From: an uncultured Clostridia bacterium
Lineage (GTDB): Bacteria > Bacillota > Clostridia > TANB77 > CAG-508
Length of the DNA: 35,765 nucleotides
Assembly (NCBI GenBank): GCA_944392675.1
Contig: CALXXK010000002.1
Coordinates: 1-35,765, forward strand
Direction of reading: 5' to 3'
How positions within the stretch are numbered: position 1 is the stretch's first letter; each line of letters begins with the position of its first letter. A program made the position numbers and the translations under genes. Below the pieces are notes generated by a model, which had not been told where the DNA came from, did not search any database, and saw only the letters and a list, made by a program, of their open reading frames with translations. Of this stretch, positions 1-35,765 are shown piece by piece.

Positions 1-821
1 ACATATTCGATTAAATCTTCTGATTTTCCTAATCTTTGTAATATTAGTTTTACTATTTGTATATTTCTTCTTTCATTGTGTCCGCCAATATTGTATCTTT
101 CTCCTGCTCTTCCATTATGGAATACTAAATCTATTGCTTCACAGTGGTCTTCTACATATAACCAATCTCTTATATTTTTTCCTGTTCCATATACTGGTAG
201 CTTTTCGTCTTTTAATGCTAATTTAATCATATGTGGAATCAATTTTTCATTATGTTGATATGGTCCATAGTTGTTTGAACAATTTGTTACATTTATATTC
301 ATTTTATATGTTTCTTTATATGCAAGAGCAATTAAATCTGAACTTGCTTTTGATGATGAATATGGGCTACTTGGTTTTATTGGTGAAGTTTCTGTAAAAT
401 ATCCTTCTTCTCCTAGTGAACCATATACTTCATCTGTTGATATATGTACAAATTTATTAGAACTTCCTTCTCCCCATTTTTGTTTGGCTGTTTCTAGTAA
501 AGTATGTGTTCCAATTACATTTGTTTGTGTAAATATAAATGGATTCTTTATACTATTGTCTACATGAGATTCTGCTGCAAAGTGAATTACACCATTTATA
601 TCATATTTATCGAAAATATCTTTCATTTTTTCAAAGTCACATATATCTGCTTGGATAAATGTTATTTTATCTTGCACCTTCTTTAAATTTGCTAAATTTC
701 CTGCATATGTTAATTTGTCTACAACTATTATATTGTAGTCTGGATGTTTGTTTACAAAGTATTCTGCAAAATTTGCTCCTATAAACCCTGCTGCTCCTGT
801 TACTAAAATATTGTTTTTCAT
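1..821 (-). CDS. rfbB: dTDP-glucose 4,6-dehydratase (RmlB), N-terminal ~273 codons; the C-terminus runs off the window edge
   Basis: Absent from the ORF track because it is open at the window edge. My translation from the ATG at 821 gives MKNNILVTGAAGFIGANF...HISTDEVYG...PYSSSKASSDL...NIRDWLYVEDH. This shows the GxxGxxG Rossmann motif and the YxxxK catalytic motif of extended-SDR dehydratases. An AAAGGA RBS lies upstream. Confidence 0.9.
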   Translation of the reverse strand, partial: MKNNILVTGAAGFIGANFAEYFVNKHPDYNIIVVDKLTYAGNLANLKKVQDKITFIQADICDFEKMKDIFDKYDINGVIHFAAESHVDNSIKNPFIFTQTNVIGTHTLLETAKQKWGEGSSNKFVHISTDEVYGSLGEEGYFTETSPIKPSSPYSSSKASSDLIALAYKETYKMNINVTNCSNNYGPYQHNEKLIPHMIKLALKDEKLPVYGTGKNIRDWLYVEDHCEAIDLVFHNGRAGERYNIGGHNERRNIQIVKLILQRLGKSEDLIEY

Positions 822-855
822 TTTTACTATCAATCCTTTCTTAAGGTTAGTCCCT

Positions 856-1629
856 TTACTTTAATTTTCTATTTATATATTCTATTGACATTTTAGCTAT
901 TTCATCTATTTTTTCTTTTGTGTATTTGTCTTGACAATTTAATCTTTTTACAAATTTATTAATATAATCATTTTCTTTTATTATTCTCAGACTTTCATCA
1001 AATTCCAATGCAAATATATGTGCAATTATTGCAACCATTATATCCATATCATTTTTAGCTTTATCATATTCTAATAATCTTTCTTCTTTAAAGCTTTCAT
1101 AAAAATATGGTGTTAATACTTCTTTTGATATATCTTCACTTCCAAATTTTCCAAAGTCTTCAATTTTTTGTTCTAGTAAGCCTCTAAATATATCTATATT
1201 ATCAGCATCTCTTATAATTTTAGTATGTAATAGTTCTTGTTCTGTTAATCCTTTTTCAATACGTAATTTATTATGATTTTCTATTGCTTTATATATTATT
1301 GCATCATATTTATCATCTTTTATATATTTTCTGATATGTTTGTCTGCATATAAAACTTCTAATCCTTTGCTTGCATGGTCTATAGTTTCTTTGTCATTAA
1401 AACTATTATATAATCTAACTTGCTCAAATCTTCCTATATCATGTAATAAGCCTATTAATTCTGCTAAATTTTGTTCTTCATTATTTAAACCTAAATTTTT
1501 TGCTATCATTTTTGAATTTTCAGCAACATGATATGTATGTATAATTTTTAGATTAATTCTTCCATTTTTAATATCATAATTTGATACATATTGTTTAAAC
1601 ACTTCTTTTGCCTTTAATATTTCAATCAT
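856..1629 (-). CDS. HD-domain metal-dependent phosphohydrolase (257 aa)
   Basis: The LLHDIGRFEQ and IIRDADNIDIF motifs are the H..HD..D signature of the HD superfamily. I chose the start at MIEILKAK (ATG at 1629), which is preceded by AAAGGAGAAAC. The longer ORF-track version (to 1809) has a basic, junk-like N-terminus and overlaps rfbC. Confidence 0.75.
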   Translation of the reverse strand: MIEILKAKEVFKQYVSNYDIKNGRINLKIIHTYHVAENSKMIAKNLGLNNEEQNLAELIGLLHDIGRFEQVRLYNSFNDKETIDHASKGLEVLYADKHIRKYIKDDKYDAIIYKAIENHNKLRIEKGLTEQELLHTKIIRDADNIDIFRGLLEQKIEDFGKFGSEDISKEVLTPYFYESFKEERLLEYDKAKNDMDIMVAIIAHIFALEFDESLRIIKENDYINKFVKRLNCQDKYTKEKIDEIAKMSIEYINRKLK

Positions 1630-1641
1630 GTTTCTCCTTTT

Positions 1642-1672
1642 TGTCATTTTGGGGACTGTCCCCAAAATGACA
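1642..1672 (-). promoter_or_regulatory. Perfect palindrome and predicted strong RNA hairpin between the rfbC stop and the HD-gene RBS
   Basis: TGTCATTTTGGGGAC-T-GTCCCCAAAATGACA has 15-nt arms that are exact reverse complements. It starts 2 nt after the rfbC stop codon and ends 4 nt before the AGGAG of the HD gene RBS. No U-tract follows it on the transcribed (minus) strand. Confidence 0.6.
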
Positions 1673-1673
1673 A

Positions 1674-2252
1674 TTATAAATTTTTGAATAAGTCTGTGTT
1701 TTTTAGTTCTGCTAGTGTTGGCCATTTTCCGTCTTTTTCTGATGTTAGTATTTCTTCTGCTTTTAATCCTTCCATTGGCCATTTTATTCCAACTTCTGGA
1801 TCGTCCCATTTTAGTCCACCTTCTGCATTTGGATTGTATACATCATCACATTTATATGTGAATTCTGCTTCGTCTGATAAAACTAAAAATCCATGTGCAA
1901 ATCCTCTTGGTATCATGAACATTTTTTTATTTTCTTCTGTTAGTATGACTCCTTCCCATTTTCCATATGTTTTACTTCCTGGTCTTAAGTCTACTGCAAC
2001 GTCAAATACTTCTCCTCTTATACATCTTACAAGTTTTGCTTGTGTGTTTTCTTTTTGGAAGTGTAAACCTCTTAATACTCCTTTTTTTGATTTTGATTGG
2101 TTGTCTTGTACAAAGTTGTAGTTTAAACCTATTTCTTCAAAATCTTTTTGTGCATATGTTTCCATGAAGTATCCTCTGTTATCTCCAAAAACCGTTGGTT
2201 CTATTACATATACACCATCAATACTTGTCTCTATTTTTTTGAATTGTCCCAT
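1674..2252 (-). CDS. rfbC: dTDP-4-dehydrorhamnose 3,5-epimerase (RmlC)
   Basis: The protein has a 192-aa cupin fold. DNRGYFMETY, GLHFQ, KLVRCIRGEVFDVAVDLR and IPRGFAHGF are classic RmlC motifs. RBS is GAAAGGAA. Confidence 0.93.
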   Translation of the reverse strand: MGQFKKIETSIDGVYVIEPTVFGDNRGYFMETYAQKDFEEIGLNYNFVQDNQSKSKKGVLRGLHFQKENTQAKLVRCIRGEVFDVAVDLRPGSKTYGKWEGVILTEENKKMFMIPRGFAHGFLVLSDEAEFTYKCDDVYNPNAEGGLKWDDPEVGIKWPMEGLKAEEILTSEKDGKWPTLAELKNTDLFKNL

Positions 2253-2269
2253 TTTTAATTCATTCCTTT

Positions 2270-3031
2270 CTATTTTATTAATTCTATGATACTTTCAAAA
2301 ATTTCATCTTCTGTTAATTCTTTATTTATATTTTCAGTTACAAAGATAATTTTATCATCTTCATATTCAAAATACTCATATGTTTGAGTACTATCTAAGT
2401 CTTCAAATGGATTTTTTACAATTTCTCCAGTTACAGGGTCTACCATATAACAGGTTCCAGATATTGAAATTATAGTTAGTTTATTTGAATTAACAATTTC
2501 TTCAAGAGTTGCATCTATTTCAGTTTCATTATCTTTTTTATTTACTTGTAAAAATCCATCGTCATTTACTGAATATTCATTGTTTAATAATTCTGTATTA
2601 TTTAAATAATTTATAATACTTTCTTGGCTTGTTTTATCTATCCAAATTCCATTTTCTTTAGGATAATTTTCTTCAAAACAACTATCTATTTCTGAAAAAT
2701 TTGGAATATCATTTTTTATAATTCCTGCAAATGCTACTTTATAATTAATTTCTGGCTTTACTACCACGGCTTTTCTGCCATCATATTCTGTTTGTATTTC
2801 ATAAATTTCATCTGGTCCTGTTATTTTATATTCTTCTTTTAATTCATCTAAGTCTGCTTGCTCATCATACATTATGGAATCATTTTTAAATTCTTCAAAT
2901 GTTTTTTCTTGATTATTACTTTTTTCTTGCTCTTCTTTTTGATTTTTCCAATTTATTATAAAAAATAATCCTATTATTAAAATTATTAATGCTATTATAC
3001 ATATACTTATAATTATTTTCTTTTTATTCAT
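2270..3031 (-). CDS. Hypothetical membrane-anchored acidic protein (253 aa); no family recognised
   Basis: An N-terminal hydrophobic anchor (IIISICIIALIILIIGLFFII) is followed by a D/E-rich soluble domain. The start lies 4 nt after the stop of the upstream ChW-M14 gene, and its GAGAGG RBS sits inside the last codons of that gene. Confidence 0.6.
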   Translation of the reverse strand: MNKKKIIISICIIALIILIIGLFFIINWKNQKEEQEKSNNQEKTFEEFKNDSIMYDEQADLDELKEEYKITGPDEIYEIQTEYDGRKAVVVKPEINYKVAFAGIIKNDIPNFSEIDSCFEENYPKENGIWIDKTSQESIINYLNNTELLNNEYSVNDDGFLQVNKKDNETEIDATLEEIVNSNKLTIISISGTCYMVDPVTGEIVKNPFEDLDSTQTYEYFEYEDDKIIFVTENINKELTEDEIFESIIELIK

Positions 3032-3035
3032 ATTG

Positions 3036-6000
3036 CTATACCTCTCTTAGCATTTGTAATGTTGCATATATATATAAATCAGATAATCCCATACTATTTA
3101 AGTGTTCTGGGCTGTTTGCTTTTGGTAATTCCACTAAAGTTGCTTTTGCTCCTAAATTTTGCCTTGCCCAAGATACTATATATTGATTTCCATATACACC
3201 ATAATTTCTAGTGTCACATGTTGGGATATATGCTTTGTAATATTTTGCAATTTGTTCATTTCCTATTAATTGATTTTCCCATCCATGTAAATCAACTACT
3301 ACTGTTTGTCCTGAAGTAGATTTATGTGATAGCATAAAATCTCTTAATGCTGATGCTTCATAAGCTTGAAATCCAGCTGTACCATTATAATTTCTTGAAT
3401 CTGTATATCTTGTATATGAATTTCCAGTTTGCCAAGATCTGTTTATATCAATTCCTCTTCCTGCTTGACTATATAAGGTAAGTCTTCCTGGTCCGTTATT
3501 TGTATATCCCATTCTTCTTCCATCTGGATTAACTTCTGGGAATATATATATAGTCCATTTATCAGCTATTGCTTTATCTTGCATAGCAATTAATTTATTA
3601 TAAAGATTATCTGCTATGCATGTTAAAATAAATCCATCTGCTGCCCATGAATCTTCAAACCCATGTACACAAAACGTTGCAAAAAATACATTTGGTCCAC
3701 TTCCATATTTATAATATCTAAGTGAAGTACCACCAGCAACTCCATGTATTGCTGCACCACTGTATCCATATTCTCCTGTTCCGTATTCTATCTTATTTAT
3801 AATATTTATTGTTGAAGATAATTCTTGTAATTTTCTATTATCACTTGACCAGATTTCTACTTTTATTGTGTGATTTCCTAAAGATTGTTTTGAAAAATCA
3901 AAATTTAGAGAAAAACCTGGGTATGGATTTGTTATATCTCCACCATATCCTTTTACACTATTTAGTACATCTGTCCTTACAACTCTAGATACATTACCTT
4001 GCTCTGCTCCATCAAAAAATACTTTAATAGTTAAATTTGGAACATTAGACATAACCCATCCTTTTATTTGTCCATTTGTGTTATGAATTGAACCTTTTGT
4101 ATCTATAAAAGCTGTAGTTTTCTCTGTGTTTGATTTTTTAACTATTTTAATTTGTATTGCTTCTATTCTTTTTGATTCTTCTGTTGTACCTGCATATTCA
4201 CCATCTGAACACCATTCTTGCCATCCTACATCTTGTACATATGCTCTGTATTCAATAGAATATTCATCTGTATTTTCTAATTTTATTCTTATAGCCTCTA
4301 TTCTTTTTGATTGGTTTGTTGTTCCTGCTATTTCTCCTTCATCTTTCCAAGGTTGCCATCCTACTTCTCCTACATGTGCTTGATATTTTACTTTTACCCC
4401 TTCTGGTAAATTTGCTATTTCTATTTTTATTGCTTCTAATCTTTTAGATTGTTCTGTCGTTCCTGAAGTTTCTCCATTCTTTTTTATGGACTGCCATCCA
4501 ACATCTTGTACATGTGATTGATATTTTACTATTAATGTATCTTTATCTAGTTTTAGACTACTTTGTTTTGTAGCTATTATATTTCCTTGATTATCAACCA
4601 ATTTTAATTCTATATTATACGTATTTGTTTCTAAATTTGTTGTATCTATTTTTATATTAAATCGTGGCTGTGTATTATTGCTTTCTATTCCATATCCTTT
4701 TGTATTTGTTACTAAATTATTATCTTCACTATATGTTATTTCAGATTGGATTTTTTCTCCATTTAGATATGTTTCTAGACTTGTATTTGGATTATTTGCC
4801 ATTTTCCATCCATTTATTTCTATTCCATCTGAATCAAATATAGTATTTGTTAAATCTGTATCTATATTTATTGTTCCTTTTATTTGCTTTTCTACTATTC
4901 TAATTTGTATTGCTTCTATTCTTTTTGATTGGCCTTCTGTTCCTGAAATCTCTCCATCTTCACACCAATCTTGCCAGCCTACATCTTGTACATGCGTTCT
5001 ATATTGTATAGAATATTTATCTGTATTTTCTAATTTGATTCTTATAGCTTCTAATCTTAAACCTTGCCCCTCTGTTCCTGCTATTTCTCCTTCATTTTTC
5101 CATGTTTGCCATCCTACTTTTCCTACATGTACTTGGTATTTTAATTCTATTCCTTTAGGTAAATTTGATACATTAATTTTTATTGCTTCTAATCTTTTAG
5201 ATTGATCTGTTGTACCGGAAATTTCTTCATTTTTTTTCATAGCTTGCCATCCAATATCTTGTACATGTGATTGATATTGTACTATTAATGTATCTTTATC
5301 TAATTTCAAACTACTTTGTTTTGTAGCTATTATATTTCCTTGGTTATCAACTAATTTTAATTCTAAATTATATGTGTTTGTTTCCAAATTTGTTGTATCT
5401 ATTTTTATATTAAATCGTGGCTGTGCATTATTAGTTTCTATTCCATATCCTTTTGTTTTTGTTACTAAATTATCATCTGCATTATATGTTATTTTAGATT
5501 GTATTTTTTCTCCATTTAAATATGTTTCTATACTTGTATTTGGAACATTTGCTAATTTCCATCCATTTATTTCTATTCCATCTGAATTAAATGTAGTATT
5601 TTCTAAATTTGTATCTAAATTTATTGTTCCTTTTACTTGTTTTTCTACAATTTTAATTTGTATTGCTTCTATTCTTTTTGATTGGCCTTCTGTTCCTGCT
5701 GTTTCTCCATCTTCGCACCAATTTTGCCAACCTATATCTTGTACATGTACTCTATATTGCACAGAATATTTGTCTGTATTTTCTAATTTTATTCTTATTG
5801 CTTCTATTCTTTTTGATTGGCCTTCTGTGCCTGCTATTTCTCCTTCATTTTTCCATGGTTGCCATCCTATTTCACCTACATGTGTTTGATATTTTACTTT
5901 TACACCTTCTGGTAGATTAGATGTTACTATTTTTATAGCTTCTATTCTTTTTGATTGTCCTTCTGTTCCTGAAACTGCTCCATTATTTTTTGGTGCTTGC

Positions 6001-6137
6001 CATCCTACATCTTGTACGTGTGATTGATATTGTATATTTATTGCATTAGTATTATCATCTAATGCATAGCTAATTTTAAAACTTAATAATATTAAAATTG
6101 CTAATAATATACAAATAATAATTCTTTTTTTATACAT
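3036..6137 (-). CDS. Secreted ChW-repeat protein with a C-terminal M14 zinc carboxypeptidase-like domain (probable peptidoglycan stem-peptide hydrolase)
   Basis: It begins with the signal peptide MYKKRIIICILLAILILLSFKISYA. Three ~251-aa modules follow, each with 3 ChW repeats (Y[QR]xHVQD[IV]GWQ...AGT[ET]GQSKRIEAI) plus a ~105-aa beta-rich domain. The C-terminus carries HGFE, EVNPDGR, INRSW and DLHGW, matching the M14 HxxE...H zinc site. Confidence 0.8.
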   Translation of the reverse strand: MYKKRIIICILLAILILLSFKISYALDDNTNAINIQYQSHVQDVGWQAPKNNGAVSGTEGQSKRIEAIKIVTSNLPEGVKVKYQTHVGEIGWQPWKNEGEIAGTEGQSKRIEAIRIKLENTDKYSVQYRVHVQDIGWQNWCEDGETAGTEGQSKRIEAIQIKIVEKQVKGTINLDTNLENTTFNSDGIEINGWKLANVPNTSIETYLNGEKIQSKITYNADDNLVTKTKGYGIETNNAQPRFNIKIDTTNLETNTYNLELKLVDNQGNIIATKQSSLKLDKDTLIVQYQSHVQDIGWQAMKKNEEISGTTDQSKRLEAIKINVSNLPKGIELKYQVHVGKVGWQTWKNEGEIAGTEGQGLRLEAIRIKLENTDKYSIQYRTHVQDVGWQDWCEDGEISGTEGQSKRIEAIQIRIVEKQIKGTINIDTDLTNTIFDSDGIEINGWKMANNPNTSLETYLNGEKIQSEITYSEDNNLVTNTKGYGIESNNTQPRFNIKIDTTNLETNTYNIELKLVDNQGNIIATKQSSLKLDKDTLIVKYQSHVQDVGWQSIKKNGETSGTTEQSKRLEAIKIEIANLPEGVKVKYQAHVGEVGWQPWKDEGEIAGTTNQSKRIEAIRIKLENTDEYSIEYRAYVQDVGWQEWCSDGEYAGTTEESKRIEAIQIKIVKKSNTEKTTAFIDTKGSIHNTNGQIKGWVMSNVPNLTIKVFFDGAEQGNVSRVVRTDVLNSVKGYGGDITNPYPGFSLNFDFSKQSLGNHTIKVEIWSSDNRKLQELSSTINIINKIEYGTGEYGYSGAAIHGVAGGTSLRYYKYGSGPNVFFATFCVHGFEDSWAADGFILTCIADNLYNKLIAMQDKAIADKWTIYIFPEVNPDGRRMGYTNNGPGRLTLYSQAGRGIDINRSWQTGNSYTRYTDSRNYNGTAGFQAYEASALRDFMLSHKSTSGQTVVVDLHGWENQLIGNEQIAKYYKAYIPTCDTRNYGVYGNQYIVSWARQNLGAKATLVELPKANSPEHLNSMGLSDLYIYATLQMLREV
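4526..6032 (-). repeat. Two tandem 753-bp coding modules (251 aa each), with a third more diverged copy continuing to about 3770
   Basis: The protein period is exactly 251 aa (QYQSH at residues 36-40 and 287-291). The DNA landmark ctactttgttttgtagctat recurs at 5311 and 4558, an offset of 753 bp. By eye the two copies are roughly 90 percent identical. Confidence 0.8.
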
Positions 6138-6262
6138 ATTTAATCCAACACGCCCTTCCTTTTTTTCAAATTAATTTATTTACTATATAAAAGTGTTGTG
6201 ATAGATAGAAATATAATTTTTCTTCTTTAGATATTTTTACCAAATTTATATTTCTATTATTT

Positions 6263-7153
6263 TTACTCTTCTCCAAATTTATTTTCTGCTAAATCTTTTA
6301 AATATTTTCCATAGTCTGTTTTCATGAATTTTTGTGCTAGTTCTAATAATTGGTTAGAGTCTATCCATCCGTTTTTATATGCAATTTCTTCTGGGCAACA
6401 TACTTGTAATCCTTGTCTTTTTTCTATTGTTTGAACAAAACTTGCTGTTTCTAGTAATGCATCATGTGTTCCTGTATCAAACCATGTCATTCCTCTTCCT
6501 AATTTTTCAACTTTTAATTTTCCACGTTTCATATATTCATCATTTACAGATGTTATCTCTAATTCTCCTCTTGCTGAAGGCTTAACACTTTTTGCTATTT
6601 CAATAACTTCATTTGTATAGAAATATAATCCTGGTACTGCATAGTTTGATTTTGGATTTTCTGGTTTTTCTTCTATTGATATTGCTTTACCTTCTTTGTC
6701 TATTTCTACAACTCCATATGCTCTTGGGTCTTTTACATAATATCCAAAAATTGTTGCTTCATCTTCTCTGTTGTTTGCTGCAATAACTTTTTCTGCAAAA
6801 TGCTCTCCATAAAACATATTATCTCCTAATATCATTGCAACATTATCTTGTCCTATAAATTCTTCTCCTATTATAAAAGCTTCTGCTAATCCATTTGGCT
6901 TTTCTTGAACTTTATATTCAAAGTTCATTCCCCATTGTTTTCCATCACCTAAAAGTTCTCTAAATGTTACTATATCTCTAGGTGTTGATATTATTAATAC
7001 ATCTTTTATTCCAGCTTGCATTAAAACTGATAATGGGTAATATATCATTGGTTTATCATATACAGGCATTATTTGTTTTGATATTGCAAGTGTTAATGGA
7101 TACAATCTTGTTCCACTTCCTCCTGCTAAAATTATTCCCTTTCTATTTTTCAT
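6263..7153 (-). CDS. rfbA: Glucose-1-phosphate thymidylyltransferase (RmlA)
   Basis: [16 protein letters not shown] (the nucleotidyltransferase G-rich loop), [15 protein letters not shown] and [17 protein letters not shown] are present. I preferred the start at MKNRKG (ATG at 7153) with GGATGAG 4 nt upstream. The ORF-track alternative is 7162. Confidence 0.92.
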
Positions 7154-7225
7154 TTTTCTCATCCTTTCATATTTAGTTCTTCATAAATGAAGTTTAACAA
7201 CTCCAAAATTGTAATTATTTTTAAA

Positions 7226-8089
7226 TTATAATTTTCCTTCTTCTTTCAAATATCTTTTCAATCCATCTTCCCATTCTGGAACTTCTATTCCTTGTGCTTT
7301 TAATTTTTCTTTTGACATTTGAGAATTTTTAGGTCTTTTTGCTTGAGTAATTTTCATCATTTCTATATATTTTTCTGTTGAAACTGGATTTACTTGACAA
7401 ATAATTCCTGCATATTCAAAAATTGCTTTTGTAAAATCATACCAAGTTGTAAATCCTTCATTTGTTGCATGATATACTCCATAAGGTATTTTCTTTTCTA
7501 TTGCTTGTCCTATAAAGTTTGCTAAATCTTCTGCATATGTAGGCGAACCATGTTGATCTGATACTACATTTAACTCATCTTTTGTTTCTCCCAATTTTAA
7601 CATAGTTCTTACAAAATTATTTCCATCTCCATATAACCATGCCGTTCTAAATATATAATATTTATCTGTATTTTGTTCTATATATTCTTCTCCATGTAAT
7701 TTTGTTATTCCATATGCTGTAACTGGTTTTTTAGGATCATCTTCTTTATATTCTTTTGAAATATCTAAATCTCCTCCAAATACATAATCTGTACTTATAT
7801 GTACTAATATACTATTATTTTCTTTTGCTGCTTTTGCTAAATTTTTTGGTCCATCTGCATTTATCTTTTCTACTATTTCTCCTGCTGTTTCTGCTTTATC
7901 TACTGCTGTATATGCTGCACAGTTTATTATATATTCTGGTTTTACATTTTTTACGTATTCTGATACTGCTTTTTCATCTGTTATATCTAAGTCTGCAACA
8001 TCTGTGCATATTAACTCATTTCCTTTTTCTAGTCTTTTTCTTACTGATTTTGCAAGCATTCCATTTGCTCCTGTAATTAATATTTTCAT
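7226..8089 (-). CDS. rfbD: dTDP-4-dehydrorhamnose reductase (RmlD)
   Basis: MKILITGANGMLA is the Rossmann motif. STDYVFGG, YGITKLHGE (YxxxK) and the 287-aa length fit RmlD. A strong AGGAGGT RBS is present. Confidence 0.9.
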   Translation of the reverse strand: MKILITGANGMLAKSVRKRLEKGNELICTDVADLDITDEKAVSEYVKNVKPEYIINCAAYTAVDKAETAGEIVEKINADGPKNLAKAAKENNSILVHISTDYVFGGDLDISKEYKEDDPKKPVTAYGITKLHGEEYIEQNTDKYYIFRTAWLYGDGNNFVRTMLKLGETKDELNVVSDQHGSPTYAEDLANFIGQAIEKKIPYGVYHATNEGFTTWYDFTKAIFEYAGIICQVNPVSTEKYIEMMKITQAKRPKNSQMSKEKLKAQGIEVPEWEDGLKRYLKEEGKL

Positions 8090-8141
8090 TATTACACTTA
8101 CCTCCTAATTTCTTTTTTCATTTACATTAAAATACGTCTAT

Positions 8142-8170
8142 ATAATATCATTTAAATGAAAAAAGTACAA
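8142..8170 (-). promoter_or_regulatory. Possible sigma-A promoter for rfbD-rfbA (TTGTAC-17 nt-TATTAT)
   Basis: On the minus strand the -35-like TTGTAC (8165..8170) overlaps the terminator stem. A 17-nt spacer follows, then the -10-like TATTAT (8142..8147). Such matches arise easily by chance in AT-rich DNA. Confidence 0.3.
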
Positions 8171-8189
8171 GGGTTTCTTGTACTTTTTT
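8159..8189 (-). terminator. Rho-independent terminator downstream of the ChW-GH73 gene
   Basis: The minus strand reads AAAAAAGTACAAG-AAACC-CTTGTACTTTTTT, a 13-bp stem with a 5-nt loop that ends in a U-run. It starts 6 nt after the stop codon. It is the only clear intrinsic terminator in the window. Confidence 0.65.
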
Positions 8190-8194
8190 GTTAT

Positions 8195-11100
8195 TTAACC
8201 TATTGGTCTTGGTACTGCTGTTGCTGGCATATTTTCATAAACTGGAATTACAAATTCAAATTCCCCATTTATTAATCCATTTTCTTTATATTCATTTGAA
8301 ATTCTTGCACCTTCATCATTTGCAGCTCTAATATTTTGCATGTATTGATTTTCAAAATATGGTGCATTTACAACATTGAATTTTTGAAAATATAATGTTG
8401 TTTGTCCTTTTGATAAATATCCACTATTCAAGAACCTTGCACTGTCTAATATACATGTCTCTGGAGTAAACCAATGCTTATCATATGCATATTTTGCTCC
8501 ATTTTGTATTATTTCTGCATCTGTACTTCCTGTAGCTCCTATATTAAATAAATTATATACTATTCTTCCATTATATGTATAGCCATTTAATGCACTGCCA
8601 TCATTTCCTTGTTCTTGCAACATTCTTGATACCAAATGATATGGGCTAACATTATATGTTCTTGAACTTGAAAGTATTGCATTTATAATACTATCTGTAC
8701 TAGATGTTGGATATTTAGTTAAAAAACTACCTTCTATCATGTTAGCTATATCATCATATGTTCCTGCAATTGATGTTAAATCTTGGAATTGGAATATATA
8801 AGTCTCATCCAAACTATTCCTTGGATCCATCATATATGCAATAGCTTCTCTTGATGCTCTACGCCATCCTGTTCCATATTCTGTATTACCATTTATCCAC
8901 TGATTTGTATTTTGTGTTAAGCTTTTTGGTTGCCCATTAACTAAAACATCTTCTCCATTTAATACTGCATTCCAATCTAATCCTGTATATTTTATTGTTA
9001 AAATCCAATTTGGATGTTGATTTTGAAGTTGTTGTAATTTTTGTTTAAAACCTGGATATTTTGATTCATCCATGTTTGTAAAATTTGATGTATTTTTCTT
9101 TTTAAATTTTATTGCTATTCTTATTTGGATTGCCTGTATTGGTAGACTAGCTCCTGTTGTTCCGGCTGTTAAACCATCTGATACCCAATCTTGCCATCCT
9201 TGTCCTTGAACATATGCTCTATATTCTATTGAATATCCATCTAATCCTTCTAACTCTATACGTATTGCTTCTAATCCCAAATTTTGTCCTATTATTCCAG
9301 CTACTTCTCCATCTTTTACAGTATCTCTCCATCCAATGTCTTTAACATGTGGTGTATATTTTATATGTGCGTTTTCATCTGCATTTATTAAATTTATTTT
9401 TATTCCTTCTAAATTTGAACCTATTGTTCCTAAAGTTCCTTCATTGCTTACAGAATTTGTCCATGTGTTATTTACATATCCACTATATTGTACTTTTGGA
9501 ACTACTGTATCTTCTGTTTTTACTATTCTTATCTGAATTGCTTGTATTGTTGTACTTTGTCCTTCTGTTCCTGCTGTCATTCCATCTACCGCCCATGCTT
9601 GCCATCCTTGTCCTCTTACATATGCTCTGTATTCTACTGAATATCCTGGTATTCCTTCTAAATTAATTCTTATTGCTTCTATTGCTTTACTTTGTCCTGT
9701 TACTCCACCATCTGAACCATCTTGTACAGTACTCATCCATCCTACATTGCTTACATGAACTTGATATTTTATATGTGCTGTTTCACTTGTATTTACTAAT
9801 TCTATTCTTATTGCTTCTAGGTTATTGCTTCCTTCTATTCCTGCTGTTTCCCCATTATGTGCATGACTCATCCAACCTACTTTACTTACATGTCCACTGT
9901 ATGCTATTTCTGGTTTTGATGGTTGTAATTCTTCTGTTTTTACTATTCTTATTTGGATTGCCTGTATTGTTGTACTTTGTCCTGTTGTTCCCGCTGTTAT
10001 TCCTTCTGATACCCATTGTTGCCATCCTTGTCCTCTTACATATGCTCTATATTCTACTGAATATCCTGGTATTCCTTCTAATTTTATTCGTACTGCTTCT
10101 ATTGGTTTACTTTCTCCTGTTGTTCCTGCTTGTGAACCGTCTTGTACATAACTTTGCCATCCTACATTACTTACATGTGCTTGATATTTTATATGTGCTG
10201 TTTCACTTGTATTTACTAATTCTATTCTTATTGCTTCTAAGTTTTCACTTCCTACTACTCCTGCTGTTTCTCCATTATGTGCATGACTCATCCAACCTAT
10301 TCCACTTACATGTCCACTATATGCTATTTCTGGTTTTGATGGTTGTAATTCTTCTGTTTTTACTATTCTTATTTGGATTGCCTGTATTGTTGTACTTTGT
10401 CCTGTTGTTCCCGCTGTTATTCCTTCTGATACCCATTGTTGCCATCCTTGTCCTCTTACATATGCTCTATATTCTACTGAATATCCTGGTATTCCTTCTA
10501 ATTTTATTCGTACTGCTTCTATTGGTTTACTTTCTCCTGTTGTTCCTGCTTGTGAACCGTCTTGTACATAACTTTGCCATCCTACATTACTTACATGTGC
10601 TTGATATTTTATATGTGCTGTTTCACTTGTATTTACTAATTCTATTCTTATTGCTTCTAAGTTTTCACTTCCTACTACTCCTGCTGTTTCTCCATTATGT
10701 GCATGACTCATCCAGCCTATTCCACTTACATGCCCACTATACGCTATTTCTGGTTTTGATGGTTGTAATTCTTCTGTTTTTACTATTCTTATTTGAATTG
10801 CTTCAATTGTAGTGCTTTGACCTGTTGTTCCTGCTGTTACTCCATCTGATACCCATTGTTGCCATCCTTGATTTTTTACATATGTTCTGTATTCTACTGA
10901 ATATCCTGTAATTCCTTCTAATTTTATTCGTACCGCTTCTATTGGCTTACTTTCTCCTGTTGTTCCTGCTTGTGAACCATCTTGTACATAACTTTGCCAT
11001 CCTACATTACTTACATGTGCTTGATATTTTATATGTGCATTTCCACTTGCATTTACTAAACTAATTTTTAAAGCTTCTAAATCATTCCCACTTCCTGCTA

Positions 11101-12070
11101 ATCCTGCTGTTTGTTCACTTTGAACAGAGTTCATCCATCCTACATTTCCTACATGGGCTTGATATGTTACCTGTGGTTCTTGCGTTTTTGCCTGCATTAA
11201 TAGATTTTGATCTGCTTCAGGAATTTGTTCTTCTTTCACAGTATTATCTACTACTTCATTCTCTGTAGCATTTTCTTCTTTATTTTCTGCATTATCATCT
11301 TTGTTTGCTTCTTCTTCATATACTTCAAATTTTACAGATATTGTTGTTCCTGCTAATTTACAATCTTCATCTTTTTCATCAAATATAATTAAATCTTCAT
11401 TCTCACCTATATTAGCATTTGTAGTATCAATAACAATTGCTGTTTTGTCTTCATTTAGACTTATACATGGCTCTCTTGTTTCATCTGATGAAATCAAATT
11501 AAATTTTGCATCTTCACCTATATATAACTTACTTTCTGGATTAAAAGCACTTTTTAAAATTTCTGGTAATTCTATTTCTTGTGTTTTTCCTTTAAGTATT
11601 TTTATGTTTTCAGTTTCTAGACTTGTATTTTTAATATGTACCTCTTCTAATTTTTCTAATTCATCTAATATTGCATAATTTGTAAAATTTCCTATTAAAT
11701 TAATCTTTTGCAAATTAGTTAAATTTTGAATTCCTTGTAAACTAATTCCTTCTTTATCTTCTTCTAGAGGTATTTCTTCGTTTTGTTCTTGTCTTGTAGC
11801 TACTTCTTCTTTATTTTTTTCTAAAAAATCTAATTCTAAATCTGTTATTTCTTCTATTTCTAAATCAGATAGTATTCCATCTTTATCAGTATCATAATTT
11901 TCTAATATATATTGACCTAATCTTTCATTTTCAAAACTATTTGCTGTTATTTCTTCTGCATTGATTTTTTGTGTTTCTTCTACTGCATTTACTATGTTTA
12001 ACATTGCTGGTAAATAAGATGAAAGTATTACAAAGATTATTAAAATACTTATAATTTTATTTTTTCTCAT
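8195..12070 (-). CDS. Secreted ChW-repeat protein with a C-terminal GH73-like N-acetylglucosaminidase (autolysin-type) domain and an N-terminal EF-hand/LRR-like module
   Basis: I chose the start at MRKNKIISIL (ATG at 12070, AAAGGAA upstream); the ORF-track start at 12100 has no RBS. There are 15 ChW repeats in 5 triplets, at about 9100..11170. The C-terminus carries RMLQEQGNDGS, VYNLFNIGATG and TLYFQKFN, resembling the catalytic Glu and YNxFGIGA motifs of GH73 enzymes. Confidence 0.75.
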   Translation of the reverse strand: MRKNKIISILIIFVILSSYLPAMLNIVNAVEETQKINAEEITANSFENERLGQYILENYDTDKDGILSDLEIEEITDLELDFLEKNKEEVATRQEQNEEIPLEEDKEGISLQGIQNLTNLQKINLIGNFTNYAILDELEKLEEVHIKNTSLETENIKILKGKTQEIELPEILKSAFNPESKLYIGEDAKFNLISSDETREPCISLNEDKTAIVIDTTNANIGENEDLIIFDEKDEDCKLAGTTISVKFEVYEEEANKDDNAENKEENATENEVVDNTVKEEQIPEADQNLLMQAKTQEPQVTYQAHVGNVGWMNSVQSEQTAGLAGSGNDLEALKISLVNASGNAHIKYQAHVSNVGWQSYVQDGSQAGTTGESKPIEAVRIKLEGITGYSVEYRTYVKNQGWQQWVSDGVTAGTTGQSTTIEAIQIRIVKTEELQPSKPEIAYSGHVSGIGWMSHAHNGETAGVVGSENLEAIRIELVNTSETAHIKYQAHVSNVGWQSYVQDGSQAGTTGESKPIEAVRIKLEGIPGYSVEYRAYVRGQGWQQWVSEGITAGTTGQSTTIQAIQIRIVKTEELQPSKPEIAYSGHVSGIGWMSHAHNGETAGVVGSENLEAIRIELVNTSETAHIKYQAHVSNVGWQSYVQDGSQAGTTGESKPIEAVRIKLEGIPGYSVEYRAYVRGQGWQQWVSEGITAGTTGQSTTIQAIQIRIVKTEELQPSKPEIAYSGHVSKVGWMSHAHNGETAGIEGSNNLEAIRIELVNTSETAHIKYQVHVSNVGWMSTVQDGSDGGVTGQSKAIEAIRINLEGIPGYSVEYRAYVRGQGWQAWAVDGMTAGTEGQSTTIQAIQIRIVKTEDTVVPKVQYSGYVNNTWTNSVSNEGTLGTIGSNLEGIKINLINADENAHIKYTPHVKDIGWRDTVKDGEVAGIIGQNLGLEAIRIELEGLDGYSIEYRAYVQGQGWQDWVSDGLTAGTTGASLPIQAIQIRIAIKFKKKNTSNFTNMDESKYPGFKQKLQQLQNQHPNWILTIKYTGLDWNAVLNGEDVLVNGQPKSLTQNTNQWINGNTEYGTGWRRASREAIAYMMDPRNSLDETYIFQFQDLTSIAGTYDDIANMIEGSFLTKYPTSSTDSIINAILSSSRTYNVSPYHLVSRMLQEQGNDGSALNGYTYNGRIVYNLFNIGATGSTDAEIIQNGAKYAYDKHWFTPETCILDSARFLNSGYLSKGQTTLYFQKFNVVNAPYFENQYMQNIRAANDEGARISNEYKENGLINGEFEFVIPVYENMPATAVPRPIG
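9961..10800 (-). repeat. Two tandem 420-bp units with 416/420 identical positions, flanked by diverged copies at about 9541..9960 and 10801..11220
   Basis: I compared 9961..10380 with 10381..10800 directly. The only differences are at offsets corresponding to 10295/10715, 10313/10733, 10322/10742 and 10376/10796. Both units encode the identical 140-aa ChW triplet. Confidence 0.95.
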
Positions 12071-12105
12071 GTTTAATATCATTCCTTTCAAAAGGTACAT
12101 ATATT

Positions 12106-15100
12106 TTATTTTTCTACTAATTTAATTTGAATTGCTTCTATTCTTTTTGATTCTCCTGTTGTTCCAGCTATTTCTCCATTTGACTTCCAGTCTTGCCATC
12201 CTATATCTTGTACATAGGCCCTATATTGAACATCGTATTTTGTTGTATCTTTTAATTCTATTCGAATTGCTTCTACTCTTTTTTCTTCTCCTGTTGTTCC
12301 AGCTATTTCTCCGTTTGATTTCCAGTCTTGCCATCCTACATCTTGTACATGTACTCTATATGATATTTCATTATTTTCTATATTTTGCAATTCAATTTTT
12401 AATGCTTCTATTCTTTTTGATCTATCTACTGTTCCTATTGTTTCTCCATCAACACCTTTATAAGACCAACCTATATCTTGTATATGTCCACTATATAGAA
12501 CTTTTGCAGTTTCACTAGGAGTTTTTGAACCTAAATAATTTTTCTTCTGTAGCTTTATTTCAATTGCTTCTATTCTTCTACTTTGGTCTGTTGTTCCTGC
12601 CATTTGTCCATTTGATTTCCATTCTTGCCATCCTATACCTTGTACATATACTCTATAGTCTACTACATATTCTGAATTTGTTGGAACATTTATTTCTATT
12701 GCTTCTATTCTTTTTGACTGTCCTGTTGTTCCTGCTATTTCTCCATTTGATTTCCAGCCTTGCCATCCTATATCTTGTACATGTACTCTATAAGATAAAT
12801 CTATATTTTCTAAGTTAGTTCCTAAATCAATTTTAATAGCTTCTATTCTTTTGCTTTCTTGCATAGTTCCTAATGTTTCACCGTCTTTTGCTGTTCCTGA
12901 CCATCCAATATCTTGTATATGTGCAGTATAATTTATGTTGCTATTTTGAACACCAGATGTTGTTCCTAAATATCTTGTTTTTTCTATTAATATTTCAATT
13001 GCTTCTATTCTTTTTCCTTGTCCTTCTGTACCTGCTGTTTCTCCGTTTTTTACCCAGTTTGTCCATCCTATGTCTTGTACATGAACTCTATATGTAACAG
13101 AATATTCATCCATTCCTTCTAATTTTATTTGAATTGCTTCTGTTCTTAGACCTGTTATACCAGCTGTATTTCCGTCACCTTTCCAATCCATCCATCCATA
13201 ATCTTGAACATGTACTCTGTATTTTATATGTTGATTTTCTGTTGCGTTTGGTAATGTTATTTTTATAGACTGTACTGCTAATCCTTTTCCAACTGTTCCA
13301 GATGTTTGATTTTGCTTTTTCCAAGTATCTTCCCAACCTTCATTTTGTATGTATGTTGTATATTGTAAACTGTCTGTTGTGTTATATCTTGTATTCATAT
13401 AAGCTACTCTTTGACTTACCCAGTTTTTTAAATAATCTATTTCTCCTTCATATGTAGCTTTTGGTGTATGTGATGTTGGAAGTTCTCCAGTTGTTCCTAT
13501 TACATCCCATCTTACAAAGTTCATATCTATAGATTTTTTCATATTTTCTATATAATTGTCTATCTTAGTTGTTGCTGTATTAAATACTGATTTTATATTA
13601 TTTTCATATTCTTCATTTAATAATTTAACAAATTGTTTATTTCTATATAGTTGTGTATACCAATTTGTTTTTGAAAATCTATATTTTTCTATATTTAAAG
13701 AGTAATCTACTGAAGGATTTGAACCTGCTGCTGTGTAGTTATGATATCCTAAAGCTGTATCATTATCCCATAATGGCCCTATATGAAGTACATCATTTGG
13801 TCCATCTTTATATACATATGTGCTACTAATAAATCTGTCTGGGTCTTCTGCAAACTCTATTAAGAAATAATATTTTAAAAATGATTCTATATCAATTACT
13901 TTGCTTATTTCGTTCCAATTTGGATTTTCTGCATATATTAAAGACTCAAATTGATTTATTGCGTTTTCAAATTCTTTTATTGCTTGTGTATGTTCTTGTG
14001 TTCCTTCATCTGAAACAGATTCTTTTACAACAAATGTCATCCCTGATATTTTACTTGTAAATTTATATTCTTCCTTCCATCCGTATGCTGCATCCATTTC
14101 GCATAATAGTCCTTTAGGATTTTCTAAATTCACTCTTGCTTCTCCTATGTCTACTTTATCACATACATAATAATTACCTAAAAATTCGCCATTTATGTAT
14201 AGATCCACAAATTGACCTCTTATATTAGCATTTGAACCTATTTCTTTTTGTAAATCACACATTAATGCATTTTTTACTAATGTTCTGTCTATATGATTTG
14301 CAAGTAATATCCATTTTTTACTTTTTCCACTTAATCCAAGTAGATTTTCTTTTTTGTCAAATTTTATTTGGTATGGTTTTTTATCATAATTCCAAGTTGA
14401 ATTTCCTCTACCTTTTAACTCAATTTCTTTATTGGTTATATTATATTCTGCATTAGATGCACCTACTACTTGTAATCTTGCTGGATATTTTTCATCTTTT
14501 GAACCACCATTTACTTCTTCTAATGTTGCATCATCTAAATTTATACATATACTTGGTATATCTGATTGCATTACTTTTATTGTATATTGCTTATTATCTG
14601 TAAATGTAATTGTTAATTGGTCACTAACTGAAAAGTCATTAGTTATGATTTTATTTTGTAAATCTACACTTCCAGAACTTATATTTGCAATATCTACTCC
14701 ATATGTGTAATTTATATTAACATTTGTTATATCTATTGCATTTGGTAAAAATAAATAATATATTCCATTTTTTAAGTATGTATTTATTTTATATCCATTT
14801 ATTTCTATTCCTGCATTAAATTCAACATTTGAAACTTGTTCTGCTTCTATATCTGTTGATTTATTTTCTATTACTTTATTTTCTTCTTGTATTTCTTTAT
14901 CTTCAGTAATTACTTTTTCTGTCTGATTTGTTTCTTCTGTATTATCTTCTTTTTCTTCTAAATCTTCAATTATGTTATCTTCTGTTTCATTTTGTATGGT
15001 ATTTTCGTTTTTTTCAAAAATATTGTTTGTTGTTTCTTCTGTTGTATTACTTCCTTGAGTATTATTTACATCATTATTGGTTACGTTTTCTTTTTGTTCT

Positions 15101-15243
15101 GTATTATCTGTAATATTATTTGTTATTTCTTTGTCAGTTGTATTATCATTAATATTCTCATTTGCTAATGCTACCATTGGTATTAATATATTTAATACTA
15201 ATATTAGTGTAATAAGAAAAGCTAAAATCTTGATTTTTTTCAT
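12106..15243 (-). CDS. Secreted CotH kinase-like domain protein with 9 C-terminal ChW repeats
   Basis: The signal peptide is MKKIKILAFLITLILVLNILIPMVALA, followed by an N/E/T-rich linker. The central region carries ELKGRGNSTWNYDKKPYQIKFDKK...KKWILLANHIDRTLVKNAL...FVDLYINGEFLGNYY, typical of CotH (PF08757-type). ChW triplets occupy about 12109..13375. Confidence 0.8.
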   Translation of the reverse strand: MKKIKILAFLITLILVLNILIPMVALANENINDNTTDKEITNNITDNTEQKENVTNNDVNNTQGSNTTEETTNNIFEKNENTIQNETEDNIIEDLEEKEDNTEETNQTEKVITEDKEIQEENKVIENKSTDIEAEQVSNVEFNAGIEINGYKINTYLKNGIYYLFLPNAIDITNVNINYTYGVDIANISSGSVDLQNKIITNDFSVSDQLTITFTDNKQYTIKVMQSDIPSICINLDDATLEEVNGGSKDEKYPARLQVVGASNAEYNITNKEIELKGRGNSTWNYDKKPYQIKFDKKENLLGLSGKSKKWILLANHIDRTLVKNALMCDLQKEIGSNANIRGQFVDLYINGEFLGNYYVCDKVDIGEARVNLENPKGLLCEMDAAYGWKEEYKFTSKISGMTFVVKESVSDEGTQEHTQAIKEFENAINQFESLIYAENPNWNEISKVIDIESFLKYYFLIEFAEDPDRFISSTYVYKDGPNDVLHIGPLWDNDTALGYHNYTAAGSNPSVDYSLNIEKYRFSKTNWYTQLYRNKQFVKLLNEEYENNIKSVFNTATTKIDNYIENMKKSIDMNFVRWDVIGTTGELPTSHTPKATYEGEIDYLKNWVSQRVAYMNTRYNTTDSLQYTTYIQNEGWEDTWKKQNQTSGTVGKGLAVQSIKITLPNATENQHIKYRVHVQDYGWMDWKGDGNTAGITGLRTEAIQIKLEGMDEYSVTYRVHVQDIGWTNWVKNGETAGTEGQGKRIEAIEILIEKTRYLGTTSGVQNSNINYTAHIQDIGWSGTAKDGETLGTMQESKRIEAIKIDLGTNLENIDLSYRVHVQDIGWQGWKSNGEIAGTTGQSKRIEAIEINVPTNSEYVVDYRVYVQGIGWQEWKSNGQMAGTTDQSRRIEAIEIKLQKKNYLGSKTPSETAKVLYSGHIQDIGWSYKGVDGETIGTVDRSKRIEALKIELQNIENNEISYRVHVQDVGWQDWKSNGEIAGTTGEEKRVEAIRIELKDTTKYDVQYRAYVQDIGWQDWKSNGEIAGTTGESKRIEAIQIKLVEK

Positions 15244-15332
15244 AGAACATCCTCCTTTTTTATAGTTATTATAAATGTAAAATATAAACTTTTTAAATTT
15301 TTAACCTGAATAGTTATAAATTATAAAATGTC

Positions 15333-17723
15333 TTAATATCTTTTATTACCTACATTTAAATCTACTCTACCATTAACGCCTGATACTGAACCATCACTTG
15401 TATATTGCCATATAGCATAATTATATTTAAAATCTGTTGGTTTTGATGTACTTCCTGTGTAATGTGCTACCCAAATGTCATATAAATTCAAATAAGAAAA
15501 TTCTAAATTATTATAAAACCAATCTCTACTTGCATACACCATTGGTGTATATCCAAGTACTTGAACTCTACTACAAAATCCAACTATGGCATTTGTTCTA
15601 GTTCTTTTATCTAATAAATCTGCTCTTCCTGGAGCTGAACCTTCTTTTCTTGCTCCTGAATCTTCAGTATCTATAACAATTGGATAATCTATTGTAATAT
15701 CATGCATATGTAATTGATCAATAACCCATTGAGCTTCTTCTTGTCCCTCTGATGAACTAATAGCTTGTGAGAAGAAATATACCCCAACTGGTATTCCTAC
15801 TGATTTAGCACCTTTTATGTTATTTAAAAATTGTGAATCCATTACTATTTTTCCTGTTCTATATCCTCTATATCCTATTCTTATTATTGCAAATTGAACT
15901 CCTGATGATTTTACTCCTTGCCAATTAATTGATCCATTATGTTCTGAAACATCAATTCCTTTATAGCTTCTATAATATTTTGGTACAATTCTAATTTTTA
16001 TAGCTTCAATTCTTTTTGATTCTCCTACAGTACCTGCAGTTTCTCCATCTATGTACCAACCACTCCATCCATAATCTTGAATATGTACTTGATATTCTAC
16101 TGTGTAGTCATCTAACCCATTTAATTTTATTTGAATTGCTTCTACTCTTTTTGATTTACCTTCTGTTCCAGCTGTTTTTCCATTCATTACCCAAGCTTGC
16201 CATCCTACGTCTTGCACATGTGTTCTGTATTGAATTGAGACATTACTAGGAACATCTTCTAAATTTATTCTTATGGCTTCTATTCGTTTACTCTGTGCTT
16301 CTGTTCCTGCCAAAAATCCTTCTGTAACAGCATCTTGCCATCCTATATCTTGTACATGTACTTGGCAATTTACTTCTGGTTCTAAAAGTTCTCTTCCTAT
16401 TTCTACAATTCTAATTTGTATTGCTTCTATACTTCTAGATTGTCCTGTGGTTCCTGCTGTTTCTCCGTTCTTTTTCCATTTTTGCCATCCATATCCAGAA
16501 ACATGAACTCTATATTCTATACTATATCCTTCTATATTCTCTAGTTTTATTCTTATGGCTTCTATTGCTTTACTCTGACCTGTTGTTCCTGCTTTTGCTC
16601 CATCTTTTTGGTAGTTTACCCATCCTACTTTTGCTACATGAACTTGATAACTAATATGTGCATTTTCATTTGCATCTTTTAAATTAATTTTTATTGCTTC
16701 TATACTTTTGGATTGTACTGTTGTCCCAGATATGTCATTTTCATTTACTTTAGATTGCCATCCAACTTTTCCTACATGTGATTGATATTGAACTTCTGGC
16801 TCTTTTATTAAATTTTCTGATTTTACAATTCTTATTTGAATAGCTTCTATCATTAAACTTTGTTCTGTTGTTCCTGCTATTTCTCCATCATTTTTCCATT
16901 TTGTCCATCCATCGCCTATTACATAAACTCTATATTCTATACTGTATCCTGGCATGTTAAGCAAATTCATTTTTATAGCTTCTATCCTTTTGGATTTTCC
17001 TTCTGTTCCTGCCAATTCTCCGTTACTTTTCCAACCTTGCCATCCTATATCTTGTACATATGCTTGATATTGAATACCATTTGTTTCATTTGAATTTGTT
17101 AGCTCTAAATTATATGCTTCTATTCTCTTTCCACTACCTGGTGTACCAAGAATCTCACCATTACCTACATAACTTGTCCATCCATAATCTGCTATGTGAG
17201 TTCTATATTGTATACTTACTTCTTCTTGCTCTATTGACATTTGTTCTATTTGATTTTCAATTTTCTGTGTTTCAATTTCATTTGTTTTATTTTCATCTAT
17301 TGCATTTTCATCTATTGTATTTTCTTCTATTTCATTTGATATAGTATTTGTATTATTTGTAATATTATTATTTATACTATTTGTTGTATTATTTATAGTA
17401 TTATTTCCATTGTTATTAGTTGTATTATTATTTGTTATATTATTGCTAGTATTGTTATTTTCAGAACTAGTATTATTGTTATTTGTATTATTTGTTTGAT
17501 TATTGCTTGTGTTACTACTGGTATTGTCAATGTTACTAGTATTTGTAGTGTTATTTGTGTTTTCTTCTATATCATTCACTTTTACTTCATTTTCTTCTTT
17601 ATTTGATACTATACTATTTTTTATTATTTCACTTTCTGCATAAGAACTTAAAACAAATGCTCCTAATATGTTGCTAATAAGAATTATTAATATTATACAT
17701 GCTAAATATCTTTTTTTGTTCAT
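15333..17723 (-). CDS. Secreted ChW-repeat protein with a C-terminal GH25 muramidase (lysozyme) domain
   Basis: It has a signal peptide, an Asn/Thr-rich low-complexity linker and 9 ChW repeats (about 15990..17215). The C-terminus carries GIDVSEHNGSINW, AIIRIGY, VGVYFFS, IVIDTED and IWQYTSDGSVSGVNGRVDLN, which are GH25 hallmarks. Confidence 0.85.
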   Translation of the reverse strand: MNKKRYLACIILIILISNILGAFVLSSYAESEIIKNSIVSNKEENEVKVNDIEENTNNTTNTSNIDNTSSNTSNNQTNNTNNNNTSSENNNTSNNITNNNTTNNNGNNTINNTTNSINNNITNNTNTISNEIEENTIDENAIDENKTNEIETQKIENQIEQMSIEQEEVSIQYRTHIADYGWTSYVGNGEILGTPGSGKRIEAYNLELTNSNETNGIQYQAYVQDIGWQGWKSNGELAGTEGKSKRIEAIKMNLLNMPGYSIEYRVYVIGDGWTKWKNDGEIAGTTEQSLMIEAIQIRIVKSENLIKEPEVQYQSHVGKVGWQSKVNENDISGTTVQSKSIEAIKINLKDANENAHISYQVHVAKVGWVNYQKDGAKAGTTGQSKAIEAIRIKLENIEGYSIEYRVHVSGYGWQKWKKNGETAGTTGQSRSIEAIQIRIVEIGRELLEPEVNCQVHVQDIGWQDAVTEGFLAGTEAQSKRIEAIRINLEDVPSNVSIQYRTHVQDVGWQAWVMNGKTAGTEGKSKRVEAIQIKLNGLDDYTVEYQVHIQDYGWSGWYIDGETAGTVGESKRIEAIKIRIVPKYYRSYKGIDVSEHNGSINWQGVKSSGVQFAIIRIGYRGYRTGKIVMDSQFLNNIKGAKSVGIPVGVYFFSQAISSSEGQEEAQWVIDQLHMHDITIDYPIVIDTEDSGARKEGSAPGRADLLDKRTRTNAIVGFCSRVQVLGYTPMVYASRDWFYNNLEFSYLNLYDIWVAHYTGSTSKPTDFKYNYAIWQYTSDGSVSGVNGRVDLNVGNKRY

Positions 17724-17761
17724 TTTTTTACCCCTTATATAAAAAATTTATTAACTCAAAG

Positions 17762-18994
17762 CTAATTATTTTTTTCTAGCTGTATTTCTTTTTTATACCT
17801 AAATACAAATGGTATTATTAATAAAATTAATAATAAAAATGTTATGCAAATATTTGATAGGCTTGCTCCTAGCATATTAAACTTCTCAACTAATATTTGA
17901 GGTATAAATAAGGCAAATATTGAAGTTATTATATATCCTATTGTTGATTTTTTTTGTTCTCTCATAGTTGTTAATATATATAAGAATAATACTGTTAATG
18001 CATATAATCCTCCTGATAAAACAAGCAAACACAAATCCAATCTGTATTGATTTAATTCTACTCCATATATAAAACTTAATATTTGTGTACCTATTGTAAA
18101 ACATACTATCTCAACAAATAAAGTCACAAGTATAATTAATACAGAAACTTTTGTTATAATTTTTAACATTTCTTTATATTTTTTTTGATTCCATATATCC
18201 CCTAACACTTTTAGCATAGGTTTTATAATAAAAATACTTGCTAAATTTATTGTAAATGTAGGTAAATATATAATATTATAATATGTCTGCATTTCATATG
18301 TACTTACATTATCAATTGCGTATTTTACTGCATTTGTGATATATAGACTTAAAATTGTTGATAAAAAAACAGGAAAACATTCTTTTAACATTGATATTAT
18401 AATATCTTTTGTAAATACTATTTTATCTTTATTGAAATTTTTGATTAATTTTAAGTCAAATAAAATAAACACTAACATATTAGTTAAAAATAGTACTGTA
18501 CATGATATTAATATATTTTTTGTTATTAAATCAGCTATTAGAAACATTATCATTGCCATTCCATTCCTAATAACTATTGATTTACCGCCTAAATCAAGTC
18601 TACCATGAACTTGAAATTCTCCTTGATATGTTTCACTTAAATTATCTATTACTCTAAATAAAACTAACAATATTGTTACAAGCAATTTTATTGTATCATA
18701 TCCACTTATTATTGTAAATGCTACGGAAATAATTACCATAATTGCAACAACTACTACTCTTAATGCAATGTATTCCCCAAATTTATACTTTCTATCAGTA
18801 TCTGTTACTTGATAAATACGTATTCCATAATCACCTATCGCATTTAGAATAACTGATGTTGCAAATGATATCGAAAACATACCTGCAATATCAGTTCCAT
18901 TAATTCTTGTACAAAATAGTAATAATACTGCATTTAGCATTGAAGCAACTAGACTACCTATACTATTCCATATAAATTCTGATTTTTTTACCAT
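17762..18994 (-). CDS. Wzx-like polysaccharide or lipid-linked sugar flippase (MOP superfamily-like polytopic membrane protein)
   Basis: The 410-aa protein is hydrophobic throughout, with about 12 predicted TM segments. Its length and its place in a glycan cluster fit Wzx/GacK-type flippases. No catalytic motif was seen, so the call rests on topology and context. Confidence 0.55.
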   Translation of the reverse strand: MVKKSEFIWNSIGSLVASMLNAVLLLFCTRINGTDIAGMFSISFATSVILNAIGDYGIRIYQVTDTDRKYKFGEYIALRVVVVAIMVIISVAFTIISGYDTIKLLVTILLVLFRVIDNLSETYQGEFQVHGRLDLGGKSIVIRNGMAMIMFLIADLITKNILISCTVLFLTNMLVFILFDLKLIKNFNKDKIVFTKDIIISMLKECFPVFLSTILSLYITNAVKYAIDNVSTYEMQTYYNIIYLPTFTINLASIFIIKPMLKVLGDIWNQKKYKEMLKIITKVSVLIILVTLFVEIVCFTIGTQILSFIYGVELNQYRLDLCLLVLSGGLYALTVLFLYILTTMREQKKSTIGYIITSIFALFIPQILVEKFNMLGASLSNICITFLLLILLIIPFVFRYKKEIQLEKNN

Positions 18995-19039
18995 TTTTAA
19001 TCTATTCCTTCCTTAAGTAAAAATCTGTTATTCAAGTTC

Positions 19040-19951
19040 TTATAATTTACCTATTAAGAAAATGAATCTTAACATTATTTCGTCTGTCATCTTTTGTCTA
19101 AACATTTTTGGATAAAATACTTTTTTGATTGCTTTTATAAAACTATATTTCTTATTTGTAAATAAACTTAGCAACTTCCTGTCTTTATCTGATAATTTAT
19201 CTCCAAATAACTCTTCAAATTCAATTAATTCTTCTTTTACTTTAGAAAAATAATCATTTATAAAAAATTTCTTTATTCTCCAAATTTGGAAAGCAATAAA
19301 ACCTTTTCCCCCTGGACTCACGTTTTTTCCTGTTCTTCTGTATTTAAGGGTTGGAACTTTATCATAAATAACTTCTCCCATACCGCTACATATCATATAT
19401 GCTGTCCAATCATGTCCACAACTTTTTTCTATTCCAGAGTTTACCATAATATCTCTTGTTGTTTTATTTATTACAGTATTAATTCCAAGTGTAATACAAT
19501 CTACTATGGCATTTCTAAAAGATGGTCCATTTTTATGTGATTTTGAATGAGCTATAAAATTCATATTTTCATCATAATAGTCATAATCTGCAAAATAAAG
19601 TAATGGTTTATTTTTGTCTTTTTCTTTTAACATGTCAACTGCTCTTTGAATTTTCTCTTCAAACCATTCATCATCTTGGTCACAAAAAGCATAATAATCT
19701 GCATCATCACAAAAAGACAAACATTCAAAAAAACTTTTTATAAACCCTACATTTTTACTTGGATAAAGCTTTATTTTTCCTTGTTTTTCATAGTCTTTTA
19801 ATATATTTACTGTTCCATCTTTTGATCCATCATCTCTTACATAAATTTCAATATTTGGATATGTTTGGTTTAATATACTTTCTATTTGTTGTTTTATATA
19901 TTTTTCTCCATTATATGTAGATAGCACAACTGCTACTTTTGGATTTTCCAT
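19040..19951 (-). CDS. GT2 glycosyltransferase, RgpB/WbbL-type (probable rhamnosyltransferase)
   Basis: VAVVLSTYNGEKYIKQQIESILNQTYPNIEIYVRDDGSKDGT, followed by CDQDDEW, is a GT-A N-terminal fold with a DxD-type motif. It is a paralogue of the genes at 33552 and 34633. Confidence 0.75.
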   Translation of the reverse strand: MENPKVAVVLSTYNGEKYIKQQIESILNQTYPNIEIYVRDDGSKDGTVNILKDYEKQGKIKLYPSKNVGFIKSFFECLSFCDDADYYAFCDQDDEWFEEKIQRAVDMLKEKDKNKPLLYFADYDYYDENMNFIAHSKSHKNGPSFRNAIVDCITLGINTVINKTTRDIMVNSGIEKSCGHDWTAYMICSGMGEVIYDKVPTLKYRRTGKNVSPGGKGFIAFQIWRIKKFFINDYFSKVKEELIEFEELFGDKLSDKDRKLLSLFTNKKYSFIKAIKKVFYPKMFRQKMTDEIMLRFIFLIGKL

Positions 19952-20009
19952 TTTTTAATTCCTTTCTTTTGTCCCAAATGCTAAATGGAACGAAGTATTT
20001 TGGCACATC

Positions 20010-21047
20010 CTAAAACTTAATATCTATTTTTAATTTATCTATCATAAAACGATAAATTTTTATAAACATCATTGGCATTCCTAATTTATACATTTTAGAA
20101 ACTCCCCAAAGTGCAAAGTGTTTAAATCCTTTTTTTATTGAATATCTAAAAGTTAAAAATTTATTTTTTCTCCAACCTCCGAAATTTTCATCTAAATATC
20201 TTATGGTTTCTTTCATTAGATTTTTCATGTCTATACTTTTATCATAAGATGCTCTATACATTACTGAAATTCCTAAATGTAAAAATACTAATAAATCTAA
20301 TACATCTTTCATTTCTTCATATTTATTTACTTTTATGTATAAATCTTTTAATTCTAACAAATACTTTTTAAAATTATCAACATCTTGTTGATTAACACTA
20401 TGTATTTGTGAATCATAACGTAAATAATAATGGTATAATACATCAGGAACAAAAGCTACTTTTTTTATTTTTGTGTAGCTACTTGCTAAAAATATCATAT
20501 CATTAAATCCTCTAAAATTTAAAAATCTTAAGTCTTTTACTTTTTCTCTTTTATATATTTTGTTCCATGGTGCTGGGTTTATTTCCATCATAAAGTCATC
20601 TTTTCCTGTTATTTCTTTTACAGCATATCCATGTGTTGTCATATCTTTACTAACTACTTTACCTGTATTTAAATCAATTCTTTCAAATCCGCATACAGCT
20701 AAGTCTGCCTCATTATCTTTTGCTGTATTATATAACTTTTCTGCCCAATTAGGTTCAACCCAATCGTCAGTATCTACAAATGTTACATATTCTCCTGTTG
20801 CTCTTTCTAATCCATAATTTCTGGTTGTAAATTCTCCACCATTAGGTTTATGAAATGCTTTTACTTTTTCTGGATATTTTTCTGCATATTCATCAACAAT
20901 TTGTGGTGCTGAATCTGTTGATCCATCATCTACACATAAAATTTCGATTTCTTGTAATGTTTGATTTACTAGTGCATCTAAGCATCTAGGTAAGTATTTT
21001 TCTAAATTATATACTGCTACTACAATTGAAACTTTATATTTTTCCAT
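20010..21047 (-). CDS. GT2 glycosyltransferase
   Basis: VSIVVAVYNLEKYLPRCLDALVNQTLQEIEILCVDDGSTD and FVDTDDW (DxD) are present. I chose the start at MEKYKV (ATG at 21047) downstream of GGAAGGAA. The ORF-track start at 21068 lacks an RBS. Confidence 0.8.
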   Translation of the reverse strand: MEKYKVSIVVAVYNLEKYLPRCLDALVNQTLQEIEILCVDDGSTDSAPQIVDEYAEKYPEKVKAFHKPNGGEFTTRNYGLERATGEYVTFVDTDDWVEPNWAEKLYNTAKDNEADLAVCGFERIDLNTGKVVSKDMTTHGYAVKEITGKDDFMMEINPAPWNKIYKREKVKDLRFLNFRGFNDMIFLASSYTKIKKVAFVPDVLYHYYLRYDSQIHSVNQQDVDNFKKYLLELKDLYIKVNKYEEMKDVLDLLVFLHLGISVMYRASYDKSIDMKNLMKETIRYLDENFGGWRKNKFLTFRYSIKKGFKHFALWGVSKMYKLGMPMMFIKIYRFMIDKLKIDIKF

Positions 21048-21111
21048 TTGTATACACATTCCTTCCATAAATTCAGTAATTTATATAATTTTAACACATT
21101 CAATTTTGCAA

Positions 21112-21456
21112 CTATTTTTTACTTTCTCTCTTTTTTTCTTCTAAAGCAATATAGTGATTTAAATCTTTTATTTTTTCATTCAATTGTGATACTCTAATAT
21201 TATCAATAAATAATTGTATCAATAAAAATCCTATAATTACAAGAAATACAAAATTAACAGGAGCCATAAATCCTAACTTATTTGATATCCATTCTACTGC
21301 ATCAGAAAAAATACTCATAAGAATAAGTATAATACTTCCTATCATCCATATTACTGAATTTTCTACTTTTAATTTTGCTTGTTTTATTTTTGTGATACAT
21401 AATAAAAATGCAATTAATGAGCATATTATTAAGATAATTCTTAAAGTTATTGTCAT
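21112..21456 (-). CDS. Small 3-4 TM membrane protein, DUF2304/GacJ-like accessory subunit of the adjacent GT2
   Basis: The 114-aa protein has hydrophobic segments and a charged coiled C-terminal tail (LNEKIKDLNHYIALEEKKRESKK). It lies immediately downstream of a short GtrB-type GT2, which is the usual context for DUF2304 proteins. Confidence 0.55.
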   Translation of the reverse strand: MTITLRIILIICSLIAFLLCITKIKQAKLKVENSVIWMIGSIILILMSIFSDAVEWISNKLGFMAPVNFVFLVIIGFLLIQLFIDNIRVSQLNEKIKDLNHYIALEEKKRESKK

Positions 21457-21523
21457 TTTATTTTCCTTCCTTTCTTATTATAGTTATTATTCTACAAAAT
21501 CTTACACATTTATAATTTGTTGA

Positions 21524-21532
21524 ATTATACCA
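21524..21532 (-). promoter_or_regulatory. Possible extended -10 element (TGGTATAAT) upstream of the DUF2304-like gene
   Basis: On the minus strand there is an exact TGnTATAAT 6 nt after the stop of the GtrB-like gene. I saw no convincing -35, and a chance match in AT-rich DNA is plausible. Confidence 0.25.
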
Positions 21533-21538
21533 TATAAT

Positions 21539-22228
21539 TTATTTATTCTTCCTTGTTATTGCTCTTATAAACAATATTGAGAAAAACATATTAATCATAT
21601 ATTCTGCAGATTTTAAAGGTTTTAAGTAACTTTCTCCAAATTCTCTGTCTTGCATTTCTACTTGTACTTCTTTTATTTTTAATTGTTTTTTTAACATATA
21701 TACTAGTGTATCTGGCTCAGGTGTTAAACTTGCATTTCTTATAAATTCTTTAATTGCTTTTTTGTTATATGCTCTCATTCCTGAAGTAGGATCTTTAATC
21801 TTTTTACCTGTTGTTAGTTTTATTGCGATACTTAATAGTATACTACCTAACATTCTCATGCTTAGTGGCTTCTTTTTAGTTACAAATCTTGAGCCAATTG
21901 CAATATCACAATTACCTTCTTCTATTTCTTTTACTAAACTTGGTAAATATTCTGCTTTATGTTGTCCATCTCCATCAAATTGAATAACAATATCATAATC
22001 ATTTTGATATGCATATTTCATTCCAACTTGTATACCACTAGTTAATCCATAATTGATTGGCAATGATAAAACATTGAAGTTGTTTCTTTCACAAACTTCT
22101 TTTGTTTTATCTTTTGAACAATCATTTATTATTAAATAATCATAATTTGTATTTGTGGTTAAATCTTTTATTGTTTTTTCTATATTTAGTTCTTCGTTAT
22201 ATGCTGGAACTATTATTAATGGTTTCAT
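21539..22228 (-). CDS. GT2 polyprenyl-phosphate glycosyltransferase (GtrB/CsbB/GacI-like, short soluble form)
   Basis: LIIVPAYNEELNIEKTIKDL, INDCSKDKT, IQFDGDGQH (DxD) and AIGSRF are present in a 229-aa protein. A strong AGGAGGAG RBS is present. Confidence 0.8.
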   Translation of the reverse strand: MKPLIIVPAYNEELNIEKTIKDLTTNTNYDYLIINDCSKDKTKEVCERNNFNVLSLPINYGLTSGIQVGMKYAYQNDYDIVIQFDGDGQHKAEYLPSLVKEIEEGNCDIAIGSRFVTKKKPLSMRMLGSILLSIAIKLTTGKKIKDPTSGMRAYNKKAIKEFIRNASLTPEPDTLVYMLKKQLKIKEVQVEMQDREFGESYLKPLKSAEYMINMFFSILFIRAITRKNK

Positions 22229-22254
22229 TTTTATTTAATCTCCTCCTACCTTCA

Positions 22255-24372
22255 TTAATAGCTAAACTCATATATATATTGTTTTTTATCGTCATTTTCA
22301 TATTTCATACTTGCATGAAAATCTTCTTGAACTTCATCTGTTAATTTAGTATCTGTAAAATAATATTTTACATTTAGTTTTTTGAAGTCTTCATATGATA
22401 CTTCTACTTCATAACTATCTTGTGTTAAAAGTCTAAATTCTGTATGGTCACTTAATATAATACCTATATGTGCATAACGATTATACACTTCATCATATTT
22501 TCTTTCTGGATCTAATTTTTCTATCCATTCAAAATTAGGATATGTGTTAACTCCATTTAATACATTAACTCCATTTGCTAATAAATATTGTCCACTCCAA
22601 TTGTATCTTCCTACCCATAATGCTTCTTTATCTTCTTGATATATTTTTTGGATTTCTTTTGCTATACTTGTTTCATACATTATATCTGTTCCTGAAACTA
22701 TTGGATTTATTGCAGCTCCAGCAATTATAGCTACTATACACATGATATAACAAAATGCTTTTTTATTTCCTCTTATTAGTGTATATGTGCTACTAAATAA
22801 CACAACTGCTAATATTTCTAATTTTATTGTTGTAAAAAATGCATTGTATGATGAATTTTTTATTAATATATATGCAATAGCTACTGTAGCAACAGAAATT
22901 ATAATTGATTGTTTTTTATTTAATGTTTTTTCACCTTGGAATTTCTTTAATAGCATTAAAACTAATATAACTCCAAGTAATCCTAAAACTAATTGTGTCC
23001 TTTCTGTTGTTGAAAAATATAAAAATGTAATTCTAGCAAAAAATTCATTAAATCCTATATATATCCATGTAAATAGAAATCCAAATAATAGCATTAATCC
23101 TATTTCTAAAAATTTGTCAGAATTTTTTACTTTTTTGTCATCTTTTTTCTTATTTTTGAAATAATGAATAATAAGTATTGCTAGTCCTATAACAGGAAAC
23201 ATATATGTGCTTATTTCACATGGATTTGCTATTGCTTTTGTATATGGTAAAAATAAGTTTGTGAACATTGATGTAAATTGGTCTATTGTATAATCTCCAC
23301 CAGTTTCAAATCTTGCCCCTGGGTATACTGTTCCCATCATTGTTTGTATATCTGGCCATGCACTAATAATAAAACTTACTAGTATTCCTACTGATAATAT
23401 AAGGGATGCTCCCATTATTATATAATCTTTCTTTTTTAACTCTTTCCAGTGCTTAATTAAGTCATTTATTAAAAATATTATTATAACAAAGGCAAGTGGC
23501 ACTTGATATGCTGGGTATAATGCAAATGCAAATGCTGGAATTGATATTACCATTCCCAAAGCTATTAGTAATTTCTTATATATTTTCCAATTCAAATTTT
23601 CCATATAATAATGGAATAATACAATTATAGCAACTCCCCATATATAAGCATCAACAATTGCTGTACTTAACCACCACATTATTCCTGGTGCAATACCTAA
23701 TAACAGCATTCCTGTAATAGATAATAGATTATCTTTTTTACTTATAATTCTTGCTAATTCAAACGATACTACTAATAATAGTAATATTCTAAGCATCCAC
23801 CACCAAGAAAATCCATTTTCTGTACCAAACAATAAGAATCCCCATGTTAATGGTTTAGAAATAGTAGTTAAATCCCATACAGGCGCACCATTCATTAATA
23901 AATTACTATTTCCTTGCATTATATGTTCATTTCTTATTGTATACCCATCTTCATTTTTAGTTTGTGCTAAAAATAGTGGAGATTGAACTAACCATTCATC
24001 TGCTCTTATTTCTCTTGATACACCTAAAATATTTTTTGATACTTCTGTTTCATTTAAATATCTTCCCCACATATTAATTGAAGATAAATTAATTTTGCAT
24101 AATACACATATTACAAATACAATTGCTACTATTATGTATCTTTTCTTTATTATAAAATCTAAAACTTTTTTTACTTTATCTTGAAATTTATTTAATATTT
24201 TATAAAAAATATACATAAATTCTATAGCATATATAATTGCTATTCTTATCAATGTACTTTTTTCAAATTTAATTCCCGAAAAGAATATTAATTCTAATAA
24301 TATTGGTAACAAAATGAAAATTATTGATATTATTATTTTTTTGTGTTCTGATATTCTTTCTTTTATTTTCAA
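22255..24372 (-). CDS. Large polytopic membrane protein, probable GT-C-fold extracytoplasmic glycosyltransferase (functional analogue of GacL/YfhO)
   Basis: The 705-aa protein has at least 12 hydrophobic segments. It has an acidic motif (REIRADEW) in the first predicted external loop and a ~130-aa soluble C-terminal domain. The start codon is TTG, with AAAGGA 9 nt upstream. Confidence 0.5.
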   Translation of the reverse strand: MKIKERISEHKKIIISIIFILLPILLELIFFSGIKFEKSTLIRIAIIYAIEFMYIFYKILNKFQDKVKKVLDFIIKKRYIIVAIVFVICVLCKINLSSINMWGRYLNETEVSKNILGVSREIRADEWLVQSPLFLAQTKNEDGYTIRNEHIMQGNSNLLMNGAPVWDLTTISKPLTWGFLLFGTENGFSWWWMLRILLLLVVSFELARIISKKDNLLSITGMLLLGIAPGIMWWLSTAIVDAYIWGVAIIVLFHYYMENLNWKIYKKLLIALGMVISIPAFAFALYPAYQVPLAFVIIIFLINDLIKHWKELKKKDYIIMGASLILSVGILVSFIISAWPDIQTMMGTVYPGARFETGGDYTIDQFTSMFTNLFLPYTKAIANPCEISTYMFPVIGLAILIIHYFKNKKKDDKKVKNSDKFLEIGLMLLFGFLFTWIYIGFNEFFARITFLYFSTTERTQLVLGLLGVILVLMLLKKFQGEKTLNKKQSIIISVATVAIAYILIKNSSYNAFFTTIKLEILAVVLFSSTYTLIRGNKKAFCYIMCIVAIIAGAAINPIVSGTDIMYETSIAKEIQKIYQEDKEALWVGRYNWSGQYLLANGVNVLNGVNTYPNFEWIEKLDPERKYDEVYNRYAHIGIILSDHTEFRLLTQDSYEVEVSYEDFKKLNVKYYFTDTKLTDEVQEDFHASMKYENDDKKQYIYEFSY

Positions 24373-24459
24373 TTTTTTTCATCCTTTCTAGCAAATAATA
24401 ATAAATTTAAACTATTTACATTTTCTATATTAACATTTTTAACTTAAAATTATAATCAC

Positions 24460-26124
24460 CTAGGAACACAAATGATAATTTATTTTTGGTACGTCTGTAT
24501 CTAATCTATAATTTCTATTATAATATGGGTCTCCTCTGTTGATTACTTCTGCCCATCTTTTTACAAATAACTCATATTCTTTTGCAAATCTTTGTTGTTT
24601 TTCACTATTTTCTGTATCTTCTCCTCTAGATTTTGATTCATAATGATATCCATATGCGAATGGATTATATACAATTAATAAGCCTTTTTTTCTTACTTTC
24701 AAACAAAAATCTACATCATTAAATGCTACTGCTAATTTTTCATCAAAACCTAGTAATTCTTCATATAATTCTTTTTCTACCATAAAACATGCTGCTGTAA
24801 CTGCACTTAGATTTTGAACGATATTTATATAGTCATCTTCTTTAAAATCTTTTTCTTGTATTTCTCTTGAGCGGTGTCCTGCTAATCCTCTAACTCCAAT
24901 AGTCACACCTGCATGTTGTATACTTTTATCTGGGAAATATAGTTTTATACCGCAAATTCCTACATCTTTTCTTTGTGTATACATTAGCATTTGTTCAATC
25001 CAATCTGGTGTTAAAATTTCTATATCATTATTTAATAATATTACATATTTACCTGTTGCTTTTTCTACTCCAAAATTTACTATTGCTGAATAATTAAAAT
25101 ATTTTATATCAAATTTTTCTACTCTAATTTTTGAGTTTTGTTCTATTATTCTTTGGTAGTATTCAAAAGTTTCTTTTTCTTCACTATTATTTTCTACTAT
25201 TACCACTTCATAATTTTGGTATGTGGATTTTTCTACTGATTGAATTAATTTTTGTAAATCCTCTATATGGTCTTTATTTGGTACAACTAAAGATACTTTA
25301 GGTTCACCTATAATTTCATATTGTATTTTGTAATTTCCTTTGTACATTCCATCTTCTATTGATTTATATGGTATTTCTTTACGTTCTAAATATTGTTTTA
25401 ATATTATTTTTTGTGTTTCAGTATCTATATGCTTGTCTTCTATTAAGTCATGATATAATATCCTTGGAATGTGTATAATTTCTTTAGTTTTTTCACTTAT
25501 TCGTAATAATAAGTCATAATAAATATCTTTATTTAAATTTTCTAATATTTTTGGATATCTTTTTAAAAATTTTGTTTTTATTGCAATCATATTTCCAATA
25601 TAATTTTTAGATAATAATGTGTCAATAGCAAAGTCAGGTTTAAATCTTGGCTCTTGTCTTTTGCCATTAATTTTAAAATCATTATCACTATAATATAATA
25701 TTCCATCATGTCCTTCTATTGTTTTAACTATATCATATAAAGCAAATGATGCTAATTCTATGTCTTTTCCTATAAAAATTGTATAATCACTATTATTGTT
25801 TTCTAAAATATTGCTTGTCCCATTTTTGATTATTGTCCATCTAGAATATGTTTGATTATTTATACTTTGAATAATTTGTTCTTGTTCTTCTTCTAAAACT
25901 ATAGCAAAATCTATATTTTGACATGATTCATATTTTTTTTGTATATTTAGTTGTTTTTCATTTGGTTCATTTACTTCTATCCATTCTGCGTATTCGTCTA
26001 CAACTGCTTTTCCATATCTAATGTAGTTAACAGATGCTTGTATTAATCCTTTTATTCCTTTTTGTTTTGTTCTTTGTATAATTGCTTTTAGTATCTTCTT
26101 TAATTTTGCTAATAAAGATTTCAT
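24460..26124 (-). CDS. Two-domain GT2 glycosyltransferase with a degenerate N-terminal GT-A-like half and a canonical C-terminal GT2
   Basis: The C-terminal half carries VSLVVPNKDHIEDLQKLIQSVEKSTYQNYEVVIVENNS, ILLNNDIE and NDVDFCLK...YHYESKSRG. The N-terminal half carries FAIVLEEE..SINNQTYSRW. RBS is AAGGAAGG. Confidence 0.8.
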   Translation of the reverse strand: MKSLLAKLKKILKAIIQRTKQKGIKGLIQASVNYIRYGKAVVDEYAEWIEVNEPNEKQLNIQKKYESCQNIDFAIVLEEEQEQIIQSINNQTYSRWTIIKNGTSNILENNNSDYTIFIGKDIELASFALYDIVKTIEGHDGILYYSDNDFKINGKRQEPRFKPDFAIDTLLSKNYIGNMIAIKTKFLKRYPKILENLNKDIYYDLLLRISEKTKEIIHIPRILYHDLIEDKHIDTETQKIILKQYLERKEIPYKSIEDGMYKGNYKIQYEIIGEPKVSLVVPNKDHIEDLQKLIQSVEKSTYQNYEVVIVENNSEEKETFEYYQRIIEQNSKIRVEKFDIKYFNYSAIVNFGVEKATGKYVILLNNDIEILTPDWIEQMLMYTQRKDVGICGIKLYFPDKSIQHAGVTIGVRGLAGHRSREIQEKDFKEDDYINIVQNLSAVTAACFMVEKELYEELLGFDEKLAVAFNDVDFCLKVRKKGLLIVYNPFAYGYHYESKSRGEDTENSEKQQRFAKEYELFVKRWAEVINRGDPYYNRNYRLDTDVPKINYHLCS

Positions 26125-26170
26125 TATAACCTTCCTTTTCTCCCTTTTACCTTCAATTAAATTTATACAT

Positions 26171-26419
26171 GTTACAATTTACACCTAAAATTTTTATATC
26201 AACCTAAAGTTATATTATAATATTTTATGAAATTAAATGTGCAAATGGAGGAATATTACAAATTCTTACATTATCAAATAGGAGGATCTCAAATCTTGCT
26301 TTGAGAGGTGCCTGTTTTAGAATGTTAGAATTTGTATATTCCGCAATGCCAGCCATTTAATGAATAAAATATTATAATATAACTTTAGGTTATTTTTGAA
26401 AATAATTGTAAATTGTAAC
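26171..26419. repeat. Nested imperfect palindrome of ~250 bp (MITE/ERIC-like element, long RNA stem-loop or invertible segment) in the largest intergenic gap
   Basis: The perfect 28-bp inverted repeat 26201..26228 (AACCTAAAGTTATATTATAATATTTTAT) is the reverse complement of 26364..26391. An outer perfect 13-bp pair lies at 26171..26183 and 26407..26419. Inner pairs are TTAAATG/CATTTAA, GGAATATTACAAATTCT/AGAATTTGTATATTCC, and the apex hairpin CTCAAA-TCTTGC-TTTGAG, which is centred exactly at 26296. Confidence 0.85.
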
Positions 26420-26434
26420 TATAAATTCTTAAAA

Positions 26435-28552
26435 TTAATGTTTTAGTATTTTTTTCAAAAATCTTTTTATTCTACGTAAAAAGCGATAAATTGCTCCATG
26501 ATTATCTTGGTAAATTGGTTCTTGCTTTACTTGTTCTAAAGAAACTTCTTGTGATTCTTTACTTGCTTTAAATGGTTCTTTTTTATACATTTGTTTTAAT
26601 TCTGGAATATCTTTATAATCTGTTTCTAGCATATCTTTTACAGCTTTTAAAAATTGTTCAAATCCTCTTTCTAATGGAAAGTCTTTCATATAAGTTTGTC
26701 CAAATTCTGACATTTTTTTGCATTCTTCTGGGTTGTCTAATAAGTGGACAATTGCACTTGCTATTGCTTCTGGTGTTGGCTCTGCTAATAATACTCCTTC
26801 ATCTGGTAAATCATAAAGATTATTTTCTCTATATAATTCTACTACTGGAAGTCCTGCAGCCATCATTTCAAATGGTATTCTTGATGGGTTTGATGAACTC
26901 ATACAAATACCTACTTTACATTTATTGTATAATTTATTACATTCTTGTGTTGGAATTATATGCAAATTCTCACATTCGAATTCAAAATTAGCTTCTGCAC
27001 TAGAACCATATAAATATATTTTTACATCTGGTCTTAATGCTTTTACTAATTTTAAAGCTTTTAGACCTATAAAGTCACATCTTCTTGGTTTTTCTGGTTG
27101 ATATACAAAACAAATTGCATTTTCTTTTTCTACATTTTTTAGTGGTTTATATACATTTAAATCTGCTCCAAAATCAAAATATTGTGAAGGTGTGTTAAAT
27201 TCGTGTTGCATTTTGTATGATAACCATTTTCCTATTGTAACTGGTAAATATCCAAATCTATATGAATTTTCTGTAATAAGATATTGGTCTCCCATTGGGA
27301 AAAACCATGGTTCAAAATCTTGTATAAAATATGCCTTTTTCTTAGCTGGTAATTTTCTAACAAAATCTATTGTTTGCCATCCTGTTGCAAACATCAAATC
27401 ATAGTCTTTTTTAATGTCAAAACCTACATATACACCTGCATCACATTTTTCATACCAATTATTTATCTTGTCTTTAACCATTTGAGGTGTTGAAACTCCG
27501 TCTTCTTCTACATAAATGTCACATTCATATCCTGCTTTTAATAAAGCATTTACATTTTGAATTATAGTTCTATGTCCTCCTGAACCTTTTCCTGGATGTG
27601 GCATTACCCATGCTATTTTCTTTTTTCCATTATCTTTTTCCATATTTTCTCCTTTTTTTGGTAATAGTGGTCTCATAAGGTCTCTTCTCATTTCTTGTTT
27701 TTCTTTAATTTCTGGTGGTAATTCATATAAACTTGATATTTCATCCTGTATTTTACATATTTCATTATATTCTATTTCTGCTTTTACATCTGTACTTACT
27801 GAACTTCCATGCTTTCTATAATAATTTAAAGCATTTGTATTCCAACTTATTTTTCCGTCTTTTAAAATATTATAATAAATATACCAATCTCCTGCTACTT
27901 TAAAATTTCCCGCTTCTTCAAATATTTTTGAGTAATCTTTTTTCCTCCAAATAACACTTGATACGTTTAATATAGTATTTGTAACACTTAAATGTTTTAT
28001 AATTTCTTCTTTTCCTGTCCATATATATGACTTGTTCCATTCTCCTGTTCTACACATATCATACCAATCATCACATCTAGGGCGTATTAAATTATTTTCT
28101 CCATCTATTTTGGCTGATTCACAATAAGAAAGTACCATTTCTGGGTCATCAAATGGTTTTATTAATTCTTCTACAAAATTATTTGCCGCACTATCATCTG
28201 CTTCAGCTATCCATATAAAATCTCCTGTTGCCAAGTCAAATCCTTTTTTCCATTGTTTAAAAACACATCCTCCACTATTTTTTTCATTTATTACAAATTG
28301 TATTTTTAATTCTGGATAATCTTTTTTTATTTCTTCTATTTTTTTATTGATTACTTCTACGCTATTATCTGGTGAACAGTCATCTAAGATAATTAATTCA
28401 TATATTGGATATGTTTGTAATAGTATTGAATCTATTCTTTCTATTATATAATTTGCATAATTATAATTTGGTACTATTACACTTACTTTTTTTGGATTTT
28501 CAATTTTCAACTTTTTCTTTGGCTTTTTGTAGATATTAATTTTTTTATTCAT
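26435..28552 (-). CDS. Bifunctional glycosyltransferase with an N-terminal GT2 domain fused to a C-terminal GT-B (GT4/WsaF-like) domain; candidate chain-extending enzyme
   Basis: The N-terminus carries VSVIVPNYNYANYIIERIDSILLQTYPIYELIILDDCSPD and IAEADD. The C-terminal half begins KKKIAWVMPHPGKGSGGHRTI and continues to PFEMMAAGLPVV, the GT-B EX7E-region style. Confidence 0.7.
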   Translation of the reverse strand: MNKKINIYKKPKKKLKIENPKKVSVIVPNYNYANYIIERIDSILLQTYPIYELIILDDCSPDNSVEVINKKIEEIKKDYPELKIQFVINEKNSGGCVFKQWKKGFDLATGDFIWIAEADDSAANNFVEELIKPFDDPEMVLSYCESAKIDGENNLIRPRCDDWYDMCRTGEWNKSYIWTGKEEIIKHLSVTNTILNVSSVIWRKKDYSKIFEEAGNFKVAGDWYIYYNILKDGKISWNTNALNYYRKHGSSVSTDVKAEIEYNEICKIQDEISSLYELPPEIKEKQEMRRDLMRPLLPKKGENMEKDNGKKKIAWVMPHPGKGSGGHRTIIQNVNALLKAGYECDIYVEEDGVSTPQMVKDKINNWYEKCDAGVYVGFDIKKDYDLMFATGWQTIDFVRKLPAKKKAYFIQDFEPWFFPMGDQYLITENSYRFGYLPVTIGKWLSYKMQHEFNTPSQYFDFGADLNVYKPLKNVEKENAICFVYQPEKPRRCDFIGLKALKLVKALRPDVKIYLYGSSAEANFEFECENLHIIPTQECNKLYNKCKVGICMSSSNPSRIPFEMMAAGLPVVELYRENNLYDLPDEGVLLAEPTPEAIASAIVHLLDNPEECKKMSEFGQTYMKDFPLERGFEQFLKAVKDMLETDYKDIPELKQMYKKEPFKASKESQEVSLEQVKQEPIYQDNHGAIYRFLRRIKRFLKKILKH

Positions 28553-28625
28553 TTTATTACATCCTTCCTTTATTGCTAATCTAAATAATTTAGAAATCTC
28601 TTTAATTAATGCACTAAAAATTTTA

Positions 28626-30422
28626 TTAATTTCCCTTAATTATTTTTTTAATCTTTTTATAAATTCTACTAGAAAGTTTTTGTTCTATCATTTTTCTATA
28701 TTGTTCATACTCTTTTTGTATTTGTTCTTTTTCTTTTTGTAGATTATCTATTGCTCCTTGTTGTGCTTTGTTTCTAATATTTAGATTTATTACTTCTTGT
28801 ATTGTGCTATCTATATCAAAATATTTATTTTGACTATAAAAAGTCCACATTTTTTCATCTCTTACTTTTTCTTGCATTTTATTATCTAACTTTTCAAATA
28901 ATATTCTGTATTTTTGTAAATCATATTTTTCAAACCATTCTTCAATATTTATAAATCTTCTTAAAGAAATTGTATATAAAATTGAACGATATAATATATA
29001 TTCTGTTGGTAAATCATCTTCAGCCCATTCTTGGTCGAAAAAGTATAATTCTCCATCAATATAAAAGCAGTTTTTAAATGTCATATCCCATAATCCTCGT
29101 TTTTGAAAATGAAGGTTTTTTATTATCTCTTTATCTTCTGCTTCTATTCCATATTTTCCAAAAACAGTTTTTTCATAATTTTGTTCTTGATATGAATTAA
29201 TGTTTAAAGTTTGAATATATTGATTCATAACATTTTCTACTTGTTCTAAATTATTCTCTTCTAAAGCTTTAGTTATTACATTGTTTAATAATAATTCTTG
29301 ATTTATATATTTACTTTGAATTTTTCCATCTATTTCATAATCAACTGTTTTGATGTCTTTATTTTGTAATTGCCTTATATTTTCTTTTATGTTTTCATAA
29401 TGTTCATTCGCTTGTTGGTTTACTACTTCTTTTTCTACATATTCATCTGCTATTTTTGTAATAAGCCTATATTCTTGTTTTCTCATATTATTAAACGATA
29501 TATATTTATATTTAATTGGTTCTAATTTTTTACTTGCTTCTACTAAGAATGAATTTGTAAAAAATGTAAACATTTCTTCATTATTCTTTAGTATTTCTCT
29601 AAATACATCTATTTCATTCATTATAATTGTTGAATTTTCTAGATAATATGGATTGTATTTATCTACACTATTATATTTTGGCAATTGCTTGTCTGTAAAT
29701 ATTACATTTGGTAATTTATAATCTGGAAGAGGATAATAAAAATTTGTATTATATCCTATTTCTTTTAGTTTTCTTTCTAATCTTGATTTTGTAAATGTTT
29801 CTATCTTTTCTGGTTCATTATTGTATCCTATAATACTTTCGAACTTTTTATTTAATATATTTTCTGGGTTTCCTACGAAATATCTTAAGCCAAATTTATT
29901 ATCTACAGCTATTAAAAATTTTCCATTTTCTGATAAAAACTTTTCTAACTTTTGTATCATTTGGTTTAATTTCATATCTTGCCCCATTATTTCTTTTACT
30001 CTAGGTACACTTCCTATTAAAATAATATAATCAAATTTCTTCTCTAGTTGTATTTTAGAAAAGTTACCAACAATTATTTCTAAATTTTGTGCATCTTTAT
30101 ATCTTTTACTAATTGTCTTTGCCTTTTCTAAATTGGGTTCAATTGTTGTAACTTCTTTGCATTTGTTTATAAACACTTCTGTTAAATTTCCTAAATTTCC
30201 TCCTATTTCTAGTACTGTATCTTTTTCTTTAAATGGATACCAATTTAATATGTTTTGGCTACTACTAGATAAATGATAAATTTCTTGAGCTGTTATTTTT
30301 TCTGAAAATTGATTTTCATAGTCTCTATTTTCATATTGTTCAATATATTTATCTATGATTTCTTGTTCACTATTAGAAATTTTTTCTTCTTTTTTTTCAT
30401 AAAATTCTGTATTGAATATCAA
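28626..30422 (-). CDS. Class I SAM-dependent methyltransferase fused to a kinase-like domain and a C-terminal coiled coil (WbdD-like architecture)
   Basis: Motif I is VLEIGGNLGNL, followed by IEPN and DYIILIGS. Later GLWDMTFKNCFYIDGELYFFDQEW resembles a Dx4N catalytic loop plus a D-x-E metal loop. The tail is heptad-like and K/E/Q-rich (NLQKEKEQIQKEYEQYRKMIEQK). The start codon is TTG, with AAAGGGGA 7 nt upstream. Confidence 0.65.
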   Translation of the reverse strand: MIFNTEFYEKKEEKISNSEQEIIDKYIEQYENRDYENQFSEKITAQEIYHLSSSSQNILNWYPFKEKDTVLEIGGNLGNLTEVFINKCKEVTTIEPNLEKAKTISKRYKDAQNLEIIVGNFSKIQLEKKFDYIILIGSVPRVKEIMGQDMKLNQMIQKLEKFLSENGKFLIAVDNKFGLRYFVGNPENILNKKFESIIGYNNEPEKIETFTKSRLERKLKEIGYNTNFYYPLPDYKLPNVIFTDKQLPKYNSVDKYNPYYLENSTIIMNEIDVFREILKNNEEMFTFFTNSFLVEASKKLEPIKYKYISFNNMRKQEYRLITKIADEYVEKEVVNQQANEHYENIKENIRQLQNKDIKTVDYEIDGKIQSKYINQELLLNNVITKALEENNLEQVENVMNQYIQTLNINSYQEQNYEKTVFGKYGIEAEDKEIIKNLHFQKRGLWDMTFKNCFYIDGELYFFDQEWAEDDLPTEYILYRSILYTISLRRFINIEEWFEKYDLQKYRILFEKLDNKMQEKVRDEKMWTFYSQNKYFDIDSTIQEVINLNIRNKAQQGAIDNLQKEKEQIQKEYEQYRKMIEQKLSSRIYKKIKKIIKGN

Positions 30423-30440
30423 AATAACATCCCCTTTCTT

Positions 30441-31355
30441 TTACCAGACTTTAATAGTAATATCTCCATCTTTTTCTATTATATTTTGTTTTACTCCTAA
30501 GTTTTCTATCCATTTTCTAGTTGTTTTTGTTAACCATGGTCCTGTGTCTTCACCTTGTCCTGCATCATTTGCCCATAACCAGTCTGGTGTCGGCCACATA
30601 CATATTTTAGGTTCTACTATTTTATAAAATTCTTCATTTACTCCATTTTGACCGTGATGTGCCATTTGCACTATATCTGCTTTTAATTTTTCTTTTGAAT
30701 TGTTTTCTATTAATTTTTTTTGGCTTTCTTCTGCTGTATCTCCTAAAAATAGAATTTTTTTATTATTAATTTGCATTTTTATTACCATACTAGAATTATT
30801 AACAGGTTTATTATCTATTTCAGGATTTTTTATACCTAATATTTCACAATTTATATTATCTATTTGTATATTTTGGTGTAATGAAACTTCTTGAACATTT
30901 TCTTTTATTCTATCATTTTCAATAGCATTAAAAAAATCTTTAAATTCTTGTGCTCTTTGAGGTTCTTTTTCTATGTACCATTCTAAATTATTTAATGTTA
31001 CATATATTTTGTCTATTTGAATATCAGTATTGTTTATAATATCAATAATAGCACTTGCATGATCTTGATGAGGATGCGTGATAAACCATGCATCTACTTT
31101 GTTTTTATCATTTTTAATATAATTTATTAAATTTTCAGTATCTTCATGTGTTCCTCCATCAATTATAATTGTTTTATCATTTTTCGTTTTTATAATATAT
31201 CCCATCATTTGGCTATGTCCATTGTTTTTTAATTGTGTTAATTGTATAGCATTTGTATATGGTATATATATTAATAAAATAATTAAAAATATTGCTATTA
31301 GTATTATAATACTTATATATTTTTTTAGATTCTTATTTGATGTTTTATTTTTCAT
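30441..31355 (-). CDS. Membrane-anchored or secreted MBL-fold metallo-hydrolase (ComEC C-terminal domain-like)
   Basis: It has the N-terminal anchor YISIIILIAIFLIILLIYI. THPHQDH (HxHxDH), LGDT and MAHHG are present. The start overlaps the Wzt-like gene by 11 nt. RBS is GGAGA. Confidence 0.75.
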   Translation of the reverse strand: MKNKTSNKNLKKYISIIILIAIFLIILLIYIPYTNAIQLTQLKNNGHSQMMGYIIKTKNDKTIIIDGGTHEDTENLINYIKNDKNKVDAWFITHPHQDHASAIIDIINNTDIQIDKIYVTLNNLEWYIEKEPQRAQEFKDFFNAIENDRIKENVQEVSLHQNIQIDNINCEILGIKNPEIDNKPVNNSSMVIKMQINNKKILFLGDTAEESQKKLIENNSKEKLKADIVQMAHHGQNGVNEEFYKIVEPKICMWPTPDWLWANDAGQGEDTGPWLTKTTRKWIENLGVKQNIIEKDGDITIKVW

Positions 31356-32700
31356 TTAAATCTCCATTTACTTTTTCTATTTTTATGTCTGAATCTATTC
31401 TCATTAGTCCTACAGTGTCTTTCATAGATAATACTTCTATTAATAAAGCATCATATTTTCTATTTAATACTTCTAATTCTCCTCTATGGTTGAAATGTGT
31501 ACAACTAAATGATAAAGTATATTTTCCTGGAGCTACATTTATTACTTGTTTAAATTCAACTGTTACTATATCTCCTTTTTTGAAATCACCTGTTGCTATT
31601 TTTTCTATTAATGTGTTTGTTCCTGCCATTTCTAAACCTTTAAAATCTTTTACAGTCATAGTAAAAATTGGTTCTTTAACATCTTTTTTAAACATTATTT
31701 TTGATTTTAGAACTACTTTTTTATCATTTTCTACTACAGAAATATAATTTCCATCTTCGTCAAAGACTCCATAGTCAATAACTTCTGCGTCTCCATTACC
31801 ATAGTCAATTACATTTGGATTTTCATTAAAGTGCGTTTTCCATAAACTGTCTTTGTTATTATCTTCTTTTTTGAAATTAGGATTTTTCTTCATTAATTCA
31901 TCATCTGTTAAAATTCCTTCTTTACTTTGTTTTTCATCAAGACCTACTATTATTTTTTTGTATTTTTCTACTCCTTCTTTTACACCGCCATCAAATATCT
32001 TTCTTCCTGAATCTATAATTATTGTTCTTGTACAGTTTCTTAATACATCTGTTATACTATGTGTAACAAATAAAATTGTTTTTCCTTTTTCTTTAAATTG
32101 TTGGAACTTTTTAAAACATTTTAACTGGAATGCCATGTCTCCTACCGACAAAACTTCATCTACTATTAATATGTCTGGGTCAACGTTTATTGCACATGCA
32201 AATGCTAATCTTGCAAACATTCCTGATGAATATGTTTTTACTGGTTGATGTAAATGATCTCCTATATCTGCAAAATCAATAATTTCTTGTTCTTTTTCTT
32301 TTATTTCCTTATTTGTTAACCCCATTACTTGTCCATGTTGATAAATATTTTCTATTCCCGTTAACTCTGGATTAAATGCTGTCCCTAATTCTAATAATGA
32401 ACTTATTTTTCCATTTGCCTTTATTGTTCCAGCTGTTGGGGTAACAACACCTGTTATCATTTTTAGTAATGTAGATTTTCCAGCTCCATTTTTTCCTAAT
32501 ATTCCTAGGACTTCTCCTCTTCTTACTTCTAAATTAAAATCATGCATAGCTTCAAATACTCCATGCCTTTGAACAGCTGGAAATATTGTTTCTATAATTC
32601 TATCTTTTTTTCTATGAAACATTTTATATGATTTAGAAAGATGTTCTATTTTTAAAGCTATATCTTTTTCTTCTATCTTTTCTTTATTTTCTTCGTTCAT
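31345..32700 (-). CDS. Polysaccharide ABC exporter ATP-binding protein (Wzt/TagH/RgpD-like) with a C-terminal carbohydrate-binding-type extension
   Basis: Walker A is GKNGAGKST, the signature is YSSGMFARLAF and Walker B is ILIVDEVLSVGD. A ~190-aa beta-rich C-terminal extension resembles Wzt_C. I chose the start at MNEENK (ATG at 32700) with AAAGGAGAA 8 nt upstream. The ORF-track start at 32721 is a GTG inside that RBS region. Confidence 0.85.
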   Translation of the reverse strand: MNEENKEKIEEKDIALKIEHLSKSYKMFHRKKDRIIETIFPAVQRHGVFEAMHDFNLEVRRGEVLGILGKNGAGKSTLLKMITGVVTPTAGTIKANGKISSLLELGTAFNPELTGIENIYQHGQVMGLTNKEIKEKEQEIIDFADIGDHLHQPVKTYSSGMFARLAFACAINVDPDILIVDEVLSVGDMAFQLKCFKKFQQFKEKGKTILFVTHSITDVLRNCTRTIIIDSGRKIFDGGVKEGVEKYKKIIVGLDEKQSKEGILTDDELMKKNPNFKKEDNNKDSLWKTHFNENPNVIDYGNGDAEVIDYGVFDEDGNYISVVENDKKVVLKSKIMFKKDVKEPIFTMTVKDFKGLEMAGTNTLIEKIATGDFKKGDIVTVEFKQVINVAPGKYTLSFSCTHFNHRGELEVLNRKYDALLIEVLSMKDTVGLMRIDSDIKIEKVNGDLNEK

Positions 32701-32746
32701 AGTGTTTTTTCTCCTTTTCACTTATTGTTTGATTATATTTGTTTCA

Positions 32747-33538
32747 TTACAATACATCTGCAAAATCTTTTTTATTCTTTTTGAATATATAATTTCCCCA
32801 AACAAATATGCCTATTGTGATTACCCAGAATATTATTGTGTATATACCATGTCCTTGTGTTACAATATTTCCTCCCATAAAGCAATTCCTAAATCCAGTT
32901 ACTAGATACGTGAAAGGTATGCATTCTAATACCTTTAGTATTGTGTTGTGACCTGCAAGCATTGATAAATCCCATACTATTGGTGTAAACCAGAAAAATA
33001 ATTGCATAACTATTCCTAATAAGTTAATAAAATCTGGTACTAATGTTGCTATTGCTGACGTAAACCTTGTTACAGCAATTAAAAAACAATAAGCTGCGAA
33101 TATCATATATATAACCATCAAAATATTAGGTATAAAATGATATACTATACAAACAGCTGATGCTATAATAAATAAAAATATTGCAACAAATGAATTTGAT
33201 AATAAAGAAATAATTGGTATTGTATTAACTGGAAATACCACTTTTTTTACTAAATAACTATATGCTCTAATTGAACCACTTGCACCTATTATACCATCAT
33301 TTAGGCACATCCACATTGCCATTCCTGGCATAAACCATACTACATAAGGTGCTCCTTCTGGACCAGATTGTTTGAATATAAATTGGAAAACAATTACATA
33401 CATGATCATAAAAATAAATGGTTGTAAGAATCCCCATATACTGCCTAAACTTGTACTGGCAAATCTATTTTTAAAATCATTTTTTCCTAAACTCCATATC
33501 ATTTTTCTATTTTTTATTATATCTTTTATAAATCCCAT
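32747..33538 (-). CDS. Polysaccharide ABC exporter permease (ABC-2 type; Wzm/TagG/RgpC-like)
   Basis: The 263-aa protein has about 6 TM segments. Its N-terminus, LGKNDFKNRFASTSLGSIWGFLQP, is typical of ABC-2 glycan exporters. The GGAGG RBS sits 7 nt upstream, and the gene is adjacent to the ATPase gene. Confidence 0.85.
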   Translation of the reverse strand: MGFIKDIIKNRKMIWSLGKNDFKNRFASTSLGSIWGFLQPFIFMIMYVIVFQFIFKQSGPEGAPYVVWFMPGMAMWMCLNDGIIGASGSIRAYSYLVKKVVFPVNTIPIISLLSNSFVAIFLFIIASAVCIVYHFIPNILMVIYMIFAAYCFLIAVTRFTSAIATLVPDFINLLGIVMQLFFWFTPIVWDLSMLAGHNTILKVLECIPFTYLVTGFRNCFMGGNIVTQGHGIYTIIFWVITIGIFVWGNYIFKKNKKDFADVL

Positions 33539-33551
33539 GTTTTTGCCTCCG

Positions 33552-34544
33552 TCATCTTTTCCTCATTATTTTTAATATTAAATGTCTGATTTTAAATAAA
33601 CCTTTACCAAGTAATGGTAAATTCATAATTATAAAATTTTCTATATAATACATAGCAGTTTCTGTTTTATATAATTCATGAAATATATTCCAATTTCTAA
33701 AATTAAAGTTTTTCTTTGTTTGTATCATTTTATAATAATTATAAGCTTTTTTATTTAGTTCTTGTATTGCCTCTGGAAATTTTTCATTATGCTTTACATA
33801 TGTGCCAAATACTCCTAATTTTACATTTATAAATAATTCTCTTACCTGTTTTAATTGTGTGAATTTATGAGATATTTTGTCTGTTCCTACTTGATTATTT
33901 CCATGTTGTCTATATTTTATATATCTTTCTGGCATATATGCTAATTTTCCAGAACATCCTATTATTATTCCTATCCAATGGTCATGTATTAAATATTTTG
34001 AATCTACTGGAATCGGTATTATTTTTTCTATCCATTCTTTTTTTGATATAGTTGTACATCCTGTTACACAATTATATAAATAATTTACTTTGTAACTATT
34101 TATATATTTTTTTATCTTTTTATCTAATTTCATAAATTTATTAAATGATGGATATATTGTTTTTAAGTTTTCATCAACAACTTCAAGGTCACCAAAAACT
34201 AAATCAGCATTTTCATTTTTTATTTTTTCTACTGATTTTTCTATCTTTTCAGGTAACCAAATATCATCTTGATCTGATAACATATATAAGTCATTTTTTA
34301 CTTGATTCAATAAATATTCAAAATTCTTTACATATCCTAAGTTTTTTTCTTGGTAATGAATTTCTACTTTTGGATTATTTTCATATTGTTTCAATACTTC
34401 ACGTGTATTGTCTTTAGAACAATCATCTGATATTACTAATCTTATATTAGAATATGTTTGATTAAGTATACTTTCTATTTGTTCTTTTACATATTTTTCT
34501 CCATTATATGTTGCAAGTAAAACATCAATTTGGCTTTTTTCCAT
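33552..34544 (-). CDS. GT2 glycosyltransferase, RgpB/WbbL-type (probable rhamnosyltransferase)
   Basis: IDVLLATYNGEKYVKEQIESILNQTYSNIRLVISDDCSKDNT and SDQDDIW are present. I chose the start at MEKSQ (ATG at 34544) with GGGTGA 8 nt upstream. The ORF-track alternative is 34562. Confidence 0.78.
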   Translation of the reverse strand: MEKSQIDVLLATYNGEKYVKEQIESILNQTYSNIRLVISDDCSKDNTREVLKQYENNPKVEIHYQEKNLGYVKNFEYLLNQVKNDLYMLSDQDDIWLPEKIEKSVEKIKNENADLVFGDLEVVDENLKTIYPSFNKFMKLDKKIKKYINSYKVNYLYNCVTGCTTISKKEWIEKIIPIPVDSKYLIHDHWIGIIIGCSGKLAYMPERYIKYRQHGNNQVGTDKISHKFTQLKQVRELFINVKLGVFGTYVKHNEKFPEAIQELNKKAYNYYKMIQTKKNFNFRNWNIFHELYKTETAMYYIENFIIMNLPLLGKGLFKIRHLILKIMRKR

Positions 34545-34632
34545 AAAATAATTCACCCACATTTTTTATGTTCTATTCTCGCTTATTCTACATTTAAATT
34601 GCTATTTTGTCAATATCTATTCATCCTTGTTA

Positions 34633-35628
34633 TTATTTATAAACTAGGTAACCTAAAATAGGAAAATGAAAAATTACAAATTCCTTTACCATCTTTTTTA
34701 ACAAATTTTTACCTGCTAAAAATTTAAAATATTTAATAAAATGAAAATTTATATATTTAGATTGTTCTAACTTTTCGTAATATTTAATCAAATTTTCTAA
34801 AAATTGTTTATTTTTTTCATCCTTACTATAAGAAATACACATTTTAGCACCATCTAAATATGCCATATCAATGACTTTTTCTTTTCTATATTTTAAATAC
34901 GAACCATAACTTTTTCCATTCTTTTCTTTCCATTTAGCTAAATTTTGAGCCAAACTTCTTCCTCCAAAAACATTTGAATTGTGTAATCTATATTGTAATA
35001 AAGGTTCTTCTACATAAGCTATCCCTTTATTTTCATTTGCAATAAATGCCGCTAACCAATCATGTGCCATAACATTTTCTTTGAATGGAAGCATTCTTTC
35101 TTTAACTTCTTTTGTAAATATCTGAGAACATCCTATTCCTATACAACGTGATATTGCTAAATGACTTTTATTATTTATAAGTGGTACATTTTTGTATTTA
35201 AAATAATTTTCATGTATAACTTTTCCATTTTCATCTATTTGTTTTGCATTACAATATACTAAATCTACATTTTTTTCTTTTAATTTTTTTAGACTTACCT
35301 CTACTTTATTTTCATACCAAATATCATCATGGTCTGAAAACATAATATAGTTCGATTTTGATTTTTGTAATAAAAATTCAAAATTTTTTATATATCCAAT
35401 ATTTTTTTCCTGAAAAAATATTATTATTCTGTTGTCTCTTTTTTGATATTCTTCTAAGATTTCTTTAATTTGGCTAGATGTTTCTGAATAATCATCACTT
35501 ATTATTAATTTTATCTCTTTATATGTTTGATTTAATATACTATCTATTTGTTCTTTTAAATATATTGGGTTTGTATTATATGTTGCTAATAAAATATCTA
35601 CTGTTTCTTTCAATATTGTTTCCCCCAT
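34633..35628 (-). CDS. GT2 glycosyltransferase, RgpB/WbbL-type (probable rhamnosyltransferase); first gene after a promoter
   Basis: VDILLATYNTNPIYLKEQIDSILNQTYKEIKLIISDDYS and SDHDDIW are present. It is a paralogue of the genes at 33552 and 19040. Confidence 0.78.
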   Translation of the reverse strand: MGETILKETVDILLATYNTNPIYLKEQIDSILNQTYKEIKLIISDDYSETSSQIKEILEEYQKRDNRIIIFFQEKNIGYIKNFEFLLQKSKSNYIMFSDHDDIWYENKVEVSLKKLKEKNVDLVYCNAKQIDENGKVIHENYFKYKNVPLINNKSHLAISRCIGIGCSQIFTKEVKERMLPFKENVMAHDWLAAFIANENKGIAYVEEPLLQYRLHNSNVFGGRSLAQNLAKWKEKNGKSYGSYLKYRKEKVIDMAYLDGAKMCISYSKDEKNKQFLENLIKYYEKLEQSKYINFHFIKYFKFLAGKNLLKKMVKEFVIFHFPILGYLVYK

Positions 35629-35651
35629 TCTTTTGCCATTTTAATATAATT

Positions 35652-35680
35652 ATAATACTTATTTTTTTGTATTTTGTCAA
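35652..35680 (-). promoter_or_regulatory. Near-consensus sigma-A promoter (TTGACA-17 nt-TATTAT) reading into the gene cluster
   Basis: On the minus strand there is an exact TTGACA (35675..35680), a 17-nt spacer, then TATTAT (35652..35657) overlapping TATAAT. It lies about 24 nt upstream of the ATG at 35628. Confidence 0.5.
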
Positions 35681-35691
35681 CTTTTTTAAAA

Positions 35692-35743
35692 GGGGACGTT
35701 CCTTCAATCCCTAATTTTCGGGATAATGGGGACGAACCTTCAA
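35692..35743. promoter_or_regulatory. Two 16-nt direct repeats (14/16 identical), 36 bp apart, just upstream of the -35 box; candidate regulator binding sites
   Basis: The repeats are GGGGACGTTCCTTCAA (35692..35707) and GGGGACGAACCTTCAA (35728..35743). They are relatively GC-rich compared with their surroundings. Confidence 0.4.
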
Positions 35744-35765
35744 AAAAGGGATTTGGAAACGGTGC

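Follow-up and report, generated by a model that had tools for sequence, protein, structure and literature searches.

The window analyzed here, a stretch of 35,765 nucleotides from an uncultured gut Clostridia lineage with low GC content and small genomes, carries four secreted ChW-repeat proteins (GH25, CotH, GH73-like and M14-like) embedded within a rhamnose polysaccharide locus. This arrangement raises the question of whether the polymer made by the locus is the wall receptor for the repeats, as a preliminary description of this DNA had proposed, or whether the proteins lie there for another reason.

A rhamnose polysaccharide locus of the ABC-transporter type

All 24 genes of the window are on the minus strand, in agreement with the preliminary description. 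They include rmlABCD, Wzm/Wzt with a Wzt_C domain, eight GT2 glycosyltransferases, a WsaF-like domain and a GacI/GacJ-like pair. The window very probably represents a rhamnose-type cell-wall polysaccharide locus; the locus was identified as complete and of the Rgp/Gac/Wps type of streptococci and lactococci, the rmlB of the window being partial. The cluster has discrete edges, as housekeeping genes bound the unit in relatives, with spoIIIA, pta and ackA upstream. The backbone, export and side-chain genes are as follows.

34633..35628, minus: GT2 glycosyltransferase, first cluster gene (Pfam Glycos_transf_2, E 6e-24), preceded by a promoter-like site at 35680-35652 (promoter scan)
33552..34562, minus: GT2 glycosyltransferase (Pfam, E 2e-29)
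32747..33538, minus: Wzm, ABC-2 permease of the polysaccharide exporter (Pfam ABC2_membrane)
31345..32721, minus: Wzt, ABC ATPase with a C-terminal Wzt_C carbohydrate-binding domain (Pfam ABC_tran; Wzt_C, E 1e-32)
30441..31355, minus: membrane-anchored metallo-beta-lactamase-fold (MBL) protein (Pfam Lactamase_B)
28626..30422, minus: methyltransferase, 598 aa, with a long C-terminal extension (Pfam methyltransferase domains)
26435..28552, minus: bifunctional GT2 and WsaF-like (GT4-type) glycosyltransferase (Pfam Glycos_transf_2, WsaF_C, Glyco_trans_1_4)
26201..26391, minus: extended imperfect hairpin within the 310 bp that separate two glycosyltransferase genes (dG -71.5 kcal/mol, z -11.5)
24460..26124, minus: GT2 glycosyltransferase, 554 aa (Pfam)
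22255..24372, minus: polytopic membrane protein DUF7657/DUF7654 (Pfam, E 2e-108)
21539..22228, minus: GacI-like GT2, 229 aa (Pfam GT2)
21112..21456, minus: GacJ-like small membrane protein, DUF2304 (Pfam, E 4e-25)
20010..21068, minus: GT2 glycosyltransferase, likely start 21047 (Pfam)
19040..19951, minus: GT2 glycosyltransferase (Pfam)
17762..18994, minus: polytopic membrane protein, 410 aa (sub-threshold Polysacc_synt matches of homologues)

The MBL-fold gene overlaps the Wzt gene by 11 nt and its product shows 52-58% identity in relatives. The GT2 at 20010..21068 is strongly conserved across the clade (76-97% identity), and the hairpin is present only in contigs of the same species.

In the proposed pathway, dTDP-rhamnose from RmlABCD would be built into a rhamnan on a lipid carrier by the cytoplasmic GT2/WsaF-like enzymes, the bifunctional protein being the candidate polymerising enzyme. 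The 598-aa methyltransferase, whose gene adjoins that of the Wzt_C-bearing Wzt, is a candidate chain-capping or terminating enzyme; the chain would probably be capped by it and exported by Wzm/Wzt with its Wzt_C domain. A short side chain would then be added outside the membrane by the GacI/GacJ-like pair, two GT2 enzymes, the divergent Wzx and the large polytopic protein, following the GacI/GacJ pairing and the GacI/J/K/L and Wps logic (PMC9574508). The best NCBIfam matches of the GacI-like GT2 were to polyprenyl- or dolichyl-phosphate sugar synthases, all under the cut-off, and it is a candidate polyprenyl-phosphate sugar synthase. The DUF7657/DUF7654 protein found no sequence relative in a PDB search; its gene position makes it a candidate GT-C-type side-chain transferase. 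The earlier label "Wzx-like" for the 410-aa protein is weakly supported: the protein itself has no match in Pfam, NCBIfam or PDB, but its homologues (L092 among them) give full-length Polysacc_synt matches below threshold, and it is probably a divergent Wzx/MOP flippase. Genes for the initiating transferase and LCP ligase would lie elsewhere in the genome.

The rgp, gac, cwps and epa loci of streptococci, lactococci and enterococci share with the window rmlABCD, a rhamnan ABC exporter, several GT2 enzymes, side-chain genes (a GacI/GacJ-type pair, a Wzx-type flippase and a polytopic transferase), and the placement of the initiating enzyme and LCP ligase outside the cluster. In contrast to them, the window locus comes from Clostridia, a taxon without mention in the review PMC9574508, contains Wzt_C and a large methyltransferase, a combination suggestive of capped chains, and encodes four secreted repeat-bearing enzymes where those loci encode none.

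Four secreted ChW proteins are embedded in the locus

The remainder of the window carries the ChW and rml genes.

15333..17723, minus: secreted GH25 muramidase with three ChW triplets (ChW x9; Pfam ChW, E 2e-131; GH25, E 2e-34)
12106..15243, minus: secreted CotH-family protein with three ChW triplets (ChW x9; Pfam CotH, E 3e-46; ChW, E 9e-137)
8195..12100, minus: secreted, with a C-terminal GH73-type glucosaminidase region and five ChW triplets (ChW x14-15; Pfam ChW, E 3e-163)
8159..8189, minus: intrinsic terminator downstream of the third ChW gene and ahead of rmlD, followed by a promoter-like box of the rml operon
7226..8089, minus: rmlD, dTDP-4-dehydrorhamnose reductase (Pfam RmlD_sub_bind, E 5e-97)
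6263..7162, minus: rmlA, glucose-1-phosphate thymidylyltransferase (Pfam NTP_transferase, E 1e-74)
3036..6137, minus: secreted protein with a ChW triplet plus ~110-aa domain, three times, then an M14-like peptidase (Pfam ChW x9; repeat map; HMM of the 110-aa domain)
2270..3031, minus: membrane-anchored orphan protein, 253 aa (231 homologues; AF2 pLDDT 93)
1674..2252, minus: rmlC, dTDP-4-dehydrorhamnose 3,5-epimerase (Pfam, E 2e-76)
856..1629, minus: HD-domain protein (Pfam HD), annotated as 257 aa in public contigs
1..821 (coding from 3), minus: rmlB, dTDP-glucose 4,6-dehydratase, partial, running off the window (Pfam GDP_Man_Dehyd/Epimerase)

The gene order bears out the earlier view that the ChW genes are woven into the cluster. 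Three close the glycosyltransferase operon, with the flippase candidate of 410 aa on one side and rmlD on the other, and the fourth, with the orphan membrane partner 4 nt downstream, lies inside the rml operon and separates rmlA from rmlC. The HD-domain gene, a point absent from the preliminary description, also separates rmlC from rmlB. The terminator was correctly singled out, being the sole intergenic terminator-like site; at least 11 related species keep it ahead of rmlD, together with the promoter-like box that follows, and the island therefore comprises at least two transcription units. Thus the idea of one island holds for the strand but not for transcription, and co-expression of ChW genes with rml applies to the M14-orphan pair only, the other three ChW genes being cut off by the conserved terminator. 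As rmlD-A-C-B is contiguous in most relatives, the insertion of this pair is specific to the species group of the window.

The four proteins carry 42 ChW repeats arranged as 14 regular triplets (repeat map). The GH25 protein has GH25 relatives in PDB and a signal-peptide-like N-terminus. The GH73-type protein has a SagB/AtlE-like PDB match at residues 1057-1280, and its gene carries 420-bp tandem repeats. The CotH protein is not a peptidoglycan hydrolase; what the embedded proteins have in common is the repeat module rather than the enzyme type. A structure model of the triplet (pLDDT 96) found no relative in PDB, so there is no lectin-like precedent and the fold gives no clue to the ligand. 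The orphan protein was without a Pfam match and without a fold match in PDB.

E. coli O9a (WbdD/Wzt) and Geobacillus (WsaE/WsaF) are known to pair ABC-transporter-dependent synthesis with both a methyltransferase and a C-terminal carbohydrate-binding domain on Wzt, and the Geobacillus S-layer glycan system includes a WsaF-type rhamnosyltransferase, Wzm/Wzt and rml. The window shares ABC export, methyltransferase and Wzt_C with both systems and the WsaF-type enzyme with Geobacillus. It differs in that neither a kinase domain nor an O-oligosaccharyltransferase was found in the locus, where capping is a prediction. The polymer could, instead of being linked to the wall, be transferred onto proteins as in Geobacillus, with the Asn/Thr/Ser-rich linkers of the ChW proteins as glycosylation targets. 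The WsaF-like domain, the methyltransferase, Wzt_C, the low-complexity N/T/S-rich N-terminal regions of the GH25 and CotH proteins and the large, uncharacterised polytopic DUF7657 protein would fit such a role. However, Pfam and NCBIfam searches detected no Wzy_C/O-oligosaccharyltransferase domain, a 27% GC genome would yield low-complexity linkers anyway, and the GacI/GacJ-like pair argues for a wall rhamnan decorated with side chains (PMC9574508). Protein glycosylation is a very improbable explanation.

ChW genes recur beside polysaccharide genes across genomes

Among ChW loci of related species, cluster or rml genes could be recognised at 36 of 43; of the other 7, most are at the cluster border or beside other glycosyltransferase genes. 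When clusters were sampled via GT2_d, blind to ChW, ChW genes followed the Wzx-like gene in three of four. Because the arrangement is found again in dozens of species, it is far beyond chance; across related species, ChW genes are an integral, evolutionarily retained part of the cluster, in support of the earlier reading.

In the outgroup, rml genes were observed at 4 of 32 ChW loci (about 0.3 expected), and ChW genes lie beside LCP ligase genes at six loci in unrelated lineages; few gene families neighbour ChW genes in distant lineages as often as rml and LCP do. The Bacillota Bin_63 order is rmlDABC, a ChW/SpoIID protein and then two LCP genes. ChW proteins adjoin LCP in three Saccharibacteria, one of which has rmlACB nearby. 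In a Coprobacillaceae genome, 3.3 kb separate a ChW array from rml, and in C. lentum a ChW gene and rml are 6 kb apart. RmlD is present in C. acetobutylicum, the organism in which ChW was named. Within the Bacilli, reports of ChW come from Lactococcus, Streptococcus and Enterococcus, whose wall polysaccharides are known to be rich in rhamnose (PMC9574508).

A mere piling up of envelope genes in one co-directional island of a small genome would require no specific link. The lineage does have small genomes (one relative has a complete chromosome of 1.55 Mb), and larger free-living Clostridium and soil Clostridiaceae have their ChW genes dispersed, with unrelated neighbours. Against this, the association has held through rearrangements in the clade and returns in distant lineages with other gene orders, and we consider such passive clustering improbable. 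Combined, these results indicate that the link between ChW and polysaccharide clusters is real and recurrent.

Candidate receptors of the repeat modules

Comparison of the loci of relatives showed that homologues of the orphan always adjoin an M14 gene. The pair occupies at least three positions (the GT2/Wzm gap, upstream of rmlD, or the rmlA/rmlC gap) and is inside the cluster at every position found. In four relatives (L085, L087, L088 and L089) the M14 partner is without ChW, as is the embedded GH25 in another (L093); in some relatives, these ChW-free M14 and GH25 proteins have a different repeat of ~110 aa in place of ChW. Since they remain in the cluster without ChW, the ChW repeats by themselves do not account for the co-location. 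It is likely that the polymer and the embedded enzymes are functionally coupled.

Reviews list the ChW ligand as unknown, and to this extent the earlier statement that the partner is undefined stands; it overlooked the binding domain of Lactobacillus phage CL1/Lc-Lys, a remote homologue that binds peptidoglycan. This domain, a ChW-like repeat triplet at the lysin C-terminus, aligns in register with the ChW triplets of the window (hhalign probability 81%, E 1.2e-5), although it is too divergent to match Pfam ChW. Lc-LysBD binds peptidoglycan with an amidated D-Asp (D-Asn) cross-bridge, not a secondary polymer, and CL1-CBD binding increases once TCA strips secondary polymers. Single ChW triplets also form the binding module of five phage lysins (BFVD, TM 0.72-0.83).

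These data raise the alternative that ChW triplets bind peptidoglycan itself, like Lc-LysBD. Co-encoding would then reflect coordination of wall hydrolysis or remodelling with polymer insertion, or restriction by the polymer of the access of the enzymes to peptidoglycan. Peptidoglycan is the substrate of three of the four embedded enzymes (by Pfam/PDB match), and the retention of ChW-free M14-orphan pairs and GH25 in the cluster is in keeping with this view. On the other hand, the CL1 domain lies beyond Pfam ChW detection and same-fold binding domains often switch ligand; CotH-ChW, SpoIID-ChW and the position of ChW beside rml/LCP in unrelated lineages indicate that the repeat module is what is shared; and the ChW-like anchor of phage AM12 was absent from the peptidoglycan-digest fraction. 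We regard peptidoglycan binding as rather unlikely.

The best overall explanation, which we favour tentatively, is that of a rhamnan locus whose polymer would either be the wall receptor to which the repeat modules of the embedded enzymes attach or act as a gatekeeper of that receptor. The docking modules would be the ChW triplets or, in some relatives, the ~110-aa domain that replaces them. The narrower proposal that the ChW triplets directly bind the polymer is possible but slightly more doubtful; the cross-genome comparison supports the link without demonstrating the polysaccharide as ChW ligand. If the polymer is the receptor, the cell makes the polymer and its docking proteins together.

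Experimentally shown precedents are the binding of C. difficile CWB2 proteins to PSII and of SLH domains to pyruvylated SCWP. There too, genes for proteins with one common non-covalent anchor module lie with secondary-polymer genes, whereas in the window binding is putative and the same enzymes carry another repeat module in relatives. SCC, the wall polysaccharide of S. mutans, has a polyrhamnose backbone to which the autolysin AtlA binds, and side-chain modifications control access (bioRxiv 10.1101/2020.06.26.173716). The AtlA repeats are Bsp-like, not ChW, and atlA is outside the polysaccharide locus, but in S. mutans a GH25 autolysin is placed on the wall by a rhamnan-binding repeat domain, as the GH25 protein of the window would be by a putative one.

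Gene content of the locus

Translation followed by Pfam searches gave 24 genes in the window, a sequence of about 27% GC in which the minus strand carries every substantial ORF. Read 5' to 3' on that strand, the order is as follows.

Gene order on the minus strand
Genes 1-6: GT2; GT2; Wzm; Wzt with a Wzt_C domain; membrane-anchored MBL-fold protein; 598-aa methyltransferase
Genes 7-11: GT2 with a WsaF-like domain; 554-aa GT2; DUF7657/DUF7654 polytopic protein; 229-aa GT2; DUF2304 protein
Genes 12-17: GT2; GT2; 410-aa polytopic protein; ChW-GH25 protein; CotH-ChW protein; ChW protein with a GH73-type domain
Genes 18-24: rmlD; rmlA; ChW protein with an M14-like domain; 253-aa orphan; rmlC; HD-domain protein; rmlB, cut by the window end

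The gene content given in the preliminary description was correct according to translation, Pfam, PDB matches and the repeat map. PDB sequence searches with the ChW proteins matched the catalytic domains and nothing else; the 1301-aa ChW protein matched the staphylococcal glucosaminidases SagB and AtlE at its C-terminus, and the GH25 domain matched known muramidases. No known RNA was found in the window by Rfam. Gut metagenome contigs from humans and animals encode proteins identical to those of the window, which comes from an uncultured gut organism; the nearest genomes are MAGs labelled 'uncultured Clostridia', among them a complete chromosome of 1.55 Mb.

A probable rhamnose-rich wall polysaccharide pathway

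The rmlA, B, C and D genes are all present (Pfam E-values of 1e-74 to 5e-97); rmlB, cut in the window, is whole in contig L001. The Wzm/Wzt exporter was matched in Pfam by ABC2_membrane, ABC_tran and Wzt_C, and the candidate builders of the rhamnan are eight GT2 enzymes and one WsaF-like domain. NCBIfam gave no specific glycosyltransferase name, all matches lying below the cut-offs, including the best matches of the 229-aa GT2, which were to polyprenyl-phosphate sugar synthases. This short GT2 adjoins a 114-aa DUF2304 protein, forming a GacI/GacJ-type pair.

An ABC-transporter-dependent pathway for rhamnose-rich wall polysaccharides has been described in streptococci, lactococci and enterococci, together with the GacI/GacJ pairing and a four-component side-chain system, GacI/J/K/L or WpsA/B/G/J (PMC9574508). 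The locus shares with this pathway rmlABCD, Wzm/Wzt and a short GT2 beside DUF2304; its many GT2 enzymes and WsaF-like domain, a 12-TM-type membrane protein and a large polytopic protein are candidate counterparts of further components. Genes for an LCP ligase or an initiating transferase were found neither in the window nor in the cluster flanks of relatives, and the streptococcal loci likewise lack both. In relatives, the genes that border the cluster are spoIIIA/pta/ackA upstream and prs/trpS-like genes downstream. The family of rhamnose-rich wall-polysaccharide loci very probably gains a new member here, in a lineage from which it had not been described.

The 410-aa protein (17762-18994, minus strand) had been called a Wzx-like flippase. 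Its homologues give full-length matches to Polysacc_synt, all below threshold, but the protein itself has no match in Pfam, NCBIfam or PDB sequence searches; the label is therefore plausible and unproven. From its gene position, the DUF7657/DUF7654 polytopic protein (22255-24372, minus strand) is a candidate GT-C transferase; a PDB sequence search with DUF7657 gave no informative match. That a methyltransferase gene neighbours the Wzt_C-bearing Wzt suggests capped chains, by analogy with the E. coli O9a and Geobacillus S-layer glycan systems. At 28626-32721, this Wzt, an overlapping membrane-anchored MBL-fold protein and the 598-aa methyltransferase are grouped together, an arrangement suggesting that the exporter recognises a methyl-capped chain; the MBL-fold protein may trim a phospho-substituent, as pneumococcal Pce does.

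ChW repeats form regular triplets

ChW is a widespread wall-associated repeat found in Clostridia, other Firmicutes, Actinobacteria and phage lysins. The window encodes four ChW proteins, one of them paired with an orphan.

15333-17723, minus strand: ChW protein with a GH25 domain
12106-15243, minus strand: CotH protein with ChW repeats
8195-12100, minus strand: ChW protein with a GH73-type domain
3036-6137, minus strand: ChW protein with an M14-like peptidase domain
2270-3031, minus strand: 253-aa orphan, partner of the M14 gene

All four match Pfam ChW (PF07538) above the gathering score (E-values of 2e-131 to 3e-163, with 9-14 matched stretches each). The 42 repeats are arranged in 14 regular triplets with a spacing of 45-46 aa, a conserved GW and invariant W, G, Y and A columns. 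As read from their sequences, the four proteins have a signal-peptide-like N-terminus and neither an LPXTG motif nor a membrane anchor. In the AlphaFold2 model (pLDDT 95.8), one triplet folds into a single compact unit made entirely of beta structure. A Foldseek search of this model against the PDB found no relative (best E 0.7, TM <0.35), and the fold thus gives no hint of the ligand. Against BFVD, the same tool found five phage lysins carrying a single triplet as their C-terminal module (TM 0.72-0.83), which suggests that one triplet behaves as one binding module. A tblastn search of 50,697 phage records with the ChW triplet returned just two unannotated gut phage contigs, from which no host pattern could therefore be drawn.

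The island comprises at least two predicted transcription units

The sole intergenic terminator-like site of the window, at 8159-8189, consists on the coding strand of a GTACAAG/CTTGTAC stem followed by a T run. The third ChW gene stops a few bases before it, and rmlD follows about 70 nt further on. The hairpin, followed by a TAAATGATAT(T/G)ATA box, directly precedes rmlD in at least 11 related species, regardless of the gene on its other side (window 8130-8189 and loci L007, L010, L015, L019, L022-L024, L027, L031, L032 and L037). Because this terminator-plus-promoter module is conserved, the island is predicted to contain at least two transcription units, and a single 24-gene operon was rejected. 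The module singles out the rml operon as a separate unit that is probably strongly expressed.

The glycosyltransferase unit ends with three ChW genes, separated by gaps of 38, 89 and 5 nt, and of the ChW genes only the M14 gene, with its orphan partner, lies inside the rml unit. Co-expression of the ChW genes with rml, as proposed in the preliminary description, thus stands for this pair but not for the other three ChW genes, which the conserved terminator splits off.

ChW genes are retained within the cluster in related genomes

A ChW triplet alignment was scanned against one genome per GTDB species and the resulting 75 ChW loci were compared with the proteins of the window. Among the 43 loci of the window's own clade, 15 have at least two rml genes within 10 kb and 36 have recognisable cluster genes; most of the remaining seven represent the cluster on a contig fragment, adjoin spoIIIA at its upstream border or stand beside other GT2, GtrA or PMT_2 genes. 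The pair formed by the M14 gene and the orphan is never outside the cluster and takes three kinds of position: between the first GT2 gene and Wzm (L014, L026, L050, L053 and L070, among others), directly upstream of rmlD (L010 and L022), or between rmlA and rmlC (the window, L006 and L007). When clusters were sampled through the conserved GT2 encoded at 20010-21047 (minus strand), and hence blind to ChW, ChW genes followed the Wzx-like gene in three of four. As in the CWB2-PSII and SLH-SCWP systems, anchor-bearing genes are conserved in or beside the polymer locus, an association seen here in gene neighbourhoods.

A second repeat domain and the partner of the M14 peptidase

The orphan gene begins 4 nt past the M14 gene and its product has 231 homologues and no Pfam match. 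In all five contexts sampled, an M14 peptidase gene precedes it at the head of the Wzm/Wzt cluster, and in four of these five the M14 protein carries no ChW. Three of the four ChW-less proteins have instead three to six tandem copies of a domain of about 110 aa (YID..GW.M..R.DV..KGYG..PGF), and the fourth, from L085, has a different repeat of about 75 aa. The ~110-aa domain, for which Pfam gives faint GbpA_D3 matches only, is also present in the M14 protein of the window, where it alternates with ChW triplets (residues 169-280, 420-531 and 673-779). Arrays of three to seven copies stand in place of ChW on M14 and GH25 enzymes of L087, L088, L089 and L093; in the last of these, a cluster obtained by the GT2 sampling, a GH25 enzyme has seven such domains and no ChW, and heptose genes are part of the same cluster. 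The ~110-aa domain may be a second wall-docking module.

The ChW-less M14 proteins and the GH25 enzyme of L093 therefore indicate that the enzymes are retained in the cluster with or without ChW, and the proposition that every cluster-embedded enzyme needs ChW was rejected. These relatives can be read in two ways: the docking module shifts together with the polymer, or the enzymes are bound to the locus for reasons unconnected to ChW.

The model of the orphan (pLDDT 93) has a long N-terminal helix, presumably a membrane anchor, followed by an alpha/beta domain, and no fold match was found in the PDB. The orphan may regulate the M14 peptidase or shield the cell from it.

ChW genes beside wall-glycopolymer genes in unrelated lineages

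In the 32 loci from other taxa, rml genes were found within 10 kb of the ChW gene at four, against about 0.3 expected from random placement (Poisson P for at least four, 3e-4, or 0.02 with the expectation raised to 1). In the Bacillota Bin_63, rmlDABC is followed after a gap of 32 bp by a ChW/SpoIID protein and then two LCP genes; the other three loci belong to a Saccharibacteria MAG, a Coprobacillaceae isolate and C. lentum. Among 143 ORFs near ChW genes in non-Clostridium taxa, the top Pfam families were RmlD/epimerase, NTP_transferase, LytR_cpsA_psr and GT2, with five members each, and LCP genes near ChW were individually confirmed at six loci. Around the ChW genes of free-living Clostridium species and soil Clostridiaceae, in contrast, most of the 122 neighbouring genes are unrelated ones. 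Combined, the neighbourhoods in the clade and in the outgroups indicate that the link between ChW and wall-glycopolymer genes is real and recurrent, and not universal.

Three of the loci (L048, L069 and L079) are from Saccharibacteria (CPR) MAGs and encode ChW proteins with two triplets beside an LCP ligase gene, and in L048 rmlA/C/B lie 7.5 kb away. ChW thus extends beyond Firmicutes and Actinobacteria.

Candidate ligands of the ChW triplet

The ligand of ChW 'remains unknown' according to a 2018 review. The preliminary description had proposed a rhamnose polymer encoded by the locus, a hypothesis that is reasonable, testable and unpublished, and that the comparative data strengthen and do not establish. 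It is strengthened because synteny is conserved and the genes are rearranged but retained, because ChW recurs beside rml and LCP genes in distant lineages, and because the set includes a ChW protein that is not a hydrolase. It is weakened by the embedded enzymes of some relatives that lack ChW and by the dispersal of ChW genes in free-living clostridia. The closest analogue shown experimentally is AtlA of S. mutans, which binds the polyrhamnose backbone of its own wall polysaccharide (bioRxiv 10.1101/2020.06.26.173716).

A probable remote homologue that binds peptidoglycan also weakens the hypothesis. In a 2023 study, the binding domain of the CL1 lysin, from a Lactobacillus phage, is classed as ChW; the study reports that binding by this domain rises after TCA strips secondary polymers and relates it to Lc-LysBD, which binds peptidoglycan with an amidated D-Asp cross-bridge. 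Pfam ChW was not detected in the CL1 lysin; by eye its C-terminus has three ChW-like repeats, and hhalign aligned it in register with the window triplets (probability 81%, E 1.2e-5, 100 columns). A probable remote member of the ChW-triplet fold thus binds peptidoglycan. We put direct binding of ChW to the locus polymer at somewhat less than an even chance and peptidoglycan as the ligand slightly below that; the rest of the probability falls to looser or different links.

A broader proposal, which we regard as doubtful, is that ChW triplets are lectin-like docks for secreted enzymes on rhamnose-rich wall polysaccharides, that Clostridia (perhaps also Saccharibacteria and Erysipelotrichia) encode the polymer and its clients as one unit, and that the module changes with the polymer, as with the ~110-aa domain in the heptose-containing variant of the cluster. 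If the lectin-like reading were true, a widespread anchor family that has lacked a ligand since 2001 would be given one. A locus rhamnan acting as the ChW ligand would be the third clear case of an anchor and a polymer encoded together, would extend rhamnose-rich wall polysaccharides past the ovoid-shaped lactic acid bacteria and would open a way to surface display and lysin targeting in abundant uncultured gut Clostridia. Two features stay should the ligand claim fail: wall enzymes with swappable repeat modules are conservedly embedded in a polysaccharide locus, and the M14 enzyme is constantly paired with the orphan.

Other features of the locus

An HD-domain phosphohydrolase gene (856-1629, minus strand) lies between rmlC and rmlB, a feature common only to L007 and L031; the ORF called mechanically overlaps rmlC, and public gene calls put the start at 1629. 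A long imperfect hairpin of about 190 nt (26201-26391; dG -71.5 kcal/mol, z -11.5) occupies a 310-bp gap between two glycosyltransferase genes. It is without an Rfam match, was seen solely in contigs of the same species and could be a small inserted element or a signal for RNA processing or stability.

A 420-bp unit is repeated in tandem 4.8 times within the GH73 gene (9115-11112); ChW triplets 2 and 3 of the GH73 protein are identical in protein sequence, and the public contig L002 is broken there. This points to a recent duplication, and misassembly or copy-number variation is a risk here. In their N-terminal regions, behind the signal peptides, the GH25 and CotH proteins have long low-complexity linkers rich in Asn/Thr/Ser (including 17331-17444), which could be O-glycosylation sites or a mere product of the 27% GC content. 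In the related contig L091 (13262-17557), one 1431-aa protein, ChW-CotH-ChW-GH25, combines the CotH and GH25 ChW proteins, a fusion which suggests that the two activities work together.

Follow-up and report, generated by a model that had tools for sequence, protein, structure and literature searches.

The Correia elements of Neisseria (CREE/NEMIS) have an IHF site and duplicate TA, and IS1397/ISKpn1 insert into the loops of palindromic units. IS1397 and ISKpn1 are autonomous elements of the IS3 family with a defined duplication. Correia elements are short foldback repeats located between or inside transcription units and co-transcribed with genes; their inverted repeats are RNase III substrates, and they can display promoter or terminator activity (PMC10969869). 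QMITE2 of Coxiella burnetii, a typical prokaryotic MITE of about 190 bp, is composed of terminal inverted repeats of 23–29 bp around a core of 113–145 bp, with a folding energy of about −113 kcal/mol and direct repeats of 7–9 bp (PMC10969869), and the features and precedents of bacterial MITEs have been described (PMC10969869, PMC3049150). REPINs, mobilised by RAYT transposases (PMC3116915, PMC3337134, PMC3733652), are extragenic, consist of two inverted units that form one long hairpin, usually lack a target duplication and persist within a lineage; the REP units are 20–40 bp long, carry GTAG or CGTC tags and have a linked RAYT gene. SPRITE is an AT-rich Firmicute repeat in which a uridine-rich tract comes after an 18-bp duplex whose ends are very simple; it is enriched near 3'-ends and between convergent genes, and its target duplication could not be determined.

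The window, namely the whole stretch of 35,765 nt that was analysed, includes a polysaccharide gene cluster transcribed entirely from the minus strand. The host lineage is an uncultured, low-G+C, spore-forming, Clostridia-like bacterium of the chicken gut. In the ORF tables, the 310-bp gap at 26125–26434 is the sole large gap of the cluster, the other minus-strand intergenic gaps of the window measuring 4–125 bp. The sequence filling this gap is most probably a single copy of a MITE-type foldback repeat that is neither coding nor autonomous. The features of the region are as follows, with the strand given where a feature has one.

24460–26124, minus strand: GT2 gene downstream of the gap (ORF tables, Pfam)
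26125–26434: intergenic gap, 310 bp (ORF tables and Pfam)
26130–26144, minus strand: ribosome binding site (RBS) region GGGAGAAAAGGAAGG of the downstream glycosyltransferase gene, unpaired in the predicted fold
26149–26424: segment of about 276 bp without counterpart in the 29–30-nt spacer of relatives, its edges uncertain by several bases
26160–26167: flanking 8-bp inverted repeat AATTTATA, with its partner TATAAATT at 26420–26427
26171–26419: full foldback element, 249 bp, with termini GTTACAAT... and ...ATTGTAAC; the profile search aligns 26173–26419
26171–26183: left outer terminal inverted repeat, 13 bp, perfect, GTTACAATTTACA (repeat search)
26184–26205: left outer arm, alpha, weakly conserved among copies, with diverged homologues in L012, L062, L039a and the loose ends of contigs
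26201–26228: left arm of the perfect 28-bp inverted repeat
26206–26386: conserved core, 181 bp (AAAG...CTTT), the unit repeated at ≥80% identity in the community, delimited by the step in contig depth
26214–26243, minus strand: outward sigma-A-like motif TGCACA-18-TATAAT directed toward the downstream glycosyltransferase gene, a consensus match kept in all long copies
26225–26356, minus strand: 43-codon pseudo-ORF, not a gene, although called as one in copies P0001 and P0002; broken in L043
26229–26363: centre, 135 bp, an imperfect palindrome with conserved asymmetries, missing from the short-form L014
26288–26305: apex hairpin, CTCAAA (26288–26293), TCTTGC, TTTGAG (26300–26305), its loop variable among copies
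26296–26323, plus strand: TTGCTT-16-TAGAAT motif, the TAGAAT of which reads TATAAT in L012 and L013 and GATAGT in L043
26364–26391: right arm of the perfect 28-bp inverted repeat
26387–26406, plus strand: right outer arm, beta, the stem base AGGTT followed directly by ATTTTTG, i.e. a terminator-like hairpin with a T-run
26407–26419: right outer terminal inverted repeat TGTAAATTGTAAC, pairing with 26171–26183
26435–28552, minus strand: gene for a GT2 and WsaF-like glycosyltransferase, upstream of the gap (ORF tables, Pfam)

The initial annotation had placed a nested palindrome in the only large gap, with perfect 28-bp and 13-bp pairs, further pairs concentric on an apex hairpin, a core richer in G+C and the RBS of the next gene beside it, and each of these was recovered. 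The palindrome is imperfect overall and spans the 249 bp from 26171 to 26419. Its 28-bp arms are exact reverse complements of each other, and shuffled sequence gave no match to them even when up to three mismatches were allowed. The repeat finder paired 26201–26256 with 26336–26391 and 26257–26293 with 26300–26336, thus 26201–26391 is a single imperfect palindrome centred near 26296. The last five bases of the alpha arm, AACCT, pair with AGGTT at 26387–26391. The G+C content is 32.6% in the centre versus 14.0% in the arms, with values of 23.5% for the gap and 26.9% for the window. The flanking 8-bp pair is either a palindromic target context or the outermost layer of the element. Folding predicted a stable structure for the minus-strand RNA (−91.1 kcal/mol, z = −9.8) and a stronger one for the plus strand (−97.7 kcal/mol, z = −12.0).

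Contigs of eight chicken-gut metagenome runs were mapped over the element. In seven of the eight, the depth over the core was about 7–35-fold above that of the host, indicating that the source community contains multiple copies of the core, these numbers being derived from metagenome contigs, so that some copies may belong to co-resident relatives. In run X14 the contig depth rose from about 8 to 57–218 exactly across 26206–26386; similar jumps occurred in X20, X1, X12, X2, X3 and X9, and the jump was absent in X6, in which the depth of the host was the lowest. The edges of the step fell at 26206–26210 and 26377–26389. The extra contigs carrying the core had a depth close to that of the host itself and ran on into unrelated flanks, and identical foreign flanks recurred across different samples; the equal depths suggest that the copies are to be assigned to one genome. 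Six of ten contigs terminated within the repeat, which breaks metagenome assemblies of the host organism.

Full or partial copies were found at six other loci, only seven loci being available as sequence, and every recovered copy is intergenic. The core is 88–91% identical in L012, L013 and L043: the L012 copy lies between bacA and a convergent gene, that of L013 upstream of a gerA-family gene, and that of L043 between convergent genes. The remaining copies are L062 and three fragments of L039. The GTTAC/GTAAC termini also occur in L062 and L039a, and L012 has GTTAT/GTAAC. L014 is a short-form relative devoid of the centre, reduced to a perfect 24-bp hairpin followed by T8. A profile search over 725 kb of sequence from the retrieved loci gave no further copies, and in a second metagenome scan 62 of the 65 loci were chance AT-rich matches. 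The core pattern had no match in metagenome and viral collections, nor had the inverted-repeat patterns in viral contigs, and BLAST against phages and plasmids returned chance matches alone. Scanning a genome collection with the 22-mer AACCTAAAGTTATATTATAATA, a pattern that includes the locus-specific AACCT and is blind to other copies, produced one chance match in an archaeal MAG.

Comparison with relatives disclosed two unoccupied sites. In L017–L020, where the glycosyltransferase is 82% identical, the orthologous spacer between the two glycosyltransferase genes reads TAA-GAATAAAAGATAAAGAAAAGGAAGGTTATA-ATG, is about 30 nt long and is devoid of the element; the RBS is near-identical to that of the window, its core GAAAAGGAAGGTTATA-ATG being the same. 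A more distant relative (L099, 76%) has a 29-nt spacer, again without the element and with a similar purine-rich RBS. At the bacA site, L016 has near-identical flanks and lacks 264 bp, and is the empty counterpart of L012. This empty site is a hairpin with a 19-bp stem and a 4-nt loop; in L012 the element entered the loop and replaces the disrupted native hairpin. Target duplication is less regular. In L062, a deleted copy, a perfect 8-bp direct repeat ATATGGAT abuts both the GTTAC and the GTAAC terminus, and this is the one clear target-site duplication among the five copies having both termini; L012 displays an imperfect repeat of 4–6 bp at its termini, and none was detected at the window copy, L039a or L039c. 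The insertions in L062 and L039a lie outside palindromes; loop targeting is clear once, in L012. A TA duplication of the IS630 type fits the core of the window and not L012 or L043, and was rejected, as was IS608-like targeting of TTAC, which is merely part of the symmetric terminus.

Taken together, a palindromic insertion of the MITE/ERIC/Correia kind, one of three readings offered for the gap by the initial annotation, is the one that is supported: the core is multi-copy, occurs at other loci, and is absent from the spacer of relatives and, in a near-identical relative, from a second locus. At 249–276 bp the element is shorter than 500 bp and non-coding, its ORF being broken in L043; it has terminal inverted repeats (the 13-bp outer and the 28-bp inner pair), is dispersed in multiple copies (seven of eight runs, six other loci), is present or absent among relatives (L017–L020 and L099; L016 at the bacA site), and is AT-rich, intergenic and stably folded (23.5% G+C; z = −9.8 and −12). 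The domain scan detected no transposase in the window, and phage, plasmid and viral collections yielded no parent transposase or insertion sequence whose ends match. Against this reading, target duplication is inconsistent and conservation is lower at the ends than in the core, the opposite of the usual transposase-bound MITE. The best reading of the window element remains an ordinary small mobile insertion, not a switch dedicated to this locus.

The family is a previously undescribed one of foldback repeats from a low-G+C chicken-gut lineage. Its members are about 250–275 bp long, with GTTAC...GTAAC termini, weakly conserved outer arms and a highly conserved 181-bp core bounded by 28-bp perfect inverted repeats. 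They are dispersed over intergenic sites in the host and its closest relatives, among which their presence varies, and they decay into internally deleted short forms. As regards the window, a copy would have landed in an originally ~30-nt spacer between two co-transcribed glycosyltransferase genes and would then have become fixed in this lineage. The minus-strand operon transcript would read through a hairpin of about 250 nt without a U-tract and, as the T-run is here on the antisense strand, operon read-through is probably preserved at the window locus. With its 28-bp perfect duplex the hairpin would be a likely substrate of RNase III, and the element may supply the downstream gene with the outward sigma-A-like motif that faces it.

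Among the described systems, QMITE2 has nearly the same architecture, since its counterpart here is a centre of 135 bp enclosed by the 28-bp repeat, with an 8-bp direct repeat at one copy; in both families, many copies are truncated and REP-like. They differ in that there is no sequence similarity, the host of the window element is a Firmicute-like gut anaerobe, extra outer arms with GTTAC/GTAAC termini are present, direct repeats are missing in most copies, and conservation drops from the core to the ends. The element resembles Correia repeats in its location and co-transcription, without sequence relationship and without their TA rule. A search of Rfam gave no matches at the gathering threshold, and chance matches only at E up to 10; no similarity at the sequence or covariance-model level was found to Correia, ERIC, other named repeats or Rfam RNA families. 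With REPINs it shares the extragenic location, the long hairpin, the usual lack of target duplication and the persistence within a lineage, whereas its GTTAC/GTAAC termini have no GTAG or CGTC at the ends and no RAYT was seen in the ~36 kb of host genome in the window. The L012 element occupies precisely the loop of an older hairpin with a 19-bp stem, and the window copy is flanked by an 8-bp palindrome, as for IS1397/ISKpn1, which instead are autonomous. SPRITE is alike in composition, in its stem followed by a uridine-rich tract and in its genomic positions; it differs from this 250-bp element in lacking a 181-bp core and nested repeats, and there is no sequence similarity.

The likeness to SPRITE introduces the strongest alternative, tentative as it is, by which the family consists of mobile polar intrinsic terminators whose copies survive only where harmless or useful, the window copy blocking antisense transcription into the upstream gene. 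In five copies a T-run stands beside a G+C-containing stem base, and on one side only: in the window, where the plus strand reads AGGTT and then ATTTTTG and the sense strand has no U-tract after the stem, and in L012 (GGGCTTTTTAT), L043 (CGGCTTTTTAA), L062 (ATGGTTTTTTAC) and L014 (CGGACTTTTTTTT, on its minus strand). The pairs of the stem base covary (AACCT/AGGTT, AGCCC/GGGCT, AGCCG/CGGCT, TCCG/CGGA, ACCA/TGGT). The loss of the native hairpin in L012, the perfect 24-bp hairpin with T8 of the centre-less L014 and the antisense position of the T-run in the window all point in the same direction; in L100 an operon-internal hairpin, an uncertain member of the family, has on the antisense strand no more than a pyrimidine-rich tract. 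L012 and L043 lie between convergent genes, an arrangement that would suit a terminator but whose orientation is not informative, since either orientation ends one gene. Copies are few, a stem of 90 bp is far from the canonical terminator, and a consensus terminator scan of the element found none, its loop and stem being outside the limits of the scan.

That the element is instead kept as a cis-acting RNA structure of the operon, serving as an RNase III site or as a roadblock by which the glycosyltransferase, ChW and rml genes downstream would be uncoupled from the export and backbone genes upstream, is unlikely. The predicted sense RNA (−91 kcal/mol, z = −9.8) does contain both perfect duplexes, of 28 and 13 bp, the element is fixed, every assembly that spans it having at most 4 SNPs, and four base pairs show compensatory double changes among copies. 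However, the same core is found in unrelated contexts, namely in front of a gerA-family gene and in gaps that separate convergent genes, which implies that it was not built for this operon, while relatives do with a spacer of 30 nt. Single-sided changes, moreover, yield G·U pairs in the plus strand but none in the sense strand, and the stronger fold is that of the plus strand. Correia inverted repeats are cut by RNase III (PMC10969869). Transcription of a perfect 28-bp duplex along with the operon makes cleavage of the sense transcript plausible.

Somewhat less probable again is that the 181-bp core is a unit of its own, which may insert, facing either way and with no regular target duplication, at the tip of a hairpin already in place, be it a native terminator or an older foldback copy. 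Such structure-directed insertion, for example by hairpin-tip cleavage with copy-in repair or by single-strand HUH-type transposition, would, when repeated, give rise to nested palindromes and disseminate a polar cassette of terminator and promoter. It would account for a core better conserved than the ends, for the locus-specific complementary bases abutting it, for the L012 insertion in a hairpin loop, for the centre-less L014, and for the occurrence of the core in two orientations relative to the arms.

The invertible switch put forward in the initial annotation, in which inversion of the 135-bp centre at the 28-bp repeats would redirect a promoter, found no support at this locus and is very improbable. 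As in DNA invertons (fimS, hin-type), a perfect inverted repeat flanks a short segment with promoter-like motifs, here facing both ways, and the core is found both ways relative to the alpha and beta arms, namely in the window, L062 and L043 versus L012 and L039a. This claim of two configurations derives mainly from L062 compared with L039a and from the side of the T-run; a core inversion between the window and L012 read from the outer arms alone was discarded because the alignment of the arms is ambiguous. The two configurations are explained equally by an old flip of the RecA type or by insertion of the core in either orientation, and at least once in the history of the family the 28-bp repeats have mediated either a flip or an insertion in one or the other orientation. 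Invertons, however, require a dedicated recombinase nearby and both orientations. At the window locus a single orientation of 26229–26363 was shared by the window, four other assemblies and the contigs of six runs, with no strand-changing joints, although contigs hide rare variants and low-level flipping is possible; no recombinase domain was present among the 19 large ORFs of the 35.7 kb. The plus-strand promoter motif is not conserved either.

Of the smaller motifs attributed to the element, several were confirmed. TTGCTT-16-TAGAAT is indeed present on the plus strand at 26296–26323 and is not conserved in L043. The inward-facing TATAAT boxes exist in each 28-bp arm, and face outward as well, as both arms contain the self-complementary ATTATAAT. 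GGAGG at 26247–26251 and 26281–26285 gives the two CCUCC proposed as anti-SD motifs on the minus-strand RNA; most copies have GGAGA in place of the second, and the predicted fold leaves the RBS unpaired, thus sequestration of the RBS was rejected and the anti-SD idea is a weak one. A scan for sigma-A-like promoters yielded 11 sites versus 6.2 ± 2.6 expected. Coding of a small protein or toxin was also excluded, as the 43-codon ORF has a stop at codon 6 in L043.

Last, a chance or locally grown palindrome without relatives, for instance a quasi-palindrome perfected by template switching, is refuted by the homologous copies at 88–91% identity at other loci and by the zero expectation for the repeat in shuffles, even though the bases just outside the core are complementary in every copy and different between copies, a pattern that templated repair could produce.

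Under the preferred reading of a MITE-type insertion, the gap is to be annotated as inserted selfish repeat DNA, as opposed to a regulatory device made for the polysaccharide cluster. The repeat offers a clean pair of occupied and empty sites at the loop of a terminator hairpin, together with a one-sided T-run, and hence a case for target choice and for the filtering of orientation in operons. Were the sense transcript to be cleaved at the 28-bp duplex, or the outward promoter to prove active, the insertion would change the stoichiometry of the surface-polysaccharide genes from strain to strain.

All genes in the window lie on the minus strand, in a cluster comprising a Wzt-type ABC exporter, a methyltransferase, several GT2 genes, rmlA/C/D and four large ChW-repeat proteins, and no transposase or recombinase gene was found in the window. 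The four ChW proteins (3036-17723) are consecutive and of secreted type, each with 9-14 repeats, which are fused to differing domains (M14 peptidase, CotH kinase-like, GH25 lysozyme); they are located downstream of the glycosyltransferases and interspersed with rml genes. The gap separating two of the glycosyltransferase genes measures 310 bp (26125-26434), the other intergenic gaps being 4-125 bp; its features and flanking genes are as follows.

24460..26124, minus strand: GT2 glycosyltransferase flanking the gap
26160-26167 and 26420-26427: extra 8-bp pair AATTTATA/TATAAATT, directly outside the outer inverted repeat
26171-26183 and 26407-26419: outer inverted repeat GTTACAATTTACA, perfectly paired
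26201-26228 and 26364-26391: 28-bp inverted repeat, exact reverse complements
26201-26391: imperfect palindrome over its whole length, centred near 26296
26243 to 26214, minus strand: TGCACA-18-TATAAT motif facing the downstream glycosyltransferase
26288-26305: apex hairpin CTCAAA-TCTTGC-TTTGAG
26435..28552, minus strand: GT2+WsaF-like glycosyltransferase flanking the gap

The gap sizes, the perfect 28-bp and 13-bp pairs, their concentric arrangement and the apex hairpin are all as described in the initial annotation, and the GC-richer core was likewise recovered (G+C 32.6% in the centre, 14% in the arms and 26.9% in the window). The palindrome is real and non-random: zero matches to the 28-bp inverted repeat are expected in shuffled sequences, even with 3 mismatches allowed, and the predicted fold of the gap is far more stable than that of shuffles on the minus strand (-91.1 kcal/mol, z = -9.8) and on the plus strand (-97.7 kcal/mol, z = -12.0).

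The window sequence was matched by chicken-gut metagenome contigs, and copy number was assessed by aligning Logan contigs from eight metagenome runs to the region. Contig depth multiplied exactly over 26206-26386 in seven of the eight, rising from host level to core from 8.3 to 57-218 (run X14), ~9 to 163 (X20) and 5 to 175 (X1); no rise was seen in X6, the run with the lowest host depth. The surplus contigs are 80-99% identical, have about the depth of the host contig, and depart into unrelated flanks at ~26206-26216 and ~26361-26393, one foreign flank (...TATATACACAGCCA/AAGTT) recurring in three separate samples. High-depth islands also occur inside both glycosyltransferase genes (26616-26649 and 25834-25901; 231x and 89x against ~7x in X14 and X12, 20-35x against 9.6x in X20); both islands consist of short words that other abundant sequences in the samples also contain.

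Using an element-internal 43-codon pseudo-ORF as bait, two copies were found, one between bacA and a convergent small gene (locus L012) and one 70 nt upstream of a gerA-family gene (L013). A degenerate inverted-repeat pattern gave further copies from one ENA assembly: a full-length core between convergent genes (L043), an internally deleted copy of 127 bp (L062) and three fragments within 12 kb (L039). The last are decayed (3275-3336, 7448-7555 and 11871-11925 of one 12-kb contig), one being a solo 28-bp repeat joined to GTAAC and adjoining an ordinary terminator; local copy density there is far above that of the window, with one copy in 35.7 kb. Cores of the other copies are 88-91% identical to that of the window. 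As the pseudo-ORF is interrupted in L043 and Rfam has no family matching the element, the repeat is non-coding and undescribed as an RNA. Repeat-bearing loci elsewhere encode GerA, DpaA and CtsR/McsB/ClpC, which suggests a Clostridia-like host that forms spores and is low in G+C. Of ten metagenome contigs with the downstream glycosyltransferase, six (L004-L007, L009, L010) start inside the palindrome, 65-161 nt upstream of the gene start (window 26189-26285). Assemblers break at the repeat, so each copy will be a break point in metagenome-assembled genomes of this host.

Four other assemblies span the window locus and show it conserved, with at most 4 SNPs in the gap. The gene order is also kept in relatives with a downstream glycosyltransferase of 82% or 76% identity, but with a spacer of just 29-30 nt lacking the element, so that ~276 bp (roughly 26149-26424) are extra in the window. 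The spacer of the 82% relative (GAATAAAAGATAAAGAAAAGGAAGGTTATA-ATG) has a ribosome-binding site nearly identical to that of the window, and that of the 76% relative is similar and purine-rich. By sequence, the bacA locus is a cleaner occupied/empty pair. Here the flanks of L012 and L016 are nearly identical, and L016 lacks 264 bp; its empty site, TGAGCGTTAAGTGTGTTTC-GATT-GAAACACACTTAACGCTCA, is a perfect 19-bp stem with a 4-nt loop, and in L012 the element sits in the loop of this same stem.

A third relative, L014, carries a centre-less form at the bacA site, in which the outer arms are retained together with a perfect 48-bp palindrome resembling the 28-bp repeat and preceded by A8. This spacerless palindrome (8199-8247, also at the end of L015; TCCGAAGTTATATTGTAAATTTTA/TAAAATTTACAATATAACTTCGGA) looks like a strong terminator for an 84-aa gene on the minus strand. 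The stem of the hairpin around it differs from that of L016 on both sides, with compensation. In a 78% relative (L100, 2853-2908) the same glycosyltransferase spacer has a different 56-nt hairpin (20-bp perfect stem, loop TTGTAACTCCAACTGC), slightly displaced from the window element and with an arm ~75% like the family's 23-nt repeat; as it precedes the shared TAAGAAT motif instead of following it, it marks a separate event within this short spacer. Downstream of the glycosyltransferase in L100, a 351-bp gap (4618-4968) contains an unrelated, G+C-richer imperfect palindrome (TTTTTTAGAAGTCACTCCCAAC ... GACTTTCTAAAAAA).

Family members share a 181-bp core (AAAG...CTTT, 28-bp repeats included) and two homologous outer arms, alpha and beta, diverged between copies, with termini GTTAC...GTAAC in the window, L062 and L039a and GTTAT...GTAAC in L012. 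On the beta side a T-run directly follows the stem base in every case compared (window, AGGTT-ATTTTTG; L012, GGGC-TTTTTAT; L043, CGGC-TTTTTAA; L062, ATGG-TTTTTTAC; L014, other strand, CGGA-CTTTTTTTT). At the stem base, 4-5 bp vary by copy, complementarity being kept (AACCT/AGGTT, AGCCC/GGGCT, AGCCG/CGGCT, TCCG/CGGA, ACCA/TGGT). RNAalifold on four sequences gave 75 pairs, 4 with compensatory double changes and 1 broken. One-sided changes yield G.U in the plus-strand version in 4 of 4 cases, a weak hint (about one in sixteen) that plus-strand pairing may matter, as RNA or single-stranded DNA. The only clear target duplication is a perfect 8-bp direct repeat ATATGGAT flanking L062; L012 has a possible imperfect one of 4-6 bp (AATG/AATT or CAATGG/CAATTG; empty site CGATTG), and none was found at the window copy, L039a or L039c.

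Of the readings put forward initially, a MITE/ERIC/Correia-like palindromic insertion proved right, the element being multi-copy, present at other loci and missing from empty sites in relatives. It fits most MITE criteria drawn from a review (PMC10969869) and a pneumococcal repeat study (PMC3049150), being a small, AT-rich, non-coding and multi-copy repeat that is bounded by inverted repeats, folds strongly and is polymorphic among relatives; it departs from them in lacking a regular target duplication, and no candidate for a parent transposase was found. Its core architecture resembles Coxiella QMITE2 (23-29-bp repeats around a 113-145-bp core), and the one-sided stem plus T-run resembles SPRITE. 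With REPINs it shares the long hairpin and the lack of regular duplications, but not their defining tags. In sequence it is unrelated to Correia, ERIC and every Rfam family, which makes it an analogue of these and not a member.

Most probably the element is a passenger, inserted into a tight operon spacer and tolerated there. An RNase III site or a roadblock in the operon RNA had also been proposed. Since it is the plus strand, antisense to the operon, that carries the T-run, the sense RNA would contain the long hairpin but no U-tract, and read-through is expected; the downstream ribosome-binding site is unpaired in the predicted fold. Perfect RNA duplexes of 28 bp are typical targets of RNase III. 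Given this and the cleavage of Correia elements at their repeats (PMC10969869), it would be plausible for the transcript to be processed between the cluster's two halves. The outward TGCACA-18-TATAAT motif is kept in all long copies; promoter-like matches in the AT-rich gap DNA are no more enriched than in shuffles, and the motif is therefore only a lead to a possible promoter.

An invertible switch is unsupported at the window locus, where five assemblies and the contigs of six runs gave a single orientation and no strand-changing joints (contigs may hide rare variants). Within the family, the core has one orientation relative to the arms in the window, L062, L043 and one X14 contig, and the reverse in L012 and L039a. 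The arms of L062 and L039a align in the same frame (score 28 vs 12) with the cores reversed; therefore the segment between the 28-bp repeats flipped, or the core entered either way, at least once in family history.

In a neighbouring species (L021-L030, bacA relatives of 94% identity) no family member was found within 10 kb of the bacA site; an unrelated classical bidirectional terminator (AAAAAAATAGCAATATA-GTCAATGGA-TTATATTGCTATTTTTTT) lies ~30-80 nt past the bacA stop. The family appears to be confined to a narrow lineage. The element belongs to a well-known kind of repeat, the family itself being newly seen, and its insertion into a hairpin loop, its polar T-run and its two core orientations are worth following.
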